From Alphaproteobacteria bacterium (lineage in GTDB: Bacteria; Pseudomonadota; Alphaproteobacteria; MPNO01; UBA830), in assembly GCA_964291215.2 (NCBI GenBank), contig OZ219791.1, positions 448,001 through 512,000 on the forward strand: a stretch of DNA of 64,000 nucleotides, written 5' to 3'. Numbering within the stretch: position 1 is the first letter of the stretch; every line of letters begins with the position of its first letter. A program made the translations under genes and the position numbers. Below the pieces are notes generated by a model, which searched no databases, had not been told where the DNA came from, and saw only the letters and a program-made list of their open reading frames with translations. Below are positions 1 through 64,000 of the stretch, one piece after another.

Positions 1-232
1 ATTCACTGGCGGCGCCAACTTCGTGATCGTCGGGCCCAAGGGCATTCCCGCGGCGGCGCGCATGGGCTATGCCGCCGCCATCGCCGAGGTGCTCAACGAC
101 AAGTCGACCAAGGCAGCGCAGTTCGTGCAGCGCGCCTTCGGCGGGCCGAAGCTGATTTCGGGCGCGGCGCTGGACAAGCTGATCGCCGACGGCATCGCGG
201 ACGCGAAAAAGCTCATGGAAGCTGCAAGCTAG
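1..232 (+). CDS. 3' end of tripartite tricarboxylate transporter substrate-binding protein (TctC/Bug-like), partial at window edge
   Basis: ORF ends at 232 with a 'VGPKGIP' motif like the Bug C-terminal 'APKGTP'; lies directly upstream of tctB/tctA-like genes. Confidence 0.55.
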   Translation, partial: FTGGANFVIVGPKGIPAAARMGYAAAIAEVLNDKSTKAAQFVQRAFGGPKLISGAALDKLIADGIADAKKLMEAAS

Positions 233-292
233 CGCTCTCGGCGAACGGCAATCGCGCAGCGAAGACCGCGCCGGACCACAGGAGCAAACTCC

Positions 293-862
293 TTGCGCCG
301 CGATCCCTGGGGCCTCGGCCTTGCCGGAGCCTTCGCGGTTTTCGCTGCGGCGACGCTCGGCTTGTGGATTCCCGGAGACATTGAATCGGGCATCGTCGAG
401 ACCTTCCGGCGGCGCACGACCATCGGTGACGCGATGGCGCCGACCGTGGCGGCGGCCGGCATGCTGGCCGCCGCGCTCGCGCTCGGCTGCGCCGCAGCCC
501 TCCACCCGCCGCGAGCCACGAAACCGCTTGACCGCAACAGCCTCCTGTTCGTCGCCCGCATCACCGCCGTGATCGGGGCAGGCCTCGTCCTGATGGTCCA
601 TGCCGGGCCGCTGGCGGTCGAAGCCGTCAATGCGCTCGGCGGCAGGATCGGCAGCTATCGCGAATTGCGCGACACGTTTCCTTACAAGTTCTTCGGCTAC
701 GTCCTTGGCGGGTCCGTCATGGTCGCCGGCATGATTGCCGTGATCGAGCAGCGCCTGTCGGTGGCGCCGCTTGTTGCGGCGGCGCTAGCCACGCTTGCGC
801 TCGCTGTCCTGTATGACGTTCCCTTCGACGACCTGCTACTGCCGCCCAACGGAGACCAGTGA
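293..862 (+). CDS. TctB-like small membrane subunit of a TTT transporter
   Basis: 189 aa with about 5 hydrophobic segments and a C-terminal 'F..LLLP'; stop overlaps the tctA start. Confidence 0.6.
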   Translation: MRRDPWGLGLAGAFAVFAAATLGLWIPGDIESGIVETFRRRTTIGDAMAPTVAAAGMLAAALALGCAAALHPPRATKPLDRNSLLFVARITAVIGAGLVLMVHAGPLAVEAVNALGGRIGSYRELRDTFPYKFFGYVLGGSVMVAGMIAVIEQRLSVAPLVAAALATLALAVLYDVPFDDLLLPPNGDQ

Positions 863-2448
863 TGGACATCCTCGACCATGTCTGTCTGGGCATCGCTGCC
901 GTGTTCACGGCGTCGCCGGTCGCGGCCCCATTCGGGATCCCGATCTCGACTACAGTCGTCATGGTCGCGTCCGGCTTTCTCGGCGGAATCGTCGTCGGTG
1001 CTACGCCCGGCCTCGGCGGGCCGTTCGCGATGGCGATTTCGCTGCCAATCCTGATCACCGTCTTCGGTTTCAATCCGGAGGCGCTGCTGCCGGTGCTCGG
1101 CTTCATGATCGGGATCATGAAAGGGGCGACGATCGGCGGCGCCGTGCCGGCAATCCTGTTCAACACGCCGGGTACGCCGGACTCTCTGCTGACAACGCTC
1201 GACGGCTATCCCATGACCCGGAAGGGGCAGTCGGGCAAGGCCTTGCGGGTGGCGCATTTCTCCTCGGCTTCCGGCGACACCTTCTCGGACATCGTCCTGT
1301 TCACCTGCGCGCCGTTCCTTGCCATCACGGTCGAGCGCTTTCTCGGCTTTCCGGAAAAGGCCGCCCTGATCCTCCTTTCGCTCGCGTTCATCTCGGCGGT
1401 TGTCGGCAATTCGGTGTGGAAGGGGCTGCTTGCCGCCTTCCTCGGCATGTTCGTCGCCTTCATCGGCACCGGCGAGGATTCCCATCCGCGTCTGTCTCTC
1501 GGCATCGACGCCTTCGCGGGCGGCCTGCCGCTCATCAGCGTCGTGCTCGGGGCACTGATTCTCGGCGAGGTGTTCGAAGCGCTCGAAAAAATGTGGCGCG
1601 AGATGCGCGCGACCGCCGTGATCAGGTCTCCGCGGCCGTCCGGTGACAACGGTCTGCGCCTCGCCGACATCAGGCGCATCTTCCCATTCATCGGACTCTC
1701 CGCAGTGATCGGCACCGTCATCGGGGCGCTGCCCGGTATCGGCTCGACGCTTGCGGCCACACTCGGCTATGCCACCGGACGCAGGTTCCACAAAGGCCGC
1801 GAGAGCTTCGGCAGCGGTGTGCCGGAAGGGGTGGCGGCGACGGAGGCGGCGAACAGCGCGGTATCGGGGGCCAATCTCATTCCGGTGCTCTCGCTCGGCA
1901 TCCCGGGCAACATCGCTGCCGTCTTCATACTTCTGGCGACCGAAACCATCAGCGGCTTCAATCCCGGCCCCTCGGTGTTCCGCCTGATACCGGACCAGGT
2001 CAATTCGGAGATGGTGATCGCCTTCGGTCTGTTCACGACCATGGTTTTCGCCAACCTCCTCAACTGGACCGTCGGCGGCGTGTTCATGCGCTCGATGGGG
2101 ATCATGATGCGCATACCCAAGCAGCGCCTTCTCCCGATCGTGCTTCTTCTCACGCTGACCGCAATCTATTCCCAGCGGCCGGAAATGGCAGCGATCTACA
2201 TCACCCTCGCCTTCGGCGTGCTGGGCTATCTCATGCGCAAGTTCGAGATCTCGGTCCTGCCGTTCGTGATTTCCTTCATCCTCGCCAACAACCTCGAGGA
2301 GGCGATGCGCCAGGCCTTCTCGGCAACTGGCGCCGATCCCTGGTTCCTGTTCTCGAGCCCCATCTCGACGGGCTTCATCGTTCTCGCGGTGTTCGTGACC
2401 CTGTTCTATGCCCGCCGCCCGCGTCCCGCCAATCATGGAGAAGAGTGA
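862..2448 (+). CDS. tctA: Tripartite tricarboxylate transporter permease TctA
   Basis: Motifs 'GATPGLGG', 'AILFNTPGTP', 'DGYPM', 'GALPGIG', 'EAANSA', 'LGIPG'. Confidence 0.9.
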   Translation: MDILDHVCLGIAAVFTASPVAAPFGIPISTTVVMVASGFLGGIVVGATPGLGGPFAMAISLPILITVFGFNPEALLPVLGFMIGIMKGATIGGAVPAILFNTPGTPDSLLTTLDGYPMTRKGQSGKALRVAHFSSASGDTFSDIVLFTCAPFLAITVERFLGFPEKAALILLSLAFISAVVGNSVWKGLLAAFLGMFVAFIGTGEDSHPRLSLGIDAFAGGLPLISVVLGALILGEVFEALEKMWREMRATAVIRSPRPSGDNGLRLADIRRIFPFIGLSAVIGTVIGALPGIGSTLAATLGYATGRRFHKGRESFGSGVPEGVAATEAANSAVSGANLIPVLSLGIPGNIAAVFILLATETISGFNPGPSVFRLIPDQVNSEMVIAFGLFTTMVFANLLNWTVGGVFMRSMGIMMRIPKQRLLPIVLLLTLTAIYSQRPEMAAIYITLAFGVLGYLMRKFEISVLPFVISFILANNLEEAMRQAFSATGADPWFLFSSPISTGFIVLAVFVTLFYARRPRPANHGEE

Positions 2449-3905
2449 TGGTACAGCCCCGCAACCTGCTCTTGATCATGTCCGACGAGCACAATCCGAA
2501 GATGCTCGGCTGCTACGGCCACCGGCAGGTGCGGACCCCCAATCTCGACCGCCTGGCCGAACGGGGCACAAGGTTCAGCGCCGCTTACACCAATTCGCCG
2601 ATCTGCATTCCTGCGCGCGCCGCCTTCGCCACCGGGCACTACGTCCACCACACCCGCTACTGGGACAATGCCATGCCTTATGACGGCGCCGTCAGGGGGT
2701 GGGGGCACCGGCTGCAGGACGAAGGCGTGCGGGTCGAGTCCATCGGAAAGCTGCATTTCCGCGGCGACGGCGGCAACGCCGGTTTCGCGCGCGAGATCGA
2801 GCCGATGCATGTGATGGACGGCATCGGCCAAGTCTGGGGCTCGGTGCGGGATCCCCTGCCGCCGGAACGGCGCGCCCGCATGCTCGGCAAGATCGGCCCC
2901 GGGCTCTCGAGCTACAACAGCTATGACCGCCGGATCGCCGACGAGGCGAAGGGCTGGCTCGCCGGCGCAGCGAGTCGTGGCGGCGACCGGCCCTGGGTCC
3001 TCTACCTCGGCTTTGTCGCGCCGCATTTCCCGCTTGTGGTGCCAGAGGAATTCTACGGCCTCTACCCGCTCGACGACCTTCCGGAGCCAAAGCTCCATCC
3101 GGATGCGGGACATGCGCGCCATCCCTGGATCCAGCGCATGGACGATTTCCAGCAGGTCGACCGGCACCTTTCCGAGGAGGAGCGCCGGATGGCGACCGCC
3201 GCGTATTTCGGGCTCTGCACCTATGCCGATGCGCTGATCGGAGAGGTTCTGGAGGCGCTCGACGCCTGCGGGCTCCGCGATACGACCCGTGTGATCTACA
3301 CCAGCGACCACGGCGACAATGTCGGCGCCCGCGGCCTGTGGGGGAAATCCAACATGTACGAAGAGGCCGCCGGCATTCCGCTGATCATCAGCGGCGATGA
3401 CATTGCCCGGAACGCGGTGTGCGAAACGCCGGTATCCCTCGTCGATGTCCGTCAGACCGTGCTGGACGCCGTCGGGATAGCGCCTGACGGGACGGAGGCG
3501 GAACTGCCCGGCCGCTCGTGGTTCGATATCGCGGGCTCCGCCCGTGATCCCGCCCGCGTCGTCTTCAGCGAATACCATGCCGCCGCATCACCGAGCGGCG
3601 CATTCATGGTCAGGCGCGGCACGGACAAGCTCATTCATTATGTCGGCTATGCGCCGGAATTCTTCGACCTAGCGCGCGACCCCGAAGAGACCGTCAATCG
3701 CGCAGACGACGAGGCCTGCCGCGACGCCGTCTCCGAACTCTACGGCGCGCTCCGGGGTATCTGCGATCCCGAGGTGGTCGACCAGGCCGCCAAGGACGAC
3801 CAGAACGCCCTGGTTGCCCGCTTCGGCGGGCCGGAAAAGGCCTTTGGGACGGGAACCCCGGGCGCCACTCCGGCGCCGTCAGCGTCACCGGCTCAGTCGC
3901 GGTAG
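2448..3905 (+). CDS. Sulfatase-family hydrolase (choline-sulfatase-like, Cys-type FGly motif)
   Basis: 'IMSDEH', 'TPNLDRLA', CxPxR motif 'CIPARAAFATG', 'GKLH', 'SDHGD'. Confidence 0.9.
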   Translation: MVQPRNLLLIMSDEHNPKMLGCYGHRQVRTPNLDRLAERGTRFSAAYTNSPICIPARAAFATGHYVHHTRYWDNAMPYDGAVRGWGHRLQDEGVRVESIGKLHFRGDGGNAGFAREIEPMHVMDGIGQVWGSVRDPLPPERRARMLGKIGPGLSSYNSYDRRIADEAKGWLAGAASRGGDRPWVLYLGFVAPHFPLVVPEEFYGLYPLDDLPEPKLHPDAGHARHPWIQRMDDFQQVDRHLSEEERRMATAAYFGLCTYADALIGEVLEALDACGLRDTTRVIYTSDHGDNVGARGLWGKSNMYEEAAGIPLIISGDDIARNAVCETPVSLVDVRQTVLDAVGIAPDGTEAELPGRSWFDIAGSARDPARVVFSEYHAAASPSGAFMVRRGTDKLIHYVGYAPEFFDLARDPEETVNRADDEACRDAVSELYGALRGICDPEVVDQAAKDDQNALVARFGGPEKAFGTGTPGATPAPSASPAQSR

Positions 3906-4687
3906 ATTGGGTCCAGGCGGTCGGCGAGACGCCGGTACATCCGCCATTCGAGTGCGCCGCCGGGCTCGTCAGGCTTTCTGCGGGCGGCGACCTGGTCCTG
4001 GACATGGCGCCAGATCTTCTCGGGCAGGATGTCGGGCTCGCGCCCCGTCGCCATGAGCCGGAGCTGGGCGTCGCAGGCATCGACCAGCGTATGCATGCCG
4101 ACAAAGGCCTCGCCGATGGTGCGCCCGACCGTCAGCAGGCCGTGATTCTTCATGATCATGAGGCGGTTGCCGCCGAGATCATCGACGATTCTCGGGCCTT
4201 CGTCGGCTTCCTGCGCCAGCCCCTCGTACGCATGGTACGAGATCTTTCCCTGCAGCATCGCCGAACGCTGGTCTATCGGCAGGAGCGGCTCGCGCATGGC
4301 CGAGGCGACGACGCCCGCAACCGGATGGATATGCAGCACGCAGTTGATGTCGGGGCGCAGGCGGAAGATCGCGCTGTGGAAATTGCGCCCCGCCGGCGCC
4401 AGCGCCAGCGGACTCTCGGAGAAGTCGTTGCCCTCGAAGTCCGCCTTGATCAGGCTGGTGGCCGTCATCTCGTGCCAGCCGGCGCCCTGCGGATTCATGA
4501 GCATCCGGTCCGGTGCATCCGGCAGCCGCGCCGAAATGTGGTTGTAGATGGTGTTGTTCCAGCCGAAATGCGAGGCCACCCGGAACGCCGCGGCGAGGTC
4601 GACGCGTGTGTTCCATTCGGCTTCGCTCACACTTTCCCTGGGGAACGGTATCGAGATCCCGTCCGCCGCCGGTGAACGCATGTCCAT
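3893..4687 (-). CDS. Class II aldolase/adducin family protein
   Basis: 'RVDLAAAFR', 'YNHISAR', 'HSAI..RPDINCVLHIH', 'NHGLLTVG'. Confidence 0.88.
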   Translation of the reverse strand: MDMRSPAADGISIPFPRESVSEAEWNTRVDLAAAFRVASHFGWNNTIYNHISARLPDAPDRMLMNPQGAGWHEMTATSLIKADFEGNDFSESPLALAPAGRNFHSAIFRLRPDINCVLHIHPVAGVVASAMREPLLPIDQRSAMLQGKISYHAYEGLAQEADEGPRIVDDLGGNRLMIMKNHGLLTVGRTIGEAFVGMHTLVDACDAQLRLMATGREPDILPEKIWRHVQDQVAARRKPDEPGGALEWRMYRRLADRLDPIYRD

Positions 4688-4852
4688 GTCCTGATCCCCG
4701 ATCGCATGTCTGCCCGGCCGCCGGGGCGGCCAGCCTGTCGGAGGCAGTATAGCACGGACGCTGCGTCCGGACGGTTGCATCGGATTCCGAAAGGGATACC
4801 ATTGGATGAGACAGGCGGCACGCCTGTCGCGCCGCAGTCAGGGAGCACTGCG

Positions 4853-5710
4853 ATGATCGAACTTGTCGACCTGAGCTATGTGCACATGGGCACGCCGGAT
4901 CCGGAAGAGTCGGCGCGCTGGGCGCGGGACATCTACGGTCTCGAGGAGGTTGGCCACGAGAACGGTCGGGTCTATCTCCGCGGCGACGACCGCGATCACA
5001 ATGTCTGCTATTTTCGCGGAGAACCCGGGGACCAAACCGTCGGCATCGCCGTTGCCGACGACGCTGCCCTCGAAGCCGCCGCAAGCCATCTCGAGGCCGG
5101 CGGCGTCTCCGTCGCCTGGGGCGATGCGGAGGGCGCCGCCATGCGCCGGTGCATGCGCTACCTGACCTTCCGGGATCCCACCGGCAACAGCTTTGACCTG
5201 GTGGTCCGCCCGTTCCATTCGGGGCGCCGGTTCTTTCCCAGCCGCGACGCCGGCATCTACTGGTTCAACCATATCGGCCTCAAGACGACCGACGCCCCCC
5301 GCGACGAGAAGTTCTGGTGCGGGCTGTTCAACTTCCGGACCAACGACTGGATCGGCGACGCGCCGCTGATGTCCTTCGACAAGGTTCATCACCGCTTTGC
5401 GCTGTTCCCCACGGACCATGCCGGCGTGCAGCACATCAATTTCCAGGTCCGCGAGACCGATGACATCATGCGCTCCAGCTATTTCCTCCAGAATCGCCAG
5501 GTGCGGATCGTTTTCGGTCCGGGCCGCCATGCGACATCGGGGGCGAGGTTCCTGTATTTCGAGGGGCCCGACGGGATGGTTTTCGAATATTCCTGCGGCG
5601 TGCGGATGATAGAGCCGGAGGACAATTGGCGGCCGCGGCAGTTTCCCTTCACCAACGAGTCGTTCTGCGTCTGGGGGTCAAGGCCCGACGTGCCCGAATT
5701 CCGGGAATAA
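4853..5710 (+). CDS. Two-domain VOC family protein, extradiol dioxygenase-like
   Basis: 'LSYVHMG', 'YLRGDDRDH', metal ligands H (FNHIG), H (QHINF), E (FEYS), 'GPGRH..SG..FLYF.GPDG'; GGAG RBS before ATG 4853. Confidence 0.8.
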   Translation: MIELVDLSYVHMGTPDPEESARWARDIYGLEEVGHENGRVYLRGDDRDHNVCYFRGEPGDQTVGIAVADDAALEAAASHLEAGGVSVAWGDAEGAAMRRCMRYLTFRDPTGNSFDLVVRPFHSGRRFFPSRDAGIYWFNHIGLKTTDAPRDEKFWCGLFNFRTNDWIGDAPLMSFDKVHHRFALFPTDHAGVQHINFQVRETDDIMRSSYFLQNRQVRIVFGPGRHATSGARFLYFEGPDGMVFEYSCGVRMIEPEDNWRPRQFPFTNESFCVWGSRPDVPEFRE

Positions 5711-6414
5711 TGCCGGCGCTCGAATTCGGAACGCTCGGCGAATCGCTCGCGCGAACCCAGGTCCGTGTGCGTATGGCGGCCCGCGCGCTCGGCCGCAATG
5801 ATCTCGGCCACGCCTACGGCCATGTCAGCGCGAGGCTCGATTCGCAGTCGTTCCTCGTCTGTGCGCCACGGCCGATGGGGCTGATCACTCCGGATGACGA
5901 CGGGACGGTAGTGCCGATAGACGGTCCGCTGCCCGACGGGGTCCTCGGCGAGGTGCGGTGCCATCAGCAGATCTACAGGCGCAGGGAGGATGTGAACGGC
6001 ATCGTCCGCACGTTCCTTCGCGACGTCATGACCCTGTCCACGTTCCGCCGCACTCCGCAGCCGCGCATCGGCTTCGCCGCCTATTTCGCGCCGTCACCGC
6101 CGCTCTGGGACGACCCGATGCTGTTACGCGACGACGCGGCCGCAGCGGCGCTCGCCGAGACGCTCGGCAAAGCGCGGGCCCTGGTGATGCGTGGCAACGG
6201 CTGCATCCTGACCGGCGCCACGGTAGAGGAGGCTGCAGTAATGGCCTTCTATCTCGAAGAGGCTGCAGGCACCGAGCTTGCGGTCATGGCGACCGGCCGG
6301 GACGAGGCGTCCGAGGTCTTCAGCGAGAGACAAGCGCAGGCGCGGGCAGTCTCGTCGGGGCGCATCTTCGAGCGCATGTGGGAATACCTGACGGCGGGGG
6401 ATCCCGAGGCCTGA
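5710..6414 (+). CDS. Class II aldolase/adducin family protein
   Basis: 'HAYGHVSAR', 'HQQIYRRREDVNG', 'VMRGNG'; TAATG coupling to the upstream gene. Confidence 0.8.
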   Translation: MPALEFGTLGESLARTQVRVRMAARALGRNDLGHAYGHVSARLDSQSFLVCAPRPMGLITPDDDGTVVPIDGPLPDGVLGEVRCHQQIYRRREDVNGIVRTFLRDVMTLSTFRRTPQPRIGFAAYFAPSPPLWDDPMLLRDDAAAAALAETLGKARALVMRGNGCILTGATVEEAAVMAFYLEEAAGTELAVMATGRDEASEVFSERQAQARAVSSGRIFERMWEYLTAGDPEA

Positions 6415-6518
6415 GCGGTATCCGCGAAGCTGTTGGAGAAGCAGGCGCAGGGGACCTGTCGCGGGAGCGCCGCGACATCGGAACCAACCTGTCCGGGAAG
6501 ACGGCTGCCCGGGCAGCC

Positions 6519-7325
6519 CTACGATGGCCCTTTCCGCAGCCTTTCGGCGACCGCAAGGGCTTTGGGGTCGTCCATTTCTTCGAGGAAATCCGCGACAAGA
6601 CCCGCAAGGGCGGGGTGGGCCGCCGCGCATCGCCCGAGATGCACGATCACGTCGTCGTCCCAGATCGCGACCAGCGCCGCGATCAGCGTATCGGACGGCT
6701 GAGCCGCCAGTTCGTTCAGCAAGATCGTCTTGGCCTCCGGAAAACCGCCAAGGCCGAGCGTGATCGCGGCTTCCCGCCGGACTGCGGCCGAGAGGTCTCG
6801 AAGTCCTTGCCGTAGGAGGTTTGGCGATAGCCTGACCGGATGGGACAGGCGGAAAGCGGCGACGCGGACATCGGGGTCGGGATGTTCGAGGAGCGGTTGC
6901 ACGAGGCCGGCTGGCACGGTGAGTCGCGCTTCCGCCGCCGCCTGGAGTGCGACATCGTAAAGCGAGGTTGGAAGCCGGTTCGACGAGACGATGCGCTTCA
7001 AGGCCGCCCGGGCGTCATCGTGATCGAGGCCGGCCAGCGTCCGCAACACGCAGATCTGTTCGGGAAGCGGCTTGCTAACTCCGAATCCCAAGAAACGCCG
7101 CCACAGGCCTTCTAGCAGTGGAACCGCCGCAACTGCAAGCGACCGGGACAGGATTTCGGAACACACGCGTTCGATATCCCTCGGGTCGGCCTCTTGCAGC
7201 CTTCCAAGAAGTTCCCCGTCGGAGAGTTCGGCAATATCCGGAAGCTTGCGGGGACGGTGCGAACCGGATCGCGGCCGCGTCTCGCCACGATGGTAGTCGC
7301 CGAACAGATCCGGCTGGAAGGACAT
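6519..7325 (-). CDS. HEAT/PBS-repeat domain protein
   Basis: Helical repeats 'LLEHPDPDVRVAA' and 'LRDLSAAVRREAAITLG'. Confidence 0.6.
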   Translation of the reverse strand: MSFQPDLFGDYHRGETRPRSGSHRPRKLPDIAELSDGELLGRLQEADPRDIERVCSEILSRSLAVAAVPLLEGLWRRFLGFGVSKPLPEQICVLRTLAGLDHDDARAALKRIVSSNRLPTSLYDVALQAAAEARLTVPAGLVQPLLEHPDPDVRVAAFRLSHPVRLSPNLLRQGLRDLSAAVRREAAITLGLGGFPEAKTILLNELAAQPSDTLIAALVAIWDDDVIVHLGRCAAAHPALAGLVADFLEEMDDPKALAVAERLRKGPS

Positions 7326-7771
7326 CGTTGATTGTCCCGCTGCTGGTGCCGCTGATGTGGCGAATTCTCCACGCCCCAACATGTGCGAGTTATGCAAGGC
7401 TGATAATGGGAGGTCAAGTCCGAAGCAGGACCATTCTGTTGTCGCGATCGGCGGCGGACAACCGTGTCAGAGTGGCCGTTCTTGAAGTTGGTGGCACCGT
7501 CTCAAGGTCGGAACCGGCATATCGACAACGAAATCCGCTCCCGAATGGACCTCCAGATCTGCCTACAACGCCCCTCGTCGGACGAAACCGGACAAAAGAA
7601 GAGCCCTGAAGTCCGAAGCAGGCCGCCGCATCGTTCGACGGAACGCGGTTCAGCTGGACCGCTTGCGTGCTTCATCGAGTCGGGGAGAAAGCGGGGCTTC
7701 CGGGCATGACTTTTCCGTCATCTGACGGGCAAGAGGACAATTGTCCCGCACGTTCAAGAATTGCTCCTCCC

Positions 7772-7995
7772 TAGTCACATGACACTGAAGTAAGATTCAT
7801 TGTAAGGTTGTGTCCCAAGTCGGACAATGGAGGTTATCTCGATGGGGCGCGGTACAGGACGGCCGCTGGCGGCCTTGACCACTCAAGATCAGCACCGCCA
7901 AGGGCCGTCCCATACCGCATGGCATCGCCATGACCTCCGTGTTCACACTCCAGCCGCCATGATACAATCATGCTTACTTCAGTTCCAGATGACTA
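7772..7995 (+). mobile_element. Internally deleted IS630-family element (about 220 bp)
   Basis: Imperfect TIR tagtcacatgacactgaagtaa / ttacttcagttccagatgacta in CTAG context (TA duplication); keeps only a transposase-like start (MGRGTGRPLAAL) and end. Confidence 0.65.
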
Positions 7996-8340
7996 GCGTA
8001 TGTGCTCCGCCCCTTCCAGCAGATCGAATTTCGGTATTCGGAGAACCATTCCGTACGGTGCGCTTGCTGATCTGCGGATCAGGGAAGTGCCGGGGGGAGT
8101 CCATGGCGATGGCGCTGCAGTATTTGTTTGACCTGATCGACAGACGCCATCGTCACCCATCGATGCCGAAATTTTCGAGCTTGCCGTCGGCCGCATTCCG
8201 ACCGTTCGGGCAATCCTCGGCTTGCATTGCTTTGACTGCTGGCATGGAGGCTGCACCTCCGCAACCGCGGTGCCTTGGGTGGGTGGCGTGATTGCGGACA
8301 GTATAAGGCCTGTCAACCGGCCGCAGCAGAACCGTTTGAC

Positions 8341-8533
8341 CACGACAATCCCATGCTGTTTCGGAGACGCGAAATCCGAATGCGTTGGAGCTCGCGTCAT
8401 CACAGATCGCCTCCTTGATCGCAAGTTTCGTGCCAAGAAGGCCCCATCGAGCCTTGGCGGCACGATTGCAGCGCGACGCAAACTGAGAAAATCTCGCCAG
8501 TCGTCGCCGGATTAGCAGCGTGAGATCATCGTG
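8341..8533. mobile_element. MITE family A, copy 1 (about 192 bp)
   Basis: Near-identical to 32548-32735 and 47787-47978; imperfect TIR cacgacaatcccatgctg / cagcgtgagatcatcgtg. Confidence 0.8.
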
Positions 8534-8615
8534 GCCCCGGGATCGGCCTGCGTTGCGGTGGAATGGCCGGAGGCTTATGGTGTCGTGGGGTCCAAAAGCC
8601 AGCCAAGGAGCAACC

Positions 8616-10208
8616 ATGACCGATCGTCCGAATTTCCTGTTCATCATCACCGACCAGCAACGCGTCGATTTCCTCGGTTGCGCTGGGCATCCGGTCCTCA
8701 AGACGCCCCACATCGATTCCATCGCGGCCCGTGGCACCACGTTCAACCGGTTCTATGTCGCGACGCCGGTATGCCAGCCCAACCGGTCCACCTTGCTCAC
8801 CGGCCGGATGCCCTCCCTTCATGGCGTGCGCTCGAACGGCACGCCTCTGGACATGCGCGCCAGCACCTTTGTCGATGGCTTGCGTGTCGCCGGCTACGCA
8901 ACAGCACTGGTGGGCAAGAGCCATATCCAGAACATGACGGCGTATCCGCCGATGCGACAACGGCCGGAGCTGGAAGACGGTTATTTCTCGCTGCGCGACG
9001 TGATGCCCGAGGCCTTCAGGGCGGACCCCGAAGGCGATTACGGCCAGGAGCACCCCGACAGATGGAAATCCGGGGAACCCTACGATCTCGTGTTGCCGTT
9101 CTACGGATTCGAGCATGTGGATCTCTGCACCGAGCATTCGGATCACGTCGGCGGCCATTACTATGCCTGGTTCAGACAGCAGAGGGAGGATGCGGATGCG
9201 CTGCGCGATCGCGCCACCCAGATCGCGCACGACTATGTCTGTCCGCAAGCCTACCGCACCGCGATTCCGGAAGAGTTCTATCCGACCAGCTATGTCGGGC
9301 TGAAGACCACCGAATACATCGACCGCCATGCCAGAGACGGTGGCGGCAAGCCGTTCTTCCTCATGGCGTCGTTTCCCGATCCACACCATCCCTTCACGCC
9401 GCCCGGAAAGTACTGGGACATGTACAGTCCCGAGGACATGGATCTGCCGCCGGTCTACGGCAATCGGGAACCGCCGCCGCATGTCAAGTGGGCGCGGGCG
9501 GCCCGCGCCGCCGGGGAAGTGGCCACGAACTCCCAGAATGCCTTTGCTGTTGATGAGCGCGAGGTGCGTGAAGCCAGGGCGCTGACTTGCGGCATGATCG
9601 CGATGATCGACGACGCCGTCGGCGAGATTCTGGCCTGTCTCGAAGCTAACGGCCTTGCCGACAACACGGTCGTGGTCTTCACTTCGGATCACGGCGACTT
9701 TCTTGGTGACCACGGCCTGTTGCTCAAGGGTCCGGCTCATTTCGAGGGGATAACCCATGTTCCGTTCATCTGGGCCGAACCCGGTGCGCCGGCCGGGACA
9801 GCCGACACGATGGCGGGAACGATAGATATCGCGCAGACGATCCTGGATCGCGCCCGCATCGAAGCCTACAACGGCATTCAGGGCCGCAGTCTGATGAATG
9901 CCGTTCACGGTAAGGACGATCCGGGGGCCGTGGACTCGATTGTCATCGAGGACGACCAACAGCGACATTACATGGGCTATTTGGCTCCGCCCCGGATTCG
10001 TTCGATCATCACCGATACTCATCGGCTGACGATTACCCGGGGCGAGGACTGGGGAGAGCTCTACGATCTGAAAAATGATCCGGACGAGATGGAAAACCTC
10101 TTCGACGATCCGGCGCACGCCGGGGCAAGGGCAGAGCTTTTCGAGCGCCTCGCCTATCGGCAGGTAGAGCTCGTCGATACCAGCCCGATGCCGACGCTGC
10201 GCGCCTGA
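8616..10208 (+). CDS. Sulfatase-family hydrolase
   Basis: 'RPNFLFIITDQQR', 'CQPNRSTLLTG', 'GKSH', 'PDPHHP', 'SDHGD'; AAGGAG RBS. Confidence 0.9.
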   Translation: MTDRPNFLFIITDQQRVDFLGCAGHPVLKTPHIDSIAARGTTFNRFYVATPVCQPNRSTLLTGRMPSLHGVRSNGTPLDMRASTFVDGLRVAGYATALVGKSHIQNMTAYPPMRQRPELEDGYFSLRDVMPEAFRADPEGDYGQEHPDRWKSGEPYDLVLPFYGFEHVDLCTEHSDHVGGHYYAWFRQQREDADALRDRATQIAHDYVCPQAYRTAIPEEFYPTSYVGLKTTEYIDRHARDGGGKPFFLMASFPDPHHPFTPPGKYWDMYSPEDMDLPPVYGNREPPPHVKWARAARAAGEVATNSQNAFAVDEREVREARALTCGMIAMIDDAVGEILACLEANGLADNTVVVFTSDHGDFLGDHGLLLKGPAHFEGITHVPFIWAEPGAPAGTADTMAGTIDIAQTILDRARIEAYNGIQGRSLMNAVHGKDDPGAVDSIVIEDDQQRHYMGYLAPPRIRSIITDTHRLTITRGEDWGELYDLKNDPDEMENLFDDPAHAGARAELFERLAYRQVELVDTSPMPTLRA

Positions 10209-10878
10209 CCGACCGGATCGCGGGGCATGTCCCCGGGAGGTCGTCGATTCCCGAGAGTTCGCTCGGGACCTGGACAGACCACTGTCCCACGCACTGGACG
10301 TCCTGATCGGGGGCGCCCGCAACCATGTTGTCGACCGGGCCATCGTCCCTCCCGGGCATATCCACTTCATACCAGTCGCCGGGCTGCCCGACGGGGGATT
10401 GACTGACCGGCCATTTCCCGGCCGGCCGCCGCACCCTTCCGGGAATCCAGCTTGATGGTGAAACTGTCTCCGTGCTCGCGTGCAAAGAGAATCGCCCGAT
10501 GGGAGCAGATCATCTGCGAGCAACGTGCCTGTCTTTCGAGGCAAGGGAATTATTGGGATGAAAACCGGAATATTGCTTGCGGCGACATCAAGGGTTCTTC
10601 GCGCCGGCCTTCTGGTGCTGGCCAGCGCCTTGCCGGGCGCGAACTTCTCGGCGCAGGCGCAGCAAACCTGTCCCGTCCCGGCCGACCTGACTTCTCGCGA
10701 TCCGGAAGTGACGGCACAAGACGTGGAAAACGACAACACCCACCTTGAGGCCTTCGCGCTCGAGTTAAGGGCCCAATTGAAGAGACAGTCCCAGGAGATA
10801 ACGTCCCTGGGGCGCGTGTCCTGCTATGGGTATCTCGTCCGACAGGAGAGCGGGCCCTGGCGCTCCGGTTCCACCTAC

Positions 10879-12636
10879 CCCAAGTTGGCAATTTTTGCGG
10901 CCTGGAATTTTTATCACGTTGCACGATTCTTTTGTCGGCCGATTTCAACATGGCACTACATTCCGCTGAATTCTGTCAGCTTGTGAGGCGGCTCCTCGTG
11001 CGGCGGGTTCGACACCAGCCGCCGAGGAGATTTCGGCGACCCCGGCGGTGCGTGTCCTGTCGGTTGACGATCAATGCGCGCAGGCGCGTGGTGACCCTGG
11101 TTCCGCATGCTCTCGCGGATTGATGTCCGGCACTTGTCGATGCCCCGCACGGGGATCAGATGCACCGCGGCGAGCACGGCGATCAACAGGTGGGCGGCGA
11201 TGCGCTGGCCGGGCGCAATCCGAGCTCGGATTTCAATGAACGGAAGGTGGCCTCGATATCCGTGATCCATGTCCTGAGGACGGTCTCGATATCCCGGTCG
11301 CTGGCGCGCAGGCGCCCGCGTTGTCTTGTCGTCTGTGGCTGAAGGCCGTTGCGTTGGCCTTCTCGACGGTGATCTCGCAGTGCCGGGCGACGGTGGAGAA
11401 GCGCTGCTCGAGACCGCTCTCCAGCACCTTGTCGTAACGCCGGCCCTTGGAGGTGGAGCTTTGCCGCCTCGAAGCCCTGCGGCCAGGAATGGCCTCCTCG
11501 GCCCTCTTCCTGCTCTCGCTGACCACGCCGCGCCATCCTCGCTGGCAAGGCGCCTGCACCTCGTGGTTGGTGATCAGCCTCGGGCCCACCCTCGGGCGGC
11601 GCCGCCCGCGATCCAGCCGTGCTCGCCACGCGATGTTTGCCTCGGTGCCGGCGTCCATGACTACCGTCGGCTTCGCCGCCGGGCCGCCTCCAGCCTCGAC
11701 AGCGCGTCCTCCAGCGTACCGGGTTCGCTCACGTTGCCCGGCGAGACCTCGCAACTGCGCCGAAAGCCCGCGCCGCGCAAGCGTGGGGCAATCATTGCGC
11801 TTCTGCTTCGAGCGCCCAAAGCGGGGCAGCTTGCCGTCGGCGCGGCCGTGAACATTGGTGAGGTCGTAAAATGCGATGGTGTCGGGGATGCAGCGCGCGC
11901 TCGCGGTTGAACAGCTCCTGGCGGCCCGGTGACGCAGGTCGCCGATGCGGTACAGCGTCTTGCGCGACTTGCGCGCCTTGCGCTCCGGAAGCTCCGCGGT
12001 CGCGCTGTCATCGCGCAGCCAGCGCTCGCTGGCGGATCATCCTGACGACGATCAGCGCACTCGTGATGCCGAGGTCGTGAAGCTGAGATCGCGCCTCGAG
12101 GCACAGGCAGCCGACCGAGCGCGGGTTCTCGAGGCTGTCGAGGTTGACGGTCGCAATTTGCGTGCGTCTTTCTCCGGAGCATCGGCGCGGAACCTCCGGG
12201 CCCCTGTTGACGATGTCCTCGGCTGCGGCCTGCACGCAGCTTCGAACAGCGGCGGGTGGCCAGCGCTTCAGCGGCAACCTCCTTCCGGTTCTTGCGCGCC
12301 ACCGGATGGTCGGTACCGAGGCAGCGTACGCTGTCTGACCTTGTCGCCGATGCGTTGAGAAAGCACGAGTCGGTGGACGGGTTTGTCGTCTGCGGTGCTG
12401 TGGATTTTGGTTGCCCTGATGAACATGTTGTCTGGAGCCTTTCGTGTTGACGAGGATATACCGGGTTTGGCGGCAGGGTCGAGCGAATCGGCAATATTCT
12501 GGCACTACACCGGCCATCCCGGACAGGAAATCATAAATATAGTAGGCAATGTCACGAAAATGCTAACATAAGGTATATCGAGTGAGGCTGCCGCATAAAT
12601 TTCCCCTTCAACTGACGCAAAAAATGCCAACTTGGG
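10879..12636 (-). mobile_element. IS1634-family element with degraded transposase
   Basis: TIR cccaagttggcaatttttgcg / cgcaaaaaatgccaacttggg, 4-bp TSD CTAC; fragments 'MFIRATK..HRLV..RIGDKVRQRTL' (ATG 12426), 'FYDLTN', 'PGNVSEPGTL', 'PTVVMDAG', 'DIEATFRSLKSELGLRP'. Confidence 0.85.
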
Positions 12637-12657
12637 CTACATCGTCCAGCTCACGCC

Positions 12658-14721
12658 CAAGGCGATCTTGGGCTAAACTCTGTTTGATTTTTCAAGGTAG
12701 TACTTGGGTTTTGCGGGCCGCGGGTTGGTGCGGGAGATTTTTTACAGTTTTCGCTGGCTTTCTTGCACTGGAGTTGTCATGATGCGGGAATGTCGGTTCA
12801 CAAGCACATCGCGTCCTGTCCGATTCACGTCGCAGCTCCGGAAGGGTTTCGCCTGTCCGAGGTTGAGGTTCGCCTGGCGAAGCCTGAGGAGCGTCCGCTG
12901 TGGGATGCGTTGATGGACGAGCATCATTATCTCGGGTTTCGCCGTCTGGCGGGACGCGGACTGCGCTATATTGCGTCCTTCAGGGGGCAGTGGCTGGGTC
13001 TGGCGGCGTGGCAGAACGGGGCCTTCAAGTGCCATCCGCGCGACCGGTGGATTGGCTGGAAGCCGGAGCAGCAGTTCCGGCGGCTTGATCTGATCGCGAA
13101 CAACACGCGACTGCTGGTGCTTGCGGCGCCGGGAACGTTTCCGAACCTTGCCTCCTTCTTTCTTGCGCATATGACGCGGCGGCTGGCCGACGATTGGCTG
13201 GAGGCCTACGGCCACCAGGTGGTTGTGGCGGAGACGTTCTGCGATCCGGCGCGTTTTGCGGGCACGTTGTACAAGGCGGCGGGCTGGAGTGCGCTGGGCC
13301 GGACCAAGGGGTTTGCCCGCGCCAACGGGCGCTACACTGACCCCCATGGTAAGCCCAAGGAGATTTTCGTTGTGCCGCTGCGGCGCGACGCCCGGCGGCT
13401 GCTGTCGCGTCCGCAGGCGCTGCCGGACGCGGTAGCGCCGCCTGCCTCGCCCGATCTCGCTCCCCGGGGTTCCGAGGTGATGCGTTCGCTGCACGACGAG
13501 CTGGCGGCGATCGAGGACTTCCGCCGCGCGCAGGGCAGGAAGCACACGGTGGCCTGCGTGCTCACGGTGCACATTCTCGCCGAGCTTGCGAACATGAAAG
13601 GCTGCCTCGCAGCTGCGCAGTTTGCGCGGTCGCTGTCTCAGGACGAGCTCGAGGCCATCGGCGCATGGCGGAACCCGAGGACGGAGCTGCGCGAACCGCC
13701 CTCCAAGGCGACCCTCCACCGGGTCGTCCAGTCGATCGATCTCGAGGCGCTCGAGGATGTGCTCGGCCGCGGGCGCCGGGTCCACCTCGCCCGAGCGCTT
13801 GCCGCCGACGGCAAGCGCATCCGCGGCGCCAACCGCGACGGCCACCACGAGACCGTGGCCCTTGTTGACCATGCCTCCGGCGCGCCCTTCGCACTGTTGA
13901 ATTTCGACGACGGCGAGCTGGCGGCCACGCACGACCTCCTCGAGCGCACCGATGTCCGCGGCAAGGTGATCACCCTCGACGCGCTGCACACGACGCGCAA
14001 GACGGCGACGCTGATCACTCGGCGCTGCGGCGCAGACTATGTCTTCTCGATCAAGGGCAATGCGCCCGAAACCTTCGACATCCTCGACGGCATCGACTGG
14101 GAGACGGATGCCAGCGCCCGCTTCAAGGAGGAGTTCGACAAGCGCCTCGAGCAGCGATCGATACGTGTCCTGACGCCGCTCAAGGGCTTGATCAACTACC
14201 CCGGCATCAGCCAGATCGCCCGCATCAAGCGCTACCGTGAGCCGCTGGGAAAGAGCGCCAGCGGCGCAGCGAGCGGCAACGACTGTACCGAATACATCAT
14301 CACCTCGCTCGATACGCAACACGCGTCGCCAGAGGAACTGCTGCGGCTCAATCGCGGGCACCGGGCTGTGGAAAACATGAACCACCGAGACTGCGTCTTC
14401 GGCGAAGACGCCTGCCTGACCCGCCCCGCAAACCGCGCCAACCTCGACAACATCGCGCTCGCGGTGATCTTCGCCAACCGACGCGAGAGCCTCGCCGAAA
14501 CACGGCGGCGGCTCGACCGCCGGGAAGCCGTCGCAGCCCTGAGCGCCAATGGTGTCCGGCCGATTCCCGGACGCCGCCCACAACCCGCCCGCATTCCGAA
14601 AACAACCCGCCCACGCGCCGGCGACGACCGCGGACGGCCCCGAATCCGGAAAACCCGGCACGCTGTGAAACCTCCGGACAGCAGAAGACAGCAAAATTGA
14701 ATGCAGCGTGGGAAACACCTG
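12658..14721 (+). mobile_element. ISAs1-family element
   Basis: 9-bp TSD gctcacgcc (12649-12657 and 14722-14730); right end ...cagcgtgggaaacacctg; contains an ISAs1 transposase. Confidence 0.85.
12790..14700 (+). CDS. DUF4338 (DruA-like)-ISAs1 transposase fusion, open frame but probably crippled by short in-frame deletions
   Basis: N-term 'HHYLGF...LRY..WIGW..IANNTR.L..NLAS..ETFCDP..GTLYKAAGW..GRTKG'; C-term 'DFRRAQGRKH', 'AADGKRIRG', 'ITLDALHT', 'DYVFSIKGN', 'GHRAVEN', 'FGED'. Confidence 0.8.
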   Translation: MSVHKHIASCPIHVAAPEGFRLSEVEVRLAKPEERPLWDALMDEHHYLGFRRLAGRGLRYIASFRGQWLGLAAWQNGAFKCHPRDRWIGWKPEQQFRRLDLIANNTRLLVLAAPGTFPNLASFFLAHMTRRLADDWLEAYGHQVVVAETFCDPARFAGTLYKAAGWSALGRTKGFARANGRYTDPHGKPKEIFVVPLRRDARRLLSRPQALPDAVAPPASPDLAPRGSEVMRSLHDELAAIEDFRRAQGRKHTVACVLTVHILAELANMKGCLAAAQFARSLSQDELEAIGAWRNPRTELREPPSKATLHRVVQSIDLEALEDVLGRGRRVHLARALAADGKRIRGANRDGHHETVALVDHASGAPFALLNFDDGELAATHDLLERTDVRGKVITLDALHTTRKTATLITRRCGADYVFSIKGNAPETFDILDGIDWETDASARFKEEFDKRLEQRSIRVLTPLKGLINYPGISQIARIKRYREPLGKSASGAASGNDCTEYIITSLDTQHASPEELLRLNRGHRAVENMNHRDCVFGEDACLTRPANRANLDNIALAVIFANRRESLAETRRRLDRREAVAALSANGVRPIPGRRPQPARIPKTTRPRAGDDRGRPRIRKTRHAVKPPDSRRQQN

Positions 14722-15850
14722 GCTCACGCCTGATGGCAGGACCGTTGCTCACACAGGGAACATGGCATTGTCGGGTGCGCTGCTTCACCCCCGGATTTAT
14801 GCAGGGCTCCTTTCCGCGCTGGGGGTCCCCCCGACCGACCTAGCCAACCTGGGCGATCCTGCCAACGCCGCCGCCTTCCAGTTCATCCTGGGTACATTGT
14901 CGCAAGAGCCGGCGGCACTCTTCGATACAGGCGTCCCTGGTGCTTCCGGCGATGCCAGCGTCTCTGTCTCGCCCAACGTGGGGGGCACTCGTGGTGCTTA
15001 CAGGATTCGATCTCACCTGGCGCAGGAAGACACCGATCACGGCAACCCGTCCATTACTGTCAGGGATGTGGTGGATCGAACAGCCCTGAAGGAATTCGTT
15101 ACGGAAGCGGGCGAATACTCCATAGCGACCCAGCAGAGCGGGTATGCGGCCGCTCTCTCGAAAATCAGGGTCGCCTTGCGGAATCCGAACGGGCCTTGGC
15201 GGCACGGTTCCATGTATCTCTACATCTTGGATCGTACCACCAACGTCGTCCTATTTCACGCAACGGAGCCGGATACGGTGGAGCTTTTTCCTTTCGTAGG
15301 GCGGGCCCGGGACGGTGTGACCGGGGAACTCATTCTGCCGAAGGTTATCGCCGCGGCGACCAGCAGTCCGGAAGGCGGCTTCGTGGAGGATTACTATGAC
15401 GAGCCCGCCGACGACACCGACAGGGTCGACATCCCCAAGACAGGCTACGCCCGCGAGTTTGTCCGCCCATACCGGCGGCCAGATGGAAGCACGTTCCCCC
15501 TGAACTACATCATCGGGTCGGGTTTTTTCGGGAACCCAACCGACACGGTCGCGGGGGGCGGAAACGCGGTCATCGAGTCGGTGCTGCCCCAGGCCATGCG
15601 GGCCATGACAGCGAGCACGGTCGATGCCGTCTCGGGCCGCATTCGGCAGGCGACGTCGGACACCCCCGCCGGAGAAGAACATGAGCCTCGGCGATGCCTC
15701 CACCCTTTCTCATGACCTGCAGGCACACGGGCGGGCGCTGGAGAACGGCACCTTCGATTCCGGCCGGCTGCTCGGGCTCGTCCTTCACCCTGCCGCTCAA
15801 CGCGGCAGGTGCCGGAGGGAGCGGTCTGTTCAGGGATATGACGTTCTGGG

Positions 15851-16754
15851 ATAACTGCTTGCCCCTGCTGGTCATGGATTGCCGTTCCTGACGGCGTTCG
15901 GGGTCAAGCATCTTTTCTCGTCCCCTTCCCTCACCGATTGCCGGAAACCGGAGGTGCGGGTTCCGATGGGCAAGAACCGTTCCGGTCTTCGGCCGGTCTT
16001 GCTTTCCAGCCGGTGGCGCCGGGTCTGCAATGCGGTACCGAGCCCGCGGCGCGGGTTCCATCGTGCCGGCTGAGGAATCCGGCGGTGCAGCTTCAGATGT
16101 CCTGACCTCGGGATTCTGGCAGCCAAGAACCATGAGCTTCCGGCGGCCGTTCAGGCGGGCTTCGGAGGCAGTTCGTAGACCATGCGGAGCTCGGTTCCAG
16201 GAAAGCAGGTGCCGGTTTCGTTGAGTTCCTTCAGCAGCCCCCGATGTCGGAGTCGCCAGCGTTGCAGGCGGATCCGAGGATGCGCACCCGGAGGATCCCC
16301 GGTTCAGGTTCGGGGAGGATGTCGGCGTCGGCCAGGACTTTCCCACGCTGCATTCGATCTTGCCGACTGCTGATGGAGGGAGGTTGCGCAGCCTGCCGGG
16401 TTTTCTGGCCGCGGGGCTGTCCACGGGTCGCCACAGCCGGAAAACCTGTCAGGAATGCGGAAATTTGTGCCCCGTTCAGCGGTAATTCAAAACATCAACC
16501 ACAGCGTGGGAAAGTCCTGCGGCGTCGGCCTGCAGCAGGGAGCGGAGGGGTCTTCGCGGGCGCAGTTTTCTGCCCTGCTCCTTCGCCACGGTCGCGATCC
16601 TCCGGGTTTCGGTGCGGTAGGCGATCATGCGCAGGATGTCGAGCCAGTACTTCTCGCGGGACGGAAGAGAATCGAGGGCCGGATCGGCGGCGAGTTCCTG
16701 AACACGAACGCCGTCAGGAAAGGCGATCAATGATCAGCAGGGGCGAACAGTTAC
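15851..16754 (-). mobile_element. Non-autonomous deletion derivative of an unclassified IS (GTAAC ends, about 50-bp TIR)
   Basis: TIR (a/g)taactg(ctt/ttc)gcccctgctg.tcat.gat.gcc.ttcctgacggcgttc at both ends; encodes only a transposase C-terminus 'LRMIAYRTET...LQADA|DILPEP..ILRVRILG..LKELNET'. Confidence 0.75.
16333..16519. mobile_element. MITE family B, copy 1 (187 bp, ISAs1-type ends)
   Basis: Perfect 18-bp TIR caggactttcccacgctg / cagcgtgggaaagtcctg with 10-bp TSD cggcgtcggc. Confidence 0.9.
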
Positions 16755-16831
16755 CTTTTTTCACAAATCGTGCAACTGGGGCCCGGAAGCCGTCCGTTTC
16801 CGCCCCCGATGCAACAGCGAAGGAGGGATAC

Positions 16832-17968
16832 ATGCGACGCCTCAGCCAGCGGCGAGTAGACAGCCTCAAGCCGAAAAAGGCAGCCTACGAGGCACGTGAC
16901 GCGGAACTGAGGGGTTTCGGCGTCCGGGTCCTCCCGTCAGGAACAAGGCGGTACTTCGTCCACCATCAGCACGAGGGCAGGCGGGCTTGGAAGACGATCG
17001 GCGATGCGGACAAGATGACCGAGCCCGAAGCCCGCAGGCACGCCGCGTCAATCATTGCCATGCTGGGAAACGGAGAGAAGGGGCCGGAGCCCGGCGATAT
17101 CCTGTTCGAGGATTTTGCCGAGGAAGTGTTCCGGCGTTACGGGCGCAATTGGAAGCCGCGGACGCTGACGGTCAGCCGGAGCTATCTGAGGAATCAGATT
17201 CTGCCGTATTTCGGAGGGCGGCCGATTTCGGAGATCACGAGGAAGGATGTGCAGAGCTGGTTTTCCTCCCTGCACGCGACGCCGGTGGCCGCCGACCGGT
17301 CGGCCCCGGTTCTTTCGGTCATCCTGCGCCAGGCGGAGGTCTACGGTCATCGCCCCGAAGGGAGCAATCCCTGCGTGAACATCCGACGCTACCGGCGCCG
17401 CGGTCGCGACCGCTTCCTATCGCGGGAGGAGCTGGGCCGGCTCGCAGGCGTGCTGGCAGAACACGAGGCCGATGCCTCCGACAAGACAGCGATCATCCGG
17501 CTTCTCATTCTCACCGGCTGCCGCAAGGGGGAGGTCCTCTATCTGGAGTGGCGGGACTACCGCGAGGGGAAGTTGTATCTGCCCGACAGCAAGACCGGTC
17601 CGCGACGGGTGTTCCTGAACTCGGAGGCAGGGGCTATCATCGCTCGCAAGGCCAAGATCGCGAGCCTCTATGTATTTCCGTCGCCGAGGGACATGAACCG
17701 CGCCAGGAGCGATGGAAGTCTCGATGCCTTCTGGCGCCGGGTTCGCAACCGGGCCGGGCTGCATGATGTCCGCCTTCACGATCTTCGTCATACGGTGGCA
17801 AGCCAGGCGGTACTTGCAGGCGTGCCGCTTCCTGTCGTCTCAAAGCTCCTCGGTCACAGCCAGGCGAGCATGACGCTCCGCTACGCCCATGTCCATGACG
17901 CCGAGACGCAGGCGGCCGCGGAACGGGTCGGCAACATCATCGCGGAAATATGCGGGTTTCCGCAGTAG
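16832..17968 (+). CDS. Tyrosine recombinase/phage-type integrase with arm-binding N-terminal domain
   Basis: 'LRGFGVRVLPSG', catalytic R (TGCRKGE), K (DSKTG), HDLRH, LLGH, Y (TLRYAH); GGAGG RBS. Confidence 0.9.
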   Translation: MRRLSQRRVDSLKPKKAAYEARDAELRGFGVRVLPSGTRRYFVHHQHEGRRAWKTIGDADKMTEPEARRHAASIIAMLGNGEKGPEPGDILFEDFAEEVFRRYGRNWKPRTLTVSRSYLRNQILPYFGGRPISEITRKDVQSWFSSLHATPVAADRSAPVLSVILRQAEVYGHRPEGSNPCVNIRRYRRRGRDRFLSREELGRLAGVLAEHEADASDKTAIIRLLILTGCRKGEVLYLEWRDYREGKLYLPDSKTGPRRVFLNSEAGAIIARKAKIASLYVFPSPRDMNRARSDGSLDAFWRRVRNRAGLHDVRLHDLRHTVASQAVLAGVPLPVVSKLLGHSQASMTLRYAHVHDAETQAAAERVGNIIAEICGFPQ

Positions 17969-17974
17969 GCAACC

Positions 17975-18500
17975 GCACGGAATTTCCGGTAAAGCAGGGC
18001 GAATCGAAACAGTGCTCGTGACGCAGATCACGCTGCGTGCAAGAGGTGCAGCAGGGTCAAGGCACGTCTCCGGAGGTGCGTCGGAATCCCCGACGTCAGC
18101 GGCGAAGCAACGACGGCGATCCTCCGGCCATGACATGTCCGTCTTCCCCTCGGCTCGGCACTGCGCCGCACGGGCTGGGCCCTGCCCCGGCGACAACGAA
18201 AGCGCCGGTGCGGCGCAGTGGACGAATCCGGCGCGGCAACCCGACCCTGCGCGCGATCCTCATCGAATGCGCGCACGCGGCTCATCTGGACCAAGAGCTA
18301 CCATGATGCCGTCAGGAGCCGCCGCGGCTACAAGCACGCTGTCGTCGCGACCGCCCACAAGATGCTGCGCACGATCCATGCCATGTTGCGCGACGGCAAG
18401 GCGTAAGCCGATCCCGGGTTCGACTACGGAGCGATCTCGATCGACCGCAAGACCAGCCGCCGGCTGAAAGGGCTCAACCAGTATGGATACGTCGAGACAC
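17975..18500 (+). pseudogene. IS110-family transposase remnant
   Basis: Frameshifted pieces 'WAG.CPGDNESAG', 'RRSGRIRRGNPTLRAILIECAHAA', 'RRGYKHAVVATAHKMLRTIHAMLRDG'. Confidence 0.75.
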
Positions 18501-18699
18501 TGGAAAGACACGGGCAGCACGGGAGGCCCCGGAATGCCCGAACATGCCAGAACCCGGCGTCGTCAGACGCCTCCACCGGCAAACCACGAGGCCGCTCCCG
18601 GGGAACCCGATCAACAAACCCTCGGTGCCGGCAACTCCGCTGACCGCCGTCATGGTATTTTTCGCGTCTTTGTGTTCAAGGGTGACGGTTCGTCAGCAA

Positions 18700-19285
18700 T
18701 CTCGCGGGCGCGGCGTCGTTTTCGGCATCTCACGAGAGCTGCGTGGCGCCTCTGGCGCATTCCGGGGCGGCTGACGCGTGGTACCGGGGGTTGCGCACGC
18801 CCAGCCCCTTTGACGGCTGGTCGCTAGTTGCCCGACGAGGCGCGCAACGCGAGGAGTTCGGCCTTCCGGGCTCGTTACGCGGCAACTCGGCGTTTCCGCA
18901 GGCGCGGCTAACAAAGATGGTAGAGGGCGGCACGCACGCGGCCTTTGTCTGACATGCCGGGCCGTTTGCCGAAAGCGAGGCAGAGCAGGCCGAACAACTC
19001 CTCGGGTGCCTGTCGTCCGGGGTGCTGGTGCTCGCGGACCGCTATTATTCCGACTTTCTCCCGCTGTGGTCACGGGCCGCGGGGACGGGCGCGGACCTGC
19101 TGTGGCGATTCAAGAGTAACATGAAATTCCCGGTCATCGAGGAATTCGATGACGGCTCGCGGCGGAGCGTGTTCCGCGGCAGCGGCAGCGACCGCCGGCG
19201 AAGCCGCGGTGAGCTTCCGCTGCGGGTCGTCACCTACCGGAGCAAGGACAGCGACGAGCCCACGATGTTTGCCACCTCCCCGCTC
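18700..19285 (+). pseudogene. IS4-family transposase internal remnant
   Basis: 'WYRGLR..DG', 'SAFPQARL..VEGGTHA', 'LVLADRYY...W..AAGTGADLLWR.KSN...DDGS', 'LRVVTYR'. Confidence 0.65.
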
Positions 19286-19511
19286 GATCACCGACGCCGC
19301 ATGGCTGCGGGCTTCCGGCTCGGTAACGTTGTCCGCATCGCCGATCGTCTTCCATACCCGTCTGCGCTCGTGGTGATGTTGGACGAAGTGCCGCCTTGTT
19401 CCTGATGGGAGGCCCCGGACGCCGAACCCCTTCAGTACCGGGTTGCGCACCTCCTAAGCCTGCCGTTTTGGGCTTGAGATTGTCTACTCGCCGCTGGCTG
19501 AGACGCCGCAC
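19285..19511 (-). pseudogene. 5' fragment of an integrase paralogue of 16832-17968
   Basis: 'VRRLSQRRVDNLKPK' and 'GFGVRGLPSGTRRHFVQH..RRVWKTIGDAD..TEPEAR'; the upstream 40 bp also resembles the region upstream of 16832. Confidence 0.8.
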
Positions 19512-19593
19512 GTTTCTCTCCCTCGCTCTGTTGCATCGGGGGTGGAAACGGGATTCGACCAAGTCCTGATTGCATGGTTCAGGGAGGAGTAAC

Positions 19594-20619
19594 ATGAAAA
19601 AGCAGTTTCTTACCACCACGGCACTGGTTGCCGCGAGCGTGCTGGTGCTTTCCGGCGGCGCGGTTGCGGACGACAAGATGATGAAGCCGTCGCTCAAGAT
19701 CGGCGGCGTCTTCGAGCAGGGCATCGGCTTCCAGAAAGCCGACAGCGATGATAAGGGCATTGATGACGGCCAGGTCGTCCAGCAGGAAGACGGCGAGATC
19801 CACTTCATTGCCTCGATGAAGCTCGACAACGGCATCACCGTTTCCGGCAAGGCCGAACTCGAAAGTGACGCCGAGAATTCCAGTAGCTCGCAGTGGATCG
19901 ACGAAAGCTACATGGACGTCACGGGCTCGTTCGGCAAGATCCGCATCGGCGCGACCGACGGCGCGGCTTACGAGATGGCCTATGGCTACATGGGCCATGT
20001 CGGCACCGCGACCGGACATCTCAATCTCGAGTTTGACAGTAGTCTGTCCGGCATGGGCCTTAGTATTGGACGCGGAATTCCGCGCCTTTCGAACGATGAC
20101 AAGGCGGTCGTGTATTTCACGCCGCGCATCAGCGGGCTTCAGGGCGGCGTGTCCTACGCGCAGACAGCAGGCGGTCGTGAAGACATCGTCTCTACCGCCG
20201 TCAACTACAACGGCAAGTTCGGCGATGCCGGCGTCGGGGCCGCCGTGGGTTATGCCGTCGGCAACGGCGAAGGCGCTACCGCCGACGCGACCATGATAAC
20301 CGCCGGCCTCAAGGCTGACTTTGGAGGCTTCACCGCCGCCGCTGGCATTGTCCGCAACAGCAAGGACGACAACACGGCCGACGAGGACTTCACCCGTACC
20401 GATGTCGGTCTCCGCTACAAGTTCGGTCCGAATGCCGTCCGGGTTGGCTATATCCAGCTTTCCGATGACGCTATGGTCGACCAGAACGGAGCCATCATGA
20501 CGTTCTCGCGTTCGCTCGGCCCCGGCGTCAGCTGGTCTCTGGATGCGCTGATGACCAAAAACAAAGAGATGAAGAAGGACGGCTCTTTCTTCGGGACCAG
20601 CGTCCAGATCAAGTTCTGA
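19594..20619 (+). CDS. Outer-membrane porin (alphaproteobacterial type), copy 1
   Basis: Signal 'MKKQFLTTTALVAA', 'EIHF..SMKLDNG', 'IDESY...GSFG', 'YFTPRISG', C-terminal F; GGAGGAG RBS. Confidence 0.85.
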   Translation: MKKQFLTTTALVAASVLVLSGGAVADDKMMKPSLKIGGVFEQGIGFQKADSDDKGIDDGQVVQQEDGEIHFIASMKLDNGITVSGKAELESDAENSSSSQWIDESYMDVTGSFGKIRIGATDGAAYEMAYGYMGHVGTATGHLNLEFDSSLSGMGLSIGRGIPRLSNDDKAVVYFTPRISGLQGGVSYAQTAGGREDIVSTAVNYNGKFGDAGVGAAVGYAVGNGEGATADATMITAGLKADFGGFTAAAGIVRNSKDDNTADEDFTRTDVGLRYKFGPNAVRVGYIQLSDDAMVDQNGAIMTFSRSLGPGVSWSLDALMTKNKEMKKDGSFFGTSVQIKF

Positions 20620-20644
20620 CGGCTGTTTCCGTCGATTGCGTTTC

Positions 20645-20676
20645 GGAAGGGCGGCTTCGGCCGCCTTTCCTTTTTT
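20645..20676 (+). terminator. Rho-independent terminator of porin copy 1
   Basis: ggaagggcggc-ttcg-gccgcctttcc followed by TTTTTT. Confidence 0.85.
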
Positions 20677-21037
20677 CAGTGTACCGCGCAAGATCGGCGG
20701 CCGCGCAAGTGCACATACGAAAGATCATGATAGCATTGCCGCTCTGTGCCGTATTGGTGGTCACGGTCTTTGCTGACGAACCGTCACGTCACCCCTGAAC
20801 ACGAAGACGCGAAAAACACCATGACGGCGGTCAGCGGAGCTGCCGGCGCGGCGGTGGGATTAAAAGTCGGGGGCATGACCGGGGGGCACCCACCGCGATA
20901 ATTGGAGGGGTAATTGGGGTGCGGCTTGCACGATGGGGACCATCAAAGGAAACCGCGGCTATCAGAATGCCATTGACAAACGACGCCTCAATGGCCACGG
21001 CAGTGGTGGTTCGTGTCCACATCCCACCAAGGAAAGG

Positions 21038-21225
21038 CAGGACTTTCCCACGCTGTGGTTGATGTTTTGAATGACCGCTGAACGGGGCACAAATTTCCGC
21101 ATTCTTGCCAGGTTTTCTGGCTGCCACGACCCGTGGACGGCCCCGCGGCCAGAAAACCCGGCAGGGTTGAGCCTGTACAGCCCATCAGCAGTCGAAAAGA
21201 TAGAATGCTGCGGGGAAAAGTCCTG
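21038..21225. mobile_element. MITE family B, copy 2 (inverted relative to copy 1)
   Basis: caggactttcccacgctg ... gcggggaaaagtcctg; flanks aaggaaagg / aaggaaagc (imperfect TSD). Confidence 0.85.
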
Positions 21226-21337
21226 AAGGAAAGCCTCTAATCTATAGGGGCTTGACCTAAAAGTCCAGTCTATCCGCAATACATGGGATTTTTGCTCGAT
21301 CAGATACGAAATTGGCACAGGATATGGTATTTTGAGT

Positions 21338-22954
21338 GTAACTGCTCACCCCCTGGTTCCGGCTTGATGTCGGGGTAGAGTAACGAACGGGTTTTCGTGG
21401 AGATTTGACACTGCATGCCGATTCGCTTAGTGGTGGTCATCGAGAACGACGGGGACCGCCAGTGGGCTACTTTGGATCGAAGGCGACGAGCGGGCTGTGC
21501 CAGCTGCTTCCGGGGCTCCGCATGATCTGTATGTGGAAACGCATCTCGGAGGCGGCGCGCTGATGAAGCGCAAGGCCGGGTGATGGCGACGGTCAACGCG
21601 GCGCGCGAGGAGTTCGAAGCGGCCAGGATCGCGGCGCTGCGTGCGGCCGGCAAGGTGGCGGAAGAGGCCGTCATCCGCGTCCTCGTCATCCTGCTCGACA
21701 TCCTCATCGTCGTCCTTCTGGAGAAGACCACGCGCAAAACGAGCCGGAACTCCGGTCTGCCGCCGTCACAGACGGACAAGAGCGTGCCGGGAGCAACGGC
21801 AAGGGCCCGAAGCCAAACCGGCAGATGGGCGACAACCTGCGCAAGACCATCGTCGAGGAGACGGTCGCGGTCGATGCCTGCGACGCCTGCGGCGCTGACA
21901 TCGACGGCGTCGACCCCGTCGATCGGGAGCGCCGCGTCCTCTACGACATCGTGTTCGAGGTCGTCGAGCGCCGCGCCGAGATCAAGGAATGCCCGAAGTG
22001 CAAGGCCCGAACCAAGGGCCGGTTCCCCGAAAACATCCCGTGCAGTACGGCATCGGCATCCAAGCCCTCGTCATCAACCTGCTGGTCGCCCAAATGCTGT
22101 CCCTGCGCCGTGCCGTCGCGTTCGTGCAGGCGATCTCCGGCATCAAGCTCTCCGAGGCAACCTGCCTCGGCTATGCTTTCACGATGCGCTCGTGTCATGG
22201 GAGGAGGCCGCCGTGGCGCACCTCCTGCAACGCCCGGCCCTGCATGTCGATGAGACCGGCTTTCGGATCAACAGCAAGTGGCTCCATGTCGTGGGACCCT
22301 GACGTGCAAGTTCCCGCACCGCAAGCGCGGCCGGGAGGCAAGAGATCGGCATCATCCCGTGCTACAAGGGCGTCCTGACTGCTGGGCCTCGTACATGGGC
22401 CAGTGTAGCCACCAGCTGTGCGGCAGCCACCTGCTGCGCGAACTGACCTTTGTCGTCGAGGCTACCGCTGGGCGCGACTTATGAAGAGCCTGCTCCCTGC
22501 CACAAGGTCAACAAGAGCGCATCCAAAACCCTGAACGAGGCCGACCTCCGGGCCGTGCGCAAGCGCTACCGCACCATCCTCACGCAGGGCGCCAGGGAAC
22601 TGCCCGATATCCCGCCGCCGCCGAAAGGAAAACGTGGACGCAAGTCCGACGCGCACAACCTGCACGAACGTCTCGTGAAACACGAAAACCTGCGCTTCAC
22701 AGACGAACCCAACGTCAGCTTCACCAACAATGCCGGAGAACAGAAGATCAGGATGGCAAAGGTCAAGCTCAAGGTGTCTGGATGCTTCCGCTCCACGCAA
22801 AAGCATGGTGCCGGAGCTCAAGCTACCTCACCTCCATGGCCGCACTCGGCTACAACCCACTCGTCGCCACCCAGATCGCCCTCGACGGAAAAGCCGCAGA
22901 CATCATCAACGAGCACTATGGCCAATCAGAACCCAACAAGGGGTGAGTAGATAC
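21338..22954 (+). mobile_element. IS66-family element, copy 1, with degraded transposase
   Basis: Ends gtaactgctcacccc / ggggtgagtagatac, 8-bp TSD ttttgagt; 'RNSGLPPSQ', CxxC zinc finger, 'LHVDETGFR', 'HQLCGSHLLREL', 'FTNNAGEQKIRMAKVK.KVSGCFR'. Confidence 0.9.
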
Positions 22955-23011
22955 TTTTGAGTTAGCCCCTGACTGCTGATCGCACTTCGGCATTCTCCTA
23001 ATATAATCCCC

Positions 23012-23041
23012 AAAAGGAAGGGCGGCCGAAGCCGCCCTTCC
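23012..23041 (-). terminator. Rho-independent terminator of porin copy 2
   Basis: Reverse complement ggaagggcggc-ttcg-gccgcccttcc-tttt. Confidence 0.8.
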
Positions 23042-23066
23042 GAAACGCAACCGACGGAAACAGCCG

Positions 23067-24092
23067 TCAGAACTTGATCTGGACGCTGGTCCCGAAGAAA
23101 GAGCCGTCCTTCTTCATCTCTTTGTTTTTGGTCATCAGCGCATCCAGAGACCAGCTGACGCCGGGGCCGAGCGAACGCGAGAACGTCATGATGGCTCCGT
23201 TCTGGTCGACCATAGCGTCATCGGAAAGCTGGATATAGCCAACCCGGACGGCATTCGGACCGAACTTGTAGCGGAGACCGACATCGGTACGGGTGAAGTC
23301 CTCGTCGGCCGTGTTGTCGTCCTTGCTGTTGCGGACAATGCCAGCGGCGGCGGTGAAGCCTCCAAAGTCAGCCTTGAGGCCGGCGGTTATCATGGTCGCG
23401 TCGGCGGTAGCGCCTTCGCCGTTGCCGACGGCATAACCCACGGCGGCCCCGACGCCGGCATCGCCGAACTTGCCGTTGTAGTTGACGGCGGTAGAGACGA
23501 TGTCTTCACGACCGCCTGCTGTCTGCGCGTAGGACACGCCGCCCTGAAGCCCGCTGATGCGCGGCGTGAAATACATGACCGCCTTGTCATCGTTCGAAAG
23601 GCGCGGAATTCCGCGTCCAATACTAAGGCCCATGCCGGACAGACTACTGTCAAACTCGAGATTGAGATGTCCGGTCGCGGTGCCGACATGGCCCATGTAG
23701 CCATAGGCCATCTCGTAAGCCGCGCCGTCGGTCGCGCCGATGCGGATCTTGCCGAACGAGCCCGTGACGTCCATGTAGCTTTCGTCGATCCACTGCGAGC
23801 TACTGGAATTCTCGGCGTCACTTTCGAGTTCGGCCTTGCCGGAAACGGTGATGCCGTTGTCGAGCTTCATCGAGGCAATGAAGTGGATCTCGCCGTCTTC
23901 CTGCTGGACGACCTGGCCGTCATCAATGCCCTTATCATCGCTGTCGGCTTTCTGGAAGCCGATGCCCTGCTCGAAGACGCCGCCGATCTTGAGCGACGGC
24001 TTCATCATCTTGTCGTCCGCAACCGCGCCGCCGGAAAGCACCAGCACGCTCGCGGCAACCAGTGCCGTGGTGGTAAGAAACTGCTTTTTCAT
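23067..24092 (-). CDS. Outer-membrane porin, copy 2 (near-identical to copy 1)
   Basis: Same 341 aa except KAVVYF vs KAVMYF. Confidence 0.85.
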   Translation of the reverse strand: MKKQFLTTTALVAASVLVLSGGAVADDKMMKPSLKIGGVFEQGIGFQKADSDDKGIDDGQVVQQEDGEIHFIASMKLDNGITVSGKAELESDAENSSSSQWIDESYMDVTGSFGKIRIGATDGAAYEMAYGYMGHVGTATGHLNLEFDSSLSGMGLSIGRGIPRLSNDDKAVMYFTPRISGLQGGVSYAQTAGGREDIVSTAVNYNGKFGDAGVGAAVGYAVGNGEGATADATMITAGLKADFGGFTAAAGIVRNSKDDNTADEDFTRTDVGLRYKFGPNAVRVGYIQLSDDAMVDQNGAIMTFSRSLGPGVSWSLDALMTKNKEMKKDGSFFGTSVQIKF

Positions 24093-24365
24093 GTTACTCC
24101 TCCCTAGGGGTTTGGTAAGTACGCTGCCCGTGCGGGCAACCGCGTCCTGAGACGGTATCCGCCCGGGTATCAGGACAGACGCCCGGACAAACCGAGCGCC
24201 ACGCGGAACCTTTTTATGCGCTACCGCGCCGGCTTGCAATCGAATCGAACGGACTGTGGCAAAAAAGCACAGGCATGTTGCCAAAACACAACGGTTCTGC
24301 CGCGCATCGATCCGTTGTTTGTGGTCCGATTGCCCGGCGCGGCCGATCGGTGCTAACCTTCGCCC

Positions 24366-26531
24366 ATGACTGTCCCAGACGGCATCCATACCACGACCTG
24401 CTGGGAATGCAGCACGCGGTGCGGCGCCAGGGTGACCGTGGCCGGCGGGAGAGTGGCCGCGATCGGCCCCAACCCGGCGCATCCGGGATCGAGGGGTGCC
24501 TACTGCGTCAAGGGCATTCGCGGCCTCGACGAACTTACCCACGGCAGTTCCCGCCTCCTGCGGCCGCGCCGCCGCGCCGGTCCGCGCGGCTCGGGCAAGT
24601 GGCAGGACATCTCCTGGGACAGCGCGCTCGACGAGATGGCGGACCGCCTACTCGACGCGCGCGCCACGCACGGCCCGGAGGCGCTGGCCGGCGCAGTATC
24701 AAGCGCATTCTTCAGCCGCGGCGCCATGGTCGCGCTGCTCATGCGCGCACTCGGCTCCCCGAACTGGATGATGAACCAGGATCTGTGCGGCGGGTGCCGG
24801 GCACTGTCGGACCGAATCACCGGTCTCGGGATCGTCGGCGGCGAGGATGTCGACCACACCCGCTGCGCCCTTGTCGTCGGGCGCAACCCGCAGGCCGCCG
24901 ATCCGGCGCAGTGGATGGCGCTGAAGCGGGCGAAGGAAGCCGGCGCGCGGGTCGTCACCATCGATCCCGCACGCACGCCGGCGGCCGATATTGCCGACCT
25001 CTGGCTGCGCCCGCGCGCCGGAACCGACGCCGCGATCGCACTCGCCATGATCGACGTCATCGTCAGCGAGAATCTCCATGACCAGGCATTCGTCGAGGCC
25101 TGGACACGGGGTTTCGGGGAGCTTCAGAAGCGCGCCGCCGAATTCCCGCCGGCCCGCGCTGCCGCGCTTTCCGGCGTCGCCACCGACGACATCGTCGCGG
25201 CGGCGCGGATGTATGCCGACGGCCCGTCCTGCTTCGTGTCCGGACACGGAATCGACGCCGCCTCCAACGGCGTCCAGACCTTCCGGGCCTTTCACTGCCT
25301 GGTCGCAATCACCGGCAATGTCGACCGCCGCGGCGGCAATATCCGGGTCAAGCGGCCACGTGGGTTCCGCAACTATATCGACATCCTCCACGATCCGGCC
25401 TTCGCGCTGCCGCCCGAGATCGCGAACCGCACGCTCGGCGCCGACCGCTTTCCGCTGTGGGCCGGCCCGCGCGGCTGGCAGACCGCGGCCCACAACCCGA
25501 CCGTGCTCCGGGCCATCCTGACCGGGGAGCCGCATTCGGTCCGCGCCATGCACGTGTCCGGTGTCAACATCGCCGTCACCTACCCCGGCACGCAGAGGGT
25601 CATGGCGGCGCTCCGGTCGCTCGACTTCCTGAGCGTCGCCACCCACACGATGACGCCGACTGCGGAGCTCGCCGATATCATCCTGCCGAAGACGACCGGG
25701 CTCGAGGAGGAGGAGGTCTCGCTCTACCCGTCGGCGCAGATCGTCTCCTACACCAGACCAGTCAAGGAACCGGAAGGGGAAGCACGCTCGGATTTCGATT
25801 TCACAACCGATCTGACTCGGCGCCTGGAGCAGCGCGGCCTCGATGTTCGGCGTTTCTTTCCGTGGGAGACCAAGCGCAAGTTCAACCGCTATCTGCTCGG
25901 CGACGAGATCGACTGGGACGTCCTGGTCGCGCAGGGCTGGGCGGATTTCGAGTACGAACTCGGCGATTTCGGGAAGGCCGGTTTCCGGACCCCCTCAGGC
26001 AGGATCGAACTGTGGTCCGAGACCCTCGCCGACCTCGGCATCGATCCGCTGCCCGGCTACGTCCCGCCGCGCAGCGAACGCGTCGGCGACGGGATCCACG
26101 GGGACTACCCCCTAGTGCTCCTGACCGGCGCGCGCGAGAAGACCTATCACCACTCGCGCTACCGCGACCAAGCCTGGACGCGCAAGGTTTCCCCGTTCCC
26201 GCTCCTGCAGGTCCATCCGGACACTGCGGAACGGCTCGGACTCGCCGACGGCGACTGGGTGGCCGTCGAGACCCCCGGCGCCGACGGGCGCTGCAAGCTC
26301 AGGGTCGCGGTCACCGCCAACACCCAGCCCGGCGTCGTCCGCACCGGCATGGGGTGGTGGCTGCCCGAGGCGGCCGGCCCCGAACGCGGCGCACTCGAGG
26401 TGAACGTCAACGCGGCGCTGTCCTATGACGGCCCGTGGGACCCGGTGACCGGATCAGCCGACACCAGGGGTCTGCCATGCCGGATCGCGCCGATCGAGGA
26501 GGCCGAGATCCCGATGAGGAACACCGCGTGA
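24366..26531 (+). CDS. Cytoplasmic molybdopterin (bis-PGD) oxidoreductase, acetylene-hydratase-like/DMSO-reductase family
   Basis: 'CWECSTRCG...CVKG' 4Fe-4S motif, 'ISWDSALD', 'PRAGTDAA', 'TPTAELADIILP', 'TPSGRIEL', C-terminal molydop-binding domain; no TAT signal. Confidence 0.85.
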   Translation: MTVPDGIHTTTCWECSTRCGARVTVAGGRVAAIGPNPAHPGSRGAYCVKGIRGLDELTHGSSRLLRPRRRAGPRGSGKWQDISWDSALDEMADRLLDARATHGPEALAGAVSSAFFSRGAMVALLMRALGSPNWMMNQDLCGGCRALSDRITGLGIVGGEDVDHTRCALVVGRNPQAADPAQWMALKRAKEAGARVVTIDPARTPAADIADLWLRPRAGTDAAIALAMIDVIVSENLHDQAFVEAWTRGFGELQKRAAEFPPARAAALSGVATDDIVAAARMYADGPSCFVSGHGIDAASNGVQTFRAFHCLVAITGNVDRRGGNIRVKRPRGFRNYIDILHDPAFALPPEIANRTLGADRFPLWAGPRGWQTAAHNPTVLRAILTGEPHSVRAMHVSGVNIAVTYPGTQRVMAALRSLDFLSVATHTMTPTAELADIILPKTTGLEEEEVSLYPSAQIVSYTRPVKEPEGEARSDFDFTTDLTRRLEQRGLDVRRFFPWETKRKFNRYLLGDEIDWDVLVAQGWADFEYELGDFGKAGFRTPSGRIELWSETLADLGIDPLPGYVPPRSERVGDGIHGDYPLVLLTGAREKTYHHSRYRDQAWTRKVSPFPLLQVHPDTAERLGLADGDWVAVETPGADGRCKLRVAVTANTQPGVVRTGMGWWLPEAAGPERGALEVNVNAALSYDGPWDPVTGSADTRGLPCRIAPIEEAEIPMRNTA

Positions 26532-26995
26532 GCGCCGCCAGACGCCTGCAGGAGCTCGGGCTGGAGCTGCCACCGCCCTTCGCCTACCCGAGCGCCAACC
26601 GCACCGGCTGCGTCCGGAGCGGCGACCTGCTCTTCGCGTCCGGCCATCCGCCGCCGGAGAATTTCGGGGTGAAGACCGTCGGCAAGGTCGGCGCGGAAGT
26701 CAGCGAGACCGAGGCCTACGCGGCCGCGCGCGCCACAGCCCTCAACATCCTTGCCTCGGTGGCGCAGAGCCTCGGCTCGCTTGACCGTGTGGCCCGCGTC
26801 GTCAAGGTCTTCGGCATGGTCAACTCGGCTCCCGGCTTCGACCGCCAGTTCGCGGTCATCGACGGCGCCTCCGACCTGTTCTGCGAACTCTTCGGCAACG
26901 ACGCCGGACAGCACGCCCGGAGCGCGGTGGGCATGTACGAGCTGCCGCGCGGATTCTGCATTGAAATCGAGGCGGTATTCGAGGTCCGCGACTAA
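26528..26995 (+). CDS. RidA/YjgF-like family protein
   Basis: 'RLQELGLELP', 'GKVGAEVS', 'VVKVFGMVNS', 'GASDLF..LFG..GQHARSAVG..ELP...EIE'; GTGA coupling. Confidence 0.85.
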   Translation: MSAARRLQELGLELPPPFAYPSANRTGCVRSGDLLFASGHPPPENFGVKTVGKVGAEVSETEAYAAARATALNILASVAQSLGSLDRVARVVKVFGMVNSAPGFDRQFAVIDGASDLFCELFGNDAGQHARSAVGMYELPRGFCIEIEAVFEVRD

Positions 26996-27173
26996 GTCCC
27001 GCGGCCCGGGAACCGTCAGCAACGCTCCGCAACGGTCCGCCCGCCCGCCGCCGAGAATTTTTTCTTGACACCCCCTCCGCGGGGTAGACAATGGCCGTTG
27101 GCGGCACGTCTGGACTCATCGAGCTGACGGGTCCCGCGCCGTCCGCAAAACCGGGTTTCAAGGGAGGAAGCTC

Positions 27174-27902
27174 ATGACGGAAACATGGAAGGAATACGAG
27201 CGGGAGTTCGACGAGTACGAACTGCCGCCTGATCCGGCAGACGATTTCGACTGGACGCCGGCCACCGCCGAGGTCGCGGGCAACCTGCCCGACATGCCCT
27301 TGGCGAGCTGGCGGGAGCCGGGTACGAGCCGCCGCGAATTCCTGCGCGGCGTGGTCTGTTCCGGTGTCGCCGTCTCGGCAGCCGCTTACATGTTCGCGGG
27401 GAACTCCGGCCAGGCACGCGCCGCGGTGCGCGGCGTCGAGCGCCTGATCTCGCTCAACGTCAACGGCAAGACCCGCCGCGTCGACGTGCCTCCGAGCGAG
27501 ACCCTGGCCCAGACCATCCGCTACCGCCTCGGGCTTACCGGAACCAAGATCGGCTGCAACCGCGCCGAGTGCGGCGCCTGCACGGTGATGGCAGACGACA
27601 TCACGATCTATTCCTGCTCGACGCTGACCCACCAGGCGCGTGGCCGCAAGATCACCACCGTCGAAGGCGTTGCCGACCCGTCGGGGAAGCTCCATCCGGT
27701 GCAGCAGGCGTTCATCGACGAACTCGGCCCGCAATGCGGCTTCTGTACCCCGGGCCAGGTCGTCTCGGCCGTCGCGCTCCTCAAGAAGAACCCCGAACCC
27801 ACCGTGGACGAGGCGCGGCGCGCCATGTCCGGTAACCTTTGTCGATGCGGTGCATACGCCCATTACCTCAACGGGGTGATGCGCGCCGCCGGGAGGGCCT
27901 GA
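27174..27902 (+). CDS. Mo-hydroxylase 2Fe-2S subunit with TAT motif (PaoA/CoxS-like)
   Basis: 'SRREFLRG', 'GTKIGCNRAECGACTV', 'QCGFCTPG', 'GNLCRCG'. Confidence 0.9.
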   Translation: MTETWKEYEREFDEYELPPDPADDFDWTPATAEVAGNLPDMPLASWREPGTSRREFLRGVVCSGVAVSAAAYMFAGNSGQARAAVRGVERLISLNVNGKTRRVDVPPSETLAQTIRYRLGLTGTKIGCNRAECGACTVMADDITIYSCSTLTHQARGRKITTVEGVADPSGKLHPVQQAFIDELGPQCGFCTPGQVVSAVALLKKNPEPTVDEARRAMSGNLCRCGAYAHYLNGVMRAAGRA

Positions 27903-27906
27903 AGCC

Positions 27907-30321
27907 ATGGCCTACAACCTGATCGGAAAGAACTTCACCGCGCCCGACCTTCACGCGAAGGTCACCGGCGCCGCCAAATACGCAGAGGATTTCCGCGCCG
28001 ACGGCATGGTCTTCCTCAAGACCTACCCGTCGCCGATGCCGCACGCCAAGGTCAAGTCGATCGATGTCGACAAGGCCAAGAAGATGCCCGGCGTCGTCGG
28101 CGTGATGCTGCCCGAAGACATCAAGCAGCCGGGCGGCGCCGGTCACGCCATTCTCACTGCCTATCCGGTGTTTGTCGGCCAGCCTATCCTGGCCATCGCC
28201 GCGAAGACCGAACAACAGGCCGAGGACGCCATCCAGACGGTCAGGGTCGAGCTTGACCCGCTTCCGTTCTGCGTCGATCCGCTCGAGAGCCTGAAACCCG
28301 ACGGCCCCAACGCCAATGTCGGCGGCAACGTCGCCAACCCGCGCGGGATCAAGCTCCAGGAGATCAAGTGGACGGGCAAGGACTTCGCGCTTGCCGGCGA
28401 CGACCGGCTGCCCATGGGCAAGCCGGCGGACGAGTGGACCTTTGGCGATCTTCAGGCCGGGTTCGCCAAGGCCAAGGCCGTCGTCGAGGAGACCTTCGTC
28501 AGTTCGGCCAATGCCCATCACGCGATGGAACCGCGTTCGGCGGCCGCCTATTGGGAGAACGGCAAGGTCCATGTCTGGGGCTCGACCCAGTCCTCGTCCT
28601 TCGCCATCCCGAGCCTCGCCAAGTATATCGGCGTCAAGCCGTCCCAGCTCAACCTCGTCAGCGAGTTCTGCGGCGGCGGTTTCGGCGGCAAGGCCTATTC
28701 CTATCCGCTGATGGCGCTGCCGGCGTTGATGTCGAAGAAGCTCAACGGACGGCCCGTCCTGATGCGCGCCAGCCGCGCCGACGAGTATTACAACGGTTCC
28801 GGACGCGCTGCCTTCCAGGGCTGGGTCAAGATCGGCTTCGCTGAAAACGGACGGGTGGTGGCGCTCGACAGTTACGTCATCCAGGATAACGGTTCGACCG
28901 TGGGCTTCTGGGATTTCAAGAATTTCGGGGCCGCAGCCTCCGTCATCCTGCAACCGGAGGCGATGCGCTTCCGGGGTATTCCGGTGCTCACCAACACCCC
29001 GCCCAAGGGGCCCCAGCGCGGTCCCGGAGAGAACCAGACCGCAAACATCCTAGAACCGCTGCTCGACAAGGGCGCCCGCATGCTCGGCATCGACCGGCTG
29101 GCGCTGCGCCTGGTCAACGCGCCGGGAGGCGGCCAGGGCGGCAAGATCGGGGGCAAGCAGGCGCCGCTCACCAGCGCCTATCTGCGCGAGGGCCTCGAAC
29201 AGGCGGCGAAGAAGTTCAACTACGCCGGCCGGATGAAGAAGGCGGGCAAGCAGCCGGATGGCAAGATCCGCGCCATCGGCATCGGACAGGCCTACCACGC
29301 TGCCGGCGCGGCCGGGTTCGACGGCATGGTGCGCATCACGCCCGACGGCAAGCTGCACATCCATACCGGCGTCGGCAATCTCGGCACATTTTCCTACGCT
29401 TCGACATCGCGTGTTGCCGCCGAGGTCCTCGGGTATGACTGGGCGAACACCGTCATCGAACGCGGCGGGTCGCTCAAGGCGATGCCTTTCAATCTCGGCC
29501 AGTTCGGGTCGAACACGACCTTCACCATGACCCGGACCAACTATGCCGCGGCTATCGACGCCAGGGACAAGCTCCTTGAGATCGGCGCCATGGTCATGGG
29601 CGGCGCCGCGGGCGACTACAAGCTCGACGGCGAACGCGTGGTCGCGAAAGGGGGTAGCAAGTCGATCACCTTCGCCGAGGCCGCCAAGAAGGCGATCGAG
29701 GTCGGCGGGAAATACTCCGCCAAGGAGGTTGACGAGAAACTCAACCCCCTGACCAAGATGGCCGCAAACATGGTCGCGGGGACCGGGCTGATCGGCGTCG
29801 CCAAGGACAAGCTCCCCAAGAAGGGGGTGGTGCCGGGACTGGCAGCGGCGTTCATCGAGATCGAGCTCGATCCGGAAACCGGCCGGGTCGATATCCTCGA
29901 CTATCTCGGTGTCGCCGATGTCGGCCAGGTGCTGCACCCGCAGGGTCTGGACGCCCAGATCCTCGGCGGCGCGATAATGGGTTTCGGGCTCGCAGCCACC
30001 GAACGGCATGTCTACGACCCGGCCTACGGGCGTCCCAACGCCATCGGGCTGCATCATGCGAAGCCCCCGACCTATCTCGACGTGCCGACCCAGATGTCGG
30101 CGCTCGCGGTCGAGGGCGCCACCGACCCACAGAACCCGGTCGGCGCCAAGGGTGTCGGTGAACCGGTTCAGGGCGCCGGCTCCTCCGCCTACCTGAGTGC
30201 GGTGTCCGAGGCCCTCGGCGGCCACCTGTTCAACCGAGTGCCGGTCGTCGCAGACATGATCGTCAACACGCTCGCCAAGCAGCCGCAATCCTACAAGCCG
30301 CTGCAGGTCAACAGCCAGTAG
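27907..30321 (+). CDS. Xanthine dehydrogenase family molybdopterin-binding subunit
   Basis: 'KVTGAAKYAED', 'HHAMEP', 'GGGFGGK', 'RGPG', 'GAKGVGEP'. Confidence 0.9.
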   Translation: MAYNLIGKNFTAPDLHAKVTGAAKYAEDFRADGMVFLKTYPSPMPHAKVKSIDVDKAKKMPGVVGVMLPEDIKQPGGAGHAILTAYPVFVGQPILAIAAKTEQQAEDAIQTVRVELDPLPFCVDPLESLKPDGPNANVGGNVANPRGIKLQEIKWTGKDFALAGDDRLPMGKPADEWTFGDLQAGFAKAKAVVEETFVSSANAHHAMEPRSAAAYWENGKVHVWGSTQSSSFAIPSLAKYIGVKPSQLNLVSEFCGGGFGGKAYSYPLMALPALMSKKLNGRPVLMRASRADEYYNGSGRAAFQGWVKIGFAENGRVVALDSYVIQDNGSTVGFWDFKNFGAAASVILQPEAMRFRGIPVLTNTPPKGPQRGPGENQTANILEPLLDKGARMLGIDRLALRLVNAPGGGQGGKIGGKQAPLTSAYLREGLEQAAKKFNYAGRMKKAGKQPDGKIRAIGIGQAYHAAGAAGFDGMVRITPDGKLHIHTGVGNLGTFSYASTSRVAAEVLGYDWANTVIERGGSLKAMPFNLGQFGSNTTFTMTRTNYAAAIDARDKLLEIGAMVMGGAAGDYKLDGERVVAKGGSKSITFAEAAKKAIEVGGKYSAKEVDEKLNPLTKMAANMVAGTGLIGVAKDKLPKKGVVPGLAAAFIEIELDPETGRVDILDYLGVADVGQVLHPQGLDAQILGGAIMGFGLAATERHVYDPAYGRPNAIGLHHAKPPTYLDVPTQMSALAVEGATDPQNPVGAKGVGEPVQGAGSSAYLSAVSEALGGHLFNRVPVVADMIVNTLAKQPQSYKPLQVNSQ

Positions 30322-30343
30322 CCGGCGGAGAGGAGACAAACCG

Positions 30344-31333
30344 ATGACCGACTATATGCACGCATTCGACCTGTATGCGCCCGGCAGTCTCGGCGAGACG
30401 GCCGAACTTCTCGACAAGCACGGCAAGGATGCCTGGCTCGTCGCCGGCGGCAAGGACAGCTTCGACTGGTTCAAGGATCGCCACAAGACACCCAAGGTGG
30501 TCGTTGACATCTCGGGGCTGGCCGCGCTGAAGGGCGTTGCCGACAAGGGAGACCATATCGCGATCGGCGCGGCTACCACGCTGACCGAGATCGAGGAAAA
30601 CGCGGTGCTGCGCGACGGCTACCCGCTTCTCACGATGGCGGCCAGCAAGGTCGCCAGTCCGCAGATCCGGAACTCGGGCACGATCGGCGGCAATGTCGCG
30701 CAGGACACCCGTTGCACCTACTACCGCGACGGCTTTCCATGCTACCGGGCCGGCGGCAACACCTGTTACGCCAATACGCCAACGGCCATGAACCGCGAGC
30801 ACGCCCTGTTCGACGTCTCGCGGTGCGTCGCGGTGACGCCTTCCGACACCGCTCCGGCCCTGGTCGCGCTTGATGCTCAGATGGTGATTTCCCGCGCCGG
30901 CAAGGAGCGCGTGGTTCCGGCCGAGAAATTCTTCATCGGGCCCGATATCGACATCACCCGCATGACGGTGCTCGAACCGGAGGATGTGCTCACCCAAATC
31001 CGCCTGCCGAAGAAATGGGCTGGCACCCGGCACTATTTCGAGAAAGTGGCGGATCGCCAGACCTGGGATTTCGCGCTGGTCAGCATTGCCATGGCCGCCC
31101 GCGTTGACGGCGGCAAGGTGTCCGAAGTCCGGGTTGCCTGCGGCGGGGTGCAGTGTACGCCGCGGCGGCTGACCGATGTCGAGGACCTGATGAAGGGGGA
31201 GGCGCCGGGCGCCGAGCTTGAAACGCTTGCCAAGCGGGTTGCTGCCCGTGGCGCCAAGCCGCTCAACTACAACCACTTCAAGATCCCGCTGATGGCGAAT
31301 CTGGCGGCGCGCGCCGTCCGCTCGCTCGCCTGA
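30344..31333 (+). CDS. Mo-hydroxylase FAD-binding subunit with 4Fe-4S insert (PaoB-like)
   Basis: 'VAGGKD', 'ASPQIRNSGTIGGN..QDTRC.YYR..FPC...GG..C', 'PSDTAPAL'. Confidence 0.9.
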   Translation: MTDYMHAFDLYAPGSLGETAELLDKHGKDAWLVAGGKDSFDWFKDRHKTPKVVVDISGLAALKGVADKGDHIAIGAATTLTEIEENAVLRDGYPLLTMAASKVASPQIRNSGTIGGNVAQDTRCTYYRDGFPCYRAGGNTCYANTPTAMNREHALFDVSRCVAVTPSDTAPALVALDAQMVISRAGKERVVPAEKFFIGPDIDITRMTVLEPEDVLTQIRLPKKWAGTRHYFEKVADRQTWDFALVSIAMAARVDGGKVSEVRVACGGVQCTPRRLTDVEDLMKGEAPGAELETLAKRVAARGAKPLNYNHFKIPLMANLAARAVRSLA

Positions 31334-31338
31334 ACGCG

Positions 31339-32083
31339 ATGGAACTGTTCCGTGTCTCCAGGAATGTCTGGGGACAGGAGATGCTGCTGGGAATGTCGTG
31401 GGACCTGCTCTGGTTGCCGGTCGCCGCGGCATTCTCCTGCATCATAGCGCACCAGATCTTCCGGCTTGCCACAAGACAATCCTGAAATCCCGAGCATCAG
31501 CGCGGTGCCGGGGGAAATCCGACACGCGTGGCCCGACCGGCTGTTCCACTGGACGATGGCCGTGCTCACGCTGGTGCTCCTCGCCACCGCGTTCCTGCCC
31601 GTGGTCGGCGTACAGTTCGACTGGGTCCCGATCCACTGGATATCCGGGATCCTGCTCACCGCCACGGTGATCTTCCACCTCTACCGCGTCCTTGCCGTCC
31701 ACGGCATCACGTCGATGATGCCGGTGCGTGGAGACCTGCGCGCCGCCATGGGCGGCAAACCCGTTGCAGATGATGCAAAATACGATCTCGGCCAGAAGCT
31801 CTATCACTGGTCGGTCTCCGCCGTGATGCTGGTGCTGGTCGTCACCGGCCTCATCATGCTCGCCAAGATCGACACGCCGCTCTGGCGCCGGGATCCGTCG
31901 ATCCTGTCCGACTGGGACTGGGGGGTCGTCTACGCATTGCACGGCGCGGCGGCGCTGCTCCTGATATTCCTTTTCATCCTCCACATCTATTTTGCCTTTC
32001 TTCCAGAACATCGCCGGCTTCTCGCGGCAATGGCGCTGGGGCGCCGGGTGCCACCCGCAACCAGGAACGGACCTCAACCATGA
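31339..32083 (+). pseudogene. Cytochrome b/FdnI-like membrane subunit with a frameshift near 31470-31500
   Basis: ATG 31339 frame 'MELFRVSRNVWGQEMLLGMSWDLLW..' stops at 31485; heme-b domain 'RH..PDRLFHW...HW..G...KYDLGQKLYH...LH...HIYF' continues in another frame. Confidence 0.6.
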
Positions 32084-32454
32084 ATGCCGCAGGACTACGG
32101 AAACAGATCGAAGCGATCGAGGAAGCCTACGAATATATGCTCGCCTATGCCGCCCAGGGCCGAGCGGACGAGGGGGCGGGACCGGATGGTGCGCATATCA
32201 GGACCTTCCTCGCTCAGTTCGAGGCAGCCGCCGTCGCCATCGCAGCCAAACTCGACGACACTCTCTCCGGCAACGAGGCGGCGGGGTTCCACGCTGCCCT
32301 TGCCCGCGATTCCGAAACCGTGCTATCGGTACTTCGGGTCATGCAGATCCGCGATAACATCTCGTCGGAAGTCGTCGACAACGCCAACGGCCTAATTGCC
32401 GTCCGCTCCTACCTGACGTCGCTGTTCTTCCTTGACAAGGTGGCACTGCCCTAA
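32080..32454 (+). CDS. Hypothetical protein, last gene of the Mo-hydroxylase operon
   Basis: 124 aa, ATGA-coupled, 'IEEAYEYMLAYAAQG'. Confidence 0.65.
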   Translation: MNAAGLRKQIEAIEEAYEYMLAYAAQGRADEGAGPDGAHIRTFLAQFEAAAVAIAAKLDDTLSGNEAAGFHAALARDSETVLSVLRVMQIRDNISSEVVDNANGLIAVRSYLTSLFFLDKVALP

Positions 32455-32547
32455 ATTCCGGCACTTTCGGCCACGGACATGCCGACGCCTGCCACACCCG
32501 TTTGCGGAGCGTGGCACTCGCCATCGCGGTAGGGAACCGGGTTACCC

Positions 32548-32735
32548 CACGACGATCCCATGCTAATTCGGAGACGCGAAATCCGAATACGTTGGGGCTC
32601 ATCACAGATCGCCTCCTTGATCGCAATTTTCGTGCCGAGAAGGCCCCATAGAGCCTTGGCGGCACGATTGCAGCGCGACGCAAACTGAGAAAATCTCGCC
32701 AGTCGTCGCCGGATTAGCAGCGTGGGATCACCATG
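32548..32735. mobile_element. MITE family A, copy 2
   Basis: Aligns to 8341-8533 with a 5-bp deletion (gcgtc). Confidence 0.8.
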
Positions 32736-33132
32736 GATGCACGCGCGCCGCGCTGTGCGCCATAGCCCTCGCGAGCGAAGCGGCGACCTTCCAGCTGCTG
32801 GAAACCGGCCACGGAATCATGCCGACCATCGCGACATCTTCCATAGCCGATCGCGTTCCGCGCAAGGCGCTGATGTACCTGACCTATTCCACCAGGGCGA
32901 TCGACGCGCCGAGAGCCCTTTCCACGAGGATCGTCAGCGACGTGTTCGCAGCCGACGCGCTGTAGAGCACGCTGGAAGAACTCTGCGCGGCGATCGAAAA
33001 GGCGCCACGGCCGGCCATCCTCGGGATCAAGGAATATGCGCGCTCGGCGCTGTCCATGGACATCTCAAGCGCTGTCGACTTCGCGCGCAACCTGCACACG
33101 GCCGTCAATTCGGCTCCGGGGATGCACGGCTG
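32736..33132 (+). pseudogene. Enoyl-CoA hydratase/isomerase 3' remnant
   Basis: 'IMPT...DRVPRKALMYLTYST..IDA.RAL..IVS.V', an internal TAG, then 'APRPAI.GIKEY....D...AVDFARNLH'. Confidence 0.5.
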
Positions 33133-33201
33133 AGGCTGCCGGGAGCGACGACAACGCGTTCCGGCCACGGAACAGTTCGAGAGGCCGGTCCGCGGCACCC
33201 G

Positions 33202-34569
33202 CTATTCGGACAGCAGTCGGCCGATCCGAGCCCGAATCTCGTCTTGTGCTGGATCGTCCCGGTCGAGCACCTCAGCAAGGGTCCGCCAGTGCGCGAGCGC
33301 CACCGTCCTGTCGCCACGCGCAAGCGCCAGCGATCCCGCGAGATCGAGGCCGCGCCGGTTGCGGCCGTCGAGCGCGAGTATTCGCTTCACGACGGGATTG
33401 ATCTCGGCCGGATCCGGCGGATCCGGCCTCGCGGCGGCGACGATGCCGTCGGCCCAGGCCACCAGGATGTCCACATCATCCGGACGCAGCGTCGCCGCTC
33501 GCGCCCAGGCCGCCCTTGCCTCATCCAACTCGCCCAGCGCCGTCCGCGACTGCGCCAGGCGGAGCCAGCCCGCCACGTTGTCGGGTTCCGACGCGAGGCG
33601 ATCGGCGAGCCCATCGACCATCGCGCGGATCATGGCCGCACGGTCTTCGACCGAAAGGCTTGCCGCCACCGCAACATCGCCGCGGGTCGGGTCGCGCATC
33701 TCCTCCGCTTTTCCGCGCGCCGCGCCGTCAGCAGCCGCCCGAGCACCCCGAGTGTCAGTCATCTCGGCTTCGAGAGCCGCCACGCGCCCCCGGACGAAGA
33801 CCGCCCAGGGCGCGTCCGGCGACAGATCAGCCACCAGCGTGCGCCAGCGCGCAAGCGCGGCCTCGGGCCGGCCGGCCCGTCGCTCGGCTACACCCACATA
33901 GTAGGACGCCCGGGGCTCTCCGGGATCCCGCCGCAGCGCCTCCTTGAACGCCGCCAGCGCCCGGGGGGTGACCCGTCCGCCGGCTGCCAGCGTCAACGCC
34001 CGGCCCGCCAGTGACGGATAGGCCGCGTTCGAGGCGTCGAACCGCGCCGCATGCCCGAAGGCGACGCCCGCCTTTTCGTGATCCCCGAGGCGGGACAATG
34101 CCTCGCCCAGCGCCGCCCAGCCGCGGGGGTTGTCCGGCTCCCTCTCGAGAGCGCCCGCGATTTCGGCGACCCGCTGCCGCCCGTCCACCGCGGGCCCGGC
34201 CCGCAGAACCACATCCGGTTCCCCCTGAACCAGGTAGAGCAGAAGCCCCAGCACCGGCACGCAGGCCACCATGCACAGGCCCGCAATCAGCCTGGGACCT
34301 GACCGCAGACGTTTTCGGGAGGAAGCCGGCGAGTCCGCAAGCGCCAGCACGCGGCGCTCGATTTCCGTTCTCGCCGCCGCCGCCTGTTCCGCGGCAAGGG
34401 TGCCCCGCGCGAGATCGCGCTCGATCTCGTCGAGCTGGCCGCGATACATCTCCAGTACCGGATCCAAGCACCGCTCTTCGGCGCGGACACCGCGAAGCAG
34501 CGGCCAGGCCACGAGCAACGCTCCGGTGAACCCCACCATCAGCACTAAGACGATCCAGAGTTCGATCAT
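33202..34569 (-). CDS. ccmI: Cytochrome c biogenesis TPR protein CcmI/CycH
   Basis: N-terminal TM, '[15 protein letters not shown]...RTEIERR.L', TPRs, '[22 protein letters not shown]'. Confidence 0.85.
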
Positions 34570-35033
34570 TCCCCCTGTCCGCCCAGGACCGTTTCAAGCC
34601 GCCGTCTCTCGTCCGCAGACAGCGGTTCCGGCTCCCTGGCTCCGTCCCGGCGGCGGCGGATCACGATCCACGCGATGCCGGCTGCGAGCACTATCCAGGG
34701 CCCGGTCCAAAGCGCCAGGGTCGACGCCTTGAACGGAGGCTTCAGGAGCACGAAATCACCATAGCGCGCGACGACGTGATCGATGACCTCGGCATCGCTC
34801 GCGCCAGCCTTCAGCCGCTCGCGCACAAGAAGCCGGAGGTCGCGCGCCAGAGTCGCGCTGGAGTCGTCGATCGACTGGTTCTGGCACACGAGACAGCGCA
34901 GTTCCCTGCTAATCGCGCGCGCGCGCGCCTCAAGGCCGGGATCCGTCAGGACCTCGTCCGGCTCGACCGCGCTGACGGACAAGGCGGCCGCGAGGCAGCC
35001 GAAGACCAGGATGGCCGACAGCGCGATCCTCAT
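34566..35033 (-). CDS. ccmH: Cytochrome c biogenesis protein CcmH/CycL
   Basis: '[14 protein letters not shown]...LARDLR...RYGDFVL'. Confidence 0.92.
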
Positions 35034-35581
35034 TCCAGGCCGACCCTTTGCAGGACCGGACGCAGCACATTCTCGAGATCGCCGGGATTGATCGGACCGA
35101 CATGGCGGTAGCGAATGCGTCCCGCTCCGTCGACGACGAAGGTCTCCGGAACGCCGTACACACCCCAGTCGATTGACACGCGTCCATTGATGTCGGCGCC
35201 GAGCCCGGTGTAGGGATTGCCCAGAGTTTCGATGAAGGCGCGCGCATCTTCAGCCCGGTCCTTGATGTTGATGCCGTGGATCGGCACACCCTCCCGCGCC
35301 AGCTGAATCAGCGCCGGATGCTCCGTACGACAGGGCGCACACCACGAGGCCCAGACATTGACCAGGGACGGCTTTCCCAGCAGGTCCGCCGTCTTCAGGC
35401 CGCCGGGAAGTCCGGTTATCGGCGGAAGCGCAAACTCAGGCACCGGCTTGTCCAGCAATGCCGACGGAATCCGCGAGATGTCCTTGCCGCCGGCACCGAT
35501 CTGCCAGAGGTAAAATCCGAGGACCCCGGCGAGCGCAGCGAGGACCACGACCGGAACGAAGCGAGCCGGAGACAGGATCAT
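35030..35581 (-). CDS. ccmG: Thiol:disulfide interchange protein CcmG/DsbE
   Basis: '[14 protein letters not shown]', 'GNPY', '[10 protein letters not shown]'. Confidence 0.92.
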
Positions 35582-37548
35582 GGCGACGGCACCGCAACGG
35601 GCGCGGCGCGGCGGCGTACGCGAAGCCGCCGGTCGCCGAGCGATATCGCCCCGCCGACCGCCATCAGGGCCGCGCCTGCCCAGATCCACGGCACCAGAGG
35701 GTTGTGGTAGAGACGGGCCGTCCAACCACCCCTGCCGTCGGATGCCCCGAGCACGGCATAGATGTCGGCGAGCCATGTGGTATGGATCGCCGCCTCTGTG
35801 GTGGTTGCGCGCTCGGCGGGATAGCTGCGGTTTTCAGGGAGCAACGCAGCGACGGCGCGGCCGCCGCGGCGGACCGCGAAGGTGCCCTGCACCGCCGTGT
35901 AGTTCGGCCCCCTCCGGAGGCCGGTACCCTGGAACTCCACCTCGTAGCCCGCTAATTCGACGGTGTCGCCGGAGCGCATGATCAGGATGCGCTCCTCCTG
36001 CCAGGCCGACGACACCGTGATCCCGGCAACCATGACGCCGAGCGCGGCATGGGCGCAGGCGGTGCCCCATGCGGAAGCGGGAAAGCCGACGGCGCGGCGG
36101 ACCGAATCGCGCAGCGGAACCCGTGCCAGCCCCGCCTGTCCCGCGATGCCGACCGCCGACCCGGCAATCAGCCATGCCGCCAGCCCGAGACCAAGCGCCC
36201 CCAGAATTCCGCTCCGTGCCTCGACACCGGCCGCCGCGGCCGCGACGGCAATCGCAACCACCGCTGCCACCCACAGTCTCCCGAGCACGCCTGACAAGTC
36301 GCCGCGTTTCCACGCCATCATGGCTCCGATCGGACAGGCGACGAGCAGGGGAATCATGAGAGGCCCGAAGGTCATGTCGAAGAACGGTGCGCCGACAGAG
36401 ATCTTGCCACCGTCAAGGGCATCGACGAGCAGCGGATAGAGCGTGCCGAGGAGAACGACGGCGCACGCCGTAGCCAGCAGAAGGTTGTTGAGAACCAGCG
36501 CCCCTTCCCGGCTTATCGGCGCGAACGGTCCACCGGAGACGGCGCCGGGAGCGCGGAGCGCGAAGAGGGCCAGGGAGCCGCCAATCACGACCACCAGGAG
36601 AACGAGGACGAAGACCCCGCGCTCCGGATCCGCGGCAAAGGCGTGTACCGAGGTCAGTACGCCCGAGCGCACGAGGAACGTGCCCAGAATCGCCAGCCCG
36701 AACGTGACGATGGCAAGGAGGATCGTCCAGTTCGCCAGCATGTTGCGCCGCTCCACCACCAGCGCGGAATGCAGCAGCGCAGTGCCTGCGAGCCACGGCA
36801 TCAGGGACGCGTTCTCGACCGGGTCCCAGAACCACCAGCCGCCCCAGCCAAGCTCGTAATAGGCCCACCAGCTTCCGAGCGCGATGCCAACCGTCAGCGA
36901 AATCCAGGCTAGCAGAGTCCACGGACGCACCCAGCGCGCCCACGCAGCGTCGACCCGACCCTCGAGAAGAGCCGCGACGGCAAAGGAGAAGGCTATCGAG
37001 AATCCGACATAGCCCAGATAGAGGAACGGCGGATGGAAGGCAAGACCGGGATCCTGGAGAAGGGGGTTGAGGCCGCTGCCCTCGATCGGCACGGGATCGA
37101 GCCGGGTGAACGGGTTGGAGGTGAAGATCGAAAAGGCAAGAAAGCCGGCACCCACGGCGCCGTGGATGCCAAGCGCTCGCGCCCGAAGGGTCGCCGGCAA
37201 GGCGCGGCCGAACTCGGCGACCATCAGCCCGAACAGCGCAAGGATCAGTATCCACAGCACCATCGAACCCTCATGATTGCCCCAGACGCCGGTCAGCTTG
37301 TAGAGCATCGGCTTGAGGGTATGGGAATGCGACGCAACCAGCGCGACCGAGAAATCCGAGTTCACGAACGCCCATGTCAGCGCCGCGAAGGCGATCCCGA
37401 CCATCAGGAACTGGCCGCGCGCCGCCGCACCCGCAACGTTCATGAGCGCCTCGTCGCCGCGACGGACGCCGATGAACGGCACGGTTCCCTGAACAGCCGC
37501 GAGGACCAGCGCCAGCGCGAGGGCGTAGTGCCCAATCTCGGGAACCAC
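35578..37548 (-). CDS. ccmF: Heme lyase CcmF
   Basis: 'WGNHEGS', 'HPPFLYLGY', 'WAYYELGWGGWWFWDPVENAS', 'SVHAFA'. Confidence 0.95.
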   Translation of the reverse strand: MVPEIGHYALALALVLAAVQGTVPFIGVRRGDEALMNVAGAAARGQFLMVGIAFAALTWAFVNSDFSVALVASHSHTLKPMLYKLTGVWGNHEGSMVLWILILALFGLMVAEFGRALPATLRARALGIHGAVGAGFLAFSIFTSNPFTRLDPVPIEGSGLNPLLQDPGLAFHPPFLYLGYVGFSIAFSFAVAALLEGRVDAAWARWVRPWTLLAWISLTVGIALGSWWAYYELGWGGWWFWDPVENASLMPWLAGTALLHSALVVERRNMLANWTILLAIVTFGLAILGTFLVRSGVLTSVHAFAADPERGVFVLVLLVVVIGGSLALFALRAPGAVSGGPFAPISREGALVLNNLLLATACAVVLLGTLYPLLVDALDGGKISVGAPFFDMTFGPLMIPLLVACPIGAMMAWKRGDLSGVLGRLWVAAVVAIAVAAAAAGVEARSGILGALGLGLAAWLIAGSAVGIAGQAGLARVPLRDSVRRAVGFPASAWGTACAHAALGVMVAGITVSSAWQEERILIMRSGDTVELAGYEVEFQGTGLRRGPNYTAVQGTFAVRRGGRAVAALLPENRSYPAERATTTEAAIHTTWLADIYAVLGASDGRGGWTARLYHNPLVPWIWAGAALMAVGGAISLGDRRLRVRRRAAPVAVPSP

Positions 37549-37901
37549 GCCGGCGATCCCTTCAGCCCTGCCGGCCCTGTCGGCAGGAGTCGACGGCAGG
37601 CGCCCGCACGCCGACGGGATTCCACGCAGAAGCCCTGCTGCGAAGCCGCATGCGGGTCGTGCGGGAGGAGCCGGAATATCTCAAGGGGAACCCCTCCCTG
37701 TCATGGAGCCCGCCATACGGCGACTTGTTTCAGCCGGTTAGGAACAACGGTGAGGAGATCGGCTACGGCTGGAATCTATCCCGGCACCACGCCGTTTTCA
37801 ACGTCCCGCTTCATAGGTTCAGCGATGACAGGGCCACGGGAAGTAGTACCCCTTTGCTCGAACTCACTTGCGACAGCCCAACTCATCAGCCTTGCCCCAG
37901 G

Positions 37902-39401
37902 GTAACTGCTCACCCCCTAGTTCCGGCTTGATGTCGGGGTAGAGCAACGAACGGGTTTTCGTGGAGATTTGACACTGCAGGCCGATTCGTTTAGTGGTGG
38001 TCATCGAGAACGACGGGGACCGCCAGTGGGCTACTTTGGATCGAAGGCGACGAGCGGGCTGTGCCAGCTGCTTCCGGGGCTCCAGCCCCCGCATGATCTG
38101 TATGTGGAAACGCATCTCGGAAGCGGCGCGTTGATGAAGCGCAAGGCCGGGTGATGGCGACGGGCGGCGCGCGAGGAGTTCGAAGCGGCCAAGACCGCGG
38201 CGCTGCCGGCAAGGTGGCGGAAGAGACCGTCATCCGCGTCCTCCTGCTCGACATCATCATCGTCGTCCTTCTGGAGAAGACCACGCACGAGCCGGAACTC
38301 CGGTCTGCCGCCGTCACAGACGGACAAGAGCGTGCCGGGAGCAAGGGCCCGAAGCCAAACCGGCAGATGGGCGACAACCTGCGCAAGACCATCATCGAGG
38401 AAACGGTCGCGGCCTGCGACGCCTGCGGCGCTGACATCGACGGCCCCATCGATCGGGAGCGCCGCACGACATCGTGTTCGAGGTCGTCGAGCGCCGCGCC
38501 GAGATCAAGGAATGCCCGAAGTGCAAGGCCCGGGGCCGGTTCCCCGACAACATCCCGTGCAGTACGGCATCCAGGCCCTCGTCATCAACCTGCTGGTCGC
38601 CCAAATGCTGTCCCTGCGCCGTGCCGTCGCGTTCGTGCAGGCGATCTCCGGCATCAAGCTCTCCGAGGCCTCGGCTATGCTTTCACGATGCGTCATGGGA
38701 GGAGGCCGCCGTGGCGCACCTCCTGCAACGCCCGATGTCGACGATTTCGGATCAACGGCAAGTGGCTTCATGTCGTGGGACCCTGACGTGCAAGTTCCCG
38801 CACCGCAAGCGCGGGCAAGAGATCGGCCCGTGCTACAAGGGCGTCCTGGGCCTCGTACATGGGCCAGTGTAGCCACCAGCTGTGCGGCAGCCACCTGCTG
38901 CGCGAACTGACCTTTGTCGTCGAGGCTACCGCGCGACTGATGAAGAGCCTGCTCCGCGAGATCTGCCACAAGGTCAACAAGAGCGCATCCAAAACCCTGA
39001 ACGAGGCCGACCTCCGGGCCGTGCGCAAGCGCTACCGCACCATCAGGGCGCCAGGGAACTGCCCGACATCCCGACGAAAGGAAAACGTGGACGCAAGTCC
39101 GACACGCACAACCTGCACGAACGTCTCGTGAAACACGAAAACCTGCGCTTCACAGACGACCCCAACGTCAGCTTCACCAACAATGCCGGAGAACAGAAGA
39201 TCAGGATGGCAAAGGTCAAGGTGTCCGGATGCTTCCGCTCCACGCAAAAGCATGGTGCCGGGGCTCGAGCTACCTCACCTCCATGGCCGCACTCGGCTAC
39301 AACCCACTCGTCGCCACCCAGATCGCCCTCGACGGAAAAGCCGCAGACATCATCAACGAGCACTACGACCAATCAGAACCCAATTAGGGGTGAGTAGATA
39401 C
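37902..39401 (+). mobile_element. IS66-family element, copy 2, more heavily deleted
   Basis: Same ends as copy 1 and colinear with it; no TSD (gccccagg vs gcttggcg). Confidence 0.9.
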
Positions 39402-39527
39402 GCTTGGCGATACAACCGACGATACCAACTCAACTCCATGATCCCACGCTTCATTCACAGCGCCGTCAGAACACAACCCATCCCATATCAACAACTCATC
39501 GCAGGATGATCCTTAGGAATAAGCAGG
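39402..39527 (+). pseudogene. IS1595-family transposase C-terminal remnant and right end
   Basis: 'AWRYNRRYQLNSMIPRFIHSAVRTQPIPYQQLIAG*'. Confidence 0.6.
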
Positions 39528-39627
39528 AAACCAAAATACGCCCACCAGGACGCTCAAATCATTGTAGGAAAGGCATTGGACAACATGCCACACTTGCCGC
39601 AGCTCGCCGATCAGGGGTAAACACCGG

Positions 39628-39656
39628 TTGACGTTTCAAAGGCGAGTTCCTATTAT
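39628..39656 (+). promoter_or_regulatory. Sigma70-type promoter for the DUF3800 gene and leader RNA
   Basis: TTGACG-17 bp-TATTAT. Confidence 0.7.
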
Positions 39657-39662
39657 GCTGGC

Positions 39663-39730
39663 AGAAACTCTAGATTGCTGACCCCATCGCGGGCAGCGGA
39701 CCCTATGGCCACCGCGAGGTGGCCATAGCC
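39663..39730 (+). ncRNA. Candidate structured leader/ncRNA upstream of the DUF3800 gene
   Basis: Hairpin 1 GCUG(A)CCC-caucgc-GGGCAGC (39677-39697); hairpin 2 perfect 11-bp CUAUGGCCACC-GCGA-GGUGGCCAUAG (39703-39728). Confidence 0.5.
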
Positions 39731-39745
39731 ATGTTTGGGGGGAAG

Positions 39746-40585
39746 ATGAAGGTTTGCTTCGTCGACGAGGCGGGCGACCTCGGAGCGTTGTCCGATCCGC
39801 CACGGCAGAACGATCAGCCCGTCCTGGTGATCGGCGGCCTTATTCTCAATGCCGGCGATCTCCACGATTTCACGGTGCGCTTCCTCGATCTGAAAGCCCA
39901 GTACTTCCCGAGGTTGCCTTATCCGTCCCCGAGACCTCTGGATCGAATCCTGCCCGAGATCAAGGGACAGGACCTTCGGCGGAACGTAACGCGCGGCAAC
40001 GCCCGGCAGCATAACCATACGATAGGTTTTCTGGACCGGATTCTGGGCCTGCTGAAAGCCCATAGCGTCCAACTGGTGGCACGGATCTGGGTGAAAAGCC
40101 TTGGTGGGCAGTTCGATGCCACATCGGTGTACACATCCTCAATGCAGAGTATCTGCTCGCACTTCAATCACTATCTGACCCGGACCGGCGATCCCGGTGT
40201 GTGCATCGCCGACAGCCGGAACAATTTCAAGAATGTCAGTGTGTCCCATTCGATTTTCACGCAGAAATTCGGGCGGGTGACCCGGAAATACGAAGGAATG
40301 GCAGAACTCCCCACGTTCGGGCACAGCGACAATCATGCCGGTCTTCAGGTGTGCGATTTGGTTTGTTCCGGCCTTCTCTTCCCAATCGCTTGCTTTGCAT
40401 ATTGCTCGGGCCATGTGAACAACGTCCATGTGCAGCCGCGAGTGGCGGAACTCAGGCTGCGTTACGGGCAACAGCTGAAGGCGCTGCAGTACCGGTACTA
40501 CGACGAAACGCTCAGCCGCTACCGAGGCGGCTTCACCGTGTCGGATGCTATCGGTCACCAGAGCGGGTCGCGGATGTTTATCTGA
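39746..40585 (+). CDS. DUF3800 domain protein (predicted RNase H-like fold)
   Basis: 'CFVDEAGDLG', 'VLVIGGL', 'EIKG', 'CIADSR', 'S..HAGLQVCDLV'; lower GC, intact. Confidence 0.75.
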   Translation: MKVCFVDEAGDLGALSDPPRQNDQPVLVIGGLILNAGDLHDFTVRFLDLKAQYFPRLPYPSPRPLDRILPEIKGQDLRRNVTRGNARQHNHTIGFLDRILGLLKAHSVQLVARIWVKSLGGQFDATSVYTSSMQSICSHFNHYLTRTGDPGVCIADSRNNFKNVSVSHSIFTQKFGRVTRKYEGMAELPTFGHSDNHAGLQVCDLVCSGLLFPIACFAYCSGHVNNVHVQPRVAELRLRYGQQLKALQYRYYDETLSRYRGGFTVSDAIGHQSGSRMFI

Positions 40586-40589
40586 CAGA

Positions 40590-40866
40590 TGCGGTCCTTC
40601 ATACAGGATCGCGCGGAGTAGCCGCCGAGAGCTCTATGAGCAAGGGCGGTCGCCAAAATTGGCGCAAGGGACACATCGGGAAGCTCTCGCGCATCCTGAC
40701 CGCTCTGGATCGGAGCTCCGGCCCGGAAGGTATGGATATTCCCGGCTTTCGCCTCCACCCTCTCAGGGGACGTATGCAGGGACATTATGCAGTATCCGTT
40801 TCCGCCAACTGGCGAGTGACATTCCGGTTCGAGGATGGCCACGCAGCGGATGTCGATTATATGGAC
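40590..40866 (+). pseudogene. higB: HigB/RelE-like toxin, 5' scrambled and 3' truncated by IS1380
   Basis: 'KLSRILTALD....MDIPGFRLHPLRG.MQGHYAVSVSANWRVTFRFEDG.A.DVDYMD|'. Confidence 0.8.
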
Positions 40867-42370
40867 CCTGATCGGCGAGCTGATTTTTTTGCGGCTGGGT
40901 TTTGGCTTTCTTGGAACCGTTGTTGAGTGTTGCCGCGTCGTTCAGGCGGGCGTCGTCGGGTTTGGTATGGATTGGGGGCGGTCTGGCCGCAGTTTTTGCG
41001 ACGATCCGGTCTTGATCGGGACTGCCCGGGCGCGCGTTTTCCTCCGGTGGGGTGCCGGTCGGGTTTTTCGGTGGGGCTCCTGGGCGCGGGGATCAGCCGG
41101 GCGCGGGCGGCAGCATGGCGAGGTTCATCCTCCGGCACGCTGCCATCAGATGGGGGCCGGCGTTGCCGAGCACGAGGGTGATCCGGCGGCCATGGTGGAC
41201 GACACGGGCGACGAGGTGGATTCACATCGCGCGCAGACGCTTCATCCGCGTCCATTGCCATTCCTGCCCGCAGGCGGTGCGGCACAGCAGCGCCAGCACG
41301 TTCATCGCCAGGGCCGCGAGCCACAGCCAGGCGGCATTCGCGCCGAACCGCCCCGACGGCATCATCCCGCCCGCCAGGTCGGACTTGAGCACCGCATGCA
41401 CCTCCTCGCCGTGACCGCAGCGGGCATGCGCCGCCGCGACCACCTCGAAGCTGTCCATGGTCTCCAGCCCGTTCGCCTTCTGCGCCCGGATGGCATCGGG
41501 GGCGGGGAAGTTGGTGACATAGGCCCCGATCCTGCAGGCGGGCCTGCCTTGGGCCGCAGGCAACTCCCCTTCGTCCAGGCCCAGCTCGCCCGGAAGAGCG
41601 CGCCGGGTCACGACATGGCGAACCACGTGATGCGGCTTCATCGCCAGGGTGCTTGCCGGGACATAGGGCAGTTCGGCGCATTCCAGCGGCGCCCTGTCCG
41701 GCGCCGCGCGCCTGTTGCGTCCGCTCACCGGGCGCCAGGCGTCTTCCCCGAGCCGCGCCACCTCCGCCATCAGCGGCTCCGAGCGCACCGCGCCGCAGAC
41801 CAACCCCACCGTGCCGAACCGACGCGTCTCCTCCCTGCGGAACGCCGGGTCGTTGCAGGCGCGGATCACCTCCTCCTGATAAGCGGCCGCGTCGCTGCGC
41901 AGCACTACACGACCTATGTCGTCGGGAAGCTGCAACAGCGCCTCTTCAAGCCCGCGCCGGTTGTCGAGCGTCGCCGGCACATTGCCATCGCGCATCTCAA
42001 GCCACGGGACCATGCCGAGCTCCGGGCAGAACGCAATCAGCGGCTGGTAGCCCCGCTCGCCCCGAACTACCCTCTCCGCAGCCCGGTAGGTGTACAGGCA
42101 CTCACGCTTGCCGGACGCGATGATCGTCGCGTCGAGGTCGATCGTCACCGAGCCCGCCTCCCGCACCCCTTCCGCCACAAGGCGCCGGTTCACCTCGCGA
42201 AGCAGGCCGTCCCTCTCACCCGGCACCGGGATGAACGCCGTCCCCTTCTCGCGTTCGGCGTCATGAACCCCCGCAACGTGAAAACGGTCCAGCCAGTCAC
42301 GGATCGAGCGCGCCGACGGCAAGCACCGTGTCTTTCCATCGCCCCTTGATCCGACCTTGCCCATATCACG
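40867..42370 (-). mobile_element. IS1380-family element, 5'-truncated
   Basis: 'TIDLDATII', 'GYQPL', 'EMRDGNVPA', 'LRSDAAAYQ', 'RCGHGEEVHAVLKSDLAGG.MPSGRFGANAAW', 'RMKRLR'. Confidence 0.85.
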
Positions 42371-42374
42371 GTCC

Positions 42375-42626
42375 ATGAGATTGTGGCTCACCCTCCGCAA
42401 GCAAGCAGGCCTTGATGATGTCCGCCTCCATGATCTGAGACACAACTTTGCCTCTCAGGCCGTCCTGAACGGTGTGCCGCTTCCGACCGTGGCGAGGCTT
42501 CTTGGTCACCGGCAGGTTTCGATGACCCTGCGCTATGCCCACGTTGCGGACAGCGAGGTCGAAGCGGCGGCGGAACGGGTCGGGAACGCGATGACACAGA
42601 TCATGACATCGTGCGCGGCATCCTGA
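42375..42626 (+). pseudogene. 3' fragment of an integrase paralogue
   Basis: 'W..LRKQAGLDDVRLHDLRHNFASQAVLNGVPLPTVARLLGH...MTLRYAHV'. Confidence 0.85.
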
Positions 42627-42896
42627 AGCCTTACTCGGGGTCGGTCCAATCCGGTTTCTTCGACCACGGTGCATTGGACACTGGTACGTAGTCCGGTCCC
42701 CGGGCAGGAATACACCGAAGATCGAAACCTTCGTCGAGGTTGCTGAGCGGCGCAAGCGAAGAGCAGCTCCTGTGATGGCTTGTACGGATACCGGCTGGCA
42801 CGGCGCGGCCTCTCCGGTCGGGGTGTCGTGTCGCTGTCTTGATTGCATCGCAGTCGCCGATAGGATGCAGTTGGCCGGCAGGCGGAGGACAGGAGT

Positions 42897-43139
42897 ATGG
42901 CGAGCATCACGGTCCGCAATCTCGACGACGAGGTGAAAACGCGGTTGCGCGTGCGGGCCGCGAAACACCATCGGTCAATGGAGGAAGAAGTGCGCATCAT
43001 CCTGCGCGAGGCTGTCGAGCTCAGGGAGTCCCCGAGGAATCTCGCAAGCGCCATTCGCGCCCGCATGGCGCCTCTCGGCGGCGTGGATCTTGAACTGCCG
43101 CCGCGCGGGCCGATGCGCGAACCGACCGCCTTCGATTGA
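42897..43139 (+). CDS. FitA/StbC-like ribbon-helix-helix antitoxin
   Basis: 'MASITVRNLDDEVKTRLRVRAAKHHRSMEEEVRIIL'; AGGAG RBS. Confidence 0.9.
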   Translation: MASITVRNLDDEVKTRLRVRAAKHHRSMEEEVRIILREAVELRESPRNLASAIRARMAPLGGVDLELPPRGPMREPTAFD

Positions 43140-43149
43140 GCGTGGCGCG

Positions 43150-43567
43150 ATGACTATCCTGCTGGACACGAATGTGGTATCCGAACTGTTGCGCCGGTCT
43201 CCCAGTCCGATCGTCGAGGCTTGGATGGGAGACCACCCTGCAACGGACCTGTATTTCTCGGCGATCGGCGAAGCGGAACTCTGGTACGGCGTTGCGATCC
43301 TCCCGGCCGGTCGGCGTCAGGCGGCGCTTGCTTCTGTCATCGAGACGATCCTGCGGGAAGACTTCGAAGGCCGCATCCTTTCCTTCGACAGTGCGGCGGC
43401 GCGGTACTATGCGGACATCGCAGCGTTCCGCCGGACGTCCGATCGGCTCGGCGGACTGCCAGATCGCAGTCATTACCCGGTCTCGCGGCATGGCGGTGGC
43501 GACCCGCAATGTCCGGGACTTCGAGGATACCGGCATCGATATCGTCGCCCCTTGGACAGCGGCATGA
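43150..43567 (+). pseudogene. vapC: VapC/FitB PIN-domain toxin, frameshifted near 43425
   Basis: 'ILLDTNVVSEL...EL..G...GRR' in one frame and 'AGRPI..ADCQIA......ATRNVRDF..TG....PW' in another. Confidence 0.85.
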
Positions 43568-43808
43568 GCGGCACGACGGAAGCCTTCGCCCGGGCAAAGA
43601 TCGACGCGTTGCTCAAGGACGCGGGATGGGACCTGACGGACAGTTCGAGCGTCCTGTTCGAACATGCGCTTCCCGACGGCACGCAGACCGACTACGTGCT
43701 CTGCGACCGGCAGGGTCGGCCCATGGCAGCGCTGGAGGCCAAGCGGGCGAGCATCGATCCCATTACGGCTCAGGACCAAGGCCGGCACTACGCCGAACAG
43801 CTCGGGGT
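43564..43808 (+). pseudogene. hsdR: Type I restriction enzyme HsdR N-terminal fragment truncated by an IS4 element
   Basis: 'EAFAR.KIDALLKDAGW', 'DYVLCDRQGRPMAALEAKR......A..QG..YAEQLGV|'. Confidence 0.8.
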
Positions 43809-45652
43809 CTTTCAACTGATCACTGTAAACTCGAAGCAACTGACGCCGTATATACGGTTCCATGAGAATCGGCCTGCGACATCATGGTGGCGGGACGGTG
43901 GCTGAAGGCACGGCTTGGCGCCAGGGATTGCAGGCGGACCTTTCTGGCACGTGAGCTCTGCGAGCGTGAGGACTGGCGGAACGCGAAGGGAGAACTATGC
44001 CTCGGCCGCGCTTCCAAAGTTCTCCGCCGCACTCGGTCTGCCTCTGCCGGAGGCTCGTCCGATGAGAGGAGTGACCCCGGAGTCCTTGGCCCCGTCGCCG
44101 GATTATCCCGACAAGCTCCTGTCGTGCCGTCTCGGCGATCTTGGCGTGGTTCCGGTTGCCGACGAGGACAAGTCGCTGGCGCGGTCGATGATGGCATCGC
44201 ACCATCCCGACGCGGCCTGTCCCGGGCATCCGCTACTGGATTCTCTCGTCCCTGCACGGCGTCCTCGGCGGCCTGGCGCTGCGTCATGGCATCACAAGGC
44301 GCGGGACCTCCACATCGGCTGGCGGCGCGGGACGCTAACATCGGGCGGGTTGTCAACAATGACAGGTTTCTTCCCGGCGTCCGCGGGCTTGCGTCCGTGT
44401 CGCTGTTCCATGGTCGCGTGGCGAACGATCGGGAGGAGCGCTACGGTGTTCGCCTGACGTACAGCTACGTGGGTGCAACTACGTGGGTGCGGAGCCTACC
44501 GTGCGGCGGCGTGCTGCAAGGGGTTGCGGGTGTACGTGAAGCCGCTGTCGGCGGACTGGTCTCTCGGGCGGGCCGGGTGATCGGTTCAGGCCCGCGTCGA
44601 GGGAGGATGGCGGAGTACGGACGGAGCGCGCACAGCGCCTTGTCACGATGGGCGAGGTCTGGTTCGGTCGTCCGGGTGCGCCGGTGATCTTTCCCGGCGA
44701 GGCGGAGCAGCTTGCAGGTTCCTGTCGAACCCGAGGATCGGCATGCAAGACAGCCGCATCAGGAGGCGATGCGTTGCCGCAGCCAGTCTGTTGCGGTTCA
44801 GGGATGCTGAACTACAGCGAGGCGACGCAGGGCCTTGTCGACATCGGCGGCTCCGGAAGCAAGGGGCTCATGTCGGCGTTGCGTTCAGCGGCTGCGCACT
44901 GGGGGTATTCAGCCTTGATTCCGCGCGGAGGACAAGGCAACGGCGGGCGAGGAAAGCGGACGGACGCCTTCGCCGAGGCGGCCTGTCCGCGAACTCGCCC
45001 GTCTGCGACCGTGAGGGCGACATGTGCTCTCTTCTGTCGGAAGCCGCCGCGCCCGGCGGCCTACTGGTCCGCGCCAGCCGTTCGGGCGGGCCATCACGGC
45101 GGACGGCAAGGTCAGGGACCTGTTCGCGGCCGAATTGGACATCGTCGCGGAGAAGACGATCGACCTGTGGCGGCCCCCGGACGCGCAAGGGGCGCAACAA
45201 GCTGCGGACCGCCCTGGGCACGGCCCCACTCACCATGCTTGCAGTGCGCGTCCTGGAGAAGACGCCGCCGACAGGCAGGGACCGGCTCAACTGGTTGCTC
45301 TTGACCACCGAAGGTGAGCCCACGCAGGAGAACGCGATCCGCGCCTGGAAACGCTGGCTGAGAGTGGTTCGCGGCCGTCAAGACCGGAACGCGGATCAAG
45401 GGGCTCAACGCCGCCGACGACCTGAAGAAGTGCCTCGCCTGCCATTACTGCATGCACCGTCATGTCCGTCGAGCGCCTCGCGCGGAGCGCATGCCGGCGC
45501 GCACGATCGTCCACGAGGACGAGATCCATGTCCTCGCCGTCCACATACCGAACCACCGCAGGCAACGCGGCCCAGGCGATCGCGGAGTTCGCCGTCAACA
45601 CCGCGCGCCTCGCCGGATTCATCCCGCGCCAGCCGGGCACCCACAAACTCTG

Positions 45653-47273
45653 GTGCGCCAGGCGAACTGGCAGAAGGTAGGGGGTGCAAGTCCCCCGAAA
45701 CGAAGGAGTAGCCAAACCACGTTTCTCCGCGAGCGTCGGTCCCCGTGAGGGGGCAGGCGAAGCGTCGGTAGCGGGGCTAATGAGCACCGAAAAAGGGATG
45801 ATTCGGGGTGCCGAGGCTTTCAGAGTGGTCGAAGGCAACATCGCAGACATCGGTATGGTGAGATGAGCCCCGCGGTGTCCAAGAACCCGTCCGTACGCCT
45901 TTTGTTGGGACCCTAAGAGATCTTCAAACTATCCCGCCTGTCGGGACCGTGTAGGGAAGGAGAAAGCCTGTGACGAACGGTTTGAAGAAGGGGCCCTGTG
46001 AAGGCGGCGAACAAGGAAGCTTCTGCGGAGGAGGAAAGGGCCTCAACCAAGGGGAATTCGGGACGCCAAAGCACGCGCCGAACACAGAGTCGGGTGCCAC
46101 AGAAGGCGGACCGGAGCTGCAAAGAGGAACCCGAAGGAGCGTGCGCTCTTCCACCACGCCGGATGCACTCCGGTTGGCCTGAAGAAGGAAGCCGCGGCAG
46201 GGGGCGTGACGGCGAAGATCTGGACGAGCGCCTGCTCGACTTGCACTCGCGCCTGCGGGGGAGCGTACCGGGCGTCGCCAGTGGGTGGAGATACCCAAGG
46301 CGGGATACGACCACTTGCTGCACTGGAGGACAAGATCGTCCAGAAGGCAGTTGTGGATGTGATCCTGACACCGATCTACGAGGTGGAGTTCCTTGGCTAC
46401 GGGTTCGGGCCGAAGGGCGCTCTCGACGCCCTGGCGTACGGGATCGAACGGCGCAAGGTCAACTGGATTGTTGATGCGGACATTCGGGCATACTTCGACA
46501 CGGGGATTGGTTGATTACGTTCCTCGAGTACCGCGACAGGCGAGTGCTGATCCGCAAGTGGCTGAACGCTGGCGTCATGGAGCGACACCGGTGTCGGGAC
46601 GCCGCAGGGCGCGATTGTCAGCCCCTGCGAACATATTCCTGCACTACGTGCTTGATCTGTGGTTCCACAAGGCGTCCGAAGGTTCCGGACGGTCAAGCGA
46701 TCATTGTCCGGGACGATATCGTGGTCGGGTTTCAGCACAAGCGGGATGCGGAGCAATACCTTCGCGATGTTCGGGAAAGGCCGCTTTGGTCTCACCCGGA
46801 CAATCGTCGAGTTCGGCCGGTTCGCCATGGCGAACTGCCTGAAGCGCGGGTTCGACTTCCCGGGTTTCAGGCACTTCTGCACGAGGACCCGGACAGGACG
46901 GTTCAGGCTCGGTCGCAAAACGGGTCGCAAGGACCCGCATCGAGGAGGGGCTTCGCAAACGATGGCATTACGACATATGGGAGGTCGGCAAATGGCGAGT
47001 CTGTCAAGGCTGGCTCAACTACTTCGCCGTTCCGGGCTGTACACGTTCCGTCAGAGGCTGAAACGCCGGTGGATGCGGGCGATACGCCGCCGCTCCCAAC
47101 GCCACCGCTTCAACTGGAAGCGATTGGAGCGCATGACCGAACTTCTTTGGCCGCCCATCCGTCACCCATGGCCGGACCAGCGGTTTGCCGTCAAGCACCC
47201 GACGCCGGATGGATTAGCGTCCAAGTCCGGATCTGTGCGGGGGGTGCGCAGCAATGCGCATTCCTACCGCGAC
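45653..47273 (+). mobile_element. Group II intron (class E-like), degenerate
   Basis: 5' GTGCGC; 3' D5/D6 gccggatg...gtccggatctgtgcggggggtgcgcagcaatgcgcattcctaccgcgac; removal restores the IS4 codons CTC TG|G GAA GGA. Confidence 0.85.
45970..47200 (+). pseudogene. ltrA: Group II intron reverse transcriptase/maturase, fragmented
   Basis: 'RPL..ALEDKIVQ', 'PIYE.EFLG.YGF', 'WIVDADIRAYFD', 'GTPQG', 'ANIFLHYVLDLWF', 'VR--DDIVVGF', 'FDF.GF.H'. Confidence 0.85.
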
Positions 47274-47786
47274 GGAAGGATACCTGATCTTGTTCACTGA
47301 AAACTACCGGGGCGACTACGCCAACATCGAGTCGACAGTGTACCATTGAAAGGCCCTGCTCCGCCAACGCGGGCCTCCAACACCACAGGCGCCGCCATGA
47401 CGGCACCGACATCCCCGCAGCACAAACGGTGGGCATACCGTCGCGCCGCTCTGCGTCCTCATGACATCAGACTGTCGTCCACAGCCCTCCAGAACCCCAT
47501 GCCAGGGCGATCGCCCGCGTCCTGCAGGCCCCACATCCTTCGTCACAGGCCGAACATCACGCACCGACATCGGACAACACGCCTCCTTGCGCGTCCGTAA
47601 ACAACACCTCCTTCACACTTTCTGCATGTCGACACCGGGGCGGCGCGGCCTTCGTCCAAACCCGCTTGGTGACGGCGCTCCGGCCGTCACTAACCAGAAT
47701 CTTTAAGGTGACCCGATTTTTTGACTACCGATAGATGAGCATTCACGTCGCAACTTGGTCACGCAAGGAAATCATCCCCTTTTCAA

Positions 47787-47978
47787 CACGATGATCCCAT
47801 GCTGATTCCGAGATGCGAAATCCGAGTGCGTTGGGGCTCGCGTCATCGCAGATCGCCCCTTGATCGCAATTTTTCGCGCCGAGAAGGTCTCATTGAGCCT
47901 TGGCGGCACGATTGAAGCGCGACGCAGACCGAAAAATCTCGCCGGTCGCCGCTGGATTAGCAGCGCGGGATCGTCGTG
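47787..47978. mobile_element. MITE family A, copy 3
   Basis: Imperfect TIR cacgatgatccc / gggatcgtcgtg with perfect 9-bp TSD ccttttcaa. Confidence 0.85.
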
Positions 47979-48252
47979 CCTTTTCAACCGGTCGGGGAAG
48001 GTATGATTGCGAACGGAACGGCCGACGACAAGGCGGCCCAAACCTTGCCGCCTGCCATCAGCTATGCTACAGGGGCCCTGCGCAGGGGTCGGGCGGTTCG
48101 GCGACCGAACGGACAGGCTGCCGCTGACCGGCCGCGCGGACAGACTAGGAGTGCGGTTCAAGGATTCCGCACTTTCGGGGGCGCTTTCTCTCAGCGTCCC
48201 GCGGAGGTGGCGGACCGGGCCGAGCAACATGACCCCGCTGGGAGGCAGAATC

Positions 48253-48825
48253 GTGACTGACAGGATGCATGGCCGAGCCGGGGCGCTCGGCATTGTGACA
48301 GTCTTGGCCGGTTCTCTCATGCTGGCTGGCTGCGAGAACGCGGTAATCCCCGGTTCGCCTGAAGATCCGCATCCGCCAGGAACCGGCCTGCCCGGAACCG
48401 AGGGAGCAGAGGGTAGCATTTTCGGCGAGGGCGGCCTGGATCTGACGCGCCTGACAGGCCTCGACTCCGACGAGGACGACCGGGGCGGCGTCCTAGGCGT
48501 GAACAGCTTCCTCTGGCGAGCCAGCCTCGACACTATATCGTTCATGCCGCTGGCTTCGGCCGACCCCTTTGGAGGCGTGATCATCACCGACTGGCACTCG
48601 CTGCCCGAAACGCCGAACGACAGGTTCAAGGTCACCGTATACATACTCGACCGCCAGCTGCGCGCCGACGGCCTGCGCGTTTCGATGTTCCGCCAGAACC
48701 GCGCTGGCAGCGGCGCGGACTGGCAACCCCAGCAGGTCGCCCCGAAAACAGTGACCCAGCTGGAAGACCAGATCCTCACCAGGGCGCGACAGCTGCGGTC
48801 CGTCGCCACGGCCGGATCGCGCTAG
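48253..48825 (+). CDS. DUF3576 lipoprotein
   Basis: Lipobox 'LAGC', 'GVNSFLWRASLDTISFMPLASADPFGGVIITDW'; upstream of leuS. Confidence 0.85.
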   Translation: MTDRMHGRAGALGIVTVLAGSLMLAGCENAVIPGSPEDPHPPGTGLPGTEGAEGSIFGEGGLDLTRLTGLDSDEDDRGGVLGVNSFLWRASLDTISFMPLASADPFGGVIITDWHSLPETPNDRFKVTVYILDRQLRADGLRVSMFRQNRAGSGADWQPQQVAPKTVTQLEDQILTRARQLRSVATAGSR

Positions 48826-48926
48826 CGCCCGGCCCTTGAACATACCCCGGCTGTTTCAGGCGAAGCACGGAAAGATGCCGGTCCGGGCGGTCGCAAGGCG
48901 CCCGCGTTCGGCAATAACCTGCGGTC

Positions 48927-51503
48927 ATGGCAACCGATAGCACCTCCTCAAGATATCCCTTCAAGGACACCGAAGCGCGCTGGCAGGCGGCATGGGACGA
49001 GCGCCACACCTTCGCCGCCGAAGAGGATGCGCAAAGACTCAAATACTATGTTCTCGAGATGTTCCCGTATCCCTCGGGCCGCATCCACATGGGACATGTC
49101 CGCAACTACACGATGGGCGACGTGGTTGCGCGCTACAAGCGCGCCCGTGGCTTCAACGTTCTGCACCCCATGGGTTGGGATGCTTTCGGCCTGCCCGCGG
49201 AAAACGCGGCCATGGAACAGAAGGTCCACCCGGCCGAATGGACCTACAACAACATCGACACCATGCGTGACCAGCTCCGGATGATGGGGCTCTCGATCGA
49301 CTGGAATCGCGAGATCGCGACCTGCCACCCGGACTATTACCGCCACCAGCAGCAGATGTTCCTCGATTTCCTGGAAGCCGGGCTGGCCTATCGGCATGAA
49401 GCCTGGGTGAACTGGGATCCGGAGGAACAGACCGTGCTCGCCAACGAGCAGGTCATTGACGGCCACGGCTGGCGGTCGGGAGCGCCGGTCGAGAAACGCA
49501 ACCTTGCCCAGTGGTTCTTCCGGATCTCGGAATATGCGCAGGATCTGCTCGATGCGATAGGCGACCTCGACCGGTGGCCCGAAAAGGTGCGGCTGATGCA
49601 GGCGAACTGGATCGGACGCTCGGAAGGCCTGCGCATCGCCTTCGAGATCGAGAACCCGCCGGACGGCGCCGATACGCTTGAGGTCTACACGACCCGGCAC
49701 GACACCCTGTTTGGTGCGAGCTTCTGCGCCGTTTCCCCGGAACACCCGCTGGCAGCCAGACTCGCGGCAGAGGACGCCGCCCTTGCCGATTTCATCGCCG
49801 AATGCAGCGCGCTGGGCACTTCGGAAGCCGTTATCGAACAGGCCGAGAAGCGCGGCCACGACACCGGGCTGCGCGTCAGGCATCCCTTCATTACGGGCAC
49901 GACGCTGCCGGTCTATGTCGCCAACTTCGTGCTCATGGACTACGGAACCGGCGCGATCTTCGGGTGCCCGGCGCATGACCAGCGCGATCTCGAGTTCGCC
50001 CGCAGATACGGACTCGATGTCCTTCCCGTCGTCATTCCGCCGGACGAGGGTCAGGATTTCGAGATCGGCGACCGCGCCTATACCGGACCGGGATTGCTGG
50101 CCAATTCCGATTTCCTCGACGGAATGGATATCGACTCGGCCAAGGCCGAGATCGCGGCGCGCATCGAGGCCGCGGACACGGGCCGCCGCGAGGTCAATTT
50201 CCGGCTGCGCGACTGGGGCGTTTCGCGACAGCGCTACTGGGGATGCCCGATACCCGTCATCCATTGCCCAAATTGCGGCGTGGTGCCGGTGCCGAGAGCG
50301 GATCTACCGGTCATCCTTCCCCATGACGTGACGTTCGACCAGCCCGGCAACCCCCTCGACCACCATCCGGACTGGGCCGATGCCGCCTGCCCGCAATGCG
50401 GCACCAGCGCGCGGCGCGAAACCGACACCTTCGACACCTTCGTCGATTCGTCCTGGTATTTTGCGCGCTTCTGCTCACCGCAGAGCGACCAACCGGTCGA
50501 CGGGACCGCAGTCGATTACTGGCTGCCGGTGGACCAGTATATCGGCGGCGTCGAGCATGCCATCCTGCACCTGCTCTATTCCCGCTTCTTCACCCGCGCG
50601 ATGAAGCGGACCGGTCATACGCGGATCGACGAACCCTTCGCCGGGCTGTTCACCCAGGGCATGGTCCTCCACGAGACTTACCGAACCGAGAGCGGCGAGC
50701 CGGTGGAGCCGATCGACGTGGTCCACGATGAAGCCGGTGCGCTGCGTCATGTCCGGACCGGCCAGCCGCTCCTTGCCGGCCGTTCCGAAAAGATGTCCAA
50801 GTCCCGAAAGAACGTGATCGATCCGGTCCACATCATCGAAACCTACGGTGCCGACACGGCGCGGTGGTTCATGCTGTCGGACAGCCCGCCGGACAGGGAT
50901 CTGGACTGGACCGAGGCCGGAATCACCGGCGCATCGAGGTTCGTCAACCGACTCTGGCGGCTAGTCGGCGGACACGCCGCGCATCTGCCGCCGCCCGGCG
51001 TCCACCCGGCAGGCAGCGATGCCGGGCACGAGCTGAGACGCGCCGCGCATGCCGCCATCGCCAATGTGACCGAGGATCTCGAGACATTCCATTTCAACCG
51101 CGCGGTTGCCCGCGTCCACGAGCTCGTCAACACGGTATCGCTTGCCGACGAGGCCGTACCGGGGCCGGTGCTGCGCGAAGCTCTCGAGATCGCGACGCTT
51201 CTCGTCGGACCGATGATGCCCCATCTCGCCGAGGAGCTGTGGCGGATGCTCGGACACGGGACCCTGGTCGCCGAGTCGCCGTGGCCGAAGGCCGACGCCG
51301 ATCTCCTGATCGACGATTCCATAAGGGTTGCGGTGCAGGTCCGCGGCCGTCTTCGCGGCACGATCGAACTGCCGCGTGACGCAGGCCAGGAGCAGGCCGA
51401 GGATCTGGCGCTGGCGCTTCCGACCGTCGTGGCGGCGCTCGCCGGGGCCCCGGTGACCAAAGTGATCTATGTGCCGAACCGCATCATCAACGTCATCCAT
51501 TGA
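48927..51503 (+). CDS. leuS: Leucine--tRNA ligase
   Basis: 'MFPYPSG..HMGH', '[13 protein letters not shown]', 'DW..SRQRYWG.PIP', 'KMSKS'. Confidence 0.98.
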
Positions 51504-52032
51504 CCGGCCGGCCCTGCGCCGCGCCGTCTGCGCAGCTGCCGTCCTTGCCGCCACGGCGCAGGCCTGCGGCTTTCAGCCCATGTACGGCGCCAAGGACCCC
51601 GCGGTTCCGAGACTGCTCGAGAGGGTCGAAATCGCATCGATTGCAGATCGCACGGGCCAGCTGCTGAGGCACGAATTGACGCGGCGGTTCAAGCCGCGGG
51701 GCAACTCGGGCCCGGATCTCTACACGCTCACGGTGTCGCTCAGCGAAGAGTCGGAAGGGATCGGACTTCGCATCGACGAAACCGCGACCCGGATCAACCT
51801 GTCATTGACGGCAAGGTTTGCCATGCGCGACAAGGCTACAGGCCTGACGCGGCTCCAGGGAACCGAGGTGTCGGTCAACAGCTACAACGTTCTCAGGTCG
51901 GATTTTGCCACGGTCCACGCCCGCGCCGACGCCCGCCAACGCGCCATCACCCGGATCGCCGAGAGCATCACGAGGCGGGTCTCGATCTGGATTCTGCAGA
52001 GCAACCAGGCGAAAGACGGGAGCAAGGGGTGA
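51469..52032 (+). CDS. lptE: LPS assembly lipoprotein LptE (start uncertain)
   Basis: Lipobox-like '[10 protein letters not shown]'; leuS-lptE-holA synteny. Confidence 0.8.
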
Positions 52033-52075
52033 CGATGCACGACGCGCCGGCCACGGCCGTACTCCCGGCCCGGCC

Positions 52076-53086
52076 ATGAAGGTAAGCGCGAGGGACGCGG
52101 ACGGCTTCTCGCGGTCGCCGCCGCCCGATGTCCGCGCGGTCCTCTTCTACGGTCCGGACAGCGGGCTGGTCAGCGAACGCGCGGAAACCGCCGCGCGCGC
52201 TGTTACCGCCGACATCACCGATCCATTCTCGGTTGTGACCCTCGATGCCGCCGCGCTGGAGGGTGACCCGGTGCGCCTCGGCGACGAGGCCGCCGCGCTT
52301 GCGCTCGGAGCCCAACGGCGAATCGTCTGGCTCCGCGGAGCGAAAGACGCTACCGCTGTCGCGGTCCGCACGGCCCTCGCCATTCCCTGGGAATCCCTCG
52401 TCATCGTCGAGGCCGGCGACCTGTCGTCCCGTTCACGGCTGCGCACCCTCTTTGAAGGCGCCGCCGACGCTGCGGCCGTGGGCTGTTATCTCGACGACAC
52501 CAAGGGGCTTGCCGCTCTCGCCCGCCAGACGTTCTCGGAGGCCGGCATCAACACGGAGCCCGGTGTCGTCGAGTGGATAAGCGGCAATCTGGGATCCGAC
52601 CGCAAGGTCACCAGGATGGAGCTGGAAAAGCTCACGCTCTACGCCGGAGACGCGAAACGCATCACGCTCGAAAACGCGCAGGCGGTCATCGGAGATTCCG
52701 CCCTGGTCACCGTGGACGATGTCGTCTATGCGGCGTTCGGCGGCGACATCGAAGCGCTTGTCCAGGCGCTCGCACGGGCGCGTTTCGAGGGCGTCGGGCC
52801 GATTCCCGTGATCCGGGGCGCCTTCGCGCACCTGACCCGACTCGAGGAGGCCGCCGCCGCGGTCGCAAATGGCCGGCCGGCCGATCAGGCCGCGCGGGAC
52901 CTGCGGGTGTTCTTCAAGCGGCAAGCGGCATTCAGCGCACAGATCCGGAGATGGCCGGGCGCCAAGCTCGCGCGCGGCCGCACCGAACTGGTCCGGACCG
53001 AACTCGACTGCAAGTCGACGAACCTGCCGACCGACGACGTATGCGAACGCGGCCTCATGCGTCTCGCCGCAATCGCCCGCGCCTGA
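52076..53086 (+). CDS. holA: DNA polymerase III subunit delta
   Basis: 'LFYGPDSGLVSER', 'DP.RL.DE', 'VEAGDL..RS.LR.LFE', 'ELEKL.LY'. Confidence 0.9.
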   Translation: MKVSARDADGFSRSPPPDVRAVLFYGPDSGLVSERAETAARAVTADITDPFSVVTLDAAALEGDPVRLGDEAAALALGAQRRIVWLRGAKDATAVAVRTALAIPWESLVIVEAGDLSSRSRLRTLFEGAADAAAVGCYLDDTKGLAALARQTFSEAGINTEPGVVEWISGNLGSDRKVTRMELEKLTLYAGDAKRITLENAQAVIGDSALVTVDDVVYAAFGGDIEALVQALARARFEGVGPIPVIRGAFAHLTRLEEAAAAVANGRPADQAARDLRVFFKRQAAFSAQIRRWPGAKLARGRTELVRTELDCKSTNLPTDDVCERGLMRLAAIARA

Positions 53087-53158
53087 GGGGTTTCCGCCTC
53101 CGGTCAATCACACCCGCTTGCCGGCAAGACCCGCCGGAAGACGGCCGGACCGGCGCCG

Positions 53159-53929
53159 TCAGCAGTCGGCCGCGCGGCGCGGCCGCATCACGTGCGCATG
53201 GCCGGGATCGTAGAGCGCCGAGTCCCGGAATTCCTCCGGCTCGAGCACCCGGCCCACGAGTATCAGGGCCGTGCGCGTTATGCCGGCATCGCGAACCTTG
53301 GGGCCGATGTCTGCGAGCGTCCCCCGGATGATCTTCTGGTCAGGCCAGCTCGCCCGGTAGACCACCACCGCGGGACAGTCGACGCCGTAGCGCGGCGTCA
53401 GCGTATCGCACACATGCCTGAGGTTGCGCACCGACAGGTGAATGGCGAGCGTCGCACCGCTGGCGCCGAGCGTTGCGAGATCCTCGCCTTCGGGCATGTC
53501 CGACGCCTTCATGGATGTCCGCGTGAGGATCACCGTCTGCGCCACTTCCGGAAGGGTGAGCTCGCGCCTGAGGGCGGCGGCGGCGGCGGCGTAGGCAGGA
53601 ACGCCCGGCACGATCTCGTAATCGATCCCGAGCCCGTCGAGACGCCGCATCTGCTCCCCCGTCGCCCCGTAGAGGGACGGGTCGCCGGAGTGCACCCGCG
53701 CTACATCCTTGCCCCCGGCGTCGGCCCGGGCAATTTCCCCGACGATCTCGTCAAGGGTCATCGATGCCGTGTCCATCACGCGGGCACCCTTCGGGGCATG
53801 CGCGATCACCGCTTCGGGTACCAGCGATCCGGCGTAGAGGCAGACCGGGCAGCGCGCGATCACGTCGCGCCCACGCACCGTGACGAGATCGGGATCGCCA
53901 GGCCCGGCCCCCACGAACCAGACGGTCAT
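53159..53929 (-). CDS. cobM: Precorrin-4 C11-methyltransferase
   Basis: 'VGAGPGDPDLVTVRG...CLYAGSLV', 'VARVHSGDPSLYG', 'IHLS'. Confidence 0.93.
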   Translation of the reverse strand: MTVWFVGAGPGDPDLVTVRGRDVIARCPVCLYAGSLVPEAVIAHAPKGARVMDTASMTLDEIVGEIARADAGGKDVARVHSGDPSLYGATGEQMRRLDGLGIDYEIVPGVPAYAAAAAALRRELTLPEVAQTVILTRTSMKASDMPEGEDLATLGASGATLAIHLSVRNLRHVCDTLTPRYGVDCPAVVVYRASWPDQKIIRGTLADIGPKVRDAGITRTALILVGRVLEPEEFRDSALYDPGHAHVMRPRRAADC

Positions 53930-55758
53930 TGCCCCGTCCCTTCCGATTCCGACAGGTAGCCCCGCGGCGTGTAGATCCATCGGCCGCCATCGTTGCGGCC
54001 AACCGCCCGCGTGCGCGACGAGCCGACAAGCACGGTTGTCAGCATGTCGGCATCGGCCGGATCGAGATCGCCGAGCGTCGTCGTGCGAACGCTCTCGCCA
54101 TCACGCCCGAGATTGCGGGCGATGATGACGGGCGTGGAGGCCGCGCGGGCGGCAAGCAGAACCTCGCGGGCGCGAGCGAGGTGCCCGGCACGCGACCGCG
54201 AGGCCGGGTTGTACAGCGCCACCACGAAATCGCCATCTGCCGCCGCCCGCAATCGCCGTTCGATGACGGACCACGGCGTCAGCAGGTCGGACAACGATAT
54301 CGCGCAGAAATCATGCCCGAGCGGCGCTCCGGCGCGCGCCGCCGCCGCCTGCAGAGCCGAGACCCCGGGACAAATCTCAAGCGCCGCCCGCCGCCAGTCG
54401 GGGCGCTCCTCCGCATCCATGAGCTCGAGGACCAGGGACGCCATCGCATAGATCCCGGGATCTCCGGACGAGACCAGCGCCACGGTCCTGCCAGCAGCAG
54501 CCAAATCGAGGGCTGCGCGCGCTCGCGCCGCCTCCTCTCCGAGTGCGAAGCCATGACACGCCTTTGCCGAGGCCCGGGGACCGAGCAGATCGAGATAGAG
54601 CGTGTAGCCTACCAGGTCCGAAGCCGCCGCAATCGCCGCCTCGCTCTCGGCAGTCATCCAACCACCACTGCCGGGGCCCAGGCCTACCACAAGCAGCCGC
54701 CCGCGAGGACGACCCGCGGGGGCCGCGTCAAGGGGCTGCGGCGCCCGGGCGACGGCGCAGGTCGTACGGCACGATTTCTTCTTGGCGACAACAAGCGTCC
54801 CCGCGGGACCGGCCGCCGCAAGCGCCGCGCCTTCGGCGACGCCGTGACAACCAACCTCGCGAAAGACGATCTCGGACGGTGTAACCAGCCGCGGGGTCTC
54901 AGCCTCAAGGGCCGCCGCGTCGAAAAATCGGGCTTCCGTTCCCAACATGCCCGCGGCGGCATGCACCGCGGGTTCGTCCATTTTCAGGTCCAGCGAGAAC
55001 AGTCCGGCAACGGCGCGGCGCGCCAATCCCGCTTCCTCGAGCGTGCGCCCGACCAGCTCCGTCAGTTCGGCCGGATCCGCGCCGCGCTCGCAGCCAACGC
55101 CGACGGCGAGCGCACGGGGGTGATAGACGAGATGGCCGGTGCCGCCCGGCACCGCCCGCACCGTCGTCGTGATCCGGAGTGCGCCGGCCCCGGAGCGTCG
55201 GATCCCGGCCCGTTCGATGAAGGGCGGAACCTCATCGCCATTCGAGCGCACGGCGGCGCCCGCCAGCAATGCAGCGGCGAAATTCCTGGCGTCCCCGGGA
55301 TTTGCCAGGACCCAGCCTTCGGGCGGCTCGTCGAGGGCGACTCCCAGTACGACATCGCTGGCGGTCGTGACCGCCGGCGCAACACCAAGTTCCGCGGCGA
55401 TGCGCCGCGCCAGATCGTTGGCTCCGCAATGGCCGCCGACGAGAGGAACCACGGCCGAACCGTCCTCGGCCACCGCCACGACCGGTGGCTCGACGCGCTT
55501 GTCGGCGAGGAGCGCGGCGAGGGCGCGGATCAGGATCGCTGTCGCGCAGACGCCGATCACCGGCCGGCCAGCCGAGAACAGCGCGCGGATCTGCTCCCCG
55601 GCGTCGTCGAACGTGATGTCGGCGCCGTCGACCCGCCGCGCCAGACCGAACACGCGGGCGTTGGCCAGGAGGTTCGCAATGCGGCGACCGATCGCGAGCC
55701 CGCCCGGCCCGAGCACCACGATTGCGGGCGCTGCGCCGGCCCGATCCGCGTCGGTCAT
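53926..55758 (-). CDS. cobJ: CbiG-CobJ fusion (precorrin-3B C17-methyltransferase)
   Basis: 'EPPVVAVAEDG..VVPL.GGH.GAN', 'GVGCERG', 'GCHGVAEGAA', 'VSSGDPGIYAMA', 'GHDFCAISLSDLLTPW', 'TPRGY'. Confidence 0.9.
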   Translation of the reverse strand: MTDADRAGAAPAIVVLGPGGLAIGRRIANLLANARVFGLARRVDGADITFDDAGEQIRALFSAGRPVIGVCATAILIRALAALLADKRVEPPVVAVAEDGSAVVPLVGGHCGANDLARRIAAELGVAPAVTTASDVVLGVALDEPPEGWVLANPGDARNFAAALLAGAAVRSNGDEVPPFIERAGIRRSGAGALRITTTVRAVPGGTGHLVYHPRALAVGVGCERGADPAELTELVGRTLEEAGLARRAVAGLFSLDLKMDEPAVHAAAGMLGTEARFFDAAALEAETPRLVTPSEIVFREVGCHGVAEGAALAAAGPAGTLVVAKKKSCRTTCAVARAPQPLDAAPAGRPRGRLLVVGLGPGSGGWMTAESEAAIAAASDLVGYTLYLDLLGPRASAKACHGFALGEEAARARAALDLAAAGRTVALVSSGDPGIYAMASLVLELMDAEERPDWRRAALEICPGVSALQAAAARAGAPLGHDFCAISLSDLLTPWSVIERRLRAAADGDFVVALYNPASRSRAGHLARAREVLLAARAASTPVIIARNLGRDGESVRTTTLGDLDPADADMLTTVLVGSSRTRAVGRNDGGRWIYTPRGYLSESEGTGQ

Positions 55759-56471
55759 CGCCAAGCCGCGCCGCGCCTGTGGACGAGAATGATCGAGAAA
55801 TACGGCGCCTCATCCCGCACCTCCTCGAACGGGACCACGCGTTCGGCCTCCATCGTCGCCCTCTCGACATAAAGCGCATCGCCCGCCAGGCCGAGCTCGT
55901 GAAGGAGATCCCGGATCTTCTTCACATGCCGCCCGACCTTGATGAACGCCGCAGCGTCGGCCGTCCGCAGCCGTTCCCTCATGTCCTCGACGGGAAGCGG
56001 GCCGGGGATGACCGCAAGAGTGTCCTGGCCGGCCGTCAACGGCGCTCCGAGCACGGCGGCGCACGCCGTCAGCGAGCAGATGCCGGGCACGATCTCGGTT
56101 CGGTACCCGCCGGCGAGGCGGCCGAAGAGGTAAATGAACGATCCGTAGAAGAACGGGTCGCCTTCGCAGATCACCGCGACATCCTCGCCGTCGTCGAGCG
56201 CCGCACCGATGTCGCCCGCGGCGCGGTCATAAACCTTGGCGGCCGGAAATTCACCAGCCGTCAGCGCCATGCGAATCGGGATCTCGCGCTGCTGTCCTGT
56301 CAGGTGCGGCGCCGCGATGCGGCGCGCGAGGCTCGGGCCGCGCTCGGGGCCCGGCCAGGCAATGACCGGCGCCGTCCGGAGCACACGCCGCGCCTTCAGC
56401 GTGATCAGCTCGGGATCGCCGGGCCCGACGCCGACGCCGTAGAGCGTGCCCGCTGCGGCGGCCGCCGTCAT
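55755..56471 (-). CDS. cobI: Precorrin-2 C20-methyltransferase
   Basis: 'LYGVGVGPGDPELITLKA', 'CEGDPFFYGS', 'APYFS'. Confidence 0.92.
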   Translation of the reverse strand: MTAAAAAGTLYGVGVGPGDPELITLKARRVLRTAPVIAWPGPERGPSLARRIAAPHLTGQQREIPIRMALTAGEFPAAKVYDRAAGDIGAALDDGEDVAVICEGDPFFYGSFIYLFGRLAGGYRTEIVPGICSLTACAAVLGAPLTAGQDTLAVIPGPLPVEDMRERLRTADAAAFIKVGRHVKKIRDLLHELGLAGDALYVERATMEAERVVPFEEVRDEAPYFSIILVHRRGAAWR

Positions 56472-57676
56472 GGCCTGGTCAGGACGAGCTGGGTCACAGG
56501 CATGAACGGCTTCCAGCCGGCAAATGATCCGACCGGAGCCGCCCGCGACACCGAGATGCGGCCGAGGCGTCCGTCATGGCGTCCACCGAACGCGATCAAT
56601 ACGGTCTCGCTCTCCAGCGTTACTGCATTGGCGACAAGACGGCCACCGGACCGGAGCGCCTGCCAGCATGCCTCCAGCATTCCGGGAGCCGTGACGCCGC
56701 CGCCGATGAAGACCGCATCGGGCGCATCGAGCGCTGCCAGCGCCGCCGGCGCCTCGCCCTCGACTACCTCGAGCCGCGGCACCCCGAGCGCCATGGCATT
56801 GGCCGTGATCAGCGCCGCGCGTTCCGGGCGCCTCTCGATCGCGACGGAACGGCACGCGGAATGGGATCGCATCCATTCGACCGCGACCGTTCCGCACCCC
56901 GCTCCGACATCCCACAGCCTTTCCCCGGGACCGGGCGCCAGCGCGGCGAGCGTTACCGCACGCACCTCCCGCCCCGTCATGTTGCCGTCGCTGGCGAAGA
57001 CATCGTCGGGAAGCCCGGCGATGCGCGACAGGACAACAGCCCCGGATCCGGCCACGCAACGGACGGCAATCGTGTTGAACGGCCGTATATCGCCGCGGTC
57101 CCAACTGGCTGCGGTGCCCCGGATGATGCGCTCGCCGGCGCCGCCCATATGTTCCAGCACCGTCAGTTCACTGTCCCCGTAGCCGCGCCCGGCCAGCAGC
57201 GCGGCAAGCGCGGCGGGCGTTTCCACGCCGTCGGCGAGGACCAGCAACCGCGCACCGGGGGCGATGAACGGAATCACAGTCTCGAGCGGACGCCCGTGCA
57301 GCGTCAGCGTCTCGATATCGGCCAGCGGCCAGCCGACGCGCGCTGCCGCGAGCGAGAACGCTGAGAGCGAGGGAATGATCTCGATCTCGTCCGCCGCGAA
57401 ATGACGCGCGAGCACGACGCCGACCCCGTAGAACATCGGGTCGCCGGTGGCGAGCACGCAGACGCGCCGTCCGCGGTGGCGCACCAGCTCCGGAACCATG
57501 GCCCCGAGCGGACGCGGCCAGCCCAGACGCGGGCGGCCGTCGTCGGGAATCATGGCGAGATGGCGGTCGCCGCCGACAAGGATCTCGGCGCCGTCGACCA
57601 GGGTTCGGGCGCGCTCGCCCAGGCCCTCGAGACCGTCCTCGCCGATGCCGATCACCGAGAGCCAGCGCGCCGTCAT
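56468..57676 (-). CDS. cobL: Precorrin-6Y C5,15-methyltransferase (CbiE/T)
   Basis: 'WLSVIGIGEDG', 'ATGDPMFYG', 'WDVGAGCG..AVEW', 'DAVFIGGG', 'ANAVTLE'. Confidence 0.92.
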   Translation of the reverse strand: MTARWLSVIGIGEDGLEGLGERARTLVDGAEILVGGDRHLAMIPDDGRPRLGWPRPLGAMVPELVRHRGRRVCVLATGDPMFYGVGVVLARHFAADEIEIIPSLSAFSLAAARVGWPLADIETLTLHGRPLETVIPFIAPGARLLVLADGVETPAALAALLAGRGYGDSELTVLEHMGGAGERIIRGTAASWDRGDIRPFNTIAVRCVAGSGAVVLSRIAGLPDDVFASDGNMTGREVRAVTLAALAPGPGERLWDVGAGCGTVAVEWMRSHSACRSVAIERRPERAALITANAMALGVPRLEVVEGEAPAALAALDAPDAVFIGGGVTAPGMLEACWQALRSGGRLVANAVTLESETVLIAFGGRHDGRLGRISVSRAAPVGSFAGWKPFMPVTQLVLTRP

Positions 57677-58302
57677 GGTGCCGGCCGTTCGAGCACCGCG
57701 TTCACGGCGGCCGCGGCCATCGCGCTGCCGCCGAGCCGGCCCGAGAGCGCAAGATACGGCACGCCGTGGGTTCCGGAGGCAAGGGCATCCTTGGATTCCG
57801 CCGCGCCCACGAACCCGACGGGGAAACCGAAGATTGCCGCGGGCCGGCGGCCGGGCTCGGCATCGAGGATCTCGAGGAGGCGGAAAAGGGCGGTCGGCGC
57901 AGTGCCGATGATGACGACGCTTCCGGGCAGGAACGGTTTCCAGAGTTCCACCTGGGCCGCCGAACGGGTGGTGCCGTGCTGCCGCGCCAGCTCCGCGACA
58001 TTCGGCATGTCGAGCATGCTCAGCAGGCGGTTGCCGGCGGGCAGCGCCGCGCGCTGGATTCCCGATGTCGCCATCGCGCTGTCCGAGATGACCGGCGCGC
58101 CGCCGTCGAGAGCGCGCCGCGCCGCGGACGCGACATCGTCCTTCCAGCGCAGGTGGGAGACGATCTCCGGCATGCCGGAGGCATGCACCACGCGCAGCGC
58201 GATACGGGCGATGTCGTCCGGCAGCGCCGTGAGATCAGTTTCGGCGCGCACGATCTCGAACGATCGCCGGTAGATCTCCGCAGGATTGCGGAGATAGTTC
58301 AT
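57673..58302 (-). CDS. cobH: Precorrin-8X methylmutase
   Basis: 'IYRRSF..VRAE', 'TTRSAA', 'G.APTAL', 'PVGFVGAAESK', 'GGSAMAAAAVNA'. Confidence 0.92.
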   Translation of the reverse strand: MNYLRNPAEIYRRSFEIVRAETDLTALPDDIARIALRVVHASGMPEIVSHLRWKDDVASAARRALDGGAPVISDSAMATSGIQRAALPAGNRLLSMLDMPNVAELARQHGTTRSAAQVELWKPFLPGSVVIIGTAPTALFRLLEILDAEPGRRPAAIFGFPVGFVGAAESKDALASGTHGVPYLALSGRLGGSAMAAAAVNAVLERPAP

Positions 58303-59309
58303 CACCGCTCGTGCTTCGCGCCATCGGCGCGCTTCATGCTCTCCGGACCGAGCGGGTGCCCGGCATGGGGATAGGGATGATGATGGCCGTGCCGGTGCGC
58401 ATGCCCAGGATGATGGTGATGACCGGTCCCGATGCCCTCGACGTGATGATGATGACTCTGCTGCGGCAGGCCGACCTCGTCCTCGAACCCGAGCACCGCC
58501 TCCCGATACTTGCAGAGTTGGCAATTCATATTTCCGGCACCGTTCCGGATTTCGTCGATCCGCTCCATAACGGTATCGAGAACCGCCGGATGATCGCGCA
58601 GATACGGCGCCTTGATGAACTCGATCTCCGGATGACGCACGGCCGCACGGTCGACCTCGTCATATATGCGCCGGACTAGGACGCCGGTGAACAGGAAATA
58701 GGGCAGGACGACGATGCGCGGGAAGCCAAGCCTCGCCGCATAGTCGAGCGCCGGTCCGGTCAGCGGGAAGGTGACGCCGGAATAGGCGGTCTCGCCCCAC
58801 CCGAAGCCGAAACCTTCCCAGAGGAGGCGCATCACCTTGGCCACGTTGCTATTGGCGTCAGGATCCGAACTGCCACGCCCGACGACCACGAGAAGCGTCT
58901 CCGCCGCCGGCACCTCCCGGTCCGCCGTGGCCTGTGCCTCCCGGATGCGCCCGCCCCCGGCCTGCAGCATTTTCGCATCGACGCCGAGTTCGCGCCCGTA
59001 GCGCACCGTGACCCCGTTCGTCCCGGCCGCCCACCGGTTCAGCACCGACGGGATGTCGTTCTTTGCATGGCCGGCGGCGAACAGCATTCCGGGAACCGCC
59101 AGGATCTCGGTCGCCCCGCGCGCGGCCAGGGTGTCGAGACCGTCCCGGATCACCGGGGTCGCGAATTCGAGAAAACCGTGTTCCACCGGCATCCCCGCCG
59201 CGCGCGCGCGAATGGCAGCCGCGAACGCCTCGAACTCGGCAACGGCTGCCGCATCGCGGCTGCCATGCCCGCAAATCATCAGCCCAGTGGTCACGATCGC
59301 CTCCCGCAT
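58302..59309 (-). CDS. cbiX: CbiX-family sirohydrochlorin cobaltochelatase with His-rich tail
   Basis: 'CGHGSRD', 'FLEFA.P', 'AGHAKNDIP', 'GRGSSD', 'MNCQLCKY', poly-His. Confidence 0.9.
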   Translation of the reverse strand: MREAIVTTGLMICGHGSRDAAAVAEFEAFAAAIRARAAGMPVEHGFLEFATPVIRDGLDTLAARGATEILAVPGMLFAAGHAKNDIPSVLNRWAAGTNGVTVRYGRELGVDAKMLQAGGGRIREAQATADREVPAAETLLVVVGRGSSDPDANSNVAKVMRLLWEGFGFGWGETAYSGVTFPLTGPALDYAARLGFPRIVVLPYFLFTGVLVRRIYDEVDRAAVRHPEIEFIKAPYLRDHPAVLDTVMERIDEIRNGAGNMNCQLCKYREAVLGFEDEVGLPQQSHHHHVEGIGTGHHHHPGHAHRHGHHHPYPHAGHPLGPESMKRADGAKHER

Positions 59310-60299
59310 CGACTGTCCCCGCCACGGCCATTGATCTGCGTGGCCGCAGGCGCAATGTTAGCAGCATGGTCCTGGATTGGTACTCTCACGATGCCGCCGT
59401 TGTCCACCCGCTGCTCGTCGTGCTCCTGGCGCTGGCGATTGATGCCGCGATCGGCGACCCGCCGCGACTCTACGAGCGGCTTCCCCATCCGGTTGCGCTC
59501 TTCGACGGGCGATCGCATCACTCGAACGGCGGCTCAACCTTCCCGGGCGCGGCGACCGCCGCCGGTTCGCCGCCGGGATGTTTGCGAGTCTTCTCCTGAT
59601 CGCCGCCGCCGCCGCCGCCGGATACGCCGTCCAGTGGGGCCTGTCGCAGTTTCGCTACGGCTGGATCGCCGGCGCTGCCGTGGCCAGCACCCTGCTCGCA
59701 TACCGGTCGCTGCACGACTATGTCCGCGCCGTCGCCGACGGGCTCGACCGCTCGCTCGCCGACGGCCGGGCGGCGGCCGGGCACATCGTTGGCCGCGACC
59801 CTGACTCGCTCGACGGCCACGGGGTCGCCCGCGCCGGAATCGAGTCGCTTGCCGAGAATTTCTCCGACGGGGTGGTGGCGCCAGTGCTCTGGTTCGCGCT
59901 GCTCGGCCTGCCCGGCATCTTTGCCTGCAAGGCCATCAATACCCTCGACAGCATGATCGGCCACCGCGACGCGGACCACGAACATTTCGGGAAATTCGCC
60001 GCGCGCGCCGACGACGCGATGAACGCGGTCCCGGCGCGCATCGCCGGCCTGCTGATCGTCGTCGCGGCGGCCTGGGGCCGCAATACACGCGCTGGCGACG
60101 CGTGGGTGGCGATGGTCCGCGACGCCGCACGCCACCGTTCGGTCAATGCCGGCTGGCCGGAGGCGGCGATGGCCGGCGCTCTCGGCCTCGCCCTTGCCGG
60201 ACCCCGACACTACGCCGGGACGGCCGTCGACGACGCTTGGTTGAATCCCGACGGCCGCGCCGGAGCCGTCGGCGCCGACATCCACACGGCGCTCAGCCT

Positions 60300-61802
<1,503 letters not shown>

Positions 61803-61960
61803 GGGCCGGTTCCGGCACAGGAACGGCGCAGGTTGCCGAGGACAGAAAGCCTGTCGTCCCGCCGAAAACCGGGCAATGCCCACAGCACGGGGCGGATCAT
61901 CATTCGCTTGTCCCGGCTTGAATCACCTGTCCGATCGCGCCATCTGTTCGCGCATGCGAA

Positions 61961-62584
61961 CTAGAATTCTATCCCCTTCTGGGCGCGCACGTTCTGCTCG
62001 CGGAAGGGATGCTTGACCTGGGTCATCTCGGTGACGAGATCAGCCGCCTCGATCAGTTCGGGCCGTGCATTGCGGCCGGTCACGACGACATGGAGCATGC
62101 GCCGACGGCCGCCGAGAACCTCGAGCACTTCGCCGAGATCCAGATAGTTGTAGCGGAGGACGATGTTGAGCTCGTCGAGAACGACGAGGTCGTAGGACGG
62201 ATCGGCCATCAGCTCACGCGCAACTGTCCAGGCGCGTTCGGCCGCCGCGATGTCACGCGCCCGATCCTGGGTTTCCCAAGTGAAGCCCTCGCCCATGGTG
62301 CGAATGGTAACCTGATCGGGAAAGCGCTCCAGCACCGCGCGCTCCCCGGTCTGCCATTTCCCCTTCACGAACTGGACCACGCCGACCTTCATGCGATTGC
62401 CGACGGCGCGGGCCACGAGGCCGAACGCCGCGGTCGACTTGCCCTTGCCCTTGCCGGTGTGAACGATCAGCAAGCCCTTCTCGACGGTCTTGTCTGCGAG
62501 CATGCGGTCGCGCGCCTGTTTGCGCCGGCGCGACTTCTCGTCGGCGCGCGCCAGCTCCTCGGCGGTCTGCGGTTCTCGGGTCAT
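61961..62584 (-). CDS. cobO: Cob(I)yrinic acid a,c-diamide adenosyltransferase
   Basis: 'IVHTGKGKGKSTAAFG', 'GEGFTW', 'LDELN', 'TGRNA', 'KHPF', 'QKGIEF'. Confidence 0.95.
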   Translation of the reverse strand: MTREPQTAEELARADEKSRRRKQARDRMLADKTVEKGLLIVHTGKGKGKSTAAFGLVARAVGNRMKVGVVQFVKGKWQTGERAVLERFPDQVTIRTMGEGFTWETQDRARDIAAAERAWTVARELMADPSYDLVVLDELNIVLRYNYLDLGEVLEVLGGRRRMLHVVVTGRNARPELIEAADLVTEMTQVKHPFREQNVRAQKGIEF

Positions 62585-64000
62585 TGCGATGGTGCTCCCA
62601 GTTCCCTGAGCCGATGATACGCCGCATTGGATCGCGGGCGCCAGAGCTCGCGCTCGCGCGCCTCGAGAAGGCGGTCCGCAATCTCGCGAAGCGCCGCCGG
62701 GTTGCTGTCCTCGAGAAACGCGAGCACCTCGGGGTCACCGAGATAGGCCTCAAACACGAGGTCGAAGTGATGGTTCTTGACGCAACGCGCGGTCGCGGCG
62801 AAGGCGAACAGGTAGTCAACGGTCGCAGCGATCTCGAAGGCGCCCTTGTAGCCGTGGCGCATGACGCCGGCGATCCACTTGGGATTGACGACGCGAGCGC
62901 GCACGACACGGCCGATCTCGTCCTCAAGCGTGCGGATGCGGGGCGATTCCGGGCGTGAATGGTCGTTGTGCCAGACTGCCGGCTGGCGCCCGGAGAGCGT
63001 GCGCACTGCAGCCGTCATGCCGCCCTCGAACTGGTAGTAATCGTCGGAATCCAGAAGGTCGTGCTCGCGGTTGTCCTGGTTGTGAACGACCGCCTCGACA
63101 TTGCCGAGACGGCGCTCGAGCAGCCCGTGTTCGGCAACCCCCTCGGCCCCGTCGCCATAGGCATAGCCGCTCCAGGCAACATAGGCCGAGGCGAGGTCCG
63201 CATCCGTGTCCCAGCCGCGCTCGTCGATCAGCGCCTGAAGGCCGGCGCCGTAGGAACCGGGCCGCGATCCGAACACGCGGTGACCCGCACGGCGGCGGGC
63301 GGTTTCGGGATCGGCGCCCGCGGCAACCAGCGCCGCGGTATCATGCGCGACCTGCGCGGCCAGCGGGTTCCGTTCCGGAGGTTCGTCGAGCGCGGCCACG
63401 GCGCGAGCCGCCGAATCGAAGAGATCGATCTGCGCCGGAAACGCGTCGCGGAAGAATCCGGAGAGCCTGAGCGTGACATCGACCCGGGGCCGGCCCAGCA
63501 CGTCGGCGGGCATGACTTCAAACCCGCTGATGCGCCCCGAGCCGGCGTCCCATTGCGGGCGCGCGCCGATGAGCGCCAGCGCCTGCGCGATGTCGTCACC
63601 GCCGGTGCGCATGTTCGATGTGCCCCACGCCGAAAGCGCCATGTGCCGGGGCCACTCGCCATGTTCCTGGACGTGCCGTTCGACGAGAAGCGATGCGGAC
63701 TTCCAGCCCAGCGTCCAGGCCGCCGCGGTCGGGATGGTGCGCGTGTCGACAGAGTAGAAGTTGCGCCCCGTCGGCAGGACCTCAGGGCGCCCCCGCGTCG
63801 GGGCGCCGGACGGTCCCGGATCGACGAAACAGCCGTCAAGCGCAGCCAGCGCGCCGCCAATCTCCGCCGCGCCGCAGGCATCGACCTGCGGCGCCATCCC
63901 GGTGACGATCCCGTCGAGCACGGCGCGGGTCGCCGCCCAGCCCGGCGGCGCGGCGCGGCGGTCGGCGACGAGGTCGAGCGCCAGTTCCTCGAGCCGCTCA
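62581..64000 (-). CDS. cobN: Cobaltochelatase CobN, 3' part (runs off the window)
   Basis: 'GPSGAPTRGRPEVLPTGRNFY', 'WGTSNMRTGGDDIAQ', 'SGFFRDAF', 'DSDDYYQFEGG', 'NPKWI.G..RHGYKGA'. Confidence 0.95.
   Translation of the reverse strand, partial: ERLEELALDLVADRRAAPPGWAATRAVLDGIVTGMAPQVDACGAAEIGGALAALDGCFVDPGPSGAPTRGRPEVLPTGRNFYSVDTRTIPTAAAWTLGWKSASLLVERHVQEHGEWPRHMALSAWGTSNMRTGGDDIAQALALIGARPQWDAGSGRISGFEVMPADVLGRPRVDVTLRLSGFFRDAFPAQIDLFDSAARAVAALDEPPERNPLAAQVAHDTAALVAAGADPETARRRAGHRVFGSRPGSYGAGLQALIDERGWDTDADLASAYVAWSGYAYGDGAEGVAEHGLLERRLGNVEAVVHNQDNREHDLLDSDDYYQFEGGMTAAVRTLSGRQPAVWHNDHSRPESPRIRTLEDEIGRVVRARVVNPKWIAGVMRHGYKGAFEIAATVDYLFAFAATARCVKNHHFDLVFEAYLGDPEVLAFLEDSNPAALREIADRLLEARERELWRPRSNAAYHRLRELGAPSQ

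Follow-up and report, generated by a model that had tools for sequence, protein, structure and literature searches.

The repeated DNA of this alphaproteobacterium carried deletions of 5–7 bp throughout the genome, and copies of the same repeat shared these deletions at identical positions. The window analysed here, a stretch of 64,000 nucleotides, contained two IS66-family copies that displayed the pattern (Table 1), and the process recurred in one relative. From these two copies, the first-pass annotation had proposed a real, fixed-size, deletion-directed and lineage-restricted process acting genome-wide; all 28 repeat families examined, read-derived contigs, congeneric genomes, an excess in single-copy DNA and the ancestry of the long alleles supported that proposal. 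The process is likely an undescribed clipping of loops from paired copies. On balance, we favor a scheme in which 5–7 bp deletions arise at low density everywhere and are spread from copy to copy in repeats by loop clipping.

In the global alignment, copies 1 and 2 differed by 23 indels and by 30 substitutions over 1486 aligned bases, which reproduced the counts made initially by eye exactly. Twenty-one segments (three of 5 bp, ten of 6 bp, and eight of 7 bp) were absent from copy 2 and two, both of 7 bp, from copy 1; no indel of 1–4 bp or longer than 7 bp separated them. Copy 1 was among the least deleted of the 110 full-length copies, with deletions at 11 of 38 scored sites, and copy 2 had deletions at 25 of the 38. 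Compared with the intact transposase of genome G001, copy 1 matched 436 residues with nine frameshifts and copy 2 matched 389 residues with 11. The flanks of copy 2 formed no target duplication. The 23 gaps had been taken as independent hits on two copies, and this view did not hold: all 21 gaps of copy 2 were common to 5–98 other copies of the 110, and the gaps were family-wide alleles. Each of the 21 segments was deleted in 6–99 of the 110 copies (19 of them in at least 39), and several appeared as deletions in read-derived contigs.

Table 1. Repeated elements and associated features in the window.
Feature	Position	Strand	Basis
Member of a different, 20-copy repeat family	11356..12509	-	Comparison with merged family reference
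Near-intact DruA-domain ISAs1-type element, exception to decay	12664..14721	+	645-aa ORF at 12763-14700
Target-site duplication (8 bp) left of copy 1, TTTTGAGT	21330..21337	+	Same letters as 22955-22962
IS66-family element copy 1, 1617 bp	21338..22954	+	PF03050 match at 22450-22950
Copy-1 stretch with the 21 ancestral 5–7 bp segments missing in copy 2	21593..22768	+	Alignment
Target-site duplication (8 bp) right of copy 1	22955..22962	+	Identical to 21330-21337
IS66-family element copy 2, 1500 bp, without 21 copy-1 segments of 5–7 bp	37902..39401	+	Alignment, PF03050
Further repeats, also with the 5–7 bp indel peak	43829..47388	.	Alignments to paralogues

Other repeats in the window showed the same decay. 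The copy of the 20-copy family had 31 deletions relative to the merged family reference, 29 of them of 5–7 bp, and 212 of the 392 gaps in 18 alignments of the further repeated DNA to its paralogues fell in this class. The ISAs1-type element was the exception, with one 5–7 bp deletion versus a median of 36 in its siblings.

The genome-wide check of indel lengths that had been suggested was run, and the 5–7 bp peak was present in 28 of 28 repeat families. When the 110 full-length IS66 copies were split into 55 disjoint pairs, 614 of 877 indels were of 5–7 bp, and the counts for lengths of 1 to 8 bp were 75, 48, 39, 7, 129, 284, 201, and 10. In repeats, which made up 26% of the genome, 8-bp deletions were ~13-fold rarer than 7-bp deletions, lengths of 5 and 7 bp were 16- and 26-fold commoner than 3 bp, and 1-bp events represented <5% of indels. 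The ratio of 5–7 bp to 1-bp deletions was 34 in repeats versus 0.36 in intergenic DNA. Only 47 of 250 pairwise indels in the repeats of the congener G004 were of 5–7 bp, which indicated that the peak is not a product of chance. The long alleles were ancestral and restored the reading frame relative to the intact G001 homologue. No copy among the 110 retained an ORF covering >75% of the element; the elements were thus inactivated, and a selected role in defence would be hypothetical.

A check against raw reads had also been called for. Among the matches listed, runs X1 and X2 had Logan contigs with the same indels, at summed depths in the thousands compared with single-copy depths of 79 and 223, respectively; the indels were therefore not invented by the assembly. 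Both runs come from one study, X1 is possibly the source sample itself, and such contigs assign no allele to a locus. The contigs of X1–X3 over positions 10500–17200 did not phase alleles to loci, and the haplotypes per locus are those of the assembly. The sponge-metagenome runs X4 and X5 yielded pieces only 85–95% alike.

Deletion density followed repetition. It was 0.16/kb at one copy, 0.7–0.8/kb at 2–5 copies, and 6.9/kb at 6–20 copies, and repeats overall reached ~13/kb, ~80-fold above single-copy DNA. The proposed shredding of non-selected DNA was correct in that the process exists, but it did not act alike everywhere, since intergenic single-copy DNA had 0.48/kb. Within the first 150 bp from repeat ends, densities were 0, 1.9, 2.8, 3.2, and 8.8 deletions/kb versus 11–23 further in, whereas SNP density stayed flat near the ends (16–28/kb). 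The damage therefore depended on repetition and homology, as does the repeat-induced point mutation (RIP) of fungi. The load did not fall with divergence up to 9% when eight families were pooled (rho 0.02), and it fell within 10 of 17 families. A weak signal was also found in single-copy DNA: compared with a sister genome, there were 60 versus 4 clean 5–7 bp events, 62 versus 50 1-bp events, and 10 versus 10 3-bp events. The single-copy 5–7 bp events shared the end preference of those in repeats (p = 0.002).

Between subfamilies, the deletions were mostly shared without the neighboring SNPs. Among deletion pairs, 497 of 703 failed the four-gamete test, r2 was ~0.02 beyond 100 bp, and the combinations among copies were not tree-like. 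Of the 821 distinct 5–7 bp deletions, 303 were each present in at least half of the copies, and only 3 of 113 1-bp and 3 of 86 2–4 bp deletions reached this frequency class. Pairs of subfamilies had 31 of 41, 34 of 40, and 24 of 32 deletion sites in common. Sharing across subfamilies was found for 120 of 163 deletions of 5–7 bp, 2 of 14 of 1–4 bp, 1 of 9 of 8–9 bp, and 234 of 697 SNPs; the corresponding Fst values were 0.17–0.26 versus 0.40–0.56. The deletions crossed subfamilies, while diagnostic SNPs only 1–10 bp away stayed with their own subfamily. In deleted copies, SNPs within 10 bp carried the foreign allele in 33 of 638 cells (5%) and SNPs 41–80 bp away in 142 of 2940 (5%), and this 5% level held over the whole range of 1–80 bp, so that adjacent markers were not co-converted. 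The exceptions were two low-frequency sites, at which 3 of 4 and 3 of 3 deleted copies, respectively, also had the foreign allele at the neighboring SNP. The alignment of the congener G002 looked alike in this respect.

Alleles were nevertheless shared between paralogues without crossover, as in ordinary gene conversion. Seventy-seven of 102 copies kept their 8-bp target duplication, which indicated that no crossover had occurred in most copies. Within subfamilies, 1847 of 3240 SNP pairs failed the four-gamete test; ordinary conversion is therefore common, and many short tracts in succession could wipe out the traces of co-transfer. Parsimony required more steps for deletions (ratios of 0.48–0.89) than for SNPs (0.23–0.60), on trees built from those SNPs. 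Codon phase, examined as a clue to whether the subfamilies had diverged as functional elements, did not separate diagnostic SNPs (38 of 84) from private SNPs (201 of 464), and 30 register-shifted variants of the same length with at least two differences were not clearly above expectation. For a comparison of independence, no IS common to G000 (the genome of this window) and G002 was closer than ~70%.

The mixture of junctions with and without microhomology noted at the outset was confirmed, and microhomology was mostly absent. Among 456 frequent events, 168 had none and 115 had 1 bp, which argued against slippage or microhomology-mediated deletion; at least 2 bp was present in modest excess (173 versus ~91). 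In G002, 54 of 66 events had 0–1 bp, and 28 of 60 single-copy events had at least 3 bp. The search for a junction motif, also suggested at first, found neither a PAM nor a recognition motif at any fixed offset up to 45 bp away, but it recovered a weak symmetric end preference (not-C, pyrimidine … purine, not-G), both halves of which were enriched independently. Neither hairpins nor palindromes were enriched, and the codon phase of deletions was slight and inconsistent. The impression by eye in G002 that deletions were centered on mismatches was rejected in G000, where polymorphism was 0.16–0.17 inside and 0.10–0.14 outside with no central peak. Sites had no helical periodicity, and an even-odd pattern was a rounding artefact. 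Methylation hot spots behind shared SNPs were dismissed, as no context was found, and frequent C-to-T changes had no context motif. Abortive cuts by the IS66 transposase were set aside as the origin and are at best a weak lead: the IS66 target preference fitted only the 6-bp events, at one of nine offsets (p = 0.005).

The scheme that we favor would proceed as follows. New deletions may arise anywhere by a cut-and-seal reaction that is largely independent of microhomology, with a weak symmetric base preference and some slippage loops. In repeats, a copy with the bases would pair with a copy lacking them, and RecA-type pairing over ~150 bp or more of flanking homology would expose the extra 5–7 nt as a loop. 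Excision of this loop and sealing of the strand would need hardly any DNA synthesis, if any, and the joint would then be dissolved and the partner strand clipped or replicated. Bacterial mismatch repair is described as efficient up to ~4 nt in the available text of PMC2504288. Loops of 1–4 nt would be handled by MutS and not driven, giving the lower edge of the window, and the upper edge would be set by the nuclease, at 7 in G000 (5–7 bp) and at 6 in G002 (5–6 bp). As a one-way process, it would ratchet each deletion through its family; frameshifts would kill mobile elements, and selected multicopy host genes would keep almost only in-frame 6-bp losses. Several results count against this scheme: no nuclease confined to G000 and G002 among the 17 families searched, the reshuffling of SNPs within subfamilies, the two sites with a foreign neighboring SNP, the flat pooled load with divergence, the register-shifted variants near expectation, the dependence of haplotypes on the assembly, and a faint shoulder in G004. 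That a dedicated, lineage-restricted nuclease with a 5–7 nt ruler is guided by the deleted copies and removes the same bases from all other copies while leaving the flanks untouched, as a bacterial counterpart of RIP by deletion, is a serious possibility that we stop short of calling probable; the deletions would then be a self-propagating drive extinguishing repeat families, among them IS and group II introns.

Loop clipping has to be weighed against fresh damage to each copy. In the reading nearest to fungal RIP, pairing might license a nuclease that makes staggered cuts at spots set by the sequence and removes 5–7 bp anew, without a deleted template. Such recurrent cutting would explain identical sites without SNP co-transfer, it fits the end depletion and the dependence on copy number, a symmetric end preference exists, and G002 had clusters of neighboring deletions with different end points. 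We nevertheless consider it unlikely. The preference is weak and accompanied by neither motif nor hairpin; a site classifier reached an AUC of 0.72, and its score had no relation to frequency (rho 0.03–0.06); one site was deleted in 0 of 24 versus 20 of 34 copies in contexts differing once, 9 bp away. Deletion sites are thus not well fixed by sequence. Families 25–30% diverged had only 1 of 31, 0 of 14, and 0 of 5 sites in common, and end joining would lack Ku and an ATP-dependent ligase. For the RIP-like reading of the first-pass annotation, this means that the dependence on repetition and homology stands, but identical alleles are shared, and this sharing points to copying between repeats more than to fresh mutation of each copy; the classifier and the 0-versus-20 site make recurrence less probable. 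It is likewise improbable that no dedicated enzyme is involved and that frequent ordinary conversion in short patches by standard proteins, with a shorter-strand bias for loops that MutS misses, produced the pattern. Core recombination and repair genes were present with open frames in G000 (20 of 23 E. coli queries), SNPs were reshuffled with linkage decaying within 10–20 bp, both positive genomes were the largest and most IS-rich, and loop repair independent of mismatch repair exists in E. coli according to the available text of PMC2504288. This explanation leaves the sharp upper edge after 7 bp and the different window of G002 unaccounted for; the single-copy excess exists although the sister genome has the same MutS and UvrC, and co-transfer was no higher close to a deletion than far from it.

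It is very unlikely that a mutator once acted genome-wide and deleted the master copies, which then multiplied in trans and were reshuffled by unbiased conversion. Deletions were weakly and positively linked at all distances (r 0.12–0.19), a single-copy signal exists, and G002 had eight identical young copies with just two of the family's frequent deletions. Against this, single-copy DNA was far below repeat density, with no more than three events in any single one of 1304 500-bp windows, and the ratio to 1-bp deletions differed sharply between repeats and intergenic DNA. A deleted master would be needed in each of the 28 families, including host fibronectin-III genes, and within the segment that is lost elsewhere, the long alleles had the bases typical of their respective subfamily. 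It is hardly credible that assembly or polishing produced the alleles or mixed them between copies. The end depletion does span about one short-read length, and no run phased alleles to loci; however, deleted alleles stood at high depth in the contigs of two samples, long alleles restored the frame, and the second genome had a different size window. Judging from the SNP data, mis-mapped reads would bring SNPs along or stay within a subfamily.

The comparison of related genomes that had been advised showed a lineage-restricted and patchy signal within one genus: it was strong in two of five genomes (G000 and G002), two congeners had little or none of it, and G004 had a faint shoulder at 6–7 and 9 bp. 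Among the 17 families searched, no nuclease was confined to G000 and G002. Rpn/YhgA nucleases numbered 12 and 16 in the positive genomes versus 4, 2, and 5 in the others; they are only a weak lead because they occur in all five and RpnA has little specificity in the available text of PMC5350276. The helpers proposed earlier (Ku/LigD, pAgo, and loss of mismatch repair) were not found. MutS and MutL were intact, with open frames and their characteristic motifs, and 1-bp deletions equaled those of the sister genome, which argued against a mismatch-repair-deficient mutator. Neither Ku nor an ATP-dependent ligase was found in any of the five genomes, which argued against Ku-LigD end joining. Argonaute- or CRISPR-guided cutting found no support: no Piwi domain was detected in 25 genomes with a model that short Argonautes may escape, the 95 spacers of the large array (as distinct from a 17-repeat array) had no full match to repeats, and no motif accompanied the deletions. 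RadC (in G000, and broken in G003), AEP-TOTE (one partial match in G000), and Smr and UvrC (in all five genomes) had the wrong distribution. Searches of G000 found no RecT, S1/P1, Vsr, topoisomerase IB, endonuclease VII, PDDEXK_2, endonuclease V, or UvdE, and no SbcCD by tblastn.

We know of no bacterial process that recognizes repeated DNA as such and degrades it, and no description of a 5–7 bp repeat-directed deletion process was found in the literature searched. RIP in ascomycete fungi acts in premeiotic cells, where a methyltransferase-like protein makes new C-to-T changes in every copy. The two processes have in common that they target repeats, depend on homology, and run in one direction, that they inactivate mobile elements, and that they weaken toward the ends of repeats; here, in a bacterium, the damage is a 5–7 bp deletion shared between copies, and C-to-T changes in a preferred dinucleotide were not found. 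In kinetoplastid U-deletion editing, guide pairing bulges the extra nucleotides, which are cut out and the ends ligated with flanks unchanged; that system is RNA-level, uridine-specific, and eukaryotic, and it serves as a functional analogy with no homology claimed. The mismatch endonuclease EndoMS/NucS makes a 5-nt staggered cut, and it resembles the present process in cutting heteroduplex DNA symmetrically over a similar length; it was rejected since NucS was not found in G000 and the deletions were not centered on polymorphic sites. Gene conversion among IS copies in Wolbachia was reportedly described by Cordaux in 2009. There too, degraded IS copies of a symbiont-like genome exchange sequence without crossover, but whole tracts are homogenized, and the available text mentions no deletion size class or bias (PMC3205602). 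Deletions in bacterial pseudogenes follow a power law on which lengths of 3, 6, 9, and 12 stand out, in the available text of PMC6054270; the 6-nt excess in neutral DNA is shared, whereas here 5 and 7 bp far exceed 3 bp and 1-bp events are scarce in repeats. Large loop repair independent of mismatch repair in E. coli, yeast, and mammals acts on loops beyond the range of MutS, up to hundreds of nt, is nick- or loop-directed, and involves repair synthesis in yeast; as far as the available text of PMC2504288 goes, no bacterial protein had been identified, and it has neither a 5–7 nt window nor a genome-scale ratchet.

The damage described here is measured out by a sharp molecular ruler, which is not the same in the two species, and since its distribution within one genus is patchy, the responsible gene should be findable by comparison. 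If loop clipping is true, it would represent a new route of heteroduplex processing and a drive-like mechanism of deletion bias, and a loop nuclease with size selectivity could be obtained from it. In its host, the process would disable mobile elements family by family.

The genome under study (G000) was 6.15 Mb in size in two contigs and was 99% complete. Its two-piece tmRNA indicated an alphaproteobacterium, and its 16S rRNA was ~89% similar to records of Phyllobacterium and Skermanella. In sponge metagenomes, related sequence was present solely as pieces with 85–95% similarity. Repeats (21-mers occurring at least four times) represented 26% of the genome. The focal element belonged to the IS66 family and had 110 full-length copies. 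The first-pass annotation had reported 23 indels between two of these copies, each of 5–7 bp, and this proved exact, with 30 substitutions. In a reference-free count over 55 disjoint copy pairs, 614 of 877 indels were 5–7 bp, versus 2182 substitutions. Compared with the intact 488-residue frame of the sister genome G001, 463 residues were matched with 4 frameshifts in the merged reference, which keeps the long alleles, 436 with 9 in copy 1, and 389 with 11 in copy 2; every frameshift step consisted of missing bases. Likewise, when an intact G001 IS66 was aligned with one G000 copy, G000 was the gapped sequence at all 16 gaps. Four linked substitutions inside 6 bp, ~100 bp from the right end of the element, occurred in 33 of the 110 copies, a rare tight linkage. 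A group II intron-type element occupied one fixed insertion site within ~31 focal copies.

Locations of the features (window, positions in the analyzed stretch, G000:C2:448001-512000; C1 and C2, contigs; L, fetched loci)
Feature	Location	Strand	Remark
IS66 copies 1 and 2	window 21338-22954 and 37902-39401		1617 and 1500 bp
DruA (Druantia) domain fused to ISAs1-type transposase	window 12763-14700	+	intact 645-aa frame
Molybdenum hydroxylase operon (2Fe-2S, molybdopterin, FAD subunits) and cytochrome b561	window 27174-32454	+	unrelated to the deletions
Group II intron-type reverse-transcriptase element	L229:957-2114 (G000:C2:3402500-3406200)		itself shredded
Rpn/YhgA nuclease genes	G000, 12 places, e.g., C2:1147910-1151563 (three in tandem)		7 with 318–348 aa frames
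radC	G000:C1:818031, C1:463468, C2:25184		all three intact
RecQ-like and UvrD-like helicase fusion	L232:3764-8911 (G000:C2 near 2751800)		1716 aa
Two CRISPR systems	G000:C1:574176-592000 and C2:2063955-2069544
Vsr-family matches	G002, 8 places, e.g., C1:5505061-5505276		eight matches
Young IS66 copies	G002: L094, L097, L101, L103, L106, L109, L112, L115		eight copies

From 33 seeds, 28 families with at least four full-length copies were obtained, and the anticipated genome-wide peak was recovered: the modal deletion length was 5, 6, or 7 bp in 28/28. Pfam labels comprised IS66, IS256, two IS630, IS110, ISAs1-type, ISAzo13, group II intron reverse transcriptase, and fibronectin-III genes. As several transposase classes and non-IS repeats were affected, the process is not bound to any single transposase class. 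Eight overlapping families were set aside; the other 20, non-redundant and comprising 556 copies over 928 kb, had 2374 deletions of 5 bp, 5710 of 6 bp, and 3826 of 7 bp, and those of 1, 2, 3, 4, and 8 bp numbered 347, 131, 146, 122, and 301. The 5–7 bp deletions made up 78% of indels (12.8/kb), and there were 17,334 substitutions. None of the 110 focal copies had an ORF spanning more than 75% of its length, and a few copies in other families kept one. All seven fibronectin-III genes retained long ORFs, their common losses being mostly in-frame 6 bp (57/101 deletions), and the most diverged copy was without the deletions common to the others. A 586-aa frame related to the DruA-ISAs1 fusion was found in locus L221; this copy and that in the window were spared most family deletions.

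In keeping with a dependence on homology, deletion density varied with position within the repeat and with copy number. In 12 families, their density in successive bins to 150 bp from the repeat ends was 0, 1.9, 2.8, 3.2, and 8.8/kb, and it reached 11–23/kb deeper inside, while SNP density was flat throughout; selection acting on element ends could add to this depletion. Relative to G001, density rose from 0.16/kb at one copy (639 kb) to 0.7–0.8 at 2–5 copies (17 kb) and 6.9 at 6–20 copies (11 kb). The load dropped with divergence inside 10 of 17 families, some of them redundant; pooled, it was flat up to 9% and lower just in four copies beyond. Deletions were absent from a CRISPR array in which a 36-bp repeat occurs 96 times in identical form. 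This array adjoined Cas4-Cas1, Cas3, and GSU0053/0054 genes, and a second system had a 1055-aa Cas9 and 17 repeats.

Single-copy DNA was compared over ~0.95 Mb of the 5-Mb G001 (~93% identical). In-frame genes (431 kb) had 32 losses of 6 bp in G000 versus 2 in G001, with 3-bp losses equal (11 vs. 11), and intergenic DNA (85 kb) had 41 versus 9 losses of 5–7 bp. Clean events numbered 60 versus 4, and they were assigned as G000 losses because the counts were asymmetric in this two-genome comparison. Microhomology of at least three bases was found in 28 of the 60 and none in 20. That some junctions have microhomology and others do not also held in repeats, where 283 of 456 frequent events had 0–1 bp. 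The search for a junction motif yielded a weak symmetric preference at both ends of the lost segment (AUC 0.72) and no other sequence signal; single-copy events had the same end preference (p = 0.002, n = 27).

The 21 segments that copy 2 lacks were each absent from 6–99 of the 110 copies, and the two that copy 1 lacks from 7 and 25. Of 821 distinct deletions of 5–7 bp, 303 were present in half or more of copies, versus 3/113 for 1 bp and 3/86 for 2–4 bp; the highest frequency class is inflated because merged references absorb singleton 5–7 bp insertions, a bias of which pairwise and outgroup counts are free. The 5–7 bp class is driven to high frequency, independently of microhomology class (36–41% at half or more of copies). 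At window positions 11449, 11567, and 11918, unphased contigs of sequencing run X3 had the long allele at full listed depth, and it was absent from those of runs X1 and X2. This hints at strain differences in the set of deletions that have become widespread.

An artefact is the most improbable explanation, and read support was confirmed: read-derived Logan contigs from X1 and X2 carried the same indels at high depth, the 5-bp loss at position 21593 having a depth of 4711/9287 in X1, where single-copy depth was 79. Inheritance from deleted master copies might account for shared deletions, and we consider it very unlikely. Three of eight families examined divided into subfamilies with 16–47 diagnostic SNPs, and 31/41, 34/40, and 24/32 deletion sites were common to subfamilies. 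Long alleles kept their own subfamily-specific bases, also within the deleted segment, so the deletions are younger than the subfamily split. Subfamily lines were crossed by 120/163 deletions of 5–7 bp, 2/14 of 1–4 bp, 1/9 of 8–9 bp, and 234/697 SNPs. All four gametes were present in 497/703 deletion pairs and 1847/3240 SNP pairs, so the combinations are not tree-like.

Biased short-patch conversion by standard proteins is doubtful. Conversion rather than hot spots explains SNP sharing, since shared C-to-T changes had no context motif. Of 102 copies in which both ends were present, 77 retained the 8-bp target duplication, and 0/25 of the remainder had a swapped partner, so exchange was mostly non-crossover. 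Deleted copies carried a foreign SNP allele in 33/638 cells within 10 bp versus 142/2940 at 41–80 bp, thus without increase toward the deletion; two low-frequency sites were exceptions to the absence of SNP co-transfer. Subfamily-private sites usually had several differences close by, sometimes one. Recurrent cutting triggered by the pairing of copies is equally doubtful. On balance, we lean toward a low-rate source of 5–7 nt deletions combined with one-way spread by loop excision. Deletions would arise rarely; when long and short copies pair, the loop would be excised and neighboring mismatches not resynthesized. According to PMC2504288, bacterial mismatch repair is limited to ~4 nt, which matches the lower edge of the size window.

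Loss of mismatch repair had been listed among the features that might co-occur with the signature, which did not hold: MutS and MutL had open frames in G000, as had RecA, UvrC, UvrD, PolA, RecJ, XseA, RuvABC, RecG, RecQ, and DnaQ. RecX and SbcCD were not found in G000. Nor did a co-occurring gene emerge: a genus-wide search with 17 Pfam families yielded none confined to G000 and G002, the second genome with the pattern. Rpn/YhgA copy number followed the trait loosely; besides the seven with 318–348 aa frames, four G000 genes of this family had one 8-bp frameshift in common. The radC gene was not found in G001, G002, or G004. Two weak NucS-like matches accompanied the Vsr-family matches in G002, and neither type occurred in G000.

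Relatives were counted from fetched repeat loci alone (G002, 252 kb; G004, 225 kb; G003, 33 kb). The complete 6.1-Mb G002 genome, ~76% identical to G000, had pairwise indels of 5 bp (753), 6 bp (1091), and 7 bp (109) versus 199 of 1 bp (0.10 per substitution), and its deletions likewise crossed subfamily lines with flanking SNPs retained. G004 had 47 indels of 5–7 bp per 5843 substitutions, the 1-bp class being dominant; the small G003 sample had none in 160 substitutions, and G001 repeats were mostly unassembled. The trait is patchy, as G001 is the sister of G000 while trait-bearing G002 is more distant, a distribution suggesting that a gene was gained or lost.

The process resembles repeat-induced point mutation (RIP) in effect, and loop repair in its proposed chemistry. 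In at least one defining test it departed from each known family open to testing. A full-text literature search, with subscription papers mostly outside its reach, found no account of the pattern. At the genomic level we regard the process as new in kind; its enzyme and any defensive purpose are putative. In G002, eight identical young IS66 copies lie beside degraded older ones (81–91% similar), and these young copies provide a natural zero point for following the process.
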